DNA of 64,000 bases from NCBI GenBank assembly GCA_965248265.1, contig CBDFJF010000002.1:2208001-2272000 (forward strand), in the 5' to 3' direction. Below the pieces are notes generated by a model. It made no database searches, was not told the origin of the DNA, and worked only from the letters and a program-made list of their open reading frames with translations. The stretch comes from Candidatus Latescibacterota bacterium (GTDB taxonomy: Bacteria; Latescibacterota; UBA2968; UBA8231). The position numbers and the translations under genes are program-made. Below, one piece after another: positions 1-64,000 of this stretch; within the stretch, counting starts at the first letter, position 1, and the number at the start of each line of letters is the position of its first letter.

Positions 1-57
1 CCTCCTGGGCTTCACCTCCGCGGACGGGATCCGATGGAGGAAGATCCAGCAGGCACC
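1..57 (+). pseudogene. 3'-truncated fragment of a beta-propeller glycoside hydrolase-like gene (continues from outside the window)
   Basis: Frame 2 reads LLGFTSADGIRWRKIQQA, similar to LCAFASGDGIHWDRIG in 52676..54097; the similarity stops at the repeat end near 58. Confidence 0.5.
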
Positions 58-125
58 GAGAATAGACAAATAAGTGGCGTTATGGTGAGTTTAGATCCGT
101 CTGGGCCGTGGTGTCGAGCGCTTTT
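58..125 (-). mobile_element. IS91/ISCR-like oriIS end relic, copy 1 (divergent)
   Basis: gaatagacaaataagtggcgttatggtgagtttagatcc...gtggtgtcga aligns by eye with gaacgataagggcccgttatagggagtcaagatc...ttggtgtcga at 62131. Confidence 0.55.
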
Positions 126-411
126 TGAACGGCGGAAGCCGGGTTTGAGGCCATCGACGGGCATTGAGAAGGAGAGGAATCCAGGGCTGAGCGTGTTTTT
201 GTATCGGCCGCAGTTCTACTGCTGCGAAGACATGGACGGGGCACTCGAGCGGGCTCGCGCCGATGGCATCGAGCTCGACGAGGAGACGATCGAGCTCGCC
301 TCGATGAAGGAAAAGGGGTAGCTGAAGGAGATCGTGAAAAAGTACACCGCGCCGATGCAGGGCCTTGGCTGAAGCCACGGACGGCTTATCTGTCGGCGCC
401 TGAGCTCTCGC

Positions 412-1497
412 CTATCCGAGTCGCAGCGAGCGATCCTCCAATGGCAGATTGACCCGGACGTTTCCGCGGCGGTGGGATTCTCTCATGGCGATGGCGATCT
501 CCAGCGCTTCGCGGCCGAACTCGCCGGGGCAGATGCGCTCCTTCCCGGCATCGATCGAGCGGCAGACTCCTTCGATGGCGTCGACCATGGAGCTGCGCGG
601 ATGCCAGGGGTTGGGAAACTGGCGCTGCACCGACGCTCCCGTTTCAGGATCCGTCGTCCACAGCTCGAACTGCGCGTGAGCGTTGCGCGACACGATGCGG
701 CCGACGTCGCCTATGAACTCATGCGTCCATTGGCGACCGCCGTCACTCTCGGATCGTGAGTTGAGAAAACCTCGGACGCCGTTTTCGTACACGATGTACC
801 CGGAGCCGCACAGATCGCTCTCGGCGACCGCCTCTGCGTCGCTGTCCATGTGGCCGAAGACCCATTGGGCCGGAGCGTCGGCGAACAGTCGCATCAGAGA
901 GAGCATGTGGCTGCCCATGTTTGACAGACCTGAGGCGCTGTGGCAGATCATCGAGCGCAACTCGCCGATGGTGCCGTCGGCGATGGCCTGACGGGCGTTC
1001 GTATACCAGCCGTACCAGTTCAGGTGGCAGGCCATGGCGAGAATGGTGTTGTGTCGACGGCAGGCGTCGATCATGGCGTCCGCCTCGGCCAGGGTGCGAC
1101 ACATCGGTTTGGTGGCGAAGATCGCTTTCACGCCTGACTCGGCCAGACCGACGACGACATCGGCCCGCTCCGCCGGCCGCGTGGTCACGGCGACGAGATC
1201 CGGCTTCTCCTTCTCGACCATCTCGCGGTAGTCGAGGTAGAGCGCCTCGACCTTCCAGCGGCGGCGGAAGTCATCGAGCTTGGCCTGGTCGATGTCGGCC
1301 GCGGCCACGAGCTCGGCGCCGCGCGCCTCGATGATGGCCGGCGCGTGGGCCCACGGCCACGGATAGTGGGCCATGCCGATGTGCTCGTCGTCAATGGTGC
1401 TGCCCATGCGGCCGCAGCCGACGACGGCGGCGCGGTAGATTTTTGACGGCCGCGTCTCCTCGATAATGCGAAACGCTTCGCCTCGGACTCGAGCCAT
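412..1497 (-). CDS. Gfo/Idh/MocA family oxidoreductase
   Basis: AAVVGCGRMG Rossmann motif, ATKPM (EKP-like) motif, C-terminal ALEIAIAMRESHRRG. Confidence 0.9.
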   Translation of the reverse strand: MARVRGEAFRIIEETRPSKIYRAAVVGCGRMGSTIDDEHIGMAHYPWPWAHAPAIIEARGAELVAAADIDQAKLDDFRRRWKVEALYLDYREMVEKEKPDLVAVTTRPAERADVVVGLAESGVKAIFATKPMCRTLAEADAMIDACRRHNTILAMACHLNWYGWYTNARQAIADGTIGELRSMICHSASGLSNMGSHMLSLMRLFADAPAQWVFGHMDSDAEAVAESDLCGSGYIVYENGVRGFLNSRSESDGGRQWTHEFIGDVGRIVSRNAHAQFELWTTDPETGASVQRQFPNPWHPRSSMVDAIEGVCRSIDAGKERICPGEFGREALEIAIAMRESHRRGNVRVNLPLEDRSLRLG

Positions 1498-1523
1498 GAT
1501 TGCGGATTAGTCGAAAGACCGAC

Positions 1524-3161
1524 TCAAGCGCCGGCGACGTGCAGTTGGACGCCGTCCACGAGAATGGGCGTCTGCATCGACTCGTCCCGCCTGCTCAGCT
1601 TGAGCTCGAGCGTGTTCCCGCCGCGCCGGACCTGGGACGGGTCCAGTCCGCACTCCAGCCATCCACCTCCCTGCGCCGTCCTTGCGACGGACTGGACCTC
1701 CTCGAGGGGCCGGTTGTTCAAAGCCACATTCAGCTCGTCGCCGTCGGTGAGATCCCACAGGTGCAGACGGAATCGCAGCCTCTGCGGATCCGCCGACGAC
1801 AGATCGTCACCCACCTGGAACGACAGCTCGACCGGGCGCCCCGGCGTCAGCCCGACGTTTTCTGCGGTCTCGAACCGCCCGCGTTCGCCCGTGACCTCGT
1901 CTCCGAGAAACCGGTCGACCCCGAAGAGCTTCTCCTTGCCCGCCATCGTCTCGGGATCGCCGATCTCGAACCAGGTCTCGGGCACGCCGAGGCCCGGATT
2001 GAAAACGTAAACACCATCGGCACCGTCGTTGAAGACGTTCGTCGCCACCGCCCGCCACACCGCCGGCCGGCCCTCCCACTCGTTGAAGACGACGATGTAT
2101 GTGGGCTTGCCGAGGCGCTCTGGCTGGCCGCCGTAGAGCGTCTTGAGCCACGAACTGAAGGCCCTGTGCTCCCCAGCGCCCAGCGCCAGGTAGACCCACT
2201 GGCCCCAGAAGGCCCACTGCAGGCAGGGGTAGACCGGTACTTCGTGTCGGTGTCCGAAGTCGATGATATCGCGGAACGAGTCGCACATCGGTGAATCCTC
2301 GTTGCCGCCCGGCATCAGCTTATCGATCAGATTCTCGCCCAGCCAGGTCTCCAGGTCGACGCCGACGAACAGCGAGTCCTCGAGTGTGGCCGGCGTGTGT
2401 GCTGCCAGCAGCAGCGGCCGGCCTCTTCTGGCGCCGACCTCGTCGGCCATCCGGCGAATGCGGCGCACGAAGTCGTTCATCACTTCCACGTGCTCCTCGC
2501 TCACCGGCAGACCCTCGCGCGACTCGCGGAAGTACGGGTGGTACTTGAAAAATTCCATGGCGATGACGTCGACGTCGTAGTTCTCGGCCACTTCCTCGAT
2601 GACGGCGAAGTAGTGATCCCGCACCTCCTTGGCGCCGTAGTCGAGGCCCGACCACGCCTCGCCGGACTCGAAGTCATCCAGCTCGCCCATCATGCATTCG
2701 GGATGCTCGCGCTTGAACGGGGCGAGACCGTAGGAAGTCCAGCGTCTCGAACCCGGGGCGTAGGAGTCGTGGATGTCGTTCATGCGCAGCGACCAGCCGA
2801 ACTCCATGCCGTGCTCGCGGCTGAAGTCCTGCTGCACCTGCACCGTATCCTTGCCGTACTGGTCGATGAGCTCCTGCGGCATTCCCCTGCCGATGAAACC
2901 GCCCAGTTTCGTGTGGTGGGAGAACGTCAGACCCGCCATGCAGCTGCAGAACCAGTTGCTGTCCACCTGGGAGCCGATCAGCGGCGTGCTTCGCGCCTGC
3001 AGGAAGTCACCCATAAGCTCCCCGCTGGTGCGCACCGTCAGGCCCTCGGCGACGTCGTGTTCGCTCTCGGCGCCGTCACGCGCGTAGATGGCATCGTCGC
3101 CGTCGTTGTTGTAGATGATCCGCCGGCGTCTCCAGCGCGCTGCCCTTCGAGCTTCGTCCAC
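1524..3161 (-). CDS. Putative glycoside hydrolase (TIM-barrel, GH10/GHL-like) with C-terminal beta-sandwich
   Basis: RRRIIYNNDGDD N-terminus, SLRMNDIHD, LDYGAKEVRD..AENYDVDVIAMEF, DGVYVFN motifs; 545 aa. Confidence 0.65.
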   Translation of the reverse strand: MDEARRAARWRRRRIIYNNDGDDAIYARDGAESEHDVAEGLTVRTSGELMGDFLQARSTPLIGSQVDSNWFCSCMAGLTFSHHTKLGGFIGRGMPQELIDQYGKDTVQVQQDFSREHGMEFGWSLRMNDIHDSYAPGSRRWTSYGLAPFKREHPECMMGELDDFESGEAWSGLDYGAKEVRDHYFAVIEEVAENYDVDVIAMEFFKYHPYFRESREGLPVSEEHVEVMNDFVRRIRRMADEVGARRGRPLLLAAHTPATLEDSLFVGVDLETWLGENLIDKLMPGGNEDSPMCDSFRDIIDFGHRHEVPVYPCLQWAFWGQWVYLALGAGEHRAFSSWLKTLYGGQPERLGKPTYIVVFNEWEGRPAVWRAVATNVFNDGADGVYVFNPGLGVPETWFEIGDPETMAGKEKLFGVDRFLGDEVTGERGRFETAENVGLTPGRPVELSFQVGDDLSSADPQRLRFRLHLWDLTDGDELNVALNNRPLEEVQSVARTAQGGGWLECGLDPSQVRRGGNTLELKLSRRDESMQTPILVDGVQLHVAGA

Positions 3162-3255
3162 GACTCAGCCTTTCTGCATTTCTATGCGTGGCGTGTCAAA
3201 ATCCGCCATGGTCAGTTCAAATCGCGCCAGTAGTGCTCGAGCTCGACGGCTGCCG

Positions 3256-3480
3256 TCACCAGTCCACGACGGCACCGTCGTCTCCGCTGTACGATTCCGG
3301 ATTTGCCCCGTTATCCTCATCGCCGTTCCGCAGTGCGTCGTCGAGATAGTCGTCGTCGAGCTCGACACCCAGCCCCGGTCCGGTCGGCAGTTTGAGGAAT
3401 CCGTCCTCCACTGCGAACGGTTCCTTCAACACGCCTTCCCCCGGCCGCAATACGCCGGCTCCTTCCTGGATCAGGGAGTA
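3256..3480 (-). pseudogene. C-terminal fragment of mandelate racemase/galactonate dehydratase-like enolase-superfamily gene
   Basis: SLIQEG..GEGVLKEPFAVEDGFLKLPTGPGLGVELDD; the 5' part is missing, replaced by a repeat end at about 3480. Confidence 0.8.
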
Positions 3481-3560
3481 TAGGTCAAATAAGGAGTATT
3501 ATCGTTAGTCTATTTCGGTGGTGTTGTGTTGTCGAGGGGTATTCGAGGTGGTCTGACGGC
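3478..3560 (-). mobile_element. IS91/ISCR-like oriIS end relic, copy 2 (divergent)
   Basis: gtataggtcaaataaggagtattatcgttagtctatttc resembles copy 1 and the consensus; the minus strand ends ...ttgacctatac, like ISCR oriIS TTCCTATAC. Confidence 0.5.
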
Positions 3561-3819
3561 CGAACGAGCAGGTGTCGGTCCCGAACTGGCGGGTGTGAGG
3601 GTCGATTGGTTGAGCAGGGGCGGCCGATTGGCCGATGTCGGTAAATGCAAGGGCGGATTCGGGCGCAGGGCTTGCTCAGCGGACGCCAACGCCCGACTAT
3701 CACCGCCCCTGTATGATTGGCACGGGAAGCTCCACGACGTCGTCTACGGCGCCTGCTCGTTCCCGCCCTCGTGCCGGGTCGATGACCCGCAGACACAGGA
3801 AGGCGCCATTCTCGCGCAC

Positions 3820-3985
3820 GCCGTTGTTCTCAGGGGAGCAACAAATCGGCAGCTACGAGCGCTTCTGGGACGGGCGCGACGACGCCCGCAGGCTGGCGCC
3901 TCCGGGTGTATACCTGTATCAACTGACCACGAAGACCCACGAGCGCCGCTTCGTCGAGACCGGAGAGGTGCGCCTGGTTTACTGA
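3820..3985 (+). pseudogene. Orphan C-terminal FlgD-Ig/T9SS-like sorting domain fragment
   Basis: GSYERFWDGRDDARRLAPPGVYLYQL...GEVRLVY; no upstream gene body. Confidence 0.7.
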
Positions 3986-3986
3986 C

Positions 3987-5972
3987 CTACCAGACGTGGA
4001 CGCGGTGGCCCTCGTCGGGGAACCAGATGCCGTCGACGATGCCGGACAGTGCTACGGCCGCAGCGTAACCCAGGCCTAATCCGTAGAACAGGGGCTTACC
4101 TCTCTGGTAAGCCTGCACCCCTCCGTAGCGCAGCAGGGCGGCCTTGATGACCCACACGAGGAGCAGGCTGAACCAGTAGTTTGCCGGGCCCGCGGCGTTC
4201 TGGAAGGCGAGACCGACTGGATGCAGCGGGAACCAGTGAAAGCGGCTGCGCAGATAGGCGAGAGCTCCGGCCTCTGACATGCCCGCCACCCACACGCCCC
4301 ACTTGCCGATGTCGAACACCCTGGGATGCTGCACCAGGTTGGCAGTCTGTGGGTAGACGTTGAAAGCGTGGATCAGGTGGACGGCGCCCCCCTGGTCGTA
4401 GGCGACTTCGATGCTGGCCCAGGCCGCCACCAGGCAGCCGATCGTGAAGGCGATGAGGACGACGGCGCAGACGCGGCCGCGTTGCCGGCGCAGCGAGAAT
4501 ATGCGCAGGTGGTGGGGGATCGCGGGCCAGGCCGGAAGGCGGATGTTGCCGAAGAAGGCCTGGCTCGTGAACAGCTTGAACGCCACCACGTTCTTCGTCG
4601 ATAGGATGCTGGAGCCGACCAGTTCGGTGATGAAGGAGCCGCCCTTCATGTTGGCCCAGCTCGGCATCAGGTAGGGGAAGCCCGTGGCGGCGATCAGCTT
4701 GACCGTGACGAAAAACGTCATCGCCATGAGCAGGAACGTGCACACGGCTAGGGGCACCGTCGCCCCGAGGCTGACGCCGAAGCCGATGACGTAAACGGCT
4801 GACAACGTCATTCCGATGAAAGCAAGCCGATACATTCCGACCTGTCCGGCATCGCCGGTGCCGCCCCTGACCTGTCGCCAGACCTGGCCGAGATGGCGTC
4901 GCGCCAGCCATACCGACCAGATGGCGATGAGGACGATGGCGCCGAAACTCTCCAGATGCAGGATGTCGGAACTGATCAAGCGCTGGCCGGAAGCGCCGAC
5001 GCTGACCCCGAATTGATCCATGGCCCCCAACTTGAAGACGGAGAGCAGGTAGAAGAGGATGATGCTGCCCAGGATGTCGAGCGGGCACAGGTAGGTCACC
5101 GCCAGCACAAGGGGCAGGATGCGGATGGTCAACGCCGGAAAGGGCTGCGGCAAGGGGATGGTGTAGCGCTCGCGGAAGACCTCCACCATGGGCGCGCCCG
5201 GGCTGAAATAGGTGGCGATGTTGTAGAGCAACGGCAGGAAGACGATGCCGAAGCCGGCCCAGAACAGACTGGAGCGGAACAGCTCCGGCATGCGCCGGGG
5301 ACCGTCGAAGCCGCGCGTCAGTTCGAGGGGCATCTGAGCCAGTGGAAAGGTGAGCTTCTCGTTGTCCACCCACTGGCGGTGGAAGAGGATCATCAGACAG
5401 AGTCCGAACACGACCATGGCCAGCGAAGCTCCGCCCCACTGCGCGATGATGCCGATCCACACGTCCCACGGAATTGAAGCGCCATCCGGCAGGCCCAGCC
5501 ACAGGGGATCGATGACGCGTGGCTCGGGCCCGGGAAAGGCGTTCCACGGCATGAAGGGGACGATGAGGGTGTCCCACTGGTTCTCCGGCGTCGGCATGAA
5601 GGACGGCGCGCCCAGTATGGCGACCCAGTAGTCGCTCCACCCCCACATCGGCAGCGCCCCGACGATCCAGGTCATCGAGAACACGGTGAGCAGCTCGCCG
5701 CGACTCAGGGCCACGCGCGGCCACACCCGTTTGAGGGCCACGTTGAAGAACAGCCACAGCACGAAGGGGATGACGGCCACCATCGGGTACTGCGACTGCA
5801 CGAGGTTGATCCCCATGAACAGGATCAGGTAATAGAACCAGACTGCGATGGTAACGGCCCCGACGAGGACTCCGCGCCAGGTGATCGTCAGCTTGTCGTC
5901 TTCGGCCGGTAAGTCAGACCCCCGACTCGCGTGGGGCTGGGTTACGTCAGCTGCTTGAGCGGGGTCGGGCAA
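3987..5972 (-). CDS. Polytopic membrane protein, DUF6785/DUF6784-like (putative OPT-like transporter)
   Basis: Many TM segments; TPENQW, RQWVDNEKLTFPL, WFPLHPVG, LRYGG motifs; paralog of 14614..16530. Confidence 0.8.
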   Translation of the reverse strand: MPDPAQAADVTQPHASRGSDLPAEDDKLTITWRGVLVGAVTIAVWFYYLILFMGINLVQSQYPMVAVIPFVLWLFFNVALKRVWPRVALSRGELLTVFSMTWIVGALPMWGWSDYWVAILGAPSFMPTPENQWDTLIVPFMPWNAFPGPEPRVIDPLWLGLPDGASIPWDVWIGIIAQWGGASLAMVVFGLCLMILFHRQWVDNEKLTFPLAQMPLELTRGFDGPRRMPELFRSSLFWAGFGIVFLPLLYNIATYFSPGAPMVEVFRERYTIPLPQPFPALTIRILPLVLAVTYLCPLDILGSIILFYLLSVFKLGAMDQFGVSVGASGQRLISSDILHLESFGAIVLIAIWSVWLARRHLGQVWRQVRGGTGDAGQVGMYRLAFIGMTLSAVYVIGFGVSLGATVPLAVCTFLLMAMTFFVTVKLIAATGFPYLMPSWANMKGGSFITELVGSSILSTKNVVAFKLFTSQAFFGNIRLPAWPAIPHHLRIFSLRRQRGRVCAVVLIAFTIGCLVAAWASIEVAYDQGGAVHLIHAFNVYPQTANLVQHPRVFDIGKWGVWVAGMSEAGALAYLRSRFHWFPLHPVGLAFQNAAGPANYWFSLLLVWVIKAALLRYGGVQAYQRGKPLFYGLGLGYAAAVALSGIVDGIWFPDEGHRVHVW

Positions 5973-5982
5973 GCGCGTTCAG

Positions 5983-6240
5983 CTACTCGAAGAAGGCTTC
6001 GTCGTGTGGACGCACGTCCACGGCATGGCGCAGCGGCGGCTGAGCGGCCGCTTGTACGGTGACGTTGGCGGCTTCGAGTGGCCGGCCCGAATCCACAGAG
6101 ATGACGCGGCCTGCGATGCGCCCACCATCAGGGGGGGAGGCCTCCGTCTCAACGGGCGGTTCGGCTGACGCCGCCACAACGCTGAGCACGAGGACGGCGG
6201 CGGCGCCGCCGCGGATGGCTACAGCGGTCACCATCGTCAC
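5983..6240 (-). pseudogene. N-terminal fragment of a secreted/TonB-dependent receptor-like protein (signal peptide + carboxypeptidase-regulatory-like domain)
   Basis: Hydrophobic leader then GRIAGRVISVDSGRPLEAANVTV, after which the ORF ends. Confidence 0.55.
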
Positions 6241-7505
6241 TGCAAGGCGCAATTGTACAGCTTCGCGGGGTTATCGCGGAAGGCCGCGCGCGCCACATCC
6301 AGGGCGACGGACTCCGACAGAGATCCTTCCTCTATCATCTCCGCCAGGACGTGAGCGAAATTCCACCGCGCCATCTTCAGGTGGCCGTAGACGGCTTCCA
6401 GATGCTGCAGGTCGTCGCCGAAGGCGATGATCTTGTTGCAGGGGACCATGCGCAGCCACTCGCGCAGATCGGCGCGGGCGCCGATGGGGGAGATGATGTG
6501 GATCCACGACATGTTCAAATAGACATTGGGAAAGGTCTTACCGAGGACGGCCCCCTCGCGCAGGTAGGGATAGCCGGCGTGCGACAGGTCGAAGCGAGCC
6601 TCGCGGAAGGTCGACATGAGCTCCGTCAGCGGTGCTGGACTACATCCTTCCATGCCGACGAAACTCGAGGCTCTCATACCCTGGTGAAACTGGACAGCGA
6701 GCCCGACTTCGGATGCCGCCCGGCAACACTCGAAGACGAGGTAATCCTCGAGCAGCGCGCCCTGAGGCGAATTGAGGCCGTCGTAGTCGTCGCGCATGAA
6801 GCGGTCGAATATCGCAGCCGCCTCCGCCGGGTCACGTCGCTGGAAATCCATGCGCCGATGGTAAGACTGAGAAAGCTTCACACCTGCCGCTTCGGCCTGC
6901 GCCCAGCTCTGGCAGGTCCGTGCGATCAAGTCGACGAGTCCCGGGAGGTCGGACACCGTGGCATCGTAGTCCTTCTCGATGCCGTGTATGTCTGCGGCCG
7001 AGTTCAGCATGCTGAAGCGGTTCAGGCGCGGCAGCGGCAGGAAGAATTCGCGATCCACCTCGACGAGGTCGTTCATGTTGACGACGGAGCGCTCGATATT
7101 GCTGCGGCGCTTCAGCACGTCGGTGTAGAGCCCGGGCTGAGCCCGCTGACGCAGGGCTTCGTTGATCGGCTCGATTGTGCCGGCGCTCAGTCCGTCGAAG
7201 CCGAGGAGGTCCCGCACGCCTTCCACGATGGCTTGAGAGTAGCCCGTCAGCCGGATCGACTTCCAGAACTCGGAGAAGATCTCCCAACGCTGAGCCAGCG
7301 GCAGGCCCGGCTGCAAGGCCTGCTCTATCTGCTCCTCACTCATGCCGGCACAACGCAGGTCCGCCACCGGATAGGCGTGCTCGAAGTACTTGAGAATGTC
7401 GGGCTCGAGCTTCAGGTACGCTGCCTCCGGCATCATGTGGGAGTGAGAGTTGATGCAGGGGATCTTGCGAATCTCGTCGAACAGCTCGCTGCGCAATGGA
7501 CTCAT
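6237..7505 (-). CDS. Amidohydrolase family protein (Amidohydro_2 / uronate isomerase-like)
   Basis: INSHSH metal motif, QFHQG, DLSHAGYPY, NVYLNMSW, KIIAFGDD, FRDNPAKLY. Confidence 0.85.
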   Translation of the reverse strand: MSPLRSELFDEIRKIPCINSHSHMMPEAAYLKLEPDILKYFEHAYPVADLRCAGMSEEQIEQALQPGLPLAQRWEIFSEFWKSIRLTGYSQAIVEGVRDLLGFDGLSAGTIEPINEALRQRAQPGLYTDVLKRRSNIERSVVNMNDLVEVDREFFLPLPRLNRFSMLNSAADIHGIEKDYDATVSDLPGLVDLIARTCQSWAQAEAAGVKLSQSYHRRMDFQRRDPAEAAAIFDRFMRDDYDGLNSPQGALLEDYLVFECCRAASEVGLAVQFHQGMRASSFVGMEGCSPAPLTELMSTFREARFDLSHAGYPYLREGAVLGKTFPNVYLNMSWIHIISPIGARADLREWLRMVPCNKIIAFGDDLQHLEAVYGHLKMARWNFAHVLAEMIEEGSLSESVALDVARAAFRDNPAKLYNCALQ

Positions 7506-7718
7506 CTTAGCGGTTGACTCCTGTCTGTGACCGGCTCTGGACGAGGTCGGGACGGCCGTGCGTGCATAACGAATTGATTTTATTCAGCATGCGCAAGTGC
7601 GATCGCCGGATTGCCGGACCGGGCACCGTCCTGATTACAACGCCGCCGGTGACACTTTTGCGCTTGGGAAGTGTCGCAATAGGGACCGCGACAATACCTT
7701 CTAAGAGGAGACACTACG

Positions 7719-8579
7719 ATGAAGACGACACTCTGTGCAATCGGCGCTTTGCTGGCCGCCACGGCGGGTTTCGCCGAGCCCGTCGACACGCAGTTCAAGT
7801 TCGACCGCCCGGCCGCCATCGAGTGGGTGACGGGAGAGCGCGTTGAGATCGAGTGGAATGAGGTAATCGACTCCCGCTGTGCCATCGGCGCGACCTGCGT
7901 GTGGGAAGGTCAGGTGACTGTGTCCATCGACGTCGTCGTCGACGGAGTCCGCAACGAGGACGTCGAGATCACCCTCCACGGTGAGGAGTTCGAGCGCGCC
8001 GTGGCCACGGTCGAAGGATTTCGGATTCAGCTGGCCGCCGTCGGTCCGTATCCCGTTCTCGACGTCGAGACCGAGCGCTCCCGCTACGTGGCGACCGTCG
8101 TCGTGTCTCCGGTGACCCCGACGGAGGAACTTCACGGAGTGGCCGCCCTCAACACGGAGTGGCATCTCGAGGCATTCGGCCGAATCGGAGCGGAGGAGCC
8201 GACCCTGCCCGGCACGGATGTCACGATCAACTTCGACGTCTCCGTGGAGGGTGTGGGGTCCGCGTGGGGGACCGGAGGCTGCAACGGGTTCACGGGTACG
8301 GTCCAGGCGGCCCCGATCGGCGCCATCGCGCTCAGCGATCTGGGATTCACCGACATGGCGTGCGGCGATCCGGCCGGCGTCATGGAGCAGGAAGACCGCT
8401 TCTTCACCGAGCTCCCCAATGTCATCGGCTTCACCATGGACGAGGCCCGCCTGGTCCTGCCCTTCGCGGGCGCTGACGACGTGGTCGGCACCATGATCTT
8501 CAGCAGAATGACCGCTCCGACGGCTGTCGAGTCCGCTAGCTGGGGGCAGGTCAAGAAGCTGGATCGACTCGACCGGTGA
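7719..8579 (+). CDS. Secreted META-domain protein with C-terminal TAVESASWGQVK tail
   Basis: Signal peptide; DSRC..GATCVWEGQ domain; GTGGCNGF..TDMAC..MEQEDRF (META); RBS aggag. Confidence 0.8.
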   Translation: MKTTLCAIGALLAATAGFAEPVDTQFKFDRPAAIEWVTGERVEIEWNEVIDSRCAIGATCVWEGQVTVSIDVVVDGVRNEDVEITLHGEEFERAVATVEGFRIQLAAVGPYPVLDVETERSRYVATVVVSPVTPTEELHGVAALNTEWHLEAFGRIGAEEPTLPGTDVTINFDVSVEGVGSAWGTGGCNGFTGTVQAAPIGAIALSDLGFTDMACGDPAGVMEQEDRFFTELPNVIGFTMDEARLVLPFAGADDVVGTMIFSRMTAPTAVESASWGQVKKLDRLDR

Positions 8580-9334
8580 GGACGACGGGGATCCTCATAG
8601 CAGTCCTGCTGCAGGCGGGTGCCCCCGTAGAAGCCGAGCGCAATCCGGCAGCCGAGGGGTTCGATCAGATTGGCTCGGACGCCCGCGCGATCGAAGTCGC
8701 CGACGCCGTGATGGAACGGCTGGGCGGCCGCCCCAACTGGGACAACACCCGCTACATCGCCTGGCGCTTCTTCGGTCGCCGGTTCCACGTGTGGGACAAA
8801 TGGACGGGCGACCTGCGCTACGAGGCAGAGGACGGGCACGTCGTCCTCATGAACATCCACTCGCGGCAGGGCAAAGCCTGGGAGGCAGGCCAGCCCGTCA
8901 CCGATCCGGATTCAACCGCCGCTCGGATCGAGGCGGGCTACCGGGCCTGGATCAACGACAGCTACTGGCTGGTGATGCCGTACAAGCTGAAGGATACCGG
9001 CGTCACACTGAAGTACAAGGGCGTTGGAGAAACCGAAGCCGGCGAGCCCTCGGACATCCTCGAGCTGACTTTCACCGACGTCGGGGTGACACCGCAGAAC
9101 AAATACGACGTCTACGTCGACCGGGAAGAGCGCCTCGTGCGCCAATGGGCTTTCTACGCCGATGCGGACGATCAGGATCCGCGCTTCACCAGTCCCTGGT
9201 CGAACTGGCGTCAATACGGAGACATCTGGCTGGCTGACGACCCCGGCCGCTACCAGCACACGGACGTGGCTGTGTACGACGAGCTGCCGCGCGCACTATT
9301 CGAGGACCCCAAAGCCCGCTACCCGCGAAAATGA
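8576..9334 (+). CDS. Secreted hypothetical protein (DUF6503-like / LolA-like)
   Basis: Signal peptide; GGRPNWD, WINDSYWLVMPYKLKDTGV, GVTPQNKY motifs; overlaps the upstream stop (GTGA). Confidence 0.7.
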   Translation: MRTTGILIAVLLQAGAPVEAERNPAAEGFDQIGSDARAIEVADAVMERLGGRPNWDNTRYIAWRFFGRRFHVWDKWTGDLRYEAEDGHVVLMNIHSRQGKAWEAGQPVTDPDSTAARIEAGYRAWINDSYWLVMPYKLKDTGVTLKYKGVGETEAGEPSDILELTFTDVGVTPQNKYDVYVDREERLVRQWAFYADADDQDPRFTSPWSNWRQYGDIWLADDPGRYQHTDVAVYDELPRALFEDPKARYPRK

Positions 9335-9353
9335 CCGCGGTCGCCATCGCGGT
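9334..9353. terminator. Possible hairpin between convergent genes
   Basis: accgcggt-cgcc-atcgcggt 8-bp stem with one G-U pair; no U-tract. Confidence 0.3.
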
Positions 9354-9374
9354 GCCGGGTTCAGCGAACCGCTT

Positions 9375-10100
9375 TTAGCGGACGGCTCCTTTGCCGTATC
9401 GGCAAAACCCCTCAGCGAAAGTGCACTCCTTCATGCCCGCCGTGATCTGCGCCTCCAGGGCGCGGTAGCGGGCCAGGACCTCGTACTGCGTCGGCAGCGC
9501 CGGCTGCGAGGCCAGCGCCTTCATGGCCTCGATCTTGCGGTCCATGGTGGTGCCGATGTCGACGTAGAAGTCGGGCAGGAACTTGGTCACGGGGCTGGCC
9601 CCCAGCTGGGTCTCATAACAGACGAATTCCGCCACGGGGCAGGGGTCGTGCTCCGTGTCGATGCCGGGAACGTCCGTATGCCGCGCTGCCCACAGCACTC
9701 CCTGTGCCGTTTCGACGTGGTCTGGATGCAGGAAGTCGTCGATCCAGTGGCAGAGGATCATATCGGGCCGGAAAGCCCGCATCGCGTCGAGGACCTCGAT
9801 GCGTCGCTCCGGCCCCAGCAGCAGCGGTCCGTCGCCGTAATCGAAGCAGTCGATGGAGGCCCCCAGGATGCCGGCAGCCTTTTCCATCTCGGCTTTGCGG
9901 ATCGCCTTGATCTCGTCTACCGACGGAGGCGGAGTTTGCGCCCAGAGTGCCGGCGATTCGAGCAGCTCGCCGTAGGTCAGGTCGTGGATGTGCACGGCGG
10001 CGCCGGCGTCGCTGAAGCGGGCGATCGTCCCCCCGGCGCGTGAACAAAAATCAGCTGCGTGGGCGCTGAACACGAGCACCCTCTCGCGGTCCAAGAACAT
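9375..10100 (-). CDS. PIG-L family protein, 4-oxalomesaconate hydratase GalB-like
   Basis: LVFSAHAADFCSRAGG resembles the GalB N-terminal motif (SAHSADFVWRAGG); HPDH, PDFYVDI..KIEAM; RBS aggag before ATG 10100. Confidence 0.75.
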   Translation of the reverse strand: MFLDRERVLVFSAHAADFCSRAGGTIARFSDAGAAVHIHDLTYGELLESPALWAQTPPPSVDEIKAIRKAEMEKAAGILGASIDCFDYGDGPLLLGPERRIEVLDAMRAFRPDMILCHWIDDFLHPDHVETAQGVLWAARHTDVPGIDTEHDPCPVAEFVCYETQLGASPVTKFLPDFYVDIGTTMDRKIEAMKALASQPALPTQYEVLARYRALEAQITAGMKECTFAEGFCRYGKGAVR

Positions 10101-10181
10101 GGCGAAGCTCCTGTGGAATTCTCGCAGGACACATGTCCTGCTGATCGGGACAGGCAAGATGTGACACAGGCCGCAGGCGGG

Positions 10182-10709
10182 TCAATCGCCCGGCAGTTCG
10201 ATTCCGAGCGCGGTCAGCTGTTCCTCCACCTGCCGAGCCCAGCCGCGGTTGGCTGCCGGACTCGCCGGAGAGGGATGCAGGATGCCGCCGACCTCGACGT
10301 CGCCGACCACGTTCCGGGCGCGGATCTCGCCGAATTTGCCGACGCCGAGCACGTGTGAAGGCCGCACGAACTCGACGAGGGCGCAGAGCGTGCGGTCACA
10401 GACTTCGAACAGGGGATCCCGCTCCGTCACGGGCAGCTTGTCCGGGGTGCGGTTGCGGCCTGAGTCTTCCAGAAAGGCGAGGGGGCAGTAGTTCCACATG
10501 AAAAAACGCGCAAAGAACGATTCGGGCGACCCGAAGCGATCGCAGGCCCAACCCCACAGCCGTTGCCCGCTCACCTCGCTGCGCCCACAATCGAAACCCT
10601 CGATCGGGCGTTTGGGGTGCTCCGATCGAGGCCGGCGCACGCCATCGCGGATGCCGAGCCAGTCCCGCACGAGCCCGACCTCACCGAAAGGCACGCCCGT
10701 CTGAGCCAT
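10182..10709 (-). pseudogene. SMUG1-type (family 3) uracil-DNA glycosylase, N-terminally truncated
   Basis: MAQTGVPFG, RSEVSGQRLW, NYCPLAF, NRTPDKL, HPSPASPAAN; the catalytic GMNPGP motif that normally precedes MAQTGVPFG is absent. Confidence 0.8.
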
Positions 10710-11110
10710 CGGTCCAACCTCGCACGTCTCTGTGCCAGCGCGCGCACGTGCTCGATGATTGTATCAGTTAGCACACGTCGGTGTGTATGACTCGTCACGC
10801 TGAGGCAATCCCCCCTCCAACGATCGTTTCCCGGGCCCGCCGTGATCTATGGGCTCACTTCATCCGCAGAATCCGGCTTGCGGGCGCCACGTCCAGCAGG
10901 CCGCCTGCTCTGAGCAGCCTGTGTTGCGTGCGATAACTGTCTCGTGGAGTCGTTCGTCTCGTCAGCCGACCTGTTGGGGATGCGAGACCTTCGTGTGACG
11001 GCTCTCGTCGTGCCACCTCTGTGCGACTGCGCCCTGTGACCAATCCGGGACGCCAACGTCGCGGCGCGTTTCGTGGGAAAGATTCGGGTAGTCGAGCCGG
11101 CGGGTGGCCG

Positions 11111-13375
11111 TCAGATTCCCGGTTGCACCAACGAGACACCGTCGCGCTCGAGGGCCGTGCCGTGCACGAGCTCTGCCGAATGCAGCCCACCTTCTCGGTC
11201 GAGACGAACGACGCAGGCTGTCCCCTCGAATGAGACTCCCTCATGTTCATACGTTCCGCGAGCGGGTGGCGAGCAGTAGAGATCGACGCCGCCATCGGGA
11301 AGGGTGATCGACAACCAGCCGCTGTCCGTCTCCGACAGTGCCTGCACGTGCGGCAAGGAGCCCTTGGCTGCGCAGGCTTCCGAATCGGGGCGCATCGGCC
11401 ACAACACAGTCTGAATCATCGTGGGCGTGGGGCCAGACCGCCGGTAGATGACGCACGGCGCCGGCACAGGTCGACCGGCTCCACCAGGCCCGCAGTACCA
11501 ACCCTGCAGGTCCGGTTCCTCGCGACCTTCAACGACTTCAAGCTCCACGTATTCGGGAAGGGCTGGTAGAAAGGCGAGATTGGCTCCTTGTGAGGTTGTC
11601 CGCACCGTGCGTGCGGCCGCGTCAACGGCCACGTCGATCGGCACGAGGTGGAAGAGTTGCTCATAGGTATGGTCGCCGCTTCCCGTAAAGCGGTCGGTGA
11701 TTATCCAGTACTCGGGTCCACCGGATTGGCGGGCTTTGACGAAAGCGATGCTGCGGTGATGGACGACCGAATTGCCCGCCGGAGTGCCGTATCCCTGCTC
11801 GTACTCGCCGGCGAGGTAGTCACAGGTTGTGCTGCTGTGCCAGGGATTCGTCAACGGCTCATCAGTCGTTTTCGGTCCGGCAAGCGACCGCACCTGGCTC
11901 TTGCCGTCGACGATGACCGTGTTGTGCGCGCTCGAGCCGTTGAAGAATTCTGTCCACGCCACGTCCCTGGGGTCTTTGCTGTAGCTATGGACGCCGAGAT
12001 CCTCTACGAGCGAGCGCCCGTAGGCCACCACCTCGACGGCCAGTTTACCCTCATGTCCGTGAACGACGCCGAAAGGGCCGACGTCGAAGAAGAGATAGTT
12101 GGTATCAGCGGCCCAGCTCGAGCGCATGATGCCGACCCCAGCCCATGAGTACCAGAACGAGATGTGAGCCGGCGCTTTGCCTCGCTCCCCCGACGTGGCT
12201 ACGAAGCGCAGATCGTCGCGCTGTTCGATTTCGGCCATGCGCCTGACATAGGGGAATCCGGATCCGCGCCTGCTGTCCCCCGTCCACACGTAGTTGCCGT
12301 CCGGCTTGGAGGTGAAGGCGAGGAACTCGGCCCGCATTACCATTGCTTGGGACAGGCCCTCCGGCACGGCGAGACCGTTGCCTCTGGTCAGTTTGAGCGC
12401 TTGAAAGACATGCAAGGATGCCCCGGCGACATACCCGTATGAGTTTTCCGTGGATGAGCCGTCGGGGTAGGTCCCGGCGTTGAGATAGTAGTCGGTGATC
12501 TCCCGGAGTCCGCGTTCGCGCCAACGTGGTGCAGCCTCGAATTCCGGCATGCCGACTCCGATCCATAGCAGCCCGAGGCCGTTGCACATCAGCTGATTTC
12601 CCGGTGCACCGATCACCCCCTCCATCGACTCGGCGCACGGGCCTGAGAGGAAATACTGGATCGTGCAGAAATCGCGCGGCGCCAACTCGTCCCAGGAGAG
12701 GATGAAGGGCATCACCTGCTGGTAGTGGATTGCCAGTTGCATGTCGGGAAGCCACATCCAGTCGCTCTTGCCCGGCAGGTAGACGACATAGTCGGTCGCC
12801 GTCCGGACCAGCTTGGCGACATAGCGCTCGTCGTCCGTGAGCCACCAGGCCTGCGCCAGGGCGCGCTGGAAATACTGGTAGACGAGACTCATCGGCCACC
12901 GCCTCCCGGCGCCACCCGGCGGTGGATGGTGCTCCCAATCCCACTCCGGTCCGAGATCCTGGACGCCGTCCTCGGGGTGGTAAGGGATGAATACCTTGTT
13001 ATCCAACAGCATATCAGCGTGATCGAGCAACGTGAAGTCCGAGCGCTGGAGACCTTCGCTCCGGTCCCATATAGAGCCGCGCTCATTGCTGATATATGGC
13101 CGCACTGCATCCCGATCACGCCAAGTGATCGTGTCCGGGCGGCGGCTCAGGAAGTCCCAATCCGCGGAGCTCGCCTTGACATTCGCCTCGGCTCCCCAGT
13201 CGAGGACGGGTTGCTCTCTCGCGCGGTAGTGCTGGAGGTAGGCCGCTTCGGCGGCTGCATAGTCACCGGCCCCGACCGCTGCGGATACGTCCTCGAGTCC
13301 GGGTGAGTCGAGTCGCATCTGGCCGAACATAGCGACGATGAGAGCATCATCGATTTTGGAGAAAGGCTCTGTCAT
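11111..13375 (-). CDS. Heparinase II/III family (alginate lyase-like) protein
   Basis: YPDGSSTENSYGY, MRSSW, FDVGPFGVVHGHEGKL, AHNTVIVDGKSQ; paralog of 30975..33260. Confidence 0.85.
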   Translation of the reverse strand: MTEPFSKIDDALIVAMFGQMRLDSPGLEDVSAAVGAGDYAAAEAAYLQHYRAREQPVLDWGAEANVKASSADWDFLSRRPDTITWRDRDAVRPYISNERGSIWDRSEGLQRSDFTLLDHADMLLDNKVFIPYHPEDGVQDLGPEWDWEHHPPPGGAGRRWPMSLVYQYFQRALAQAWWLTDDERYVAKLVRTATDYVVYLPGKSDWMWLPDMQLAIHYQQVMPFILSWDELAPRDFCTIQYFLSGPCAESMEGVIGAPGNQLMCNGLGLLWIGVGMPEFEAAPRWRERGLREITDYYLNAGTYPDGSSTENSYGYVAGASLHVFQALKLTRGNGLAVPEGLSQAMVMRAEFLAFTSKPDGNYVWTGDSRRGSGFPYVRRMAEIEQRDDLRFVATSGERGKAPAHISFWYSWAGVGIMRSSWAADTNYLFFDVGPFGVVHGHEGKLAVEVVAYGRSLVEDLGVHSYSKDPRDVAWTEFFNGSSAHNTVIVDGKSQVRSLAGPKTTDEPLTNPWHSSTTCDYLAGEYEQGYGTPAGNSVVHHRSIAFVKARQSGGPEYWIITDRFTGSGDHTYEQLFHLVPIDVAVDAAARTVRTTSQGANLAFLPALPEYVELEVVEGREEPDLQGWYCGPGGAGRPVPAPCVIYRRSGPTPTMIQTVLWPMRPDSEACAAKGSLPHVQALSETDSGWLSITLPDGGVDLYCSPPARGTYEHEGVSFEGTACVVRLDREGGLHSAELVHGTALERDGVSLVQPGI

Positions 13376-13622
13376 CGGGTACCGGTCAGGAGATGCTTTG
13401 CCTGAGGGGTTTGAAGCGGATAGTATGATTCCTGGCAGGGGCTTTGTCGAGTGTGATTGGCGCGGTGGCAGATGGAGTTGAGCAGCTCGCTGATTGACTG
13501 TTTACAGGTGTTTGTTATCAAAACATCGATTGAAGTATGTTGTGATGTATGCGAACCACCTTGGCCATCGACGGTCTGTTCCGGCAGGGCACCCGCCGAG
13601 TAGAAGCAGGAGGAATCAGGTG

Positions 13623-14558
13623 ATGCCCATCTCGATGACGAAGCAGCAGGAGAGAGATTTCGACGAGGAGGGATTCATCATTCTCGAGGACTTTTTGTCA
13701 GAGGACGAGCTGGGCCGACTGTTGTCGGCGGTGGACGAGGTTGTGGCCAAGGGGCGCAAGGCGAAGAGCATGGGTCCCGACGACCCTTTCGCCATTCGCA
13801 ACCTGCTATCTCACCACGACGCCTTCCTCGATCTGGTCGACCACCCCCGAATTCTGCCACTCGTCGTCGACGCGATCGGATGGAACATCCAGGTTCGAAC
13901 CACTCACCTCGACTATCGGCCACCGTACCCCGAAAACATCCCGCCTGGCGATATCGGCAGCCCTGACGGAGCGGACAGTCAGGCCGGCTACGCCAATGTC
14001 AACTGGCACCCGGACCTCTCCGGCGATTACTTCTTCGAGGCGCCTTCCCTCGACGGACGACTGCCCTTCATGGAGATCAAGGTATTCTACGTGCTGTCAG
14101 ATCTCAGCGAATCGAACCGCGGCAACCTGTGGATGGTGCCGGGCAGCCACAAACGACCGCCGCAGGAACTGCGTGACGGGGACGGCAAGGTCGATCCGGC
14201 CGAAGCCGTGGAATTCAGGCTGTCGCCTGGCTCCGCCGTGCTCTGGCGCACCGCCACCTGGCACTGCGTCGGCCCGAATCTGTCGAATATGATCAGGAAG
14301 ATCGTGCACGTGGGTTACCACTACCGCTGGCTCCGCCCCGCCGACTACATCGAGCAGGACCCGAAACTCCTGGAGCGCTGCACGCCGATCCGGCGCCAGC
14401 TGCTGGGCGCCCTGCCCGCGGGTGCCCGTCCGCTGGGCGACGACCCGGACATACAACCACATTCGATGTACTGGATCTCGAAAGATTGGGACGCTGTGCC
14501 GTTGAAGGCCTGGGCTGAGAAACAGGCGGGATTCAAGCAGCCAACGGAGCCCCTCTGA
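13623..14558 (+). CDS. Phytanoyl-CoA dioxygenase (PhyH) family Fe(II)/2OG oxygenase
   Basis: FDEEGFIILEDFLS, WHPD, VPGSHK, WHCV; RBS aggagg. Confidence 0.9.
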   Translation: MPISMTKQQERDFDEEGFIILEDFLSEDELGRLLSAVDEVVAKGRKAKSMGPDDPFAIRNLLSHHDAFLDLVDHPRILPLVVDAIGWNIQVRTTHLDYRPPYPENIPPGDIGSPDGADSQAGYANVNWHPDLSGDYFFEAPSLDGRLPFMEIKVFYVLSDLSESNRGNLWMVPGSHKRPPQELRDGDGKVDPAEAVEFRLSPGSAVLWRTATWHCVGPNLSNMIRKIVHVGYHYRWLRPADYIEQDPKLLERCTPIRRQLLGALPAGARPLGDDPDIQPHSMYWISKDWDAVPLKAWAEKQAGFKQPTEPL

Positions 14559-14613
14559 TTAGGGCCAAAGGCGCGTATGGTGGCTGCGAAGCGGATGGGT
14601 GGGTGGCACCTGC

Positions 14614-16530
14614 CTACCATCCCCCCAGCGGAGAATTGCCCTGGTGACCGGTGACGTAGTCGATGACGAGCCAGGTCCCCGACGTGACGAAGGCCCCCAG
14701 GATCATCCCCATGAAAAGGTACCGGCTGTGGCTGTAAAGATTGCCGCCGCCATACTTCAGCACCACTACCTTGGTGAGCCAGGCGATGAAGACGCTGAAC
14801 CACATGAACCCGGAGGTAAATACAGTTCCGCTGATGGCCAGACCGAGGGGATGAACCGGCCACCAGGTGACGCGCTGCTGGACGAACATCAACAACCACA
14901 TGACGCCGGCGCCGAATCCGGTAAACAGCCAACCTGCCGCCTCCGTCACCGAGGGCGTCTGGATCATGGCGGCGATGTAGGTCAGGGGAAAACTGGAGGA
15001 ATGTTTCCAGAACCAGGGCGACAGGTTGATGCCGCCGCGCGTGTACGACAGGTGGATGACCATCCAACCGGAGGCGCACAGCGTAACGACGACAGCCAGC
15101 ATCATCCCCAAGAACGCCGCTCGCCGCTCTCTGCCGATGAACTCGGAGACCATCCTGAGTCCGTTGGCGGCTGCCGCCATCGGGAACGTGACGATGTCGG
15201 CCGTCCACGGATAGGTGTATGCCAGGCCGGTGAGGCCGGCGCCACCCAGCGTCGACGTGCCGAAGCTCGCCATGACAAAATCGGGAGCGATCAGCGGCGC
15301 TCGCAGCAGGGCGACCCCGGCCTCGACGACGATGCGTGTTATGGCCAGAAACAGCAACAACGCCACGGTGAGAAAAACCGGTACGACGAACAGCGGTATG
15401 CCTGCCGCGTTGAGCCACAAGAGCATGACCGCCAGTCCGGCTAGCAGGCCGAACACGGCGGCCCTGTAAGACAGGATTTCGTCGTCATCCCTCACGCTGT
15501 CGTCACCGGTGAACGCCTTGCGAAGGACATCTCGCAGGTGGGATCGCGCGTTCCACAAGACGAAAAGGGCGAACATCAACATGGCGCCCAGAGCCTGATG
15601 GGTGAGAAAGGGGGAGCTCGGGTTGCTGAACCATCCGAGTCGCTCGCTGGTCTGGAAACCGACGACGTTGAACAACTCCTGTTCCAGCAAGGTCAGCCAA
15701 TAGAAGAGCCAGATTCCCAGCGCGAGAGACTGGTGGATGAAGTAGGAGAAGCCGGTCAACGGGAAGGAAAAGTGCAAGGGGACATTGCGGTCGCGAAAAA
15801 CATCCAGGGACGTGGTGAGGTGAACGCTCGGCACGGACGGGAAGTAGCTGCTCAACCCGTTGAGTGTTCCCACGAGGACCGGCAGGGCAAAACCGACCCA
15901 CATGACGGTGTTGCGGAAAAACCGCGATTCGCCTGAGGCCATGCGCGCCGGACCGACCAGCTCCATCGCCGTGAGCATCATCGGGTAGGCGAGACGCTCG
16001 CGTTCCATCCATTGCCGGCGCACGATCACGACTACACAGATGGACACGAGATAGAGGGCCAGCAGGAACAGGAGCCACCATGAGAGCGACTCGAGCCAAC
16101 CCCCCCAGGGAATCGATTCTCCGAGTGGCATACCTTCGTAGAATCCCCTGATCAATTGCGGGTCGCTCGGCGCTATCCAGGTGGGAATGTGCGGGTGGAT
16201 GAGGGTCTCCCAGTTGTTCTCAGGGGTCGCGTAGTAGAAAGCGCCAGTGATCATCGGCAGCAGATGCTGGACCAGGCCGAACGTCGGAATCGAAGCGGAG
16301 ACGAGCATCATCACGAAGATCAAGGCCAGCTCTTCGCGTTTCAGAGCCAGCTGCCGCGACGCGCGGCGGACGAGCAGGTTGGCCGCCACGAGATAGAAGA
16401 GCAGGAAGAACGCCACCGGGCTGGCGAAGCTGGATGCCATGAAGGTGCCGCGGATGATGTTGCGGGCGTAGGGCGTTCCGGCCCCTATCAGGAGGCTGAG
16501 CAGAGAGCCGATCAGGAGTGCTCTGAGCAT
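14614..16530 (-). CDS. Polytopic membrane protein, DUF6785/DUF6784-like
   Basis: YYATPENNW, RRQWMERERLAYPM, WWPVHPLG, LKYGG; RBS ggagga. Confidence 0.8.
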   Translation of the reverse strand: MLRALLIGSLLSLLIGAGTPYARNIIRGTFMASSFASPVAFFLLFYLVAANLLVRRASRQLALKREELALIFVMMLVSASIPTFGLVQHLLPMITGAFYYATPENNWETLIHPHIPTWIAPSDPQLIRGFYEGMPLGESIPWGGWLESLSWWLLFLLALYLVSICVVVIVRRQWMERERLAYPMMLTAMELVGPARMASGESRFFRNTVMWVGFALPVLVGTLNGLSSYFPSVPSVHLTTSLDVFRDRNVPLHFSFPLTGFSYFIHQSLALGIWLFYWLTLLEQELFNVVGFQTSERLGWFSNPSSPFLTHQALGAMLMFALFVLWNARSHLRDVLRKAFTGDDSVRDDDEILSYRAAVFGLLAGLAVMLLWLNAAGIPLFVVPVFLTVALLLFLAITRIVVEAGVALLRAPLIAPDFVMASFGTSTLGGAGLTGLAYTYPWTADIVTFPMAAAANGLRMVSEFIGRERRAAFLGMMLAVVVTLCASGWMVIHLSYTRGGINLSPWFWKHSSSFPLTYIAAMIQTPSVTEAAGWLFTGFGAGVMWLLMFVQQRVTWWPVHPLGLAISGTVFTSGFMWFSVFIAWLTKVVVLKYGGGNLYSHSRYLFMGMILGAFVTSGTWLVIDYVTGHQGNSPLGGW

Positions 16531-16546
16531 GGGGCTCAGGTCCTCC

Positions 16547-16670
16547 TCACATGATGAATTCGTGCACGTCGTCGAGCCAGGCGAATCCCTCCGCATTGTC
16601 CAACTTGTAGGCTCCACCCATCAAAAAGATCCGATCTTCGGTGGCGGCTGCCGGCATCCAGGCTTTCTTG
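16547..16670 (-). pseudogene. C-terminal fragment of a Kelch-repeat gene
   Basis: KKAWMPAAATEDRIFLMGGAY..GFAWLDDVHEF matches the C-terminus of 46775..47698 (AKAWLAACAVGEKIFAMGGAY..GFKWIHDLHEY). Confidence 0.7.
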
Positions 16671-16863
16671 ACCAGCCCCCCTTGCGCGGTACCTACTTTG
16701 GTCTCCAAACTTTGGTTACCGGGCTCGAGACCAAGCAAAGGATGCTGGCCGCTCATGACGTTTGCGAACATAACGATAGGCTTGGATGTGGACGAGCGTT
16801 TCTCTCAGGCACGGGGGCGCCCACAACCGCGTCGCGATCATCGAAAACAGGATCAGCTCTGCC

Positions 16864-18270
16864 ATGACGACGACGCTCTTGTTTGACGACCAGAGACTCA
16901 ACCGGCTGCACAACGTGGAGCGAAAGCTCGGACGACCCGAGCGAGTCGAAGATGCGGTCTACCGGGACGAGTACGGCAACACGGCATTCGGCTATCCCTC
17001 GGTGTTCCGGCATGAGGAAAGCGGCATGTGGCGCATGGTGTACCAGACTGCCCTCACAGGCCAGGGCGGGCTGCTGTTTGCCCAGGTCATAGCCGAGAGC
17101 AAGGACGGCCTCGAGTGGCGACCGCTGGACACGACCGCACAGGTCGATCTGCCGGAGCGGCAGGTGCCGCACCAGATTGTGCCGATCCAGGATCAGAAGG
17201 AATGGGCCTCGTGCTTCGTCGACCACCGAGCCGGCGCCGAGGAGCGCATCAAGGCGTTCGAGACTACATTTCCGGAGGGTGTCGCCGGAGGTGGGCTTGC
17301 CTTGTTGCTCGTGTCACCCGACGGCATCCGCTGGACGCCCAAGAGTGATGGCGCCTGGCAGCAACCGACAGGCGATCCCGGCGTCTTTGCATTCTGGAAC
17401 GAGGTGCGTCAGAGTTACGTCATCCACACCCGTCCCGAGGTCCTCGACCGGCGCGTAGCCGCCGTGGAGACCGTGGACTGGCGCAACTACTCGGAGCCGG
17501 AACTCGTCATACATCCGGACGGACTCGATGCGCCCCTGACCGAGCCCTACGGCATGCCGGTGTTTCCGTACGAGGATTACTTCATCGGTTTGCTGTGGCT
17601 GTTCCACACGGTGCCCTGGGACCCGGCGATCCGCCGGTTTCGCGGCGGTCACATGGACTGCCAGCTCGCTTACAGCCTCGACGGCTGGCACTGGCAGCGC
17701 GGACTCCGCGAACCGTTCATCCCCAATGGCGCCCCCGGAGAGCCTGATTCCGGATGCGTCTACCCAGGTTCGGTTGCTGTCCAGGACGATGGCTCTCTCC
17801 TCATCTACGCGTCGGCGTGCACGCACGAGCACGGGGTGCCGCCCGACGGCGCGGGTTCCATCGTCGTCTACCGCTTGCGCCGCGACGGTTTCTGCTTCCT
17901 GGAGAGCGGCGGCGGGGCCGGTCTGGTCGGGATACGACCGGTGTATTGGCGCGGCGGGGAGGTCGAACTGAACGTCTCGTGCCAGGGCGGCCAGGTGCGG
18001 GCGCAGATCACCGATCAGATCGGCACCCCGATCGAGGGCTTCACTTTCGAAGACTGTCAGCCCTTCTCCGGCGACGACACCGCATGGACTCCGGTCTGGC
18101 AGACCGGGAAGAAGCTCGATTCGCTCACGGCTCAGTTCATCCGCGTGGAGATCGAGCTCGACAGTGCCCGCCTGTACGCCGTCCGAGGTGACTATATCAA
18201 AACGCTGCCGAGAGACATCGCCCGCCACAGGCAGTATGGCGACATTCCAGCTGACAGAATCGGTTGGTAG
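16864..18270 (+). CDS. Uncharacterised five-bladed beta-propeller glycoside hydrolase-like protein
   Basis: LLFDD, AESKDGLEW, SPDGIRW, EPYGMPVFPYE, LRRDGF; paralog of 29486..30970 and 52676..54097. Confidence 0.7.
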   Translation: MTTTLLFDDQRLNRLHNVERKLGRPERVEDAVYRDEYGNTAFGYPSVFRHEESGMWRMVYQTALTGQGGLLFAQVIAESKDGLEWRPLDTTAQVDLPERQVPHQIVPIQDQKEWASCFVDHRAGAEERIKAFETTFPEGVAGGGLALLLVSPDGIRWTPKSDGAWQQPTGDPGVFAFWNEVRQSYVIHTRPEVLDRRVAAVETVDWRNYSEPELVIHPDGLDAPLTEPYGMPVFPYEDYFIGLLWLFHTVPWDPAIRRFRGGHMDCQLAYSLDGWHWQRGLREPFIPNGAPGEPDSGCVYPGSVAVQDDGSLLIYASACTHEHGVPPDGAGSIVVYRLRRDGFCFLESGGGAGLVGIRPVYWRGGEVELNVSCQGGQVRAQITDQIGTPIEGFTFEDCQPFSGDDTAWTPVWQTGKKLDSLTAQFIRVEIELDSARLYAVRGDYIKTLPRDIARHRQYGDIPADRIGW

Positions 18271-18309
18271 CCGGAGCGGAGCCATTCGTATTCGTGTGAG
18301 GATCAAAAC

Positions 18310-19248
18310 ATGCTGACAGCTAAAGAGCTACACGACAGGCTGCGTGGTCCCGTCGTTGCCATGACGACTCATTTCATGGACGATTATTCGCTTGACTTAG
18401 ACGCCATGAAGCGGCTGACAGAGTTTTACATCGAGCAGAAGGTTCCCACAGTCATCGTCACTGGTAGTACGGGCGAGTATGGTGCCCTGACGGACGATGA
18501 GCGCCACCGGGTCCAAAAGACCGTCATCGATACGGCCCAGGGTAGCGGCATGACCGTGATCGCGGGTGCTTCGGCCATGGCGTCACTGCAGTGCGTCGAA
18601 CTGACGAAGTATGCCGAAGGCGCCGGTGCCGACGGAGTGATGATCACCCCACCGCTGGCAGCGACCTGCGGTGCCGGCTTCCCCGCGATCCAGCATCATT
18701 ACGATACGGTGACCCGCGCTACCGACATCGGGATCGTCATCTACTTCAGCGGGGCCGTCCTATGGCAGGTGCAGGACGTGATCGCCAACCCCGGGATGAT
18801 GTTGCAGTTGGTGGAATCATGCAACGGACATGCCGGCGGGTTCAAGGATGGCTCGGGGAATTACACGTTTTACCGAAGCCACAGCGGCCTGCTAGCCGGA
18901 AAGGTGGCGACGATGGGCAGCAATGGAATGAGGTACTACCTGTGGGGATTCGATTTCGGTTCGCCCTGCTTTCTGACCGGTCTTGGAAATATCTGGCCGA
19001 AATGGGAAATCGATTTCTACCAGCACCTCGTGGAAGGCCGCCGCGCAGAAGCGTTGAAGATTGTGAAACAGCAAGACATTCCCTATGCCGATGTCACCAT
19101 AGGAACCAAGCGATATTGGTCCTGCGTCAAGGTGCTTCAGGAGATGGTGGGTCTGCCCGGCGGCCCCATGCGGCCACCCCTCATGGATTGCACTCCCGAG
19201 CAACGAGATGCGCTGCGCAAAGTGTGTACCGAGGCCGGTTTGATGTAG
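18310..19248 (+). CDS. Dihydrodipicolinate synthase (DapA/NanA/KDG aldolase) family lyase
   Basis: GSTGEY, GADGVMITPP, IVIY, Schiff-base FKDGSG, GPMRPPL. Confidence 0.9.
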   Translation: MLTAKELHDRLRGPVVAMTTHFMDDYSLDLDAMKRLTEFYIEQKVPTVIVTGSTGEYGALTDDERHRVQKTVIDTAQGSGMTVIAGASAMASLQCVELTKYAEGAGADGVMITPPLAATCGAGFPAIQHHYDTVTRATDIGIVIYFSGAVLWQVQDVIANPGMMLQLVESCNGHAGGFKDGSGNYTFYRSHSGLLAGKVATMGSNGMRYYLWGFDFGSPCFLTGLGNIWPKWEIDFYQHLVEGRRAEALKIVKQQDIPYADVTIGTKRYWSCVKVLQEMVGLPGGPMRPPLMDCTPEQRDALRKVCTEAGLM

Positions 19249-19264
19249 CTGCAACGCGAGGGCA

Positions 19265-19394
19265 CCGCAGTGACCGGCGTCGCTGTTGGATGAACGTTGC
19301 TTCAGTTTCCAACAGGCTCAGCAACGTGCCCGAAGGTTTGCCCAAGTCGTGAGATCGCATCCAGCGGAAGCGGGCCTTTCTCAATGTGCACGTC
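19265..19394 (-). repeat. Degenerate duplicate of the 3' end and downstream flank of the aldo/keto reductase at 23389..23523
   Basis: ccgcagtgaccggcgtcgct...cttcagtttccaacagg...tttgcccaagtcgtgagatcgca occurs at both places; both encode IEKGPLP..AISRLGQTFGH.AEPVGN*. Confidence 0.9.
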
Positions 19395-19416
19395 TTCTGA
19401 GCTGATAGGACGCCCT

Positions 19417-19490
19417 GCGTTGAGTTTGAAGCGGGTGCTGCATATCGGCTCGTACCAGACCGCCTGGGCGATGCTACACCGGCTGCTCGG
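19417..19490 (+). mobile_element. IS1595-family transposase fragment
   Basis: ALSLKRVLHIGSYQTAWAMLHRL is the HTH segment typical of IS1595 transposases. Confidence 0.7.
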
Positions 19491-19492
19491 TG

Positions 19493-19742
19493 ACGGATAG
19501 CAACGATTAGGGACCATTACCGATAGACCAAACCGGCGGTTGAGGGCTGCGTTGGGGCGATCGAGGTGTGGGTGGGATGGTTTGGCGGGGGATGAGTGTC
19601 GTGGTCGGGCGACGACCCTCACCCGCCCCCGCAAGCCCAAAGTACCCATCCCGTCCATCACAAAAGCTCAGATTTTCATTCAACACCAAGCCGCGCGGGC
19701 GATCTTGACTACCTGTAACGGGCCCTTATCGTTCTTATCCGT
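19493..19742. mobile_element. 250-bp MITE-like unit made of two outward-facing IS91-like oriIS ends (copies 3 and 4)
   Basis: Left end acggatagcaacgattagggaccattac; right end, reverse-complemented, acggataagaacgataagggcccgttac. The left half matches 22607..22735; the right half matches 55813..55922. Confidence 0.75.
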
Positions 19743-19786
19743 GATAGTCGAGACGAGCCGTGTAGCGGTGGCGGCGGGTCGAGCGG

Positions 19787-19966
19787 GCTTACAGCTACTG
19801 CGCCAGCAACGACCCTCGTGTCCACTGCGGGTTGGGAGCCGCGACGGTGGTGGACAAGGTCACCGTGTACTGGTCGGACGGCACCACGAGCGAATTCGGA
19901 CCTCTCGAGGTCGACGGACTCACGTCCTCCACCGAGACTAGGAGCCTGTCCGAGTATTCGCTTTGA
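19787..19966 (+). pseudogene. C-terminal ASPIC/UnbV (CRTAC1-like) domain fragment
   Basis: Unlisted frame reads AYSYCASNDPRVHCGLGAATVVDKVTVYWSDG. Confidence 0.75.
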
Positions 19967-20024
19967 CAGGCGGCATTACAGAATTCTCAGCGAAACAGGA
20001 GCCACGGCAGCTTCTGAAGCTCTC

Positions 20025-22601
20025 ATGGTATATCTGATATTCTTCATCTCCGGCATCAGCGGTCTCGTGTATCAGGTCATATGGATCCGGCAGTTTGGAT
20101 TGGTCTTCGGCAATACCATCTATTCGTCCTCCATCGTCATCGGCACGTTCATGCTGGGCCTCGGGCTTGGCAGCTATGTAATTGGCTCATTCGCCGACAA
20201 GAAGTACCGCCAGGGCCCCTCGCACGCATTGAAGCTGTACGCGATTTCGGAGGTCTTGATAGCCGGCCTCGGCCTGAGCATAGCCGTTTTGCTGCTCCAT
20301 CTGGAAGGGCTGTCGAGTACGATCACCGCCTACAGCACCGGAGAGCACGGTTGGCACTATGTCACCTTCTCATCCTATCTGATGAGGTATGTCATCGCGG
20401 TTGTCACCGTCTTTCCGATCACCTTTGTGATGGGAGGTACCCTTACCCTTCTCATCCGATTCTTGGTAAGAGCGAATCTCTTAAATGCGGGCTGGCATGT
20501 CGGTCTACTCTATGGATTGAACACGGCGGGTGCGGCTCTGGGTTGTATCCTCGTTGACTTCTTCGCCATCCCCAACTTCGGCCTGTTCAGTGCCCAGGCT
20601 CTCGCCGCCCTGCTCAATCTGATCGCGGCCCTCGGTGCCTTATGGATGTTGAGGATTCAACGGCGTGAGCCTCAAGATGATCCCAGCCGCGATGCTCCAG
20701 GCGAGACTTCGGTCCGCGGCGATCGAAATCGTTCATTCACCTTCGTCGTCGTAGCTATTGTCCTGTCCGGTTTTGCCGCCATGGGAATGGAGATCGTCTG
20801 GTTCCGATTCTTGACCAGCGCTGTCGGACAACTCCGATCCGTATACTCCATAGTGCTCATGGTCGTACTGATCGGAATCTGGATCGGGTCCATGGCTGGA
20901 GGACATCTCACGCGTGTCTTCAAAAGGCCCGCCGATCTGTACATCCTCTCTCAGTTGCTGTTCGCGTTGACCTCTCTGATCGCCTTCTTGATCGTCGACG
21001 GTGGCTCGTACGGATTCGATCAACGACATCTACGGTCATCGACCACCTTGACCCACATCTGGTCTATTCTGCATCCGACATTGGTGTTGATGTTTGTCCC
21101 GTCGGTGTTCATGGGAGTCGCGTTTCCTCTCGCGAATGCTATCGTCCAAGACAGTGAACACCAGGTCGGCCGCAGAGCCGGAGTGCTCTATCTGGCCAAT
21201 ACCCTCGGTGCTCTGGGTGGAAGCATTCTGTCGGGTTTCGCTCTGTTGCCCATGCTGGGGATGAAGTGGAGCATACTGACGCTCCTGACCGTGGCAGCTC
21301 TGGTTGCAATCCCGCTCCTCCTCCTCTCCGACTCGGAAGAGAAAAAGACCACACCGAGCAGAAGACCTCTCAAACCGGCCATGGTGATGCTGTCTGCGAT
21401 GCTGATCGCCGCTCTCGTAAAATGGTGCCTGCTTCCCGCTGACACTCTGCTCAAGAGCTCCGTGGCCAGGGAGGGCAAGTCGTACTTCAAGCATCCCTAC
21501 CTCGTGAAAACGAGCGAGGGCATCCTCGAAACCATCGTTATATTGAATTTGCCGCGCGGTGAAAGAGCCCTGATCACCAATGGACACCTCATGTCCAGTA
21601 CGAACCGGCAAACCCAGCGTTATATGAGGGCCTTTTCACACATTCCCCTGCTGCACCTGAGCGAACCCACGAACGCTCTGGTGATCTGCTTTGGTGTCGG
21701 GAACACGGCCCATGCGGCGGCCCTGCATCCATCCCTGACCAACATTGAGGTGGTCGAACTATCCAAGCATGTTCTCGAGCACGCAGGATACTTCAGGGAG
21801 GCCAATCAAGATGTCCTGAACGATCCCCGGGTTTCGGTATTCGTGAACGACGGGCGACAGCATTTGCGGATGCAGGAGCGTGACAAGTACGACCTCGTTA
21901 CTCTGGAACCCCCGCCGATCAAGCACGCCGGAACCGCTTCACTCTACTCCCGTGAATTTTTCGAGTTGGTCAGAAGTCGCCTCAAGTCCGGAGGATTCCT
22001 GACGCAGTATTTGCCACTGAGCCAACAGCCCGCACCCATCATCAAGTCGATGATCCGCTCCTTCGTCGATGTATTTCCACATACGATTATGCTTTCCGGT
22101 GCCACGAGCGAGTGTATTCTGGTCGGGCGGAAAGATGAAAGAATTGATCTCGAGCCGGCCTCAGTGAGTGCGAGAATAGCTCGAAACCCGAAGCTGCAGC
22201 AGGATCTGAGCAAGATACGGATCAACTCTCTGACTGACATCGCTGGTATGTTCGTAGCGGATTCCGAGTCGCTGTCGGAGGCGGTCGAAGATGTCGCGCC
22301 GGTTACCGACGATTTTCCCATCATGGAGTACGGCACGGCGGGCTCTCATGATCCAGCTCCGCCAATCGACCTGATCAAGACCTGGAGGGCCAAATCGTGG
22401 TGCGCCAGCTGCTATGAAGAAGGGAGTCCAATCCCGGAACTTGCCGACCTGGATATCTATCTCCGGCTGATACAGGCGGTATTCGCAGAAAAGGCGAGAG
22501 ACCCCACATCACCGAGTTATCTGTTGAAGATCGACAGTCCAAACATCATCAGAACCATCGAAAGCCATCCATTCCTGCAATCACTGTTCACCAAGAGATA
22601 G
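20025..22601 (+). CDS. Fused MFS-like membrane / spermidine synthase-like (SAM-dependent) protein
   Basis: FFISGISGLVYQVIWIR, LYGLNTAGAALG, ALVICFGVGNT, VVEL, NDGRQHL, YDLVTLEPPP, PVTDDFPIMEY; visibly lower GC than the flanks. Confidence 0.85.
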   Translation: MVYLIFFISGISGLVYQVIWIRQFGLVFGNTIYSSSIVIGTFMLGLGLGSYVIGSFADKKYRQGPSHALKLYAISEVLIAGLGLSIAVLLLHLEGLSSTITAYSTGEHGWHYVTFSSYLMRYVIAVVTVFPITFVMGGTLTLLIRFLVRANLLNAGWHVGLLYGLNTAGAALGCILVDFFAIPNFGLFSAQALAALLNLIAALGALWMLRIQRREPQDDPSRDAPGETSVRGDRNRSFTFVVVAIVLSGFAAMGMEIVWFRFLTSAVGQLRSVYSIVLMVVLIGIWIGSMAGGHLTRVFKRPADLYILSQLLFALTSLIAFLIVDGGSYGFDQRHLRSSTTLTHIWSILHPTLVLMFVPSVFMGVAFPLANAIVQDSEHQVGRRAGVLYLANTLGALGGSILSGFALLPMLGMKWSILTLLTVAALVAIPLLLLSDSEEKKTTPSRRPLKPAMVMLSAMLIAALVKWCLLPADTLLKSSVAREGKSYFKHPYLVKTSEGILETIVILNLPRGERALITNGHLMSSTNRQTQRYMRAFSHIPLLHLSEPTNALVICFGVGNTAHAAALHPSLTNIEVVELSKHVLEHAGYFREANQDVLNDPRVSVFVNDGRQHLRMQERDKYDLVTLEPPPIKHAGTASLYSREFFELVRSRLKSGGFLTQYLPLSQQPAPIIKSMIRSFVDVFPHTIMLSGATSECILVGRKDERIDLEPASVSARIARNPKLQQDLSKIRINSLTDIAGMFVADSESLSEAVEDVAPVTDDFPIMEYGTAGSHDPAPPIDLIKTWRAKSWCASCYEEGSPIPELADLDIYLRLIQAVFAEKARDPTSPSYLLKIDSPNIIRTIESHPFLQSLFTKR

Positions 22602-22606
22602 CCAAA

Positions 22607-23392
22607 ACGGATAGCAACGATCTCTTTAGGCCATTACCAATAGTCCAAAACGGCGGTTGAGTGCTTGGTTGGTGCGATTGGGGTGTGGGTGGGATGGTTT
22701 GGCGGGGGATGGGTGTCGTGGTCTGGCGACGACGGGCGCCCGGTGGGGAAGGTGGGGGCGGATTTTCTGCGATCTTAGCCGGTTTTGAGGCCGACGGATC
22801 AGAGCTGGACGCAGCCGTGCCCGGGCGCGCGGCCGTCGCATGTGCCGTGGCCTGGATTCAACCGCGCTGAACTCGAGCTTGGTTTGCGGCGGTGATCTCG
22901 GTGGCGCGATGGGTGGCGGTTGATCGGGCAGGACCCACGCCCTGCAGGTATCGACGAATGGAGGCGGGCTCGGTAAGGGCGGCGATGACCCGCATGCGTC
23001 CGCCACAGCGATCGCAGGTGCTGACGTCGATGGAAAAAACCCTCGCCAGCAGGACAGCCCACGCGAGTCTTTGCGGCATGTGGTGGGGGCACGGATCGCG
23101 GTCCTCGCCGCACGGCTCGGGGGGCTCCTGCTGCGGCACGATCTTGTCGCGGTCGCGGGCGCTGGGGGCGAGGATGCCATGATAGCGGATGAGATTGACC
23201 CGGGGTGGAGGCACGAGGGCGGCGAGTTTTTCCAGCAACTCATGGGGCGTGACACCGTGCACGGAGGCGGCGGTGAGGGCGGCCAGCAGGGGCTCCTAGT
23301 CGGCGAGGGGATCGGCCTGGGAATCGTCGAGCAGGCCGCGTTTGGTGCACAGCCGGATGACGCGACGAGCCGTGGTCTCGACGATCTGCCGC
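22607..23392 (-). mobile_element. IS91/ISCR-family (Y2 HUH) transposase relic with its oriIS end (copy 5)
   Basis: RRVIRLCTKRGLL..PLLAALTAASVHG joined to ELLEKLAALVPPPRVNLIRYHGILAP..WAVLLARVFSIDVSTCDRCGGRMRVIA; internal stop, deletion and frameshift; the minus strand ends gatcgttgctatccgt. Confidence 0.85.
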
Positions 23393-23426
23393 AGTGACCG
23401 GCGTCGCTCTTGGATTGAACGCTGCT

Positions 23427-24395
23427 TCAGTTTCCAACAGGTTCAGCAATGTGCCCGAATGTTTGCCCAAGTCGTGAGATCGCAGCCGGCGGCAGCGGGC
23501 CCTTCTCAATGATCTGCACGTCCTCCTCCAACTCGGCGGTCTCGATCGTACCGCACATGACGGTGGATACGGGGTCGGTATACGCTGCGTAGCGGTAAGC
23601 AGCCTCGACCAGCGACTTGCACTTCCCCAGTTCGAGCAACCAGCCCAGTGGGTCATCGTCCGGTATGGCGTTCTGGTCGAGAATTCTCCGCTGCTTCAAA
23701 TCGGAGAGAACCTCCTTCAGACGTGGCGGATTCCAAAACAAATTGCGCACGGTAAAGACATTGATCACACCGATGCTCTTTTCCTGGCAGAGAGGAAAAA
23801 CCGAATGGCGCGCAGATTGGTTGATCATGTTGTGGCCCACCATGGCGACTTCGATCCGATCGGTCGGCAGTATCCTTTGCAGCCATAGGTGCGCGCCGTC
23901 GGTGACTGTCTGTTCGCTGGAACCCAGGAAGCGGATTTTACCCTGCTGCTTGACCTTTTCCAGTTCAGGGATCAGCTCCTGGATCACCATGTCGAAATGC
24001 TCGGGTACGTCCGCTACGCCGATGAGCATGACATCGATATAATCCATGTTGAGGCGTCGCAGACTGTCCTCGACCGCCGGAGCCACGTCCGACGGTTTCA
24101 TGAAATTCACCTGCCCGTTGGGCATCGAACCAGCCAGGGCAATCTTCGTGGTGACGACAAGCTGATCGCGTGGCAGACTGGCCAGCGCGCGACCGAGTAC
24201 GTGTTCGCTGCGACCGGACCCATATCCGGGTGACGTGTCAAACAATCGGATCCCCAGGTCGAATGCGCGGTGCAACAGCGCTACCATCTCGGACTCCGGG
24301 CGGCCGCTTTCCGAGCCCAGCGGATCGTGGCCGCCGGTCCCCATGCCCAGTAACGATACCTTGAGTCCGGTCCTACCTAGCGAACGGTAGATCAT
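23427..24395 (-). CDS. Aldo/keto reductase
   Basis: YRSLGRTGLKVSLLGMGT, FDTSPGYG, VVTTK, EDSLRRLNMDYID, GKIRFLG; RBS ggagga. Confidence 0.9.
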   Translation of the reverse strand: MIYRSLGRTGLKVSLLGMGTGGHDPLGSESGRPESEMVALLHRAFDLGIRLFDTSPGYGSGRSEHVLGRALASLPRDQLVVTTKIALAGSMPNGQVNFMKPSDVAPAVEDSLRRLNMDYIDVMLIGVADVPEHFDMVIQELIPELEKVKQQGKIRFLGSSEQTVTDGAHLWLQRILPTDRIEVAMVGHNMINQSARHSVFPLCQEKSIGVINVFTVRNLFWNPPRLKEVLSDLKQRRILDQNAIPDDDPLGWLLELGKCKSLVEAAYRYAAYTDPVSTVMCGTIETAELEEDVQIIEKGPLPPAAISRLGQTFGHIAEPVGN

Positions 24396-24593
24396 CCTGA
24401 ATCCTCCTCCTGCGCTCCAGCGCCTTGACAGAGAATCGATTATAGGCCCTTATACTCCTGACGGTCGGAGCGCGAAACACAGATGCTGTGACGGTAAACG
24501 ACGACTTGGCGCACCTACGCGCCCCTCAAAGGTGATACGACACGCGGGCTGCAATGCGCATTGAATCACCCTATCTGTCTAGGAGAAAAGAGT

Positions 24594-25706
24594 TTGACTG
24601 ACCCGAACGCCGAAGGGAAGTACCGAGTCGGAGCCATAGGCATCGGCAGGAAAGGGGCCCAGCATGCGAGGGCCTACCGTATCCACCCGTCGACGAGGAT
24701 CGTCGCGGCCGCCGACAACGACGAAGAGAATCTGGAGATATTCTGCCGCAGGTTCAACATTCCCGGTTATGCCGACCACCGGGAGATGTTGGAGAAGGAA
24801 GAGCTAGATATCGCGGCCCCTGTCTTGCCGGTGCAGCCGAACCCGGCCGTTGTCCTGGACTGCGCCGAGGCAGGCGTCAAGGCCATCCTGTGCGAGAAGC
24901 CCATCGCCGCCAGCCTGGAGGACGCCGATCGCATGGTGGCCGCGTGCAAGTCGAGGGGCATTAAGTTCGGCTCCGGCGACCTCGACGTCAACCTGCCCGA
25001 TCATGCGAAAGCGCGAGGCATTATCGACTCGGGCGAACTCGGAGACGTGAAGAGCGTCACGTTCTACAGCGGCAGCGGCACTGAGATGTCGGGTGGGGGC
25101 TGCCAGCTATTCAGCCTCATGAGATTTTATGCCGGAAGCGTCGACGTGGCCTGGATGATAGGATGGGTTGCACACGACCCATGGAGCGACTACGACCAGG
25201 GCGGGGCGGGGTACGTGCGCTTCGTCAACGGCGTTGAGGGGTTCATCCACCGGGAGAGCGATTCCAGGACCGGCCTCGAAGTCGCTCTCACCGGAGGGGT
25301 CATCAGATACGCCGACACCATGGTCAGCATGTGGAAGGCCGATGGGTCGGGGGGGTATGACAAGGTCGATGCGGGGTTCCGCGAGACTCCCATGAGGACG
25401 AGCGCCTCCTATGAACCCGACGGCTGGAAGTGGCCCGGCGACAGAAACCTGGCGAGCGTTGATGGCACCGTCGACGCCCTGGAGAACGACACTGAGCCAA
25501 TAGGTAGCGGGGACAACGGGCGTCGCGTTCTGGAGATGGCCATCGCGATAAGGGAGTCCCACCGACAAGGGCACGCGCCCGTACGACTCCCTTTAGAGGA
25601 CCGCAGCCTGCGAATGATTCCCAGCCGGTCGCGCTGGCAGTACAAGAAGCCACAAATGGGTCGGGAGGCGTACATGAGCCAGATCGCTGCGCAGGTAAGG
25701 GACTGA
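24594..25706 (+). CDS. Gfo/Idh/MocA family oxidoreductase
   Basis: VGAIGIGRKG, CEKPIA, LEMAIAIRESHRQG; paralog of 412..1497; TTG start after aggag. Confidence 0.9.
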   Translation: MTDPNAEGKYRVGAIGIGRKGAQHARAYRIHPSTRIVAAADNDEENLEIFCRRFNIPGYADHREMLEKEELDIAAPVLPVQPNPAVVLDCAEAGVKAILCEKPIAASLEDADRMVAACKSRGIKFGSGDLDVNLPDHAKARGIIDSGELGDVKSVTFYSGSGTEMSGGGCQLFSLMRFYAGSVDVAWMIGWVAHDPWSDYDQGGAGYVRFVNGVEGFIHRESDSRTGLEVALTGGVIRYADTMVSMWKADGSGGYDKVDAGFRETPMRTSASYEPDGWKWPGDRNLASVDGTVDALENDTEPIGSGDNGRRVLEMAIAIRESHRQGHAPVRLPLEDRSLRMIPSRSRWQYKKPQMGREAYMSQIAAQVRD

Positions 25707-25886
25707 CGGAACACCATTCCCGTTGGCCGTAGCGGGCGCTTGTGCCGGATAATCGCCTTCAGCGAGAAAGGCGGAGAACGAGGATAGAATGGGTAGTATT
25801 CGTGCCCACGTCTTGAGTGCTCGCGTCAATCGTATTCGATCTTCCCTTCTCAACTGCTTAATTTCTCGAACTGAGGGGTATCCGCA

Positions 25887-27479
25887 ATGTCACCGTCGAC
25901 ATCAGTCACGACTAATTCGCTGACGGTTGCCATTCTCGCTTTTTTGTGCGCCTGTACTCAGGAGGTGGACCTCGGCGACTCCCGACGTCCGGACCTCGTC
26001 GAGTCAGTCCCGGGAACGACAGCCGCCGGGTCGGAGGATGCCGTCATCGCACTGCGCAGAAGCCTGATGGCTGCTCCGCTGTCCGTGACGCGACTCTATA
26101 TCACGGAGGACGCCACCGATCCGCGCCCACCCCCGGGAGGGATCTTGCGACTCAGAGCCCAAGTGCGGGCCGACTCCAGCAATCACCCGGCCCGATTTGC
26201 CCTTGCAGAAGCGTTGCGCCGGGACCGTGACTACGCAGGAGCCGAAGAGCACTACAGAGAGGCGATCCGTCTCAGGAGCGGCCATACCGAGTCTTACGTG
26301 GGCTTGGCGAGGCTGTTCATCTCATTGTCACGCGACGATGACGCCGCCGAGATCCTGGAGGCCGCCGCCAACGCCGCCGGACCAACCCTTGAATTTCACT
26401 CGCTTCGTGGCACCCTCGCCCTGCGGCTGGAGCGATACGATCAGGCTTTGGCTTCCTTCCATGAGGTCGTCGACATGGATCCGTCACGCGACCGCGCCCA
26501 CTACGATCTCGCCGGCGTCCTCGAACGTCAGGGTTCGATGTCCACCGCGATTTCCGCCCTGCGGCAGGGGCTGGCTCACATTCCCGGGAGTATAGAGCTG
26601 AGTCTGAGACTCGCCGAGCTGCTGGCAGCCACGGGAGACCACGATCAGGCCCTCGAGCAGCTGCGACAACTCATCGAGGCGAATCCTTTGACGCGCGCCT
26701 ACCTCGCCAGCGCCAGGATCCACCGGCAGCGTGGTGACATGAAGTCCGCTCGTGATGCGGTCGACGAGGGTCTCGAAATCGAATCCTCGTACGCTGACCT
26801 GATCGCCGAGCTCGGAATTCTACTCGTCGAGGAGGGAGAGGATGAGGAGGCGATCCCCCATCTCGAACGTGCCATCAGCAGCGATCCAGATCTGCTCCAG
26901 GCGTGCTCGGCCCTGGGCCTCGCTTACGAACGCACCGGTGATCTCCATCGGGCCCAGCTTGTCAAGGAATACACCGAACACCTGCGCGACCACAAAGAGG
27001 CGCTGCGCGCGCTCAAGACTTCGATTGCTCTGGACAAGCGTGACGCGGCCGCCTTTTTCGCCATCGGAGACCTCTACACCCACTTGGTGAGGCCTGTGGC
27101 GGCCGCTCAGGCGCTGGAGGTCGGCCTGCAGATCGTCCCCGACAACATCGAGGCGCTCAGCAACCTCGGACTCGTTTTTCTCAACCTCCAGCGGCTGCCG
27201 CGCGCTATCGAGACATACGAGAAGGTGATCGCCCTCGACTCGACCTCGGTGTCGGCCCATGCCAACCTCGCCAGCGCCCTCGCCGTCAGCGGTGAATCCG
27301 AGCGGGCGATCGCCGCATTCCAGCGCGCCCTGGCCCTGAAACCGGATTTAGCACCGGCACATCTGGGATTAGCCCGCCTCTATGAGAAGCTGGGGCGAGC
27401 GGAGGAAGCGCAGGCGGCCCGGTCCGAATTCGAAAGACTCGGAGAATCCGCTATGCGTGGGGCTGCCGAGGCTCCCTGA
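25887..27479 (+). CDS. Tetratricopeptide repeat protein, possible lipoprotein
   Basis: About 10 TPR repeats (ALSNLGLVF, AHANLASAL, AHLGLARLY); LCAC lipobox-like motif. Confidence 0.85.
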   Translation: MSPSTSVTTNSLTVAILAFLCACTQEVDLGDSRRPDLVESVPGTTAAGSEDAVIALRRSLMAAPLSVTRLYITEDATDPRPPPGGILRLRAQVRADSSNHPARFALAEALRRDRDYAGAEEHYREAIRLRSGHTESYVGLARLFISLSRDDDAAEILEAAANAAGPTLEFHSLRGTLALRLERYDQALASFHEVVDMDPSRDRAHYDLAGVLERQGSMSTAISALRQGLAHIPGSIELSLRLAELLAATGDHDQALEQLRQLIEANPLTRAYLASARIHRQRGDMKSARDAVDEGLEIESSYADLIAELGILLVEEGEDEEAIPHLERAISSDPDLLQACSALGLAYERTGDLHRAQLVKEYTEHLRDHKEALRALKTSIALDKRDAAAFFAIGDLYTHLVRPVAAAQALEVGLQIVPDNIEALSNLGLVFLNLQRLPRAIETYEKVIALDSTSVSAHANLASALAVSGESERAIAAFQRALALKPDLAPAHLGLARLYEKLGRAEEAQAARSEFERLGESAMRGAAEAP

Positions 27480-27558
27480 CCACTGCACGAAACCCGTAGC
27501 TATCTCGATCACTGATCTCGCCTGCCCACGAAACTGACGCTCTACCGACGAGGAAGAC

Positions 27559-29466
27559 ATGGAAAAAATCACCGCCACGGTACCCGTAACCGCCCCACCA
27601 TCATGGGCAGCCCAGCAGCGACTCCTGCTGCAGACCCTGGAGCAATCGGCGTATCCCTACTGGGATCGCTACGTCCGCGAGGACGGCGAGCTCTACTGGG
27701 ACGACCGTTTTGGCGGCGGCAGCCCCGACGATTTCTACGAGGCCTTCTTCAGCTGGCCCCTCGTCTACGCGATGGGCGGCGGTAATCACCTGTTGGAGAT
27801 GGCGCATCGCGGCTGGGAAGGCATCACGCGATTGCTCACCCGTTGCGGCACCGTGCACAAGGAGTACGCCCGGGGCGAAGACCAATTCCACCAGTCCGAA
27901 AGCGACATCTTTTTCTACCACCTGTGCATGGCCGATCCCAGTAACACCAGCCTACAGATTCGCGCCCGCCGCTTCGCCGGCCTCTATCTCAACGAAGACC
28001 CGGAGGCGATCAATTACGATCCGGAGCACAAGATTGTTCTCAGCCCGGTCAACGGATCTGGCGGTCCGCACTATCCTCCCGAGGGTTCCAAACCGGGTCT
28101 CTTCCGCGGCAGCGAGCGCTACGGTCTGCCCTCCTACGAGTTACCTGACGTGCAGTCATGGCAGGACACCGAGGACGACGACAAAGCGAGACGGCTGGGC
28201 GAAGTCATGCACGGACGCTGGGACAAGGGGGATGTCATTTCCAACCTCGGGCTCACCAGTCTGGCCACCAACGCCTTCCTGCTCACGGGCGAAGAGAAGT
28301 ACCGCGACTGGGTCATCGAGTACACGGACGCCTGGATCGAGAGGGCCCGCGCCAACGACTGGATGATCCCCGACAACGTCGGCCATTCCGGCAAGGTCGG
28401 CGAGTACATCGATGGCAAATGGTACGGCGGGAAGTACGGCTGGACCCGGTTCCACGGCTGGTACAACATCCAGATGACGGCGACGGATGCCGCCGCCAAC
28501 GCCTACCTGCTGACGCGCGACGACCGTTACCTGGAACTGCCTCGGCGCCAGCTCGACCGCATTCTCGAGCTCGGCGAGGTTCGTGACATCAGCAAGGAGC
28601 ACATGAGCCTGGACGTGCACTGGATCGGCCAGTTCATGGCCATGGGTGACAGAACCGAGACCTTGCTCGTCCCCTATCGCTACGGCGATTCCGGCTGGTT
28701 CGACTGGCAGCCTCCGTCACCTGTCTTCCTGGCCGCCCTGTGGAACCTCTCGATGGCGGACGAGGACTGGCAGCGCATCGAGCGCGTGCGCGAGGCCGAG
28801 GCCTACGACTGGAACGACGTCATCTCGTTCCGCAACAAGGAAGACGCCGGCCATGAGCCGCCCTGGTTGCGCTTTCTGGCTGGCGATAACCCCGATTATC
28901 CCGAACGCTCGCTGCAGGCGAGCTACCAGCAGGTCGCCTGGCGTGTGGCCCTGGTCCGCAATGATGACGAGGTCGGCACGCACATGAACGTCCACCGCTG
29001 GCAGGAGACCAATCCGGTTTCCTCCGAGGCCCTTATCCAGCAGACCCTGGGTGCCCCGCAACCGATCTACAACGGCGGCCTCCTCCACTGCCGGCTGCGC
29101 TACTTCGATTGCCTGGCCAAACGGCCGGGCTTACCGCAAGATGTAGCCGCCCTCGTCGAGAAAGTCGAAGCCGGCCGCACGGTCGTCCGACTCATCAACC
29201 TGAATCCACAGGAAAACCGCGAACTGATCGTGCAGGCGGGGGGTTACGGAGAGCACAGCTTCGGAGAGCTCGAGTTCAACGCCAGGACGAGCGACTACCC
29301 GGGGCCCACGACCGACTACGCGCCCAAACCGATCACGACGGAGAAGCGCAAAGTCGCCGTCAACGACAAGCATGTGCAGGTCGCGTTGCCTGCGGGAACC
29401 GAAATCAGTCTGGATTTGAGTACGCAGCGTTACGTCAACGAACCGACGTGTGGTGGGCCCTTCTGA
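27559..29466 (+). CDS. Conserved hypothetical protein (predicted alpha/alpha barrel + beta-sandwich; possible lyase/hydrolase)
   Basis: 635-aa ORF with strong GC3 codon bias and RBS gagga; DDFYE, IPDNVG, RPGLPQDVAALV motifs. Confidence 0.7.
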   Translation: MEKITATVPVTAPPSWAAQQRLLLQTLEQSAYPYWDRYVREDGELYWDDRFGGGSPDDFYEAFFSWPLVYAMGGGNHLLEMAHRGWEGITRLLTRCGTVHKEYARGEDQFHQSESDIFFYHLCMADPSNTSLQIRARRFAGLYLNEDPEAINYDPEHKIVLSPVNGSGGPHYPPEGSKPGLFRGSERYGLPSYELPDVQSWQDTEDDDKARRLGEVMHGRWDKGDVISNLGLTSLATNAFLLTGEEKYRDWVIEYTDAWIERARANDWMIPDNVGHSGKVGEYIDGKWYGGKYGWTRFHGWYNIQMTATDAAANAYLLTRDDRYLELPRRQLDRILELGEVRDISKEHMSLDVHWIGQFMAMGDRTETLLVPYRYGDSGWFDWQPPSPVFLAALWNLSMADEDWQRIERVREAEAYDWNDVISFRNKEDAGHEPPWLRFLAGDNPDYPERSLQASYQQVAWRVALVRNDDEVGTHMNVHRWQETNPVSSEALIQQTLGAPQPIYNGGLLHCRLRYFDCLAKRPGLPQDVAALVEKVEAGRTVVRLINLNPQENRELIVQAGGYGEHSFGELEFNARTSDYPGPTTDYAPKPITTEKRKVAVNDKHVQVALPAGTEISLDLSTQRYVNEPTCGGPF

Positions 29467-29485
29467 GAGTAGCCGCGACGACCTA

Positions 29486-30970
29486 TCATTCTGGCGCGTT
29501 GTCCAGGAAATACGCATCGAGCGCCCGCGGCTCCGCACCCGCCGACTTGAACTTCTGGTAGTCGTACGGCCCCACTGGCGCAAAGTCCCCACGCATCGCG
29601 TAAATCGACCCATCAGTCAGCCGCACCGAGAATCGCACCACCTGCCCCGCCACCTGCGCCATCGACTTCCCGTCTTTCCACTGCGGTATCCAGTACAGCT
29701 CATCCCCCGCGAATGAAACGGCATCGTCGAAACCGTACCCGGCAAGCGGCTCCCCCATCGCATCCTCCACCTGCACGCGGATCTCACCCTCAGGCGCTTT
29801 CACATTGATCTGCAGCTCTCCCCCTTTCCAGTAGACGATCCGCGTCGTCATCGAACCCGCTTCCCCCTCCGACTCCAGATAGCAGAACCCGTCCAGCCGC
29901 AGCTCGTGCAGAAGGATGGCGCTTTCTGTCAACAGCGACGGATCCTGAGACACCTCACCGTGTTCCCCCTTGAACGAGCTCGAGTACACCCGGATCCGAT
30001 CATCCGCCGTGACCACCATACTCGACGCGTGAACGAGACCGGCGCCATGCTGACCCGGCTCGGAATTGGCAATGAACGGATCCCGCAGCCCCCGCTGAAA
30101 GTGCCAGCCGTTGTAGCTGTAGACGAGCTGACAGTCGATGGTGCCGTAGAGGAACTTGATCGGTCCGTCGATCTCCGCCGTTTCGCTGTACGCCGCCGAC
30201 ACCTTGGGTGGCGTGTGATAAACCCACAGAAACCCGACGAACATCCCTTCGTAGGGAAACACCGGCATCCCGTAGAGCTCCGCCGCCGGCGTATCGAGGG
30301 CGTCTGCCTGCAGCAGCAGCTCCGGCTTCGAGAAGTTCCGCCAGTCCCTCGTCTCATAAATAGCCACCCGCCGATCCCCGATACTCGGCCGTGCCGTGAT
30401 GCAGTAACTGTTGCGGTATTCATTCCAGAACACGCACGCCGCCGGATCGATGCCGTGGGGATGCCACCGCGCCCCTTCGGGTCGTTTCCACGACCTCCCG
30501 TCTGTCGAGGTATGGAGTAGACAGTCGTGCCCCAGCCGATCCTCCGCCCAGCAGCAGACCAGTCCCTTGATCCGCTCCCCCGGGTCCTCCGCCTGCCCAT
30601 CGAAGTAGGCCGGCGCCCACTCGAAGAATTCCCCCGAGGGGATCACCTGGTGGGGTACCCGCCTCGGAAAGTCATCTCCCCCGCCGGACAGATCCGGCGT
30701 CTCCCAGTGCACCCCGTCGTCACTCTCCGCTACCGCGGCGACAAACCCGTCATTGTCATGGATCGGTCCCCCCTGGTAGAGACAGCGCCAGACCCCGCTG
30801 TCCGGATCGCGAAACACCGAGGGGTATCCCGAATGCACGTCGAGTTGGGGATCGACGAAGACCCCTTCTGGGACGAGCTGCGGAGTGCCGACCCGGCGCT
30901 CCATATTTTGCCGGTCATAGAGATGCCAGTCGTCGAAAAAAAGCATGACTCTGTTCTCCTTCGTCGGCAT
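29486..30970 (-). CDS. Uncharacterised beta-propeller glycoside hydrolase-like protein
   Basis: LFFDD, AESDDGVHW, ELYGMPVFPYE, GWHFQRGLRDPFI, LRLDGF; clear paralog of 16864..18270. Confidence 0.75.
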   Translation of the reverse strand: MPTKENRVMLFFDDWHLYDRQNMERRVGTPQLVPEGVFVDPQLDVHSGYPSVFRDPDSGVWRCLYQGGPIHDNDGFVAAVAESDDGVHWETPDLSGGGDDFPRRVPHQVIPSGEFFEWAPAYFDGQAEDPGERIKGLVCCWAEDRLGHDCLLHTSTDGRSWKRPEGARWHPHGIDPAACVFWNEYRNSYCITARPSIGDRRVAIYETRDWRNFSKPELLLQADALDTPAAELYGMPVFPYEGMFVGFLWVYHTPPKVSAAYSETAEIDGPIKFLYGTIDCQLVYSYNGWHFQRGLRDPFIANSEPGQHGAGLVHASSMVVTADDRIRVYSSSFKGEHGEVSQDPSLLTESAILLHELRLDGFCYLESEGEAGSMTTRIVYWKGGELQINVKAPEGEIRVQVEDAMGEPLAGYGFDDAVSFAGDELYWIPQWKDGKSMAQVAGQVVRFSVRLTDGSIYAMRGDFAPVGPYDYQKFKSAGAEPRALDAYFLDNAPE

Positions 30971-30974
30971 CAGC

Positions 30975-33260
30975 TCAACTCAAGGTCTTGCCATCGTATG
31001 ACAGTCCCGCGCCGTCGACGACGTCCCAGACTCTGGGTGTGCTGCTGCCGTCAAGCCGCACGACGGCTGCCGACCCTTCGAAGGAAATGGGCCGGTCGCT
31101 TTCATCGCTGAGTGCCTGGGATCCGCGTTGGGCGGCGGCGCAGATGATATCTTCGCCTCCACCCGGCAAAAGCACCCGCAGCCAACCTCCTTGGGCGTCT
31201 CCGAGTGGCTCGACTGTGATTATTCGATCTTCGTCTGGCCTCAGAGGCCACAGAACCGTCTGCATGAGAGTAGAGTCCGTTCCGTTTCGCCTGAATATGG
31301 CGCATGGAGCCGGGATAATCTCTCCACCCTCCACGTGCCAGCCCTGAACACCCTCCCCACCATCATCGCGACCTTCGGCGATCTCCACCTCGAGACCTTC
31401 GCTACGCACCGGCACGAGGGCCAGATTCGCCTCGCCTGCCGTTGTCGTGCGCACCGTTTGCGACGCTTCGTCCAGTGCTGATTCCACCGGCACAAAATGG
31501 AAAAGTTGCTCGTAGGCATGCTCCCCCGATCCCGACAGTCGGTCGCTCACGAGCCAGTAGTCGAAGTCGTCCGCCCCTGTCGCCTTCACGTAAATCACCG
31601 TGCGCCGGTGCGTGACCCAGACGTCGATCTCCCCCTCGAAGGGTGGTGGCGGGAATCCGGTACGCATAGGCTCGGTGAACTGAACCGGTCCCCACCCCTC
31701 GTCGTACTCGCCGCTCAGACAGTCACAGACTGCGCTCGAGTGCCACTCGTTGTCGAGAGGTTCGCTTACGGACTTCGCCCTGTCGCTGACGAGTCTCATC
31801 TGGCAGAGCCCGTCTACGGTGACCGTGCTGTGTCCCCTGGTGCCGCCCAGGAATCGGTACCAGCGGTGATGGCGCTCCTCGCGCGAATACGTGTGAACCC
31901 CTTTGTCGGCGATGAGCGTTCGTCCGAATGCGGCAACTTCGATGGCGAGCTTGGCCTCGTGGGCGTGGATATCACCGAGGGGACCCATGTCGCACATGAG
32001 GAAATTGGCGTCTCTTCCCCAGCCGCTGCGCATGACGCAGGTTCCCATCCAGGGATAATAGGACGACTCGTGATCCGGCCGCGGACCGCGCTCCCCGGTG
32101 CTCACCACATGTTCGAGTGATGGGTCGGCGCCGAGGTCGATCATGTTCGAGAGGTAGATGTCCGGTTTGCCCTGCTGACCATCTCCCGTCTGCGGACAGA
32201 GTCCGTCCGGCCGCCGCATGTCGGCGAGGAACCGGGCTCGCTCGATCATGGCCTCTTGTATGTGGGGCGAACAGCTCCAACCGTTCTTGTCGACCAGCAG
32301 CAGCACCTCGAGCCCCGAATTCGAGGAACCAACGGTGTAGCCGAGGGAATTTTCTCTGGCGGAGCCGTCGGGGTAAAAGGCCCCTTCGGGAGCAAAATAG
32401 CCACCGCAGCGGTCCAATCCCTTCTCTCTCCAGGCTGGCGAGCGCTCGAACTCGTGCAGGCCGACGCCTATCCACAGCAGGCCGATGCCGTTGTACAGCA
32501 GCCCATTCCCGCGCGCCCCTTCGACCGCCTCCATGCATTCGGCGCAGAAGGTACCCAGCCAGTGCGTGAGGGCGCACAGATCCTCCGCCGGCAGATTCTC
32601 CCACGAGAGGATGAATGGCAGAAGCTGCTGATAGTTGCGCGCCAGCTGCATATCCGGCACCCACATCCAGTCCGAGCGGTCATCGACGCAGTTGAAGTAG
32701 TGCCGGTAAATCCAGACCAGCTTGTCGATGTATTTCTCGTCATCCGTGAGCCAGAAGCTGACGGCCAGGGTCTTGAGGAAGTACTGATAGCACAGCGACA
32801 TCGGCCATCGATGCCCCTCGATGGGCGGCACCACTTCCCAATCCCAGTCCGCGCCGAGATCGACGGCACCGTCTGCGTGGTGATACGGAATGAACACCTT
32901 GTGCTCGAGGAGCAGATCGGCGAGATCGACAACGGTGTAGGGCGATGGACTGCCTGCGGCCGAGCGCGCCTCGATGTAGCCTTTGCCGGTGTGGATGTGC
33001 TCCTTGACGCGTTCCCGGTCGCGCCACGTGAAACCGAGGGGCGGATCGTCGAGGAAGTCGTAGTAGCTGGTGCGTGAGGCCAGGTCGTTTTCCCCTATTG
33101 ATGCCCAGGGCAGAACAGGTGCCTGCCGATTCCGGTAATAGTCCAGGTAGGCAGCCCCGGCCGCGTCGAGATTGCCCGCCTCAACGGCGACCTTTACTTG
33201 CTCCATTCCCGCTGTGTCGAGATTCAGCAGCGAGAAAATCTCCTTTTCGACTCCCGTCAT
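30975..33260 (-). CDS. Heparinase II/III family protein
   Basis: FYPDGSARENSLGY, MRSGW, DMGPLGDIHAHEAKL, GHSTVTVDG; paralog of 11111..13375. Confidence 0.85.
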   Translation of the reverse strand: MTGVEKEIFSLLNLDTAGMEQVKVAVEAGNLDAAGAAYLDYYRNRQAPVLPWASIGENDLASRTSYYDFLDDPPLGFTWRDRERVKEHIHTGKGYIEARSAAGSPSPYTVVDLADLLLEHKVFIPYHHADGAVDLGADWDWEVVPPIEGHRWPMSLCYQYFLKTLAVSFWLTDDEKYIDKLVWIYRHYFNCVDDRSDWMWVPDMQLARNYQQLLPFILSWENLPAEDLCALTHWLGTFCAECMEAVEGARGNGLLYNGIGLLWIGVGLHEFERSPAWREKGLDRCGGYFAPEGAFYPDGSARENSLGYTVGSSNSGLEVLLLVDKNGWSCSPHIQEAMIERARFLADMRRPDGLCPQTGDGQQGKPDIYLSNMIDLGADPSLEHVVSTGERGPRPDHESSYYPWMGTCVMRSGWGRDANFLMCDMGPLGDIHAHEAKLAIEVAAFGRTLIADKGVHTYSREERHHRWYRFLGGTRGHSTVTVDGLCQMRLVSDRAKSVSEPLDNEWHSSAVCDCLSGEYDEGWGPVQFTEPMRTGFPPPPFEGEIDVWVTHRRTVIYVKATGADDFDYWLVSDRLSGSGEHAYEQLFHFVPVESALDEASQTVRTTTAGEANLALVPVRSEGLEVEIAEGRDDGGEGVQGWHVEGGEIIPAPCAIFRRNGTDSTLMQTVLWPLRPDEDRIITVEPLGDAQGGWLRVLLPGGGEDIICAAAQRGSQALSDESDRPISFEGSAAVVRLDGSSTPRVWDVVDGAGLSYDGKTLS

Positions 33261-33372
33261 CGGTCTCTGAGCCCGTCGACTATCATGTTCAGACCTCCGT
33301 AAACACGAGTCAGATCGTCGTCGCCGTACCACGCCGCCCACGGAAGCATGACACTTGACAATCCCGGCCCTG

Positions 33373-34671
33373 TCAGAACCGGGCCAACACATCATCAACT
33401 ACCGAAAGCACCTGATCGATATCTCCCCGCGTATGAGCAATGGAGAATCCGTGGTGACATGCCTTGCCACCGTACGGGTGGAAATAAACACCCTTCTCCA
33501 TCGTCTCGCGGCAGAACCGAAGCATCATCTGAACGTCATGGGCTGCCGTGTCTCGGTAACAGGTCACTTCCCGCTCGATGCCGAAGAGGACACCGAACTG
33601 AGAGCCAAAGTGTTGAATTCTCATGGGAATCGCTCGGCGTTGAGCGATCTCGGTCAAGCCGTTGTATAGCACATCCGCCGTCTCACGGATCTGTTTGAAG
33701 AAGGCCGGATCATCGTAGAGCCTAAGTGCCGCAAGCCCCGCAGCGATGCACGGGCTCGTACCGTTGTACGTACCGCTGTGTGCAGCCTTGCCAATCGGAG
33801 TGCAATGCTTCATCAGCTCGCGCCTACCGGCGAAGACACTGATTGGCGTTCCACCGCCCACGCATTTCCCAATCGAGCACGCGTCAGGAGTCACGCCCAG
33901 GTATCCTTGTGCGCAATCTGGTCCAGTCCGAAAGGCCGAGAGGATCTCGTCAAAGATCAACACAATGCCCAACTCGCCGGTCAGGTCTCGTAGCAGCTGC
34001 ATGTATCCCTTTCTCGGATAAATGCATCCACAATTCAGATCTACAGGCTCGCAGATTACGGCTGCCAGCTCACCAGCGTGCTTTCGCAGCGCCAGGATCC
34101 GCTCATCGTTAAAGGGAATGGTCATCGTTAACTCGGAGAGGCGGTGCGGGACTCCTGCAGATTCGGATCCGCTATAGAAAGGAAATTCGCTCGGCAGTGA
34201 ATCAAATGGCGGAAACCCTCCAAAGGTGGCGTAGTCGAGAATCCCGTGATAATGGCCCTCAAACCGAAGTACCTTCTCCTTGCCCGTGGCCGCTCGCGCG
34301 AGCCGCACGCAGTACATCGTGGCTTCGGATCCGCTGTTGGTAAATCTCACCAACTCCGCACAGGGTACCATCGATGTCAGTTTCTCTGCGAACTCGACAT
34401 GTAAGGGGCTGTCGTAACTATTAACCATGCCTCGTTCGAGAACGTCGTGAAGGGCTTCGGTAATGGCGGGATGCGCGTGACCCAGTTGCGACGCGCCGTG
34501 GGAAACGCACATGTCGATGTACTCATTGCCCTCGACATCCCAAATCTGCGCGCCCTTACCACGTTCGAAGTACGTCGGCCGGCTCAATGCTTCGTTGAAC
34601 CGGGCCGCCGCTGATACGCCGGCGACAATGGATCCGCGCGCCCGTTCCCAGAGTTGCTCATTTGTAACCAT
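33373..34671 (-). CDS. Class III aminotransferase, glutamate-1-semialdehyde 2,1-aminomutase-like
   Basis: IWDVEGNEYID, RFTNSGSEA, FEGHYHG, IFDEILSAFR, PLP lysine in GKCVGGG, HSGTYNG. Confidence 0.85.
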   Translation of the reverse strand: MVTNEQLWERARGSIVAGVSAAARFNEALSRPTYFERGKGAQIWDVEGNEYIDMCVSHGASQLGHAHPAITEALHDVLERGMVNSYDSPLHVEFAEKLTSMVPCAELVRFTNSGSEATMYCVRLARAATGKEKVLRFEGHYHGILDYATFGGFPPFDSLPSEFPFYSGSESAGVPHRLSELTMTIPFNDERILALRKHAGELAAVICEPVDLNCGCIYPRKGYMQLLRDLTGELGIVLIFDEILSAFRTGPDCAQGYLGVTPDACSIGKCVGGGTPISVFAGRRELMKHCTPIGKAAHSGTYNGTSPCIAAGLAALRLYDDPAFFKQIRETADVLYNGLTEIAQRRAIPMRIQHFGSQFGVLFGIEREVTCYRDTAAHDVQMMLRFCRETMEKGVYFHPYGGKACHHGFSIAHTRGDIDQVLSVVDDVLARF

Positions 34672-34679
34672 GACGTCAC

Positions 34680-35100
34680 CTACATGGTCTTCTCGATTGC
34701 GGCCAGTAGCCTCATCAGTGCCAGCTCGATCGGCTGAATCACAGTTGTCGAGATCGGCGCGAAATTCGGTCGAAACGACGCAGGACTTTTGATACCTACG
34801 ACCTTGTACTCGGCCGGATCAAGACCCGTGCAGCAGTAGAGTCCGGATTCGCTGCACATTACAGGCCTCCGAGCCGCCAAAATATGAATGTTCCTGATTC
34901 GGAGCACGACCGCACCGCCCATGTCCTGCTCGAGTCCTGTGAAGTACTTCAACAATGGCCGCCGCACGGAATGGACTGGTAAACCGACGATCGCAACCCT
35001 CGCCGAAAACAACCTGCGTCTTCTCGCCCAATTGGCTGCGGGCCGTCTGCTCCACCAATGCCAGATCGCACGTGAATACAAGCGACTTGGAGCGGATCCG
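34680..35100 (-). pseudogene. MlrC/M81 metallopeptidase C-terminal fragment (frameshifted)
   Basis: DMGGAVVLRIRNIHIL..GLDPAEYKVVGIKSPASFRPNFAPI, plus VVFGEGCDRRFTSP in another frame. Confidence 0.65.
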
Positions 35101-35202
35101 GTTGAAAGCAGCCACTTCAGCGTATAGTTTGTGATGCTCGGCATGAATATATCAGATGCACAACATCCGGTCAGCCGATAGACATACATTCGAGGAGAGA
35201 CC

Positions 35203-35925
35203 ATGCGGTGTATTTTCGCAGGTATCGAGTACGCGGGAAAATCGACGCTTATAGGGCTGCTCGCCCAGTACTACAAGAGGCGCGGCCGGCGAGTTCACGC
35301 CGACGATCATTTCTCCATCCCGGATTCGACCTTGAGTCCCGACTCACAGGCGGCCATGGTGGGATACCCGCAGGATGTGAGGGAGCGCATGCAGCGCATG
35401 CAGATCCAGTACCACATCGAAGTCATCAAGAATCACGAGAACGTGCTGCTAGGTGGATGGCACATCGAGGAGTACGTCTACTCTTCCGTCTACGGACAGG
35501 ACCCGTCGAGTGCGTACTACCCCAACTATTCGTACGGCGTGCAGCGCGTGTACGAATCGCGCGTTCTGGAAGAACGCTTACCCGACACCGTCCTCGTCCA
35601 CCTCAGCGCCAGCGACGAAGCGATCGTCGGGCGAATGAGAGGCCAGCCTCACCAATACCAAGTCATTCGAGAGAAGGACATCCCGGATTTGAAGAAGCGT
35701 TTCGATGAGGAGGTGGGACGCTCGCTTTTTTGCTGGGGTAACCGAAGACTCGACATGGATACGACGGACAAGACACCGCAGGAGTCCCTGGACGAGTTGC
35801 TAGAGCGCTCTGAACCACTCGTTACGGCCGGAGAAATCGCCATGCGGGCGCTGCCGGTTCCGGAGGGAGGCTTCGAGGTCCGCTACAGAGACGGCGTGCG
35901 CGAAGTCGTGCAGTCGAAAGCGTGA
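35203..35925 (+). CDS. P-loop NMP-kinase-like protein (thymidylate kinase-like fold)
   Basis: Walker A GIEYAGKST; VLVHLSAS, DTTDKTPQE; RBS gaggag. Confidence 0.65.
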   Translation: MRCIFAGIEYAGKSTLIGLLAQYYKRRGRRVHADDHFSIPDSTLSPDSQAAMVGYPQDVRERMQRMQIQYHIEVIKNHENVLLGGWHIEEYVYSSVYGQDPSSAYYPNYSYGVQRVYESRVLEERLPDTVLVHLSASDEAIVGRMRGQPHQYQVIREKDIPDLKKRFDEEVGRSLFCWGNRRLDMDTTDKTPQESLDELLERSEPLVTAGEIAMRALPVPEGGFEVRYRDGVREVVQSKA

Positions 35926-36001
35926 TCGAATTGCCCGCTACTGATGGGACTGGTGCCCCAAAAATCAAAGGTCTTCAATTAAACGTTCTCCCGTCGCGCG
36001 C

Positions 36002-36835
36002 TCACTCTGCAAGATGCCGGAACAGGGGTTTCACCTCGTCGCTCAGCGCCGCGAAGACGTCCTTGGGAATTCGGGAAAGGTTCGCAGCCTTCCCTGCCCT
36101 CTCCACCACCATGCTCATGTTCTCGGGCGTACCCTCAATCTCGGGATTCAGATTGATCCACCAGGGTCCATAGCGGACCGAAATGGCGACGCGTGGCTCG
36201 GTGCTGCGGTTCGGCGCCACTGCGTGCCAGAGTCGGCTGTCATAGATCAAGACGCTGCCCGGATCGCCGGTAGCGGAAACCTCGGTGAGATATGGAGCAT
36301 CCCGATCGACGCCGTTGTCCCCGGAAGGGTTGTTGCTGGATCGATGGCTTCCAGGCACCAAGAAGGTGCCGCCGTTCTCGGCGTTGAATGGTGTCAGCAT
36401 CCAGATGGTGCTCAGATGCATCAGTGTGTCGGGATAGGGAGCCTCGATCCGTGCCGAGTTCGTCTGGTTGTAGGGCCAGTCGGCGTGCCAGTATCCGCGA
36501 TCGTTACCTGGATGGGTGACGATCCCGCCGGCGCTCGAGATCCGCACGTCCGGGCCGAAGAAAGCCTCTGCCGTTCCGAGAACGCGGGGATCAGCCAGGT
36601 AGGCTGCGAATTCCTGAGTCGAGTTGATCAGAGACGTGCTGAAGGTGACCCCTTGAGCACCGACCCGATGTCCTTTGCTACGGATCTCTTCTTGGCGGCG
36701 CTGATTGATTTCTGCTTCACGCGCGTGGACTCGAAGCACACCTTGTTTGACACCATCGATCTGGTCGTCGGGAATGACGTCCTCGATCACGCAGAAGCCG
36801 TCCAGCTTGATGTGGTTTACTATGGTTTCGACCAT
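36002..36835 (-). CDS. PhyH family dioxygenase
   Basis: DGFCVIEDVI, WHADWP, NGGTFLVPGSH, DSRLWHAV. Confidence 0.9.
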   Translation of the reverse strand: MVETIVNHIKLDGFCVIEDVIPDDQIDGVKQGVLRVHAREAEINQRRQEEIRSKGHRVGAQGVTFSTSLINSTQEFAAYLADPRVLGTAEAFFGPDVRISSAGGIVTHPGNDRGYWHADWPYNQTNSARIEAPYPDTLMHLSTIWMLTPFNAENGGTFLVPGSHRSSNNPSGDNGVDRDAPYLTEVSATGDPGSVLIYDSRLWHAVAPNRSTEPRVAISVRYGPWWINLNPEIEGTPENMSMVVERAGKAANLSRIPKDVFAALSDEVKPLFRHLAE

Positions 36836-36848
36836 GCTGTCCTGAGTT

Positions 36849-37676
36849 TCATGAAGTGAATGGAAGAACAGCGTCGCGCATCTTGATCGTCTCTGTCATA
36901 ACATCGCACTTGTCCATGTCCCAGAATTCTTCGTGTTCGTACTCCAGAGTCGCGTAACCATCGTACCCGGTGTCCTGCAGGCGGCGCATCAGATCTGGAA
37001 AGTTGATCTCGCCTTCATCCCAGCGCGCTTGAATCTTTTTGTTGGCCCCCTGGCGCAGGTGCACGTGCCCGGCGTAGGGCAGCAGTGCATGCAGTTCGTC
37101 TTCCTTGTGGCCGATCGAGACGCAGTGAGCGTAGTCGATGCAGATCTTCAGATCCGGGTTCTGTTCCAGGAATTTCAGGGTTTCGTCCGGCCGCTCTATG
37201 ACCGACTCCCGGTGTGGCTCGAACACCATTTCGATACCGACGGCCGTCGTGATCTCAGCCGCGGCATGCAGTTCATCGGCGGCGATGCATTGCGAATCCT
37301 CGCGACTCATGCCCTCGTTCTCGACTCCGGGAAGCAGGGTAAGCGATTTCAGGCTGGCAGCGGCGCAGAAATCGGCGATGTGCCTGATCCGGTCCCTGTT
37401 CCGTTCGCGCACGGTGGCATCGGACGAATTGATAGCATTATCGCCAAACCCCTCACCCAGCAGGACGATCAGGTTGATTAGCTCGATGTCGAGATCCCGC
37501 ACTTTTTTCGCCTGGCCCTGCGGATCGGCCCTCAGGCTGTCGGCCGTCAGCGCCGCGCCCGGCATGGCGATCAGGTCCATGGCTTCGACTCCAAGCGCCT
37601 TGTAAATACTGGCCGATTCGGCGAAGGAGGCTCCGACCCATGTCCACTGAGCTCCTGCCAGCACGATCTTGCTCAT
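36849..37676 (-). CDS. Sugar phosphate isomerase/epimerase (AP endonuclease 2 TIM barrel)
   Basis: FEPH, IDYAH, HVHLRQ, GYDGYATLEY. Confidence 0.85.
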   Translation of the reverse strand: MSKIVLAGAQWTWVGASFAESASIYKALGVEAMDLIAMPGAALTADSLRADPQGQAKKVRDLDIELINLIVLLGEGFGDNAINSSDATVRERNRDRIRHIADFCAAASLKSLTLLPGVENEGMSREDSQCIAADELHAAAEITTAVGIEMVFEPHRESVIERPDETLKFLEQNPDLKICIDYAHCVSIGHKEDELHALLPYAGHVHLRQGANKKIQARWDEGEINFPDLMRRLQDTGYDGYATLEYEHEEFWDMDKCDVMTETIKMRDAVLPFTS

Positions 37677-37720
37677 TGCTCATCCCTGTGAAATTGTATG
37701 TGCAGTCAGTCCCGTTTTAT

Positions 37721-38530
37721 TCATCCCGTCCCCGGAACTGCTGCCGTGCTCGTCATGCCGCCGTCCACATCCAGCGCCGTACCGGTGATGAAAGCGGAGG
37801 AGTCTTGTATGAAAAACAGGATGGCGTTGACGACATCGTCCTCGGAGCAATTGCGCCCCAGGGGAATATCCACAGCCGTGGCAGCCTTCACCTGCTCGGG
37901 TGAGAGTCCGGTCGCTTTCGTTTTCCATTCGAGGACGAATTCGCCCATACCAGTAGTCGGACAACCGACGGGACAGACGCAGTTGACGGTCACCCCGTCG
38001 TCGGCCAGCTCGCCGGCGATCGACTTCGTCAGGCCGACGACCCCGAATTTGGCTGCCACATAGGATGTGACCATCGGCCAACCGATTTTCGAAGCGTCCG
38101 AACCGATGTTGACGATGCGCCCACGGCCACTCGCGCACAACAGCGGGGCCGACCTTTGTGAGCACAGGAAGGTCCCCTTGAGGTCGACGTCGATGGTGCG
38201 ATCCCACTCCTCTTCCGCCGTGTCGACGAACCTCGAAAACTCCAGGATACCGGCGCAATTCACGAGTGTATCAAGCCCGCCGAATGCATCCTGGCATGCG
38301 GCCACTGCTGCTTCTACTGAAGACGTGGACGTGACGTCCAGGCGCAACGTCAGCAGGCGATCGTTATCGAGGGTCGCGGCAGCGCTTTGCAGCTTGCCTT
38401 CATCGACATCGCCGATGGCAACCTGAGCCCCCTGGTTGAGCAAGGCACGGGCGGTTGCACAGCCGAAACCACTGGCACCGCCGGTGATGAGGGCTCGCCG
38501 GGGTCGGTCCTGAGAATTTGCGTTGGTCAT
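37721..38530 (-). CDS. Short-chain dehydrogenase/reductase
   Basis: TGGASGFG, VNCAG, YVAAK, ITGTALDVDGG. Confidence 0.9.
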   Translation of the reverse strand: MTNANSQDRPRRALITGGASGFGCATARALLNQGAQVAIGDVDEGKLQSAAATLDNDRLLTLRLDVTSTSSVEAAVAACQDAFGGLDTLVNCAGILEFSRFVDTAEEEWDRTIDVDLKGTFLCSQRSAPLLCASGRGRIVNIGSDASKIGWPMVTSYVAAKFGVVGLTKSIAGELADDGVTVNCVCPVGCPTTGMGEFVLEWKTKATGLSPEQVKAATAVDIPLGRNCSEDDVVNAILFFIQDSSAFITGTALDVDGGMTSTAAVPGTG

Positions 38531-38624
38531 GTTCTCTGACACGGGTGCAGATGGGCGGTGCATCTGATTGTCTCGCGTGAGAAATCTAATGACACTCAGG
38601 TTACGTTCCAACCCTGGTAAGCGT

Positions 38625-39488
38625 TTAAATCCCTACGCCGAACTCGCTCTCGAACTCCACCCAGATCTCCGCCGGAACCCCCTGCGTGGCTGCTTTGTAG
38701 GCGTCCTCGAGTTGGCTGCGGTTCGCCGGCCCACTCATGACGATACCGTCAATCGGCGCGTCGAGACAGAACTCCATCGCCAGGTGTTTGATGTCGACGC
38801 CGTTCTCCTGACACCACTGCCACATGGCGTGCGCGCGTGGTTTTTCGATCCTATCCGGTTCGACTCCGGTCAGACTTCCCATGCCGAACACACTGGCCAG
38901 GATCAGCCCGACGCCGTGTTGCTTGGCCAGAGGCATGGTCGTGCGCGCGACCGACTGGTTGAGCAGCGTGTAGTCCAGAAAAGTCAGAACGACTTCGGCG
39001 TGGCCGGCTTCGATGGCGGCTCGGTGGAAGTCTTGCTCGCGTACGCCCAGGCCGAGGTGCCGTACCAGTCCCTCCGCTTTCATTTTTTGCAACTCGTCAA
39101 AAGCCCGGTCGGGACCCAGGGGATCCTCGATCGTGAGCGGATCGTGGACCAGGACCGAATCAAGGTAGTCCACTCGCAGCTGGCGCAGGCTGTTTTCAAC
39201 GCTCCAGCGGGTCGCCTCTGCCGAGAAATCCTTCGGCCGGTCGGGGTGCGGACCCACCTTCGCTTGCAGGTAAAAGGTCGAACGCTCAACACCTGATAGG
39301 GCCTGACCCCAACGCTCTTCACCTCGGCCAGCGTAGGTGTCGAAGAAGTCGATACCCAGCTCGAGAGCACGCTCGACCGTGGCGATTGTCTCAGCCTCTG
39401 GGGCCTGACTGACAAACGCGGCGCCCATGCCCAGCGCTCGCGGCCGCATCTCTGTCCTGCCCATTCGTCTTCGTGGTAGTTCGATCAA
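38625..39488 (-). CDS. Aldo/keto reductase (fucose/arabinose dehydrogenase-like)
   Basis: LPRRRMGRTEM, GIDFFDT, ENSLRQLRVDYLDSVLVHDP. Confidence 0.85.
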   Translation of the reverse strand: MIELPRRRMGRTEMRPRALGMGAAFVSQAPEAETIATVERALELGIDFFDTYAGRGEERWGQALSGVERSTFYLQAKVGPHPDRPKDFSAEATRWSVENSLRQLRVDYLDSVLVHDPLTIEDPLGPDRAFDELQKMKAEGLVRHLGLGVREQDFHRAAIEAGHAEVVLTFLDYTLLNQSVARTTMPLAKQHGVGLILASVFGMGSLTGVEPDRIEKPRAHAMWQWCQENGVDIKHLAMEFCLDAPIDGIVMSGPANRSQLEDAYKAATQGVPAEIWVEFESEFGVGI

Positions 39489-39678
39489 TCAGGATCCCTC
39501 CTGCGGTCGCGAGCGAGTGGCGCTGAGGCAACCGCCGACGGTGTGATCAACTTGCTTCCGACCGTGGGACTGATCGATCGTCGTACTGCCGCCGAAAACG
39601 GTATCGTGAATTCGTGTCGCAGTGTGGTGAGGAATGGGCCCGAGGGTAGACGTGCTCAAGGTCAGGACCGGATTGACC

Positions 39679-40290
39679 TTATGACATACGGTTGGCCTTG
39701 GGTGAGCCGACCACGTAGTCGCCGCCGCTGGCCTTGGCTTGGTAGAGGCGGTCGCAGAGTTCGTTGTAGAGCTTGTCCGTCGTCTCGCTGATCTTCACTT
39801 TATCTATCTCACCAGTTATTTCGGCCGTGCCTACGCTACACGTCATACCCTTGAATTCAACCCCGTCGACGCTGAAGCTCTCATCTCTAAACAGATTTTT
39901 TACCGTCGCGGCACGACGCTTGGCATAGCCTTCGGTTTTAGTCGGGATCACGATGGCGAAGTTGGCGCCGTCGCAATGGTAGAGACGCTCACCGGACTCG
40001 AGTTGGTTCTTAAAAAATTGAGAAAACTGTTGGATGAGGTGGTCGCCAACGACCCGGCCATGGCCTTGGTTAATATCGCCGAGTTTATCGGGACAGATCA
40101 GCATGCAGGCGAGGGCGAAGGTCGAGCCCTTGTCCTTGATCAGCTCTTTGGGCAAGACGACCTGGAAGAGCATCAGATTGTTGGGCAACTTGGATAGACG
40201 GTTGACACCAGCCAACCGCATCCACTTCCGGTTTTCTTCCTCGAGTCGTTGGACGCGGGCTTTGAGCTGATTGAGAGATTGCTCGGCCAT
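39679..40290 (-). CDS. Degenerate GGDEF-domain protein with N-terminal coiled coil
   Basis: LSKLPN, INQGHGRVVGDHLI, HCDGANF in place of RxGGDEF, TCSVG, LYQAKASGGD. Confidence 0.75.
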   Translation of the reverse strand: MAEQSLNQLKARVQRLEEENRKWMRLAGVNRLSKLPNNLMLFQVVLPKELIKDKGSTFALACMLICPDKLGDINQGHGRVVGDHLIQQFSQFFKNQLESGERLYHCDGANFAIVIPTKTEGYAKRRAATVKNLFRDESFSVDGVEFKGMTCSVGTAEITGEIDKVKISETTDKLYNELCDRLYQAKASGGDYVVGSPKANRMS

Positions 40291-40449
40291 GGAGTTCTCG
40301 TTTGCGCTCTGCCTTGCGGATTACTGACACCGATGACGAGAATATATCGCTGCTGATGGCGTGCATCAAGATGTGATCGAGCGCAAGGAAGCGCATCCCT
40401 ATCAGGGCTCTTGAGGGCGCCATCCTCTATCAGCAAGAGCCCGAAGCAT

Positions 40450-41880
40450 TCACTGGCCGAACCCTCGAAAGCCAGGAACGACTCCCAATTCCTCGCGCAG
40501 CCCAAGGCATTCCACCTCCCACTGATCCACGCGCCGCCGCAGATCCGAGACCTCCGGCGGCTCCCGGCGCTTCCCGCTGCCGACCAGGTTCACTAGTTCC
40601 CCCGGATCCTGGAGCAAGTCGTAGGCCTCGTCACCGTAGTCTGGGTCTCGAACGTAGGAGAATGCCGCGGTGCGTACCCCCTGTACAAGCCCGGGATGCC
40701 TGCCGGCCAGCGGCAGGCCCGACGGCATCGTGGTCCCCAGCGAGCCGTGATACTCACCGACTTGAGCGAATACCGCATCGCGGAGAGGTCCGCGCAACCC
40801 GCCCCGGAGCCATGAAACCAGATCGTGGCCCTGCGCGTACGCGGGGACCGGTGCACCGGCGAGCGTCAGTATGGTCGGGAACAGGTCCACGTGGTCTACC
40901 AAGCCGGTAACCCTGCCGCCTCTGTTCCACTGGATATTCGCGGGAGGAACGATGATCAGCGGAACGTGAAGCAGACACTCGTACAGGGATTCGGTCTTGG
41001 TGAAGAGACCTTTCTCGCCGGCATAGTCGCCGTGATCAGAGCCGATAATGATCCAGGTGTTCTCGAGCAGTCCTCGTCGACCCATCTCTTCGCACAGGCG
41101 GCGCATCTGCGCATCGGCGTAGGCCAACATTCCCAGGTATACTGCCACCATCTTCACGATGTCGTTTTCAGTCGCCTTCTCCGTCCCCATCTGCTCGCGG
41201 GCCATGATCTGCCACTCTGGCCGGCCGCTCCCACCTTGCGCCGGAAGATCTACCGAGTCAGTCCGCACGAGGGTGTCATACGGTGGACTCGCAAAGTAGG
41301 GAGGATGCGCCTCGAGCAAGGCGAGGTGCAGGAAGTAGGGCGCGTCCGTCGATTCGATGCCGTCCAGTGCCTCGATGGTCCTGGAGACCAGCCGGTGGGC
41401 ATGGCCCTCCTCCGGGGGATATTCCAGGGTGCCTGAGGACCACCCGACGTCCGAGTCTCCGTGTGAATACCAGAGCTTGAGTGCCTCGCCGACCGGGCCG
41501 TTCTCCTTCATGCTGATCTGCTCCTGCCATCCGCGCGTCAGCTCCCTGTCGTGCTCGTAGTGTCCCACCGCCGCGGTGTAGTAGCCCTGGCTGTCGAGCA
41601 GCTCGGAGAGCTGCGGCAGATTGTCCGGTGCCCGGTTCTGGTGACAGGTCACCTGGTGGACCAGGGGATGAACACCGGTGAACACCGACGCTCGGGAGGG
41701 CGTGCAGATGGGGCTGGTGGAGTAGGCCTGCTCGAACGACGTCCCCCGAGCTGCCATGGCGGTCATGAACGGGGTCGGAAAATGAACCCCGGAGGCCGAG
41801 GCCTTTTGCTGGTCGGTCATCAGGTAGAGGATATTGGGACGGTTGCCTGCCCCGCGTCCGCGGCTGCGCTCAGGGGCCAT
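40450..41880 (-). CDS. Sulfatase (formylglycine-dependent, S1 family)
   Basis: PNILYLMTDQQ, CTPSRASVFTG signature, SDHGD, HVDLFPT, YDLLQDPGE. Confidence 0.92.
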   Translation of the reverse strand: MAPERSRGRGAGNRPNILYLMTDQQKASASGVHFPTPFMTAMAARGTSFEQAYSTSPICTPSRASVFTGVHPLVHQVTCHQNRAPDNLPQLSELLDSQGYYTAAVGHYEHDRELTRGWQEQISMKENGPVGEALKLWYSHGDSDVGWSSGTLEYPPEEGHAHRLVSRTIEALDGIESTDAPYFLHLALLEAHPPYFASPPYDTLVRTDSVDLPAQGGSGRPEWQIMAREQMGTEKATENDIVKMVAVYLGMLAYADAQMRRLCEEMGRRGLLENTWIIIGSDHGDYAGEKGLFTKTESLYECLLHVPLIIVPPANIQWNRGGRVTGLVDHVDLFPTILTLAGAPVPAYAQGHDLVSWLRGGLRGPLRDAVFAQVGEYHGSLGTTMPSGLPLAGRHPGLVQGVRTAAFSYVRDPDYGDEAYDLLQDPGELVNLVGSGKRREPPEVSDLRRRVDQWEVECLGLREELGVVPGFRGFGQ

Positions 41881-42017
41881 TTTCAGCTATTCCTTTGGCA
41901 AACTTGGTTCAAAAACACCCGCCGAGCACCCCCGCGTGCGACCGCCGTGCTGAGCGGCCCGAGGGCACGCATGCGCCAGGTCTAGCTGATCATACACACT
42001 ACTCGGTTTGCTGCGCG

Positions 42018-42965
42018 TCAGCCGTCTTGGTCCGAGGTGGCGAGTCGGAAACCCACAGTCTCCCGCGTATGCGTCTCCGGCGCGCTGCTGCGATGCGTCG
42101 TGCGTACATTGGGTCGAGTCTCGCCGAAGAACCCCCCGCGGATCACTCGTTCCTGACCGCCCTCCGGTCCTTTCGGGTTAACGGCCGGACTGAACTGGTA
42201 GTAGCTCTCTTCGTAGTAATCCCAACACCACTCGTAGACGTTGCCAGACATGTCCCAGACTCCGAACGGGCTGCGGCCCAAAGGAAACTCGTCGACGGGC
42301 AAGGTCGTGCCCACCATGTTGTTGGAGTTGCAGCGCTCGCCATCAACGAATCGGTTGCCCCAGGGGTACAGACGTTCATCGTCGCCGCGCGCCGCAAATT
42401 CCCATTCGGCTTCGGTGGGCAATCGAGCGCCCATCCAGTCGGCGTACGCTCTGGCATCGTGGTAAGAGACGTTGACGACAGGATGCCGCGCCAACCCGGC
42501 GGGATAGGTTCCCCTCTGCCAGTGGATCGGTGTGACTTGACCGGTGCAATTGACGAACTCGCGGTAGTCTTGGTTCGTCACCGGATAGGTGTCGATGTAG
42601 AAGGAGGATAGTTGGACCAGGTGAGAGGGGCGCTCATTGTCCGGTGAGTCTTCCTCGCGGCCCCCCATCGAGAACGAACCTCCTTCGATGTGGATCATCC
42701 TCCTCTTGTTGGCTTCGGGCAGCAACTCTACCCGGGCCTGCTCGAGCTCCTCCATCTGCAGATCAACATCATCCTGACGACTCATTATCTGAACAACATC
42801 CTCTTTGATCTTGCCCAAACGCACTTCCATTTCCCGCCGCCGAGTCTCCTGGTGGTCGATCGCCTCCATAAGCTTCTTCGACGGTTTGTTAAAATCTAGC
42901 AGGAGCATGACAAAGTACAGACTGACAGCACAGGTCAATATCCACCACATCCAGCTGTCAGCCAT
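42018..42965 (-). CDS. Membrane-anchored SUMF1/EgtB/PvdO (FGE-sulfatase fold) protein
   Basis: N-terminal TM + coiled coil; HPVVNVS, RLPTEAEWEFAARG, DMSGNVYEW, RGG..VGFRL; lacks the catalytic FGE cysteines. Confidence 0.85.
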   Translation of the reverse strand: MADSWMWWILTCAVSLYFVMLLLDFNKPSKKLMEAIDHQETRRREMEVRLGKIKEDVVQIMSRQDDVDLQMEELEQARVELLPEANKRRMIHIEGGSFSMGGREEDSPDNERPSHLVQLSSFYIDTYPVTNQDYREFVNCTGQVTPIHWQRGTYPAGLARHPVVNVSYHDARAYADWMGARLPTEAEWEFAARGDDERLYPWGNRFVDGERCNSNNMVGTTLPVDEFPLGRSPFGVWDMSGNVYEWCWDYYEESYYQFSPAVNPKGPEGGQERVIRGGFFGETRPNVRTTHRSSAPETHTRETVGFRLATSDQDG

Positions 42966-43039
42966 AACTGATTTCTCCTGTAGGGATCTCGTCCACTAAC
43001 GCCAGGTATTTTCAGAATACCGTAAGCGCTTGTTTTCAT

Positions 43040-43100
43040 TGGTGCCCGAAGTCCGGACTCGAACAGGCACGGGCTGTTATGCCCAACGGATTTTAAGTCC
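43040..43100 (-). tRNA. tRNA-Leu(TAA) 3' fragment (anticodon arm to CCA); att-site relic, not a full tRNA
   Basis: Minus strand reads ggacTTAAAAtccgttgggcataacagcccgtgcctGTTCGAGTccggacttcgggcaCCA; no D-arm or 5' acceptor strand upstream. Confidence 0.8.
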
Positions 43101-43323
43101 AAAATCGACCCTTGTAGGCCGCTGGGCAAGATCCAACTGAGCCACTTCTGACTCGATCCGTCCGCTGTCCCAATCCTCCACAGTAGCAATGCGCGGGCCG
43201 CCGGTCACGTGAATGTGACCGACGGAGCGCACGATGTGGGCGGCGGCCTCGTGGTTGTGGGTCCCCGCCCTCATCGGATCCAGGTAGAACGCGCTCGAAG
43301 GCCTCCTCGAGCCGTGGCCTTCG

Positions 43324-44502
43324 CTAGGCGCGCTGCGGCCGCACCGCGAGGGCAAGACTCGAAGACCACACCAGCGGCGCCACAGTCGTGGCGGCCATGG
43401 CCCAGCGCAGTCCGACGAAATCCGCCGTCATGCCGAAGGCGACCGGTCCGGTGAGGGCGCCGAGCAGACCCACGCTGTTGAGGGTGGCGAACATGGCACT
43501 GCCGGCCGTCGGGAAGCGGTCCCCGGCATGGCCGTTGACCGACGGATAGATGCCCGATACGGCGAAGCCGAGCACGGAAAGCCAGGCCACCACGGCGAGT
43601 GGGTGATCGTGCCAGGCGGCCAACGGGGCGCTGATCAGGCAGGCCAGGCCGGCGGCGAGGACGACGGTCCGCAATCCGAAACGGCGCACCGCACGTGGCA
43701 TCGTCAATCGGCCCACGGCCATCACCAGTGCGTAGACCAGCAGGCCGACGGCGCCGAATGAGCGGCTGCTGCCGATGCCGATCTCGAGATAATAAGGCAG
43801 CCATTGGGCGGCAGTCACTTCGGTGATGGTCGTGAAGAACAGACCCAGGATCAGAAGTTTGAAGCTCGCGTGACGGGCTATCTCCCAGAACGAGATGCGC
43901 TCGCCCGACCGTTCCGCTCGCGCCGCCCGCCGTCCGGGCATGCATTTGAGCAGGGCCACAGGCGCATACAGCAACATCAAAACGGCGAACAGTCCGAAGA
44001 GGCTGCGCCAACCGACGTCGAGTTGGTAGGCCACCAGCACGAGCAACAGGATGACGCACACGCCGATATACCAGCTGGCGTGGTGGATGCTGGCGACGCG
44101 GACGCGATTCTCGGCATACAGGTCGCACACGAGAGCCGTCATCGGCGCCGACACCATGCCGCGCCCCAGTCCCGTGATCGTGCCTCCCGCCAGCGCGTGC
44201 AGTGGCTCGCTCGCCGCCGCGACGAGGACGAGACCGGCGGCCTGCAGCAGCGAGCTGACCAGCATCTGCAATCGGTACCCGAGCCGATCGACCAGCCACC
44301 CGGAGCCGAGGCTGGTGAGTGCCGAGCTGCACACGGGCGAGCTCAGGAACAGTCCCTTGTACAGCTCGGTGTCCATTCCGAGTTCGGCGGCGATGACGCT
44401 GAGGCACGAGGCGGCCCCCAGCATCATCATGCTGCCGGCGGCCATCGTGTAACAGGCGACGGCCAGGATGATCCCGCGCGAATCCGGCGCGCATGGTGTC
44501 AT
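43324..44502 (-). CDS. MFS transporter
   Basis: About 12 TM segments; motif A GWLVDRLGYR. Confidence 0.88.
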   Translation of the reverse strand: MTPCAPDSRGIILAVACYTMAAGSMMMLGAASCLSVIAAELGMDTELYKGLFLSSPVCSSALTSLGSGWLVDRLGYRLQMLVSSLLQAAGLVLVAAASEPLHALAGGTITGLGRGMVSAPMTALVCDLYAENRVRVASIHHASWYIGVCVILLLVLVAYQLDVGWRSLFGLFAVLMLLYAPVALLKCMPGRRAARAERSGERISFWEIARHASFKLLILGLFFTTITEVTAAQWLPYYLEIGIGSSRSFGAVGLLVYALVMAVGRLTMPRAVRRFGLRTVVLAAGLACLISAPLAAWHDHPLAVVAWLSVLGFAVSGIYPSVNGHAGDRFPTAGSAMFATLNSVGLLGALTGPVAFGMTADFVGLRWAMAATTVAPLVWSSSLALAVRPQRA

Positions 44503-44563
44503 TCTCTCCGATCCCCTTGATTTGCCCGACGGAAACGTTGTCTGATCACCAGCCCGGCAGCTG

Positions 44564-45322
44564 TCAGAGCTTCCCCTCCGCTTCCCGCTGGGCCGCAAGC
44601 TGCCTGCGGTAGGCATCCCGCCGCTGTGTGTCTATGATGGCGCGCTTTGCGTGATAGACAAAACCGAGTGCAGTTCGGGGCCGATCGCTGGGATTGGCAT
44701 CGGCGCGGTGGATGATCAAACTGTGGTGGACGATGAGATCCCCGGGCTCGACGATCATCGACACCTCGGCGGCAAAATCTTCATCGCCGAAATCCGTGAT
44801 ACCCTGAGAGAACCCGATGACCCCGCTCCGTCTGTGAGGTCTCAAACCGCGCCGGTGAGAGCCTGGGATATAGCGGATGCAGCCATTCTCTTCGTCTGCG
44901 GCGTCGATCGCCAGCCACATCGTCAGCGCCTCGTTCGGCTCCAGCATGAAATAGAACCCGTCCTGGTGAGGCGGGGTCGCCTGGCCGATCCGCGGTGGTT
45001 TGCTCATCCACTGCATCGCCGACTCTCGGGCTCCGTCCAGGAGGTGATGGGCAAGTCCGAAGAACTGTTCGTCGTTGTAGAGCTCGTTGAAGTAGTCGTC
45101 GTGCTCCGCCATCGCGCTCAGGCGCATGATGGTCTCGGTATCGTCCTTGACTTCGTAGAACGCCTCGTCATTCGGCAGCCCTGGCAATACGTCGGTCACG
45201 TAACGCTCGACATTTTCGCGCACCTGTGCGGTTTCCTCCGCACTCAAGTAGTTGCGCAGGATGATGTACCCATCCCGGTCGAAGTCCCGTTTGATCTTTT
45301 CTGCGTTCTGTTTCCAGTCCAT
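44564..45322 (-). CDS. PhyH family dioxygenase
   Basis: FDRDGY, TPPHQDGFY, ENGCIRYIPGSH, IIHRADAN. Confidence 0.9.
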   Translation of the reverse strand: MDWKQNAEKIKRDFDRDGYIILRNYLSAEETAQVRENVERYVTDVLPGLPNDEAFYEVKDDTETIMRLSAMAEHDDYFNELYNDEQFFGLAHHLLDGARESAMQWMSKPPRIGQATPPHQDGFYFMLEPNEALTMWLAIDAADEENGCIRYIPGSHRRGLRPHRRSGVIGFSQGITDFGDEDFAAEVSMIVEPGDLIVHHSLIIHRADANPSDRPRTALGFVYHAKRAIIDTQRRDAYRRQLAAQREAEGKL

Positions 45323-45558
45323 AGCGATTCGCCTCTGCGATATTCTTGACCACATTATTTGCCTGAAGGTTGCCGAGTTGCTGCGTTTACGCAAACGCCG
45401 CGAGAAGAGGTCTCACTTGGTACTGTGCCGAGACTGCGTCACTCTTGCTGGCGGAGCACAGTGGCTATAATACTCAGACGCGAGCGACGTACCGTGTCTG
45501 CCAAGCCGCCAGACGCGGGTCGTCGCAGTGGTTTTTACCAAAACAGCCGAGGTGTCCC

Positions 45559-46119
45559 ATGCTGAATGAATATCAGGAATTCAACTATCACACCATCAGA
45601 AGCTTCACCACGTATGCCTGCAAGGTGGACGACGACACCGTGGAGAAGGAGATCAGTTTTCACGTCATGCTAGGGCCCCACACCGAGCGCAAGCAGGACA
45701 CGTTTCCGGTTTACCGCATACCGGAAGGCAAGATGGTGTGGCTGAGCGACTGGTCGTTCAATGCGGGGAATGTCAAATGTCCCGAGCTCTCCGTCGGCGG
45801 CAGCCTCGGCCGAATTTGCGGTGAAGGTCGGTACATCTACGTCCTCAACTGTGCCCTGGAAGCCGGCGAAATGGAGATCTTCTCGCCAGCGCGATCGATC
45901 CGCTACCTGGCCGACGAATGGTTGGCAGTATGCTTTCACCACATGGGGGTTCCCATGGATCTGGGTGTTCGCGCGACTTTCCGGTTCACGGAAGTCGCGG
46001 GCCCCGACAAACCCTTCGAGACCGAAACCTTCAACTGGCAAGCCAGGACTGAAAGTGAGCGCTTCCCTCCGGCACACATGGCGAAGACAGCATGTTATCA
46101 CCAGCGGGCTTCTATCTAA
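45559..46119 (+). CDS. Hypothetical protein
   Basis: RBS gaggtg, ATG, 186 aa with coding-like codon bias; no recognisable motif. Confidence 0.55.
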
Positions 46120-46676
46120 GACAGCTCGAGGGGAGTCAGGGCTTCGATCTCGGCGGCCTTGTCACTCTGCAGGCCAAGCCAAAAATCAGCGGGCATACCA
46201 AGTAGCCGTGCCAGTCTGAGCGCTGTATCGGGCGTTACCGAGCGGCGAGCCTTGATGATCTCATTGAGACGAGGAAAGGATACGCCAAGACGAGCGGCGA
46301 AGGCCGTCTGCGTGATGCCGAGAGGCTCAATGAACTCCGCCCGCAGCATCTCTCCCGGATGGGTCGGCGCGCGTTCGCTAGGCAGGCGGCGCGAGACAGG
46401 CGCGTTTGCCCGCTTAGTGGTAGTCGATGATCTGGACTTCGTACGCATGGCCATCCTCCCACGGAAACAGATACGATATTGTTGGTTGATCCGAATGCTG
46501 TATTGACCCCGACGATCTCCACGCAGCGACTCAAGTCGGTTCCTGGGAGGAATCGATAGATGTCGAAGATCCCGAATCCGATTGATCTGATCGAGTTTAC
46601 GTCGCGCAGTTGTCCATAGCGTGGATGGACAGACGGCACGTGCTGCCCGTGAGTTTCGAGAATGCGTCGTCGACAA
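46116..46676 (-). pseudogene. higBA: Degenerate HigB (RelE-like toxin)-HigA (XRE antitoxin) module fused by a frameshift
   Basis: [37 protein letters not shown]; the natural end [15 protein letters not shown] is in another frame; [29 protein letters not shown]. Confidence 0.85.
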
Positions 46677-46761
46677 CGCTTCTCGTTGTAGAACTCGAGT
46701 GACTTGTCGAAGTCGCTGCAGACGATGGCGATGTCGCGACCTGGTGAGATTGTTTGATCAT
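46677..46761 (-). pseudogene. VOC/glyoxalase family N-terminal fragment
   Basis: RBS ggagg + MIKQSH, then after a frameshift [19 protein letters not shown]; joined directly to the truncated higB. Confidence 0.5.
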
Positions 46762-46774
46762 CCTGGCGTACCTC

Positions 46775-47698
46775 CTAGCGTTCGTATTCGTGCAGATCGT
46801 GGATCCATTTGAAGCCACGACCTGAAAGCGCGTATGCACCTCCCATGGCGAAGATCTTTTCACCAACTGCGCAGGCCGCCAGCCACGCCTTGGCCACCGG
46901 CATCGGAGTCTCGACAGTCCATGAGTCGCCGGCGATGTCGTAGACCTCGTTCGAATCGCGGTAGAGCGGATCGCGGCCGCCAAACGTGTAGATCTTGCCG
47001 TCGACAGCCGTGATGCCGCACGATTCGCGGCCCGTCGGCATCGGCGCCAGCTCCTCCCACTTGCCAACGCCCGGATCGATTGCGAGCAGCTCGCTGCGAA
47101 ACTGATTGTCCGGGTCCTCGTCACTGAGGCCCCCGGCCGCGTAGATCACGCCATCGACCGTTACGACACCCGGCCCCTGTATCGGCCTCGGCAGCGTCGG
47201 GCCGTCAGTCCACTCGGCCATCTGCGGGTCGTAGATCTCGACGCGGTCGACGATTCTCTGATCGCTGGGGTCCATCGTGTTGCCGCCAATCACCCAGATT
47301 CTGCCGTTGCAGGCGGTGACCGCAACGCCGGCTCGGTGACCCAGCGGCATGGGTTCCAGCACGGACCACTGCTGAGTCGCCGGATCAAGAACCTCCAGCG
47401 AATCGCGCGACAGGAAATGGTAGTCGATGCCCGTGCGCTGGCGCATCTCGGGCGTTTGAACCGTCTTGCCGCCGGCGACATAGATCTTGCCGTCGAGCAC
47501 GTCGGCTCCCAGCCAGCCTCGTGCCGTTGGTATCGGCGGTCCTTGCGACCACGCCCCGTCTACGACATCGTAGATCTCGACGACATCGAGGGTGAGATCG
47601 GCGTGGCCTGAAATGGCGTAGATCGACCCGTCGACGGCGACGGATTGCAGGTCGTGCCGCGGCGACGGCATCGAACGTCTCTCGATCCACTGTCCCAT
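46775..47698 (-). CDS. Kelch-repeat (six-bladed propeller) protein
   Basis: Six repeats of DGxIYxxGG...EIYD...W..PMP; RBS aggag. Confidence 0.9.
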   Translation of the reverse strand: MGQWIERRSMPSPRHDLQSVAVDGSIYAISGHADLTLDVVEIYDVVDGAWSQGPPIPTARGWLGADVLDGKIYVAGGKTVQTPEMRQRTGIDYHFLSRDSLEVLDPATQQWSVLEPMPLGHRAGVAVTACNGRIWVIGGNTMDPSDQRIVDRVEIYDPQMAEWTDGPTLPRPIQGPGVVTVDGVIYAAGGLSDEDPDNQFRSELLAIDPGVGKWEELAPMPTGRESCGITAVDGKIYTFGGRDPLYRDSNEVYDIAGDSWTVETPMPVAKAWLAACAVGEKIFAMGGAYALSGRGFKWIHDLHEYER

Positions 47699-47942
47699 TG
47701 GTGCTCCTGCTCTTTCGGTCATCAGATACGGGCTGAGCGCAGTGGCGAAGATAGCCGTAGCGTCTGTCACCAACAAGCGTCTTGAAAGCCTCGAAGGCAG
47801 CGTGTACACTTGCGGCGACCACCATAACAACAGGTTCACAAGTTCGAGCGCGATGGGTTCGTCGGGACTGCAGCCGGTCTGCTTCCGCGACCTCGGACCC
47901 TCATCGTTCCGTAACGTTGTCTGCAGAGCAAGGAGGCAACTG

Positions 47943-48707
47943 ATGTTGACCGACCAGCAAAAGCGCGAATTCCACACTTTGGGCTGCCTGCTGCTGAAGG
48001 GCTTCATTCCGCCCGATGAGATGCAGGGATACATCGACGACTTCGACGATACGATGACGTCGGCCAACGGCGGCGTGCCGTGGGACAAGGCTCCCAAGCG
48101 GCAGCAGGTGGTGCCGTTCTATCGCGAGAACCCGGTGGTCTATCACCGCCTGCTCGACAACCCGGCGCTCTTCGAGCTGGTGGAGGATCTGCTCGGGCCG
48201 GATTTCGTGTTCAGCGTGTCCGAGGGGATCCAGCATTTCGGGGGTACGCGCTGGCACCATGACGCGATCAGTCCCGAGGGCCACATCCATCTCAAGGTCG
48301 TGTTCTTTCTCGATCCGGTGCGCGCCGATACCGGCTGTCTTCAGATCTTGCCGGGGACGCATTTCAAACCGTACCGCGACATGCTGAAAGAGAATGGAGA
48401 ACAGATCCTCGAGCGCGGCGCCGACGTACCCGGCGCACACGCGCTCGAAGCAGACCCGGGCGACGCCGTCGTCTTCATCGTCAAGTGTTACCACGGTGCG
48501 TTTGGCGATGCGCCGCGCCGCGGCATCTACCTGAACTTCATGCAGAAGCCGACGAAGTCAGAGCAGGAGGAGTACATCACCGGACTGTACGCCAACGATG
48601 GCTCGCGGGGCTGGGCCTACTACACACCGGAGCTGTTCGAGGATGCGACGCCGCAACGGATGAAGATGCTCTCCTTTCTGAAGGAGACGTGTTACCAGGC
48701 GCCCTGA
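47943..48707 (+). CDS. PhyH family dioxygenase
   Basis: LTDQQKREFHTLG, WHHD, GCLQILPGTH, PGDAVVF..YHGA; RBS aggagg. Confidence 0.88.
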   Translation: MLTDQQKREFHTLGCLLLKGFIPPDEMQGYIDDFDDTMTSANGGVPWDKAPKRQQVVPFYRENPVVYHRLLDNPALFELVEDLLGPDFVFSVSEGIQHFGGTRWHHDAISPEGHIHLKVVFFLDPVRADTGCLQILPGTHFKPYRDMLKENGEQILERGADVPGAHALEADPGDAVVFIVKCYHGAFGDAPRRGIYLNFMQKPTKSEQEEYITGLYANDGSRGWAYYTPELFEDATPQRMKMLSFLKETCYQAP

Positions 48708-48764
48708 GTGCAGGCGTATCGCCGAGAGGATTCCATCCGTACCTCTTTACAGAAGGACATACCC

Positions 48765-50975
48765 GTGCGCGCCATCAACCAAAAGAAACTCACCTCCTGC
48801 CTCATCAGCCTGCTGTTACTGGCCTTCTACACCTGCGGGCATGACAGCAAGCGGGACAATCCGCTCGATCCGGCGCTGACGCCAGCGGTCCAGCTCGAAG
48901 TGAGTGTCGAAGACAGCACCGGTGTTGCCGTCCTGACGTGGACGCCGTTCGCGGGGGAGGCCGCCTTCGCCGAATACCGGATCGTCCGCAACATCGCGGA
49001 CCGTACCACCGTCGACACGCTGGCGGTGCTGCCATCGCTTGCACAGACCTCCTACGTTGATTCGTCGCTCGTACCCGAAACCTCGTACTCGTACCGCGTC
49101 CTGTCAGTCAATACAATCGGCCTCGAGGTCGCATCGGAAGCGCACATCGTCCGCCTGGGCACGCCGTCTGGTGTCCAGATCGAGCTTCTGGGGCTCGACT
49201 CGCGCACAGCTTCGGCGTCCCTGTCATGGTCGCAGTACACGGGACGCGATTTTTCCGCCTACCAGCTGCTGCGCACGGCGGGATCCCAGCCGCAGGTCGT
49301 GGCTGAGGTTGCGAGTCGATTGGACACGACGTTCGTCGACACCGGGTTGAACGGGAACATCGAGTACTCGTATCAGGTCGCCGTGCTCACCGACCGGGAT
49401 GAGAGCATCTCCAGCAACACCGTTACGGGCGTTTTCCATCAACTGGTGGACAGCTGGCCCGTCGATGTCGCAGACGGCGGCTACGTGCGACTCTACAGAG
49501 AAGACGGCAACGTGGTCGCTCTGGTATCGGAACGGCAACGCATCCGCCGAATGACTTTCGATTCGAATGGCGCCGTGCTGAAGGAACAGGTGCTGCTGCA
49601 GAATCGCTGGCTGGACGTCACGCCATTCACGGTCGGTCTCTCCACGACAGCCGACGGGACCCGCTACCTGGGTTTCCTCAGGAAAACGCAGTCTGAATCG
49701 GGGGCGGATGAACAGACGGCCATGCTCCTGGCTTTCGACGAACAGGGTGCGCCCTCATACCGGGCAGAGACCACGACAATGCTCGATCTGCAGGATGTAG
49801 CCGAGGAGCTTCCCGACTATGATCCGACGGCGGCGTATCACTTCATCAATCTTAACGAGGGAACGTACGACAACTTGATCATCGACTGGGATGGTGGTGA
49901 ACGGCTGTCGCGTGAGTTCACCTCGGGCAATCTCGATGACTGGACCTCATGGGGGTGTAATCCCGTCACCGCCACTGATGTATATGTCGAAGCGGGAGAG
50001 CTGGTCGTCGAAGTGACTTCGCCCTTTACTTTCATCCGTCTAATGCGGGACGCAGCCGATGTCAGCCACAACCTGGTGCTGGAAACTGATTTCGCAATTG
50101 CTGCACGTGAACTCTTTGCCGTGCTTCTGGTACACCGCTCTAACCCCTGTTTTATTGATGATGATGGTGTGTTTGATCTCACAGGCCAGGCCATATACGT
50201 GCAACTGGCGTTTGGTTTCCAGAGGATGTTTGGCGTCACCTGGGCGGAGGGTTCTGAAACCCAGACAACAGTGGCTCAGCCGCACCGGGTGGTGCCGGGT
50301 CTGCCCTACAGGCTTCGTATGGAAGTGGACGAAGAGAGAGCGCAAGCGACAGTACTGTCCCCGCTGGTCTGGTCTGAGTCGGTGGAGAGTGATCTTCCGC
50401 TCGGCGTTACTGGCCTCGCCGGTTTGGAGGACTATCTGGTGTTCGCGACAACAGGAAGGACGTATGGGACGTACGGCAACTTCGGCACCAGTTTCACCTT
50501 GCCGCTCGAAGCGAGTGCGAGTGAAGTGCGGATCTGGGAAACGGCCGACGGGCAACGGCTTGGGGTGTGTCTGCCCGAGCGACATGAGATTCGGATTGGT
50601 GACACAGAGGTGACTACCAGCATTGGTACGAGACTCGACTGGCCCTTCCACAGCTCGGACGACCAGACAAATCTGGTGCTGGGCAGCTCCTCGCTCGGTC
50701 AGGGCGAGGGCGAGTTCTTCCTTCCCACCTCATTCGACGCCAGTGCCGATGGTCGCATCTACGTGCTCGACGCTGGCAACGCGCGCATCCAGTCGTTCAC
50801 CGACGATGGCGCCTACATCAGCCAATGGGGCCAACGCGGCAGCGGTAACGATGAGTTCGATTTCGGTGCCAGCATCGATGTGGCCGAGTTGGCGGGAAGC
50901 CTCATCGTCGGTGAGGATAGCTTCATCTACGTTGCCGACGTGGCAAACAAGCGGATACAGAAGTTCGCACCCTGA
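48765..50975 (+). CDS. Putative lipoprotein with two FN3-like domains and C-terminal NHL repeats
   Basis: LLAFYTC lipobox-like, RDNPLDP; YVDSSLVPETSYSYRV / FVDTGLNGNIEYSYQV; IYVLDAGNARIQSF, IYVADVANKRIQKF. Confidence 0.8.
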   Translation: MRAINQKKLTSCLISLLLLAFYTCGHDSKRDNPLDPALTPAVQLEVSVEDSTGVAVLTWTPFAGEAAFAEYRIVRNIADRTTVDTLAVLPSLAQTSYVDSSLVPETSYSYRVLSVNTIGLEVASEAHIVRLGTPSGVQIELLGLDSRTASASLSWSQYTGRDFSAYQLLRTAGSQPQVVAEVASRLDTTFVDTGLNGNIEYSYQVAVLTDRDESISSNTVTGVFHQLVDSWPVDVADGGYVRLYREDGNVVALVSERQRIRRMTFDSNGAVLKEQVLLQNRWLDVTPFTVGLSTTADGTRYLGFLRKTQSESGADEQTAMLLAFDEQGAPSYRAETTTMLDLQDVAEELPDYDPTAAYHFINLNEGTYDNLIIDWDGGERLSREFTSGNLDDWTSWGCNPVTATDVYVEAGELVVEVTSPFTFIRLMRDAADVSHNLVLETDFAIAARELFAVLLVHRSNPCFIDDDGVFDLTGQAIYVQLAFGFQRMFGVTWAEGSETQTTVAQPHRVVPGLPYRLRMEVDEERAQATVLSPLVWSESVESDLPLGVTGLAGLEDYLVFATTGRTYGTYGNFGTSFTLPLEASASEVRIWETADGQRLGVCLPERHEIRIGDTEVTTSIGTRLDWPFHSSDDQTNLVLGSSSLGQGEGEFFLPTSFDASADGRIYVLDAGNARIQSFTDDGAYISQWGQRGSGNDEFDFGASIDVAELAGSLIVGEDSFIYVADVANKRIQKFAP

Positions 50976-51208
50976 ATGGCGTTCAGCAAAACCAAAGTAC
51001 AGACTCATCGAGGCGTCTCATCGATTCTGCCCACGCAGGCCTCGACCCATCGGTGGATAGCTCGTCGCACGGCTCGTAAGGATCCGCCAGACAGCCGAAC
51101 GGACGGATGAGGAAAATGGGAGTCCTTTTTCTCGTGCACCTGTTTCGGTTTGCTCTTTTCAGTGACGAACTGTACATTACAATATGTAAATTGATTTGAC
51201 AAACTGTC

Positions 51209-52378
51209 ATGATACCGAGACAATCAGCCGGACTGGCCCGGATCCTGGCCAGAGAATTCAAAGTCGTTGCCATTATCGGGCCGAGGCAATCCGGAAAGAC
51301 CACGTTGGCTCAGGCCGTTTTCGGGGATCGGCCTTATGTCAGCCTGGAAGAGCCCGACCAGCGACGTTTCGCCGAAGAGGATCCACGGCGATTTCTGGCA
51401 CTCTACCCGGATGGCGCCATCATCGATGAGGCGCAGCGTTGCCCCGACCTGTTCTCGTATCTTCAGGGCGTCGTCGACAGCCGTGACGGCACCGGACAGT
51501 TCATCCTTACTGGCTCCCAGCATTTCGGACTGCTGGAGCGGATAACCCAGTCGTTGGCGGGACGTGTCGGATTCTTGCGTTTGCTGCCCTTTTCGCTGGG
51601 CGAATTGTCAGGCGGCGGATGGCTGCCTGACAAACTTGACGAGCTTCTTTTCAAGGGGGCTTATCCGCCCGTCTACGATTTGCTCGCTGCGCCCGAGCGT
51701 TGGTACAACGCCTACATCACTTCGTATGTAGAGCGAGATGTGCGCCAATTGCTCAATGTGCGGGACCTGGGCGCGTTCCAGCGGTTCGTCTCTCTCTGTG
51801 CCGGGTACTGCGGGCAGCTGGTTAACGCGTCCCGAATCGGCGCTGACGTTGGGATGACACACAACACGATACGCTCCTGGTTGGATCTGCTGGAGACCAG
51901 CTTCATTCTCTTTCGGCTACATCCGCATCATCGCAATTTCCGCAAGCGCCTGGTGAAGAATCCCAAGCTCTATTTCTATGACACCGGGTTGGCCGCACGT
52001 CTGCTGGGTATCGAATCGCCTGAACAACTGTCTACGCACCCAATGCGGGGCGCTCTTTTCGAAAACTGGGTGGTCGTGGAATTACTGAAGAGCCGGTGCA
52101 ATCGGGGCAAGGCGGACAATCTTTTCTTCTGGCGCAATCACGTAGGGTTGGAGATCGACGTGGTCGCCGAGCACGGACAGCGACTTCTTCCCATCGAGAT
52201 CAAGGCAGGCAGCACGGTAGCCGCCGACTGGTTCCCGGTACTGGCTAAATGGACTGAAATGGCCGGCGATGTCGCCGCACCGCCCTGGTTGGTTTACGGC
52301 GGAGCGCAGCGACAGCAGCGCGCTGATGTAGAGGTCTTGCCCTGGCAACAGATCGAAACTCTTGCCGATATGGTCTGA
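51209..52378 (+). CDS. AAA_14 ATPase with DUF4143 domain
   Basis: GPRQSGKTT, IIDEAQ, ILTGS, YVERDV, PKLYFYDTG, LEIDVV..PIEIK. Confidence 0.92.
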   Translation: MIPRQSAGLARILAREFKVVAIIGPRQSGKTTLAQAVFGDRPYVSLEEPDQRRFAEEDPRRFLALYPDGAIIDEAQRCPDLFSYLQGVVDSRDGTGQFILTGSQHFGLLERITQSLAGRVGFLRLLPFSLGELSGGGWLPDKLDELLFKGAYPPVYDLLAAPERWYNAYITSYVERDVRQLLNVRDLGAFQRFVSLCAGYCGQLVNASRIGADVGMTHNTIRSWLDLLETSFILFRLHPHHRNFRKRLVKNPKLYFYDTGLAARLLGIESPEQLSTHPMRGALFENWVVVELLKSRCNRGKADNLFFWRNHVGLEIDVVAEHGQRLLPIEIKAGSTVAADWFPVLAKWTEMAGDVAAPPWLVYGGAQRQQRADVEVLPWQQIETLADMV

Positions 52379-52675
52379 CTCAATCACCGGATCTTGCATC
52401 GGCACGCGAGTCTGGAGAGAGAATCGAAACGATGGCGGCAGAGAACACGCGGCGTTTAAGGGGCGTTGAGGGCCGTGCTTGTGCGTCACGGGGACATCAG
52501 GGCTTGGCTCAGCGCTCAACTATAATGATTTGACAGCCCTGATCTGGGGCGCTAGTTGTGACTGTCCGTCCACGTCTTCGCGCAGTGGTCATTCGCGACT
52601 CGCGTCCGGCTGGGGGGGCGCGGACGCGTTGAAGCTGACGCCAGGTTCGACGGTCACGGCGAGGAGGCAGCTACG

Positions 52676-54097
52676 ATGCAACCGATCGACATCCAATCCC
52701 GTCTTGAGCTCTTCGTCGACGACGAGCTGATCGAAACGGTGTCGGAGCCGGCATCCCGGCGGCTGCACTCCCCCCAGCCCAGGGAGGTCGCCTTCGTCTT
52801 CGATCAGCCGTGGGAGGGCAACAGCTGCGGGTACGTCACGGTGCTTCACGACGCGAACTTTTACCGTATGTACTACCGCGCGTCACATGCGACCTATCAG
52901 ACGGACGGTTACGTCGACCGGATCGAGTTTGCCTGTACCGCGGAGAGTACGAATGGAATCCACTGGCGGCGGCCCCAGCTCGATCTCCACGAAGCGCTCG
53001 GGCATCGAGGCAGCAACGTCCTCCTGACCCCCAACACCGGTGGCGCGGCCGTGCACAATCTGAGCCCGTTCCTCGACCCCAGGAAGGACACCCCGGATTC
53101 AGAGCGCTACAAGGCTTTGGGGGGAGACAAGGAGAATCTGTGCGCGTTCGCGTCGGGTGATGGCATCCACTGGGATCGAATCGGCGATGGGCCGGTGATC
53201 ACGACGGGTTACTTCGATTCCCAGAACGTGGCCTTCTGGGACGGCGAGCGCGAGGAGTACCGGGCTTACACCCGCGATTTCAACGACGGCCGTGATATCC
53301 GCACCTGCACGTCGAAGGACTTCCGCAAATGGACGGAACCCAAGCTCCTCGAGTACACTCCCGGTCGCGTCAGCGAGCTCTATACCAATCAGATACAACC
53401 CTATCACCGCGCGCCCCACATCCTGCTGGGTTTTCCCACCCGCTACGTCGAGCGGCAGTGGCAGGCGGCCACGGATTACCTCCCCCACCCGGAATACCGG
53501 CGCTTGCGAGGGAGGAAGTCTCAACGCGAGGGCACGGCCGTCACGGACTGCATGTTCATGACGAGCCGCGACCGCCATCGCTTCCATATCTGGGAAGAGT
53601 CTTTCCTGCGCCCTGGGTTATGGCGGCGCGATGGCTGGTTCTACGGGGATGGATACAAGAGCCTCGGACTCATCGAGACGCCTTCACAGCACGACCCGGG
53701 AATCCCCGAACTATCTTTCTTTGTCAGCGAGGGGAGCTTCCAGCCGACGCACGCGCGTCTGCGGCGCTACTCCATCCGCCTCGACGGTTTCGTCTCGGTG
53801 TGGGCGCCGCTGAGGGGTGGTGAAGTGCTCACCCGCCCCCTGCTCTTCAGCGGAAACAAGCTGTTGATCAACTACTCGACCGGCGCTGCGGGTTCGGTCC
53901 GGGTGGAGGTGCAGGATCGGGACGGAGTGCCGATACCCGGCTATACCATTGAGGACGCGGAGGAGATGTTCGGCGACTCACTGGAGCAACCGGTGTTGTG
54001 GCGCCACGGTTTCGACGTGGGATCGCTGCAGGGAAAACCGGTGAAACTGCGATTCATGCTGGCCGACGCCGATCTATACAGCCTGCGCTTCTGTTAG
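52676..54097 (+). CDS. Uncharacterised beta-propeller glycoside hydrolase-like protein
   Basis: RLELFVDD, AESTNGIHW, SGDGIHW, FDSQNVAFWD, IRLDGF, DADLYSLRF; RBS aggagg. Confidence 0.75.
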   Translation: MQPIDIQSRLELFVDDELIETVSEPASRRLHSPQPREVAFVFDQPWEGNSCGYVTVLHDANFYRMYYRASHATYQTDGYVDRIEFACTAESTNGIHWRRPQLDLHEALGHRGSNVLLTPNTGGAAVHNLSPFLDPRKDTPDSERYKALGGDKENLCAFASGDGIHWDRIGDGPVITTGYFDSQNVAFWDGEREEYRAYTRDFNDGRDIRTCTSKDFRKWTEPKLLEYTPGRVSELYTNQIQPYHRAPHILLGFPTRYVERQWQAATDYLPHPEYRRLRGRKSQREGTAVTDCMFMTSRDRHRFHIWEESFLRPGLWRRDGWFYGDGYKSLGLIETPSQHDPGIPELSFFVSEGSFQPTHARLRRYSIRLDGFVSVWAPLRGGEVLTRPLLFSGNKLLINYSTGAAGSVRVEVQDRDGVPIPGYTIEDAEEMFGDSLEQPVLWRHGFDVGSLQGKPVKLRFMLADADLYSLRFC

Positions 54098-54234
54098 GAG
54101 TTGTCGGTCCTGCCCTATCTTCATCTTTGCCGATAGATTCGTGGAGGGCGGGTTCGAGGGAGTCGTGACAATCGAGAGAAATGGCCCTTGATTCCTTGCC
54201 CGCGGCCACCCTGCCTAGGGGTAACTCTTGTTGC

Positions 54235-55116
54235 TCAGGCGTCGAACGCCCGCCAGTCGATGTGTGGATCGGAGGCGCTGAAGGGCCAGCTGGATCCTCC
54301 CATGTGTCGATACCGGTCCGATTTGCCGCAAAGCCACATGAACAGCTCTGAGATTCTGAGGACGGACTGCCATCCCTGCGACGGTCCGGAGAAGTATTCA
54401 TTGCTGTAGGCAAAGTCGGCGGTGGCGAAGTTGAAGTCGTCTTCACGAATCCAGTCGCGTTGCGGGGGCGTCGTGCGCCAGGCTTCCCATTTCAGCAGAT
54501 TGCGCACATCCGCCGACTTCTTGGGGGGTTGCCGGTGCCAGATCGAGTAGGCCGTCAGGAAGACGCTGCCGGCCGGAGCACTCGTCATCACCTGGCCGGC
54601 CAGATTGCCAAAGTGGTCGAGCTGCTCGCGGGCCACCGGCACGAGATGGGAGCCTGGCAAGAACAGCGTCGGGCCTCGTTCGGGGGTGGCTTCCTGAGGG
54701 TAATAGAAGATCTGCAACAGCTTCAGGTGGCGCTCGAACTTCGATCCGGAATCGATGTGCCAGGACTTGGCATCCCTGGGCCCGTCGAGACGGTGGTCGG
54801 CAATCCAGTCCGGCAGTTGGTACTGCTTGCCGAGCAGGGATCGGACGGCGCCTGAGACCCGCGGATGCAGCAGGACTTCCTCGATGAAGCGCTCCTCGCC
54901 TAGCAAGGCGTTCGTGTCCGTCAACTGCGGATCGTGGGCGCATTTGTCCTCGACGTATTCGAAGACCCACTGATTCGTCGAATCGGGAATCACACCCTCC
55001 AGCGCGAGGATGCCTGTCCTGCAGAACTCGAGAACCTCGCTATCTGTCAGTGTGGCCGGCGTCGCATCACCGGCGCGACGTATCTGCGACGTTTCAGGCC
55101 TCAGCAACTGGGTCAT
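54235..55116 (-). CDS. PhyH family dioxygenase
   Basis: LTDSEVLEFCRTG, WHID, GPTLFLPGSH, IWHR. Confidence 0.85.
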   Translation of the reverse strand: MTQLLRPETSQIRRAGDATPATLTDSEVLEFCRTGILALEGVIPDSTNQWVFEYVEDKCAHDPQLTDTNALLGEERFIEEVLLHPRVSGAVRSLLGKQYQLPDWIADHRLDGPRDAKSWHIDSGSKFERHLKLLQIFYYPQEATPERGPTLFLPGSHLVPVAREQLDHFGNLAGQVMTSAPAGSVFLTAYSIWHRQPPKKSADVRNLLKWEAWRTTPPQRDWIREDDFNFATADFAYSNEYFSGPSQGWQSVLRISELFMWLCGKSDRYRHMGGSSWPFSASDPHIDWRAFDA

Positions 55117-55469
55117 GAGACGTTGTACCTCTCCAGGATGAACTCACAAATGACATGGCCGTCTGCAGAATGGGCCGAAGGCAGTTCGGCCGGGAAACGG
55201 ATGACGCGCCAGCCATCAGCGATCGCTGCAACGACGGTCTTGTAGGGCCAGTCTTCGAAGGCCGCCGGACCTTCATCGATCGCGCCGTCGACGAGCATGG
55301 TCATGCCGATGACATCTGACGTTACCGAAGAGCTGCGCGTCTGCAGGTACAGGAGGCTCTGTGTCGAGGTTCGCAGGGCGTCCACGACATCGCGCAATTG
55401 TGATTCGGTGAGCGTCCCATCGAGAAGCTCGGCGATGCACTTTTCTATCAGTCCGATGACGCGCGACAT
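55113..55469 (-). CDS. Small hypothetical protein translationally coupled to the PhyH gene
   Basis: 118 aa, WPYKTVVAAIADGWRVIRFP..EFILER; ATGA overlap with 54235..55116. Confidence 0.65.
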   Translation of the reverse strand: MSRVIGLIEKCIAELLDGTLTESQLRDVVDALRTSTQSLLYLQTRSSSVTSDVIGMTMLVDGAIDEGPAAFEDWPYKTVVAAIADGWRVIRFPAELPSAHSADGHVICEFILERYNVS

Positions 55470-55771
55470 AGGCGGGATTCTGTGAGTCGAGGATTGCGGC
55501 GAGTTGCTGGGACAGATTAGCAGGAATTCACACTGAGTGTCAAGAAGTCCGCGTGCCATCGGGCCCGAAGGCGACGTCTATTGGATGCTAGTGGACAGGG
55601 CTTGTGGCCACCGCCGAACGGCGTGGTGCGGTCCGGCAGACCTTTTCTTTCTCAACAACACCAAATAACCGATGCTGACTCCCGATTGAATAGTGGTTGG
55701 GCGGTAGAAACGACATCGACGTTGTCGGCATTTTCCGTCTCACAGGAACACGACAAAGAAGGGATCGACAG

Positions 55772-55812
55772 ATGAGCTCAGAGATCAGGGACGAGAGGTA
55801 CCGGCAGGTACG
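55772..55812 (+). pseudogene. Gene start (MSSEIRDERYRQV) cut by a repeat end
   Basis: RBS-like gaaggga then ATG at 55772; the frame runs into the oriIS-like end. Confidence 0.35.
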
Positions 55813-55922
55813 GAACGATAAGGGCCTAAAGAGATAGGTAGTCAAGATCTACTCGGAGCCTGGTGTCGAATGAAAATCTGAACTTTTTGATGGACGGGAT
55901 GGTTACCTTGGGCTTACGGGGG
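55808..55922 (-). mobile_element. IS91/ISCR-like oriIS end relic, copy 6
   Basis: gaacgataagggcc..aggtagtcaagatc..tggtgtcgaatgaaaatctgaactttttgatggacgggatgg, highly similar to the reverse complement of 19620..19734. Confidence 0.75.
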
Positions 55923-56072
55923 CTTGTTCAGGCGTGAATTCAGGCCCCGACTTGGTTTCGATGGCACTGTTACAGACCCGCAAGGTCGGTTCAGGCGCAT
56001 CGATGGTGACCATCCGTCTGCCGCGCAAGGCCCAGATGCCCGAGGAGGGGAAGGCGGCGGGCAGCTGAGGGA

Positions 56073-57497
56073 TCACTGAAGCAGCAGCAGCTTCCGCGTC
56101 GCCTCCCATCCGTCCACCCGCAGCCGGTACAGATACAGCCCCGATCCCAGCGCCCGTCCACCGGCATCACGGCCGTCCCAACGGACGGCGTGACGCCCCG
56201 CCGGCAACTCACCCCTCACCAGCGTCGCCACCTGCTGCCCCGCTGCGTTGTAGACGGACAGCTCAGCCGACGCCCGCTTGCCGATAGTGAAACGGATCGC
56301 CGTGCCGCTGTTGAACGGATTGGGAAAGCTCTGCTGCAGCTCGTTGTCCCGCGGTAACGTCGGTGCCGGCCCCTCCGCTACGGCTGTGACGTACTGCCTC
56401 GGGTCGTGCGCGGTCAGCATGGCGTCGCGGTAGGCATCGGGCAGGATTACCGTGTCAGACCGCACGTCCCAGAGACTGGTATGGTGCGAGTAGATCCAGA
56501 CGTACTCGTCCGCGTGCTCGAGAGCGGCACCTAGTGCCGTCGTCAGCTCCTCGGGCGAGTAGTAGTTGGCGGAGAAATCATCTGTCGAAAACCCGTGCGA
56601 GCCGATGAAGATGGGGAAGCCGATCTGGGCGTGACGGTCCCATTTGTCCGGCACCCGGCTGTACTGGCGCATATCCCTGAACCGACCCGCTGCTCTCTCG
56701 AACTGCCACAGTCTCTTGTATTCGTACGAGCGCCCCGAGCCGTCGATGATGGCGGCGTCGCCGGTACATTCCGACAGCAGGCCGTCGAAGAAGGCGCGGA
56801 TCATCTCGTAGTGTCGGTCTGCCTGTCGCCCCCCGGTGAGAAGCAACGGCTGCGTCGGTCCGTGCACGGAGAGGATGTGGATGTCCGGATAGACCGTGTT
56901 GACGGCGCGCATGATCTGCGCTCCACGCTCGAAGACGATGTCGTAGTACTCCTCCGCCGTCGTCGTGTCCTTGTACTTGAGATCCTCGTAGCTCCACAGA
57001 TCGCGCCCATAGTAGATCTCGTCGTCGAAGAGGAAACCGCGCATGCCCGCCGCCTTGCAGTACTCGGCCGCGACCTTCCAGTTGTTGATGACGGCGTCGA
57101 ACCCGGGATCTAGCCAGTCCGGCACCTCGAGGCCGTGGACCCCGGATGCCAGATAGACGAGGAGGAAATTGTGTCTGTAGAGATTCGTGCGGGCCCGGCG
57201 CATGTGATCGATGCCGGTGTCGAAGTCCTCGAGGCGGTGGAAGTCTACGCGGAACAGGCGGCCCAGGGCCTCGGTGGCCACGCCGCCCTTGTCGGTGGCC
57301 GGGTAGATGGTCACGCCATCGACGACGGGCATCCGGCGCTCCAGCTCCTGAACATCGTCGTGGAAGCGGCGGGCATTGGGGGTGCCGCTGAACGAGATGA
57401 CCTTCTTCGTTACCTCTGACTGAGCCAGGACGGATGTGACGAAAGGCAGAGTCACAGCGGCACAGATGAGGACGAGAACTCCGCGAATCCTTGCCAT
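56073..57497 (-). CDS. Secreted TIM-barrel hydrolase-like protein with FlgD-Ig / T9SS type A-like C-terminal domain
   Basis: Signal peptide; GFLFDDEIY, YVWIYS; VTAV..QSFPNPFN..VYNAAGQQVATL..WDGRD..SGLYLYRL..KLLLLQ. Confidence 0.85.
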   Translation of the reverse strand: MARIRGVLVLICAAVTLPFVTSVLAQSEVTKKVISFSGTPNARRFHDDVQELERRMPVVDGVTIYPATDKGGVATEALGRLFRVDFHRLEDFDTGIDHMRRARTNLYRHNFLLVYLASGVHGLEVPDWLDPGFDAVINNWKVAAEYCKAAGMRGFLFDDEIYYGRDLWSYEDLKYKDTTTAEEYYDIVFERGAQIMRAVNTVYPDIHILSVHGPTQPLLLTGGRQADRHYEMIRAFFDGLLSECTGDAAIIDGSGRSYEYKRLWQFERAAGRFRDMRQYSRVPDKWDRHAQIGFPIFIGSHGFSTDDFSANYYSPEELTTALGAALEHADEYVWIYSHHTSLWDVRSDTVILPDAYRDAMLTAHDPRQYVTAVAEGPAPTLPRDNELQQSFPNPFNSGTAIRFTIGKRASAELSVYNAAGQQVATLVRGELPAGRHAVRWDGRDAGGRALGSGLYLYRLRVDGWEATRKLLLLQ

Positions 57498-57506
57498 CGC
57501 ACGCTC

Positions 57507-57795
57507 CTACAGTATGGACGCTGAAAACGGCCGCGGCCCCCACTTCCTGCTCTATCGCCAGAGCCAGGTCATCGGAGACCGGCTGGTCCACCTTCATGAT
57601 GACGAGTGACTGCCAGGTCTGTACGTCGAGGGTGTTGCGCATCTCCTCGATGTTGACGCCGGCCTCACCCAGTTTGACGCCCAGGGCGCCGATGACGCCG
57701 GGGCGATCCTCGTACATGCACAGCAGCACATTGCCCGAGGGCTCGAAGTAGAGCCGGTCGAACTGGTTGATCCGCGACACGCACGATCGTGCCCA
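57507..57795 (-). pseudogene. serA: D-3-phosphoglycerate dehydrogenase C-terminal ACT-domain fragment
   Basis: RINQFDRLYFEPSGNVLLCMYEDRPGVIGALGVKLGEAGVNIEEMR; the 5' part is replaced by a repeat end. Confidence 0.65.
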
Positions 57796-57796
57796 A

Positions 57797-57877
57797 GGAT
57801 ATGAACGATAAGGGGCCCGTTAATAGGTAGTCAAGATCTACTCGGGGCCTGGGTCGAATGAAAATCTGAACTTTTTG
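57797..57877 (-). mobile_element. IS91/ISCR-like oriIS end relic, copy 7
   Basis: ggatatgaacgataaggggcccgttaataggtagtcaagatctactcggggcctgggtcgaatgaaaatctgaactttttg, near-identical to copy 6. Confidence 0.78.
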
Positions 57878-57891
57878 CTGCACCGGCGAGA

Positions 57892-57926
57892 GAGACGGGG
57901 ACCTAACGGGCCGTTTCGACGCAACG
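57892..57926. repeat. 35-bp dispersed repeat (second copy at 63120..63154)
   Basis: gagacggggacctaacgggccgtttcgacgcaacg vs gagacggggacctaacgggccgttttcacgcaacg. Confidence 0.85.
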
Positions 57927-57984
57927 CGATGGAATCAACATCCAGGTTGGCGGCGACGCCATCAGGTTCAGTTCGAGAAGATCT

Positions 57985-58254
57985 CTGTTCGAGTCCGTCG
58001 ACGCCGTACAGAATGTCCACAAATTAGTCCGCCCTGGAGTGGACTGCGTCTCTTTCGGGCCAACCGATCTAGCCCTCAGTCTAGACTCACATCCGAATCA
58101 TGGTTTGAAATCGGTCGAAGACTGCGTGGCGTACGCCGTCAAGTCACTCGAAGGCACCGGCGTCGGGGTCTGTTTCCGCACCTATTCACCCGATGTCAGG
58201 CAGCAGTACTGGGACCTCGGAGTCCAGGTAGTGCTCGAGCAGCCGAAGGTCTGA
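57985..58254 (+). pseudogene. HpcH/HpaI aldolase-like C-terminal fragment
   Basis: FESVDAVQNVHKLVRPGVDCVSFGPTDLALSL. Confidence 0.65.
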
Positions 58255-58622
58255 TCGGGGAAGTGGCTGTGGGAAGTCAAGGACGCTGACCGATCACCGA
58301 TCCCAGATCATTTCATATCCGCTAGAGCACAGATGGTCATGGCGCAGTCGGAGCTATAGGACAGACGCATTGGCGATGGCGCGTTGCGATGGTCACCCGG
58401 TCGGGGGCTCCATAGACCATCCCCTTCCTGATATCCGAGCAGGACGTCTCCGAGGGCACGGGCGCGCTCGACAAGTCGAGGATCACCGGTCTCGGCGTGC
58501 AGGTTCAGCATGGACCAGCCGAATTTCGTAGCGCGATGGCATACACCCGGTTTCCAGCGGCAAGTCAAAGCCGAATTCGCCGTCGTCGTCGATGAGATGC
58601 CCATTCACGTACCGCGCAACGC
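58099..58622. repeat. Direct repeat copy A of 60348..61330, lacking an internal segment of about 490 bp
   Basis: 58099..58254 = 60348..60503; 58291..58535 = 60508..60752; 58536..58622 = 61243..61330; few substitutions. Confidence 0.92.
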
Positions 58623-58789
58623 AGGAAGGTTGGAACTTCGAGGACATGAAAGGCCCCTTCAGCGGCGACAGCACAGCCGCCGCCCTGCGCTGGGACGGCA
58701 AGGGTTTCGATCAGCTGAAGGGGCAGGCGGTGCGGCTGCACTTCTGGCTGCAGGATGCCGAGCTCTACTCGTGGGGCTTCCAGCGCTGA
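58623..58789 (+). pseudogene. C-terminal fragment of a beta-propeller hydrolase-like gene
   Basis: EGWNFEDMKGPFSGDSTAAALRW..LKGQAVRLHFWLQDAELYS matches the tails of the 16864/29486/52676 proteins. Confidence 0.7.
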
Positions 58790-58799
58790 GATCGTACCC

Positions 58800-60062
58800 T
58801 CAGCCGGTTTCCCATATCGGCCCATCCTGCTCCTGCAGCTGCCTCCAGATGCGGTCGAAGTCCTCGCTGCCGTCATCCTCGCGCTCGTCGAGCCGTATGC
58901 CAGGGGCGTAGGCGTCGTCGACGCCCAGTTTCATCAGATTCTCCGCCTGCTGGAGATTGCGGTAGTAGTGCTTCACTCCGCCGGGCAGCGAGACCACCGA
59001 AAACCAGCGCTTCCAGTCCGGCTCGGGCTCGTCGCTGTAGCGCTTAACGGCGTCTTCGTCGAGCTCGACCCCAAGGCCCGGACCTTCAGGCACCTTCATG
59101 AAACCGCGCTGGACCGGGTGTTCCTCCGTGATCAGGTCGTCGACGTAGGCGTGACTGCACGTCACGCCGGGCAGCATCGCCGTGTGCATGACCGCGCCCA
59201 GCTGACACGCGAAGGCGGCCGTGATCCCGTTCCCGGCGTACTGCAGCAGGATCGGTGTGTTCGCGGAAGCGAAGGTCCACGAAGCGGCGATGGCATTGCG
59301 GATATTCTCATGACTGCACAGGGCCCCGTCGTAGTCGCCGGCACGCAGCCCCAGCCAGGGGCCCGAGGGCTGTCGCGTCGGCCCGTCGAGGACGGTGCCC
59401 ACCCCGTGCAGGTAGAAGGGGATGCGGCTCTGCCGGTGCAGCCGTCGCCAGCCTTCGACGTCGTGAGCGAAGATGGGCTCTTCCAGGCCTTTGACGACGG
59501 GGATCTTCTCGAGCTCGCGCACGATCGGCAGTGCCTTTTCGACGTTGATCAGAGAGCCGTTGAAGTCGAATTCGACGCGGAAGTCGGGCGGGGCCGCCTC
59601 CTGCATCGCCTGCGCCTGCTCGATGATGTCATAGAAAGCGCGCGCCTTGCACTTGAGGCCTCTGTAGCCGCGCGCGGCCGCCTCCGCCACCTCGGCGGCA
59701 GAGTCCTCCGGTGACATGCACGGCATCCACCATCCCATGCTCACCCACTGGCGCCGCTGCTGGCCCCACAGTTTCCATGCGGGTATGCCGAGGTGCTTGC
59801 CCATAAGGTCGTAACAAGCCATGTCGAGGTTGAACAGGCCCGTGTCCATGGCGTGGTCGAAGGGATCAGTGCCCAGATACGGATCGAGAACATCCTGCGC
59901 GAACGGCCCACCCGGGTTTTCACCGAGGCCGACGAGTCCGTTATCGGTGTGGAACTTGCAGACTGTCACCTCCTCCCGCATGGCGAAGTGGTGGTATTGC
60001 GTGCGGATGCGGTCTTCGTAGGGCACGCGCAGCGGGATCACTTCTATATCGGTGATCTTCAT
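58800..60062 (-). CDS. Mandelate racemase/muconate lactonising enzyme family protein
   Basis: MKITDIEVIPL, HTDNGLVGLGE, DMACYDLMGK, GYRGLKCK, DFN, LEEP, VPEGPGLGVELD. Confidence 0.88.
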   Translation of the reverse strand: MKITDIEVIPLRVPYEDRIRTQYHHFAMREEVTVCKFHTDNGLVGLGENPGGPFAQDVLDPYLGTDPFDHAMDTGLFNLDMACYDLMGKHLGIPAWKLWGQQRRQWVSMGWWMPCMSPEDSAAEVAEAAARGYRGLKCKARAFYDIIEQAQAMQEAAPPDFRVEFDFNGSLINVEKALPIVRELEKIPVVKGLEEPIFAHDVEGWRRLHRQSRIPFYLHGVGTVLDGPTRQPSGPWLGLRAGDYDGALCSHENIRNAIAASWTFASANTPILLQYAGNGITAAFACQLGAVMHTAMLPGVTCSHAYVDDLITEEHPVQRGFMKVPEGPGLGVELDEDAVKRYSDEPEPDWKRWFSVVSLPGGVKHYYRNLQQAENLMKLGVDDAYAPGIRLDEREDDGSEDFDRIWRQLQEQDGPIWETG

Positions 60063-60151
60063 GTGAGAGCTCCCTTGGACCTTTGGCTTGCAATACGAGC
60101 GAATATGCTGCAATTCTGTTCCCAGACCAGCAACCATTCGGGGGGACTATC

Positions 60152-60349
60152 GTGGACAGCAGACTGGACCTGCAGGATCGCGTCGCCATCGTCACCGGCG
60201 CAGCGCGAGGGATTGGCCGCAAGATCGCCGAGGATTTCATCTCTCACGGAGCGACGTCGTCGTCGGTGATATCCTCGACGAGGTGGGAAAGCAAACGGCT
60301 GACGAGCTCGGAGCGGCGGCGTCCTTCGTGCACTGCGACATCAGCGACA
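60152..60349 (+). pseudogene. SDR N-terminal fragment (frameshifted, truncated)
   Basis: LQDRVAIVTGAARGIGRKIA then VVVGDILDEVG..FVHCDISD; joined to the repeat at 60348. Confidence 0.8.
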
Positions 60350-60503
60350 TGGTTTGAAATCGGTCGAAGACTGCGTGGCGTACGCCGTCAAGTCACTCGA
60401 AGGCACCGGCGTCGGGGTCTGTTTCCGCTCCTATTCACCCGATGTCAGGCAGCAGTACTGGGACCTCGGAGTCCAGGTAGTGCTCGAGCAGCCGAAGGTC
60501 TGA
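60348..60503 (+). repeat. Second copy of the aldolase 3' fragment (start of direct repeat copy B)
   Basis: Near-identical to 58099..58254. Confidence 0.9.
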
Positions 60504-60524
60504 CGATCGATCACTGATCCCAGA

Positions 60525-61490
60525 TCATTTCATATCCGCTAGAGCACAGATGGTCATGGCGCAGTCGGAGCTATAGGACAGACGCATTGGCGATGGCGCG
60601 TTGCGATGGTCACCCGGTCGGGGGCTCCATAGACCATCCCCTTCCTGATATCCGAGCAGGACGTCTCCGAGGGCACGGGCGCGCTCGACAAGTCGAGGAT
60701 CACCGGTATCGGCGTGCAGGTTCAGCATGGACCAGCCGAATTTCGTGGCGCGGCCGAAGTGGGCCGGATCGAGACGGTGGCTGTAGACGATGTCGACGTA
60801 ACGAGCTGCGCTCTCAAAGTAGCGCGGTTCACCGGTCGCCCGACCCACCCAGACCAGGGTGTTGATCACGGTGGCGAAGGTGGCGGGTCGCTGCTCATCC
60901 AGCGTCGAGTCGAATCGCTTGTCCCACTCAGCAGAGGCTGGGTGGGCCACGACAGTCCCGTCGCGCCGGTAGCGGTTGTAGAACCGTCCGGGCTCCGGCT
61001 GTGCCCCGAGGATGGCAGTGAACCCGTCGGCCATGCGACGAGCGGGCTCCGTCCTGCCGGCGGCGATCAGGCCCATGCCGGCGCCGCCCGAGAAGCAAAC
61101 CTCTGCGACTTCCTCTCCGGCGTCTTCGTCCGGCAACACCATCCCCCCGCAGCAAGGGTCCTGACGTTGTTCGAGGGCGTTGACCATGCTCGCGGCTAGG
61201 TCGTACTGCTCAGTGGCGACAGCACCCAATGCCAGCCAACCCATGGCATACACCCGGTTTTCCAGCGGCAAGTCAAAGCCGAATTCGCCGTCGTCGTCGA
61301 TGAGATGCCCATTCACGTACCTCGCAACGCGGGCGCCAAGGCTCCGGGCCCCGCAGGCAGCGGCCAGGTAGGGCACCTTGTAGTAGGCGCCGCCATTATC
61401 GGGAGCTTCGACGAACCTGCCGTCCGCGTCGAAACGTTCATCTAGCCAGCAACGGACGCGGTTGCGGGCCTCAACGAAGCGGTCACTCAT
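60525..61490 (-). CDS. Hypothetical protein, predicted (alpha/alpha)6 barrel
   Basis: 321 aa, RBS ggag; helical repeats ATGEPRY, DTGDPRL, YQEGDGLW. Confidence 0.65.
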   Translation of the reverse strand: MSDRFVEARNRVRCWLDERFDADGRFVEAPDNGGAYYKVPYLAAACGARSLGARVARYVNGHLIDDDGEFGFDLPLENRVYAMGWLALGAVATEQYDLAASMVNALEQRQDPCCGGMVLPDEDAGEEVAEVCFSGGAGMGLIAAGRTEPARRMADGFTAILGAQPEPGRFYNRYRRDGTVVAHPASAEWDKRFDSTLDEQRPATFATVINTLVWVGRATGEPRYFESAARYVDIVYSHRLDPAHFGRATKFGWSMLNLHADTGDPRLVERARALGDVLLGYQEGDGLWSPRPGDHRNAPSPMRLSYSSDCAMTICALADMK

Positions 61491-61609
61491 GTGTCAAGCT
61501 CCGGTCACTCCAGGGCCTTGGCGATTTTCTTTGAGTAGTCGTTCCACACATCCCAATCGCTTCTCCTAGTTTCTTCCCTTTGATGCTACCGCCGCAGGGG
61601 AACGTCATC

Positions 61610-61740
61610 TTGACTGAAAGCTGGCAGCCGCTGGACAAGGAGGGTACCGCCTGGGGTCAGATGCTCAGCCGGCACGGCGTTCATACCAGATGATCCGGGA
61701 CACGCCCATGCAGGCCATGGACTGCATGGAGATCAACAGC
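61610..61740 (+). pseudogene. Possible internal sulfatase fragment
   Basis: SWQPLDKEGTAWGQMLSRHGVHT / MIRDTPM across a frameshift. Confidence 0.3.
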
Positions 61741-61926
61741 AAGCGCGATCCGCTCTACCGTAAGTGGTTATAAACAGCATTGTCGTTCGTCTGTCAACAG
61801 GATTTCGAGCGAGAACGACACTCCCGTGGACGCAGCTTGAACCACGGCCCTCCCGTGGCTATTGTGTCGGCCTGACCCGGCGCGCCAGGCCGTGCCTCGC
61901 CGCCATCCCCTTCTCCCCTCGCGAGC

Positions 61927-62125
61927 GTGGGCCAATTCCGATCCCCCGGCACCGGCTGTACCTACCGCGGACTCATCGTCGGCACCCTCGGGTGCATCGT
62001 CGTCGTGGCGGGGTTCAACTACTCCACCTACGTTCTCCACGTCGGGGCTTGGTCCACCTGGCACTACGCGATCGGCGCCAACCTCATGCTGTTCCTGATG
62101 GTGCTGGTCTTGAACCCCCTGGGGG
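61927..62125 (+). pseudogene. N-terminal fragment of a DUF6785-like membrane protein
   Basis: TYRGLIVGTLGCIVV..NLMLFLMVLVLNPL resembles the N-termini of 3987..5972 and 14614..16530; cut by a repeat end. Confidence 0.6.
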
Positions 62126-62210
62126 ACGAGGAACGATAAGGGCCCGTTATAGGGAGTCAAGATCGCTTGCGGCTTGGTGTCGACTGAAAGCTTGAGGCTT
62201 TTTGAGGGGT
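62125..62210 (-). mobile_element. IS91/ISCR-like oriIS end relic, copy 8
   Basis: gaggaacgataagggcccgttatagggagtcaagatcgcttgcggcttggtgtcgactgaaagcttgaggctttttga. Confidence 0.75.
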
Positions 62211-62257
62211 GCGATGTGCGTTTCGCTGAGCTCGTCGGGCATGATGGTCTTGGATTC

Positions 62258-63118
62258 GATGCATGCGTTCGTGGGCGCCATTTTCCTGCGGCGATGCCGG
62301 GCGGATCCGCTGGTGCACGATGCCGAGCCTCATCCACCAAACGTTGAGTCGGCATAGCCCATGCAATCCTCTGGAAGCAAAGGGAACGCCGTTGTCGGTG
62401 CGAATGGCCTGAGGCAGGCCGAATTCGCGGAAGGCTCTCTCGAAGACCGGACGCGCATGCAAGGTCTTGATGTCGGGCAGGGCGCGGCAGGTCAGGAGAT
62501 AGCGAGTGTGCTGATCGCTGATGGTGAGAGGGAAACACCAAACTCCGTTCTTGGTAGGAAATTGGCCTTTGAAGTCGGCCGTCCACAGATCGTTGGGGTT
62601 GTCGGTGGTCGGCGGCACGGCTCCGGGGTGCTGACGTGGGCGTCGTCGTCGTCGCTTCTTCACCAGGCCTTCGCGCACCAGCAGATCGCCTGCCGTACTG
62701 ACCGCCGGCCAGGAGCAGATGTGCGGATGTCGAGGCGCCAGCCAGTCCAACAGTTTGTTCGGTCCCCAATCGGGGTGCCGTGTGCGCGCTCCGAGAATGA
62801 GCTCGGCAATCTCTGGCGCCATGCGATGCGGACAGGTGTGGGGCGCGTGACTGCGGTCCTGTAACCCGGGCACCCCCTCTTCGGCGTGCCGCTGAAGCCA
62901 CTTGTATCCGGTTTTGCGGCTGATCCCGTATCGCTCGCACAGCTCCGCTCTCGAGTAGTGCCCGCGCTGATCGTCGGCGATAAATCGCTTACGTTGTTCC
63001 ATGGGTGCTGTCTCCATCCAGGGCATCGACCAACCTCCCAATTGGGGTTGGTCAAAAAGTAGAAGGAGTGTCACCCATCAACCCGGTCAGATGTGTTACC
63101 AATCTACCCGGTTTGTAC
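62258..63118 (-). mobile_element. IS481-family element, 3'-truncated (transposase ATG at 63026; left end 63069..63118)
   Basis: MPWMET..LCERYGISRKTGYKW, PDWGP, WTADFKG, IRTDNG, PQENGAHERMHR then breaks; the end carries tandem tgt(c/t)acc.atc.acccggt repeats. Confidence 0.9.
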
Positions 63119-63119
63119 C

Positions 63120-63154
63120 GAGACGGGGACCTAACGGGCCGTTTTCACGCAACG
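63120..63154. repeat. 35-bp dispersed repeat (other copy at 57892..57926)
   Basis: Direct sequence match, 2 mismatches. Confidence 0.85.
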
Positions 63155-63170
63155 TATGGAGACTGCATGA

Positions 63171-64000
63171 ATGGCAGACAGCATTTTTCTGAAATGGCCG
63201 GCGTGCGGCGCCTTCGAGATCGTGCTCGGAGACGTCAACATCGCCATCGATCCCTACCTGTTCGGCGAGGCCCTGGAGAACGCCCAGCCGGTCTTCGACT
63301 ACATCTTCATCAGCCATGAGCATTTCGACCACTGCCATCCCAAGACGCTCAAGAAGCTCTGCCGCGGGGATCGCTTCAAGAAGCTGTATGTCAATATCGG
63401 CTGTCTGACGCCGGCTGAGCCCGTCGACGAGACCTACGGTGACGCCGGGTTCGGACGCGATCTGCCGATAGACAAGCACATCCCCGCGGAGAAAGTGCAG
63501 GCGATCTATCCCAAGTACGGGGACGACGACGATCGCACCTGGCCCGAACCGTGTGAGCTCGACCTCGGGCCGATCCTGGTCGAAGCGGTGGAAAGCGGAG
63601 AGCAGGCGCGACCGGACCTCGTCACCTGCGGCTTTCTCATCACGCACAAGGAGAAGAACGTCTCATTCTACCACACCGGTGACTTGCACAAGTCGTTTCC
63701 GGCGATGGAAAATCTGCGCGGACGCGTCGACTACCTCATTCACATGAAGACCTACGTCGGTGCATGGGATGAGTTCGGTCGGTGGCTGGAGACGATCCAG
63801 CCGCGCTTTTTCATACCGATCCACTACCGCACCGACAGGGAGAGCGAACCGGTGCCGGCCGGACACTGGCCACCCAACCTCACCGACGTCAATGCCTACC
63901 TCGAAGACCTCAGACAACACCTGCCAGCAGGCGTCGAGATGCTGCCGTTCACTTCGGGCGTCGAGTATGAAGTCAAGATGCCGCAGAAGAGGGTCGTCTG
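63171..64000 (+). CDS. MBL-fold metallo-hydrolase (UlaG-like), runs off the window
   Basis: Not in the ORF track because it has no stop: MADSIFLKWPACGAFEI..IDPYL..ISHEHFDHCH..FYHTGD..IPIHY; RBS ggag. Confidence 0.85.
   Translation, partial: MADSIFLKWPACGAFEIVLGDVNIAIDPYLFGEALENAQPVFDYIFISHEHFDHCHPKTLKKLCRGDRFKKLYVNIGCLTPAEPVDETYGDAGFGRDLPIDKHIPAEKVQAIYPKYGDDDDRTWPEPCELDLGPILVEAVESGEQARPDLVTCGFLITHKEKNVSFYHTGDLHKSFPAMENLRGRVDYLIHMKTYVGAWDEFGRWLETIQPRFFIPIHYRTDRESEPVPAGHWPPNLTDVNAYLEDLRQHLPAGVEMLPFTSGVEYEVKMPQKRVV

Follow-up and report, generated by a model that had tools for sequence, protein, structure and literature searches.

Short dispersed repeats in a Candidatus Latescibacterota genome are probably origin-side stumps of ISCR-like IS91-family elements

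The eight short repeats scattered over the window (the whole 64,000-nt stretch of DNA analysed here, from the genome of a Candidatus Latescibacterota bacterium) are, with good probability, the oriIS-side ends of ISCR-like elements of the IS91 family, and the stumps would be one-ended transposition products together with the outcome of later deletions and recombinations. The repeats are nearly all without a transposase gene, and they are clearly an environmental example of mobile-DNA debris of an already known kind.

All eight sites listed in a sequence-only reading of the window were found, at or within 3 nt of the positions it gave, and the eight ends can be aligned with each other (Table 1). 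An nhmmer profile was built from 31 copies located outside the window and run against the window. As proposed in that reading, the ends behave as one family: seven of the eight were recovered with E values from 1e-27 to 2e-3 (62128, 1.3e-27; 19743, 5.6e-23; 64, 3.4e-17; 55810, 3.9e-15; 57794, 2.8e-13; 3477, 3.9e-6; 19493, 2.3e-3), and the top score across 20 shuffled windows was 6.5 bits. The 22607 copy, which was not recovered by the outside-window profile, is 86-87% identical to 19493-19625 and lies 126-252 nt beyond the stop of a Y2 transposase relic, in agreement with its earlier placement downstream of an IS91 transposase relic. Only two matches to the 19-nt core are found when up to 3 mismatches are allowed (19716-19734 on the minus and 62131-62149 on the plus strand; 0.01 expected), so the family has diverged and its members are best recognised by a profile.

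Table 1. Ori-type ends and adjoining features in the window (C1 and C2, contigs of the genome)
Feature	Position	Strand	Remarks
Outer flank of 58 end	up to base 57		Tail of a 697-nt copy (96.3%) of a gene's 5' part
Solo ori-type end, ~143 nt	58..200	+	Terminus 58, inner side rightward; without transposase
Outer flank of 3476 end	3256-3450	-	C-terminal piece of enolase-superfamily gene
Solo ori-type end, 239 nt	3476..3714	+	Terminus 3476-3478; 99.2% copy of C2:2204649-2204887 over 239 nt, homology beginning at the terminus
133-nt copy (90%) of 23389-23525	19265..19397	+	3' end of aldo/keto reductase gene plus 38 nt
Outer flank of 19490 end	19417-19492		76-nt piece of IS1595-family transposase gene, 86% to C2:188015-188092
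A-type ori end, left half of 255-bp inverted doublet	19490..19616	+	Terminus 19490
B-type ori end, right half of 255-bp doublet	19617..19745	-	Terminus 19745
Outer flank of 19745 end	19760-19949		C-terminal piece of FG-GAP/UnbV_ASPIC gene
A-type ori end (22607-22742) with ISCR-like Y2 transposase relic	22607..23394	-	Terminus 22607
Solo B-type ori end, 197 nt	55808..56004	+	Terminus 55808; 87% to C2:2793883-2794069
Solo B-type ori end, ~90 nt	57797..57886	+	Terminus 57797
Outer flank of 62122 end	61953-62121		95.9% copy, N-terminal part of DUF6785 gene
Solo B-type ori end, ~133 nt	62122..62257	+	Terminus 62122-62125; 95-96% to C2:1212273-1212401 and C2:1217290-1217417
IS481-family insertion sequence, truncated, unrelated	62257..63119	-	Joined directly to inner side of 62122 end

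The copies in the window end in ...CTTATCC or ...GCTATCC, and the termini are intact in most copies. The imperfect palindrome around GGGCCC described earlier holds for the B-type copies and is not a feature of the others; of the 63 copies in the genome, 43 contain an ATAA-N(4-11)-TTAT-like motif. As a subterminal palindrome this is weak: folded with RNA parameters, the first 44 nt show no gain in energy over shuffled sequences (mean z 0.17). In most copies the G(G/T)ATAGG start is directly preceded, on its outer side, by N-A-C-G or G-A-G. This ACG/GAG, which may be target or element, falls inside the element at three junctions with paralog-defined borders.

The genome contains 16 Y2_Tnp matches, four of them in long ORFs of 486-534 aa, and each of these four carries both Zn_Tnp_IS91 (PF14319, E 1e-17 to 1e-19) and Y2_Tnp (PF04986, E 1e-26 to 1e-28). 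Among NCBIfam models they match 'ISCR element clade Ia' best, nearly full length at E about 1e-112 and far under the curated cut-off (375-391 bits vs 925); similarity to the IS91 equivalog model transpos_IS91 is weaker, at 103-106 bits and below its cut-off of 125. Judged by these scores, the transposases appear to be distant members of the IS91 family and not of a named clade. The H-x-H motif and the LCRY tyrosine are kept in comparison with a plasmid IS91-family transposase; a second catalytic tyrosine was not identified, and the C-terminal part is aberrant in two of the four long ORFs.

Related termini (...TTATCC / ...GGTCCTATAC) are located about 130-250 nt beyond the transposase stops. 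Genome-wide there are 63 such ends; at 11 of them the 3' end of a transposase gene lies 50-450 nt inward in the correct orientation, against about 0.07 expected (random placement: mean 0.074, maximum 2 in 1000 trials). This position 3' of Y2 transposase genes, in the right orientation, upholds the earlier assignment of the ends to the oriIS side. A search for a transposase with a matching 3' end was also successful, in that the long-ORF element C2:1842375-1843835 carries a family member (nhmmer E 2.9e-11). The ends on C2 lie in blocks of the same orientation (15 runs vs 27.8 expected, P = 0.0003). The near-full transposase closest to the B-type ends, C2:2465593-2467049, is frame-broken, so the B-type stumps would need a heterologous transposase. 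When the upstream regions of six transposase genes (the four long ORFs and two broken ones) were compared, two shared homology from about 110-250 nt before the ORF, but neither a ter boundary nor, in consequence, a complete element boundary emerged from these regions.

ISCR elements are among the nearest known comparisons, for example the IS91-family element beside qepA4 on the E. coli plasmid NZ_CP076306.1, with a transposase 41.5% identical over 91% of the length. The plasmid element has ...GAACTTCCTATAC (...CTTCCTATAC) 242 nt beyond the stop, and in the C2:1842375 element the end ...GGTCCTATAC lies about 221 nt after the stop, the last eight letters and the position being as in the plasmid element. 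We take the plasmid stretch ...GAACTTCCTATAC (motif ...TTCCTATAC) to be the ISCR oriIS consensus. The end profiles of the genome score the plasmid locus at E > 0.5, so overall similarity is not significant. The setting differs as well: the host here is a marine bacterium, with tens of chromosomal stumps beside carbohydrate/sulfatase-type genes and not resistance genes. Likeness to IS91 and IS1294 (PMC13181058) includes the Y2 HUH transposase with an N-terminal zinc-binding domain, the ori end 3' of the gene, a short conserved context at the ori junction and no target duplication seen. According to PMC13181058, the target tetranucleotide of IS91 adjoins oriIS and no target duplication is made, 82 bp of the ori end suffices, ends are mobilised in trans and 1-10% of transposition is one-ended. 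The target tetranucleotide of the IS91 family is GTTC, CTTG or GTCC on the transposase strand.

A full element comprises the Y2/HUH transposase gene and an ori terminus about 130-250 nt after its stop codon; by analogy with IS91 and IS801, the transposase would nick at the ori terminus, and a single strand would be peeled inward through the gene toward ter. Most copies in this genome consist of the ori end alone or the ori end with the last 30-100 transposase codons. Some of these may be early-terminated products of one-ended transposition, like the 229-, 360- and 679-nt fragments of IS801, and others would have arisen by later deletions and recombinations among the many copies. According to PMC3189936, such right-end fragments of IS801 make up 26% of its insertions, and 0.7% of insertions carried gene fragments. 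The stumps here match this known one-ended, prematurely terminated rolling-circle transposition. Both the miniature fragments of IS801 in Pseudomonas syringae and the stumps of the window are ori (right) ends without transposase, 229-679 nt in the former and 90-240 nt with intact termini in the latter. The IS801 fragments are one-ended, movable in trans and occasionally carry gene fragments, whereas the stumps here are known from sequence alone; the former end in a defined tetranucleotide like that of the element's left end, whereas no such common inner end was found among the latter.

Recent copying of some stumps, presumably driven in trans by the small number of long-ORF transposases, is suggested by the mini copies. 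Two 239-nt mini copies outside the window are 100% identical to each other, and over the first 160 nt they match the end of the long-ORF element C2:1842375-1843835 at 99.4% identity; C2:2204649-2204887, the near-copy of the 3476 end, retains a C-terminal transposase stub. Mini copies without transposase at 99-100% identity fit either abortive copying or mobilisation. The two identical mini copies, read with their flanks on both sides, and the 255-bp doublet show no duplication of flanking sequence, in line with the earlier statement that no target duplications were seen.

It is possible, if rather doubtful, that all stumps derive from full-length insertions by deletion and homologous recombination, none having been copied as a stump. 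Such an origin is consistent with the inner truncation points, which vary between copies without a common end motif (no obvious common tetranucleotide at the inner ends ...CTGTAT, ...CAAAATA and ...GGCCGAG of recent truncated copies). It is also consistent with the state of the 62122 end, which is cut on its inner side by a copy of an unrelated IS481-family element, itself lacking about 440 nt on the transposase-3' side, and with the local segmental duplications and deletions around 58-61.3 kb. Bardaji et al. (PMC3189936) attribute most IS801 fragments in finished genomes to reorganisation and not to one-ended transposition. However, random deletion predicts about as many ter-side as ori-side remnants, and the 50 transposase loci of the genome comprise 6 near-full copies, 35 with only the C-terminal (ori-proximal) part and 9 without the C-terminus; in relatives, 57 of 83 Y2_Tnp matches cover the C-terminal part only (count read off the table of matches). 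The 99-100% identical 239-nt copies that start at the terminus, with unrelated flanks beyond, are likewise hard to obtain by deletion alone.

We consider it unlikely that an active Helitron-like system of ori-only elements, copying gene pieces, has built this region. Helitrons are eukaryotic HUH rolling-circle transposons that exist largely as non-autonomous copies and capture fragments of genes when read-through occurs. The ends here share with them the HUH rolling-circle logic, the many non-autonomous copies and the suggested gene-fragment capture, but no Rep/helicase fusion protein is present, the elements are of bacterial IS size and capture rests on a handful of structures. Of the earlier proposal that IS91/ISCR-type oriIS ends are assembling the region from gene pieces, the identity of the ends stands and the assembly is only suggested. 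In favour of assembly, copies of outer-flank sequence (60 nt or longer, 88% identity or higher) break off between -8 and +6 nt from the terminus at 5 of 64 termini, compared with 4 of 630 positions chosen at random. The window contains two of the five, at 58 and 62125, where partial copies (about 96%) of genes intact elsewhere end at the terminus (a 513-codon gene at C2:1230495-1232033 and the DUF6785 gene C1:863827-865869, respectively); one of the five is a nested insertion in another transposase stub. Elsewhere in the genome, an internal piece of an 856-codon gene, 919 nt long and 96.4% identical to C2:1237880-1238799, lies exactly between the two 100%-identical 239-nt mini-ends in direct orientation. 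In addition, a 1256-nt segment with a whole GFO/IDH/MocA gene is 99% identical between C1:1462954-1464209 and C2:2206016-2207270, inward of an ori end at both loci and with neighbouring pieces in permuted order, but the two ori ends belong to different subfamilies.

The broken genes of the window argue against assembly by such a system, because they sit beyond the termini, on the outer (target) side, and the DNA carried by one-ended transposition is that of the inner side; an extra step, tandem insertion next to an existing ori, is needed. The earlier count of broken genes at seven of eight termini was verified for five (58, 3478, 19490, 19745 and 62125); at 57797 the flank has a weak ACT domain match (E 6e-4, under the Pfam cut-off), and the break at 55808 is putative. 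The eighth terminus, 22607, lies 5 bp beyond the intact stop codon of the 927-aa gene 19818-22601, as had been noted. The earlier statement that the ends mark gene breakpoints is thus only partly right, and a genome-wide comparison with 3000 random positions did not support an excess over chance: coding-like frames of at least 30 codons adjoin 27 of 63 termini, less often than the 66% of random positions. The roughly 30 kb at 24-55 kb of the window read as ordinary genes with a single duplicated segment (24407-25741, whose counterpart on contig C1 is 90.5% identical). Neither an empty site nor a circle junction was observed. Gene-piece capture in the genome is suggested, and for the window region itself there are only hints; the window is equally well explained by insertion into redundant gene copies followed by deletion. 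On the stump reading preferred here, the broken genes beside the termini would mark places of insertion, often into redundant copies of genes, with the other half of each gene since deleted, and real carriage of gene pieces probably happens but is rare. A stronger version, in which the transposase-less ISCR-like origin stumps are still active, take up internal gene pieces (such as the 919-nt fragment) and stack head-to-tail at one another's termini, is speculative and probably incorrect; if true, bacteria would have an equivalent of the shuffling of gene fragments by Helitrons, with metabolic and not resistance genes as its material.

A MITE origin, in which the 19490-19745 doublet and the remaining copies would have terminal inverted repeats and be mobilised by a cut-and-paste transposase of the DDE type, is very improbable. 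The 255-bp doublet does have inverted 26-nt look-alike ends, but it is the sole doublet, its A-type half has just two copies (both within the window) and all other copies are single ends; the ends lie 3' of Y2 transposase genes, no flank duplication is seen at the doublet, and neither a DDE element with these ends nor many doublets with target duplications were found in this genome. That the junctions are assembly chimeras, with contigs joined at a repeat, is hardly credible: some repeat borders do coincide with breaks in short-read contigs, and the assembly lacks some of the loose ends, but the genome is in two contigs only (3.18 and 4.14 Mb), the repeats are short (90-240 nt) and 72-96% alike, and at the one junction covered by this check (57797) a 934-nt short-read contig in each of three runs of one sample spans 56979-57912 without differences, which is not independent support because the sample may be the assembly's own source.

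ISCR and IS91 elements have been studied almost solely on resistance and virulence plasmids, and, according to PMC6218425, experimental transposition had not been shown for any ISCR element. The present genome, a non-clinical host with long-ORF transposases, near-identical mini-ends and a few capture-like structures, lends itself as a natural setting in which to test how elements of this sort initiate, terminate prematurely and take adjacent DNA along. In annotating it, about 60 short repeats, together with many fragments of genes, are to be read as mobile-element debris and not as regulatory or unknown elements.

Several local features accompany the ends. The relic at 22607 corresponds to about aa 215-473 with a broken frame, aa 1-214 being without alignment, and its 22861-23295 part matches PF04986 (E 7e-6). 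The 19265..19397 copy and 23389-23525 bracket the entire IS-laden stretch 19398-23388. A spermine-synthase-domain gene is next after the FG-GAP/UnbV_ASPIC piece, in the same order as at the paralogous C2:1357500-1361500. The 55808 end stops 69 nt short of the 3' end of gene 56073-57497, and its counterpart C2:2793883-2794069 carries a transposase stub. The 35-mer 57892-57926, which follows the 57797 end, is repeated at 63120-63154, and the IS481-family element is found at eight other genome loci, 99.8-100% identical among the blastn matches listed.

All eight repeat sites that the sequence-only reading had claimed for the window were found in the sequence at their places, and the eight ends can be aligned with one another over 60-130 nt. 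A search of the window with the exact 19-nt core, allowing up to 3 mismatches, gave only 2 occurrences, i.e. two of the eight sites, which indicates that the family has diverged and that a profile is needed. An nhmmer profile was built from 31 copies, all lying outside the window and chosen to avoid circularity; it recovered seven of the eight window sites with E values from 1.3e-27 to 2.3e-3, while the top score in twenty shuffled windows used as control was 6.5 bits. The site missed by the profile, 22607, is 86-87% identical to 19493-19625. Seven of the eight ends point in the same direction, and 19490-19745 is a 255-bp inverted doublet of one A-type and one B-type end. By using an iterated profile, 63 ends were obtained from the 7.32-Mb genome, which consists of two contigs (C1 and C2, the window being C2:2208001-2272000); the ends on C2 are grouped in same-orientation blocks (15 runs vs 27.8 expected, P = 0.0003). 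B-type DNA gave weak matches only, in 2 of 30 relatives. We concluded that the repeat family is real and had been correctly identified.

The genome contains 16 matches to Y2_Tnp (PF04986), four of which lie within long ORFs of 486-534 aa that each also possess the IS91 zinc-binding domain. The top NCBIfam model for these four ORFs was 'ISCR element clade Ia' (E about 1e-112, 375-391 bits) and the IS91 equivalog scored lower (103-106 bits), neither model reaching its curated cut-off for any of the four; the C-terminal parts of two of the ORFs are deviant. Termini of the same kind as the window repeats are located about 130-250 nt beyond the stop codons of the long-ORF genes and several relics, and read ...CTTGACT.ACCGATAA...TTATCC or ...TAATGGTGCTTTATCGGTCCTATAC on the transposase strand. 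In the window, the 22607 end lies 126-252 nt beyond the stop of a transposase relic at 22921-23394 (minus strand, about aa 215-473). For 11 of the 63 ends, a correctly oriented transposase 3' end was found 50-450 nt inward, whereas 1000 random placements yielded 0.074 on average and never more than 2. This position 3' of Y2 transposase genes bears out the proposed identity of the repeats as IS91/ISCR-type oriIS ends. Judged on sequence alone, attC/integron and REP readings seem unlikely: the GTTA...TAAC order is wrong for attC, and the repeats sit 3' of Y2 transposase genes.

The transposase of an E. coli plasmid IS91-family element is 41.5% identical, with the H-x-H motif and the LCRY tyrosine conserved. 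The plasmid element carries ...GAACTTCCTATAC 242 nt beyond its stop, a terminal motif which we take to be the ISCR oriIS consensus, and the end of the long-ORF element at C2:1842375 reads ...GGTCCTATAC about 221 nt beyond the stop; beyond those last letters the two ends show no significant likeness. By eye, the B-type ends contain on the transposase strand TTGACT, 16 nt and TATCGT, directed out of the element, which resembles the outward promoters of the ISCR1 oriIS region. As described for the IS91 family, the oriIS and terIS ends are distinct, target duplication is absent, the insertion adjoins a tetranucleotide abutting oriIS, 82 bp of the ori end suffice, mobilisation can occur in trans, and termination fails in 1-10% of events (PMC13181058). 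In Pseudomonas syringae, IS801 ori-end pieces of 229, 360 and 679 nt account for 26% of IS801 insertions and pieces of neighbouring genes are carried in 0.7%, most IS801 fragments in finished genomes being attributed by the authors to reorganisation (PMC3189936). The ISCR elements, which are related to IS91, have outward promoters within oriIS (PMC6218425, PMC13393415), and experimental demonstration of their transposition is lacking according to PMC6218425. Compared with these published descriptions, the window family fits a known kind of element, and is an environmental instance of ISCR/IS91 origin-end stumps.

Transposase sequence is absent from seven of the eight window ends, whose IS-derived portions measure about 90 to 240 nt. 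Genome-wide, tblastn detected 50 transposase loci: 6 near-full, 35 with the C-terminal (ori-proximal) part only and 9 without the C-terminus. C-terminal stubs also appear on the transposase map about 1.05-1.07 Mb upstream in this genome. Relatives from the same taxonomic family show this C-terminal bias as well: Y2_Tnp is present in 12 of the 30, and by our reading of the table 57 of their 83 matches cover the C-terminal part of the domain only, a count in which some N- and C-terminal pieces may be halves of one frame-shifted gene. Two complete genomes of the family, G018 and G015, hold 40 and 19 matches, respectively, mostly C-terminal pieces; therefore, ISCR-like stump-rich populations seem common in this bacterial family.

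Ends of the repeat family in the window and the gene pieces at their flanks
Terminus	Transposase-less end	Flank position	Flank content	Outward promoter-like motif (by eye)
58	58-200		end of a 697-nt copy with 96.3% identity to the 5' portion of an intact 513-codon gene; the match halts at the terminus	
3476	3476-3714	3256-3450	C-terminal end of an enolase-superfamily gene	
19490	19490-19616	19417-19492	piece of an IS1595-family transposase gene	
19745 (-)	19617-19745	19760-19949	C-terminal end of an FG-GAP/UnbV_ASPIC gene	19700-19745
22607				
55808	55808-56004			55808-55850
57797	57797-57886			57797-57840
62122	62122-62257	61953-62121	copy (95.9%) of the N-terminal portion of a DUF6785 gene that is intact elsewhere	62125-62165

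The termini had been said to abut broken genes. Since Pfam was mostly silent on the short flank frames, within-genome BLAST was used, and gene pieces were verified at five flanks (see table); support for the serA-like flank at 57797 is weak (an ACT domain at E 6e-4), and the stop codon reported 5 bp before 22607 is real. The stronger claim, that termini coincide with gene breakpoints above chance, was not upheld: by a crude measure that used no gene models, a coding-like frame (30 codons or more, GC3 of 0.70 or higher) adjoins 27 of 63 termini versus 66% of 3000 random positions. The gene pieces are found outward of the termini, on the target side, which is not the side carried along by one-ended transposition. 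The window flanks would be accounted for equally well if the elements had inserted into redundant gene copies and deletions had followed. Orthologous empty sites were readable in none of the 30 relatives, all being at or below about 70% identity.

Several stumps occur as near-identical copies, which points to recent copying. The segment 3476-3714 is 99.2% identical to C2:2204649-2204887, the homology starting from the terminus and stopping after 239 nt; unlike the window copy, the latter continues into a transposase stub. Two copies, at C2:1212273 and C2:1217290, share 95-96% identity with the 62122 end and are truncated at slightly differing points. At C2:2691338-2691576 and C2:2692496-2692734 there are two 239-nt units, 100% identical; over their first 160 nt, these units match the end of the long-ORF element C2:1842375-1843835 at 99.4% identity.

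There is some signal for the carriage of DNA pieces. DNA segments with a copy elsewhere (60 nt or longer, identity of 88% or higher) stop within -8 to +6 nt of the terminus at 5 of 64 termini versus 4 of 630 random positions; in one of these five, the insertion is nested within another transposase stub. The most evident example is not in the window but at C2:2691338-2692734, where the two 239-nt units are in direct orientation and an internal fragment (919 nt) of an 856-codon gene is situated exactly between them; the fragment is 96.4% identical to C2:1237880-1238799. Such a unit-fragment-unit structure would result from read-through that started at a mini-end, or from an ori-cargo circle that had integrated. 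The intact copy of the gene is at C2:1236851-1239418, and a partial extra ori terminus directly precedes the first unit.

Two copies of a 1256-nt segment, 99% identical to each other and containing a whole GFO/IDH/MocA gene, are located at C1:1462954-1464209 and a short way upstream of the window. Each copy lies inward of an ori end, with the neighbouring fragments in permuted order; the two ori ends belong to different subfamilies. Over C1:1462954-1464810 and C2:2204649-2208057, this oxidoreductase segment is accompanied by pieces of the 513-codon gene, and the permuted order could reflect a circular or tandem intermediate. A shared unit of ori end and GFO gene (58-1497 vs C2:2788385-2789687) was rejected, as the gene alone is homologous (82%) and the ends are not. 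About 30 kb of the mid-window contains only one duplicated segment (24407-25741, 90.5% identical to contig C1) and otherwise ordinary genes, which counts against a region-wide role of gene shuffling. Gene shuffling of the Helitron-like type proposed earlier is a possible, though not a probable, reading of this window.

The repeats do not have the length or the similarity needed to mislead the two-contig assembly. A 934-nt short-read contig (three runs, one sample) covers 56979-57912 without differences and thus spans the 57797 junction, the only one shown among the short-read pieces listed; as the assembly may itself derive from that sample, the support is not independent. A contig from sequencing run X1 departs from the window at 57801. 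Stretches of 55500-63500 are without a contig among those listed; word shares in seawater metagenomes are small. Short-read contigs of the isolate's sample (runs X16-X18) have loose ends at 57883, 62131 and 63120, and four loose-end strings are absent from the two-contig assembly; the sample thus contains variant or unassembled arrangements at those repeat borders.

An IS481-family copy (62257-63119) is truncated at 62257, where it directly adjoins the 62122 stump. The element is about 1.3 kb with inverted ends of roughly 50 nt, and the window copy lacks about 440 nt on the transposase-3' side. It occurs at eight other loci (e.g. C1:966098-966961), those listed by blastn being 99.8-100% identical, and looks recently active; its read depth, about ten times that of its neighbours, is in line with its copy number. 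The ORF at 62157-63074, considered as the cognate transposase, belongs to this unrelated copy and was discarded, as was the 35-mer 57892-57926/63120-63154 as a ter end, having two copies only in the genome.

Other duplications were also observed. The 3' end of an aldo/keto reductase gene is present as a 133-nt direct repeat (90%) at 19265-19397 and 23389-23525, enclosing all of the IS-laden insert that separates the convergent DHDPS and reductase genes. This repeat has the appearance of a target duplication of very great length, or else of a scar left by recombination-mediated insertion. An aldolase-like fragment and a 321-aa gene (intact at 60525-61490) are duplicated locally at 57989-58625 and 60275-61333, flanking an enolase-superfamily gene; the gene copy at 58288-58625 lacks about 490 internal nt. 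Diverged paralogous sets, 11111-13375/30975-33398 and 16786-18270/29486-30970 (about 71-76% nucleotide identity), comprise heparinase II/III-like genes and an unnamed 494-aa protein in direct and inverted arrangement. Two DUF6785+DUF6784 genes (3987-5972 and 14614-16617) are also present, and the region resembles a gene neighbourhood for polysaccharide use.
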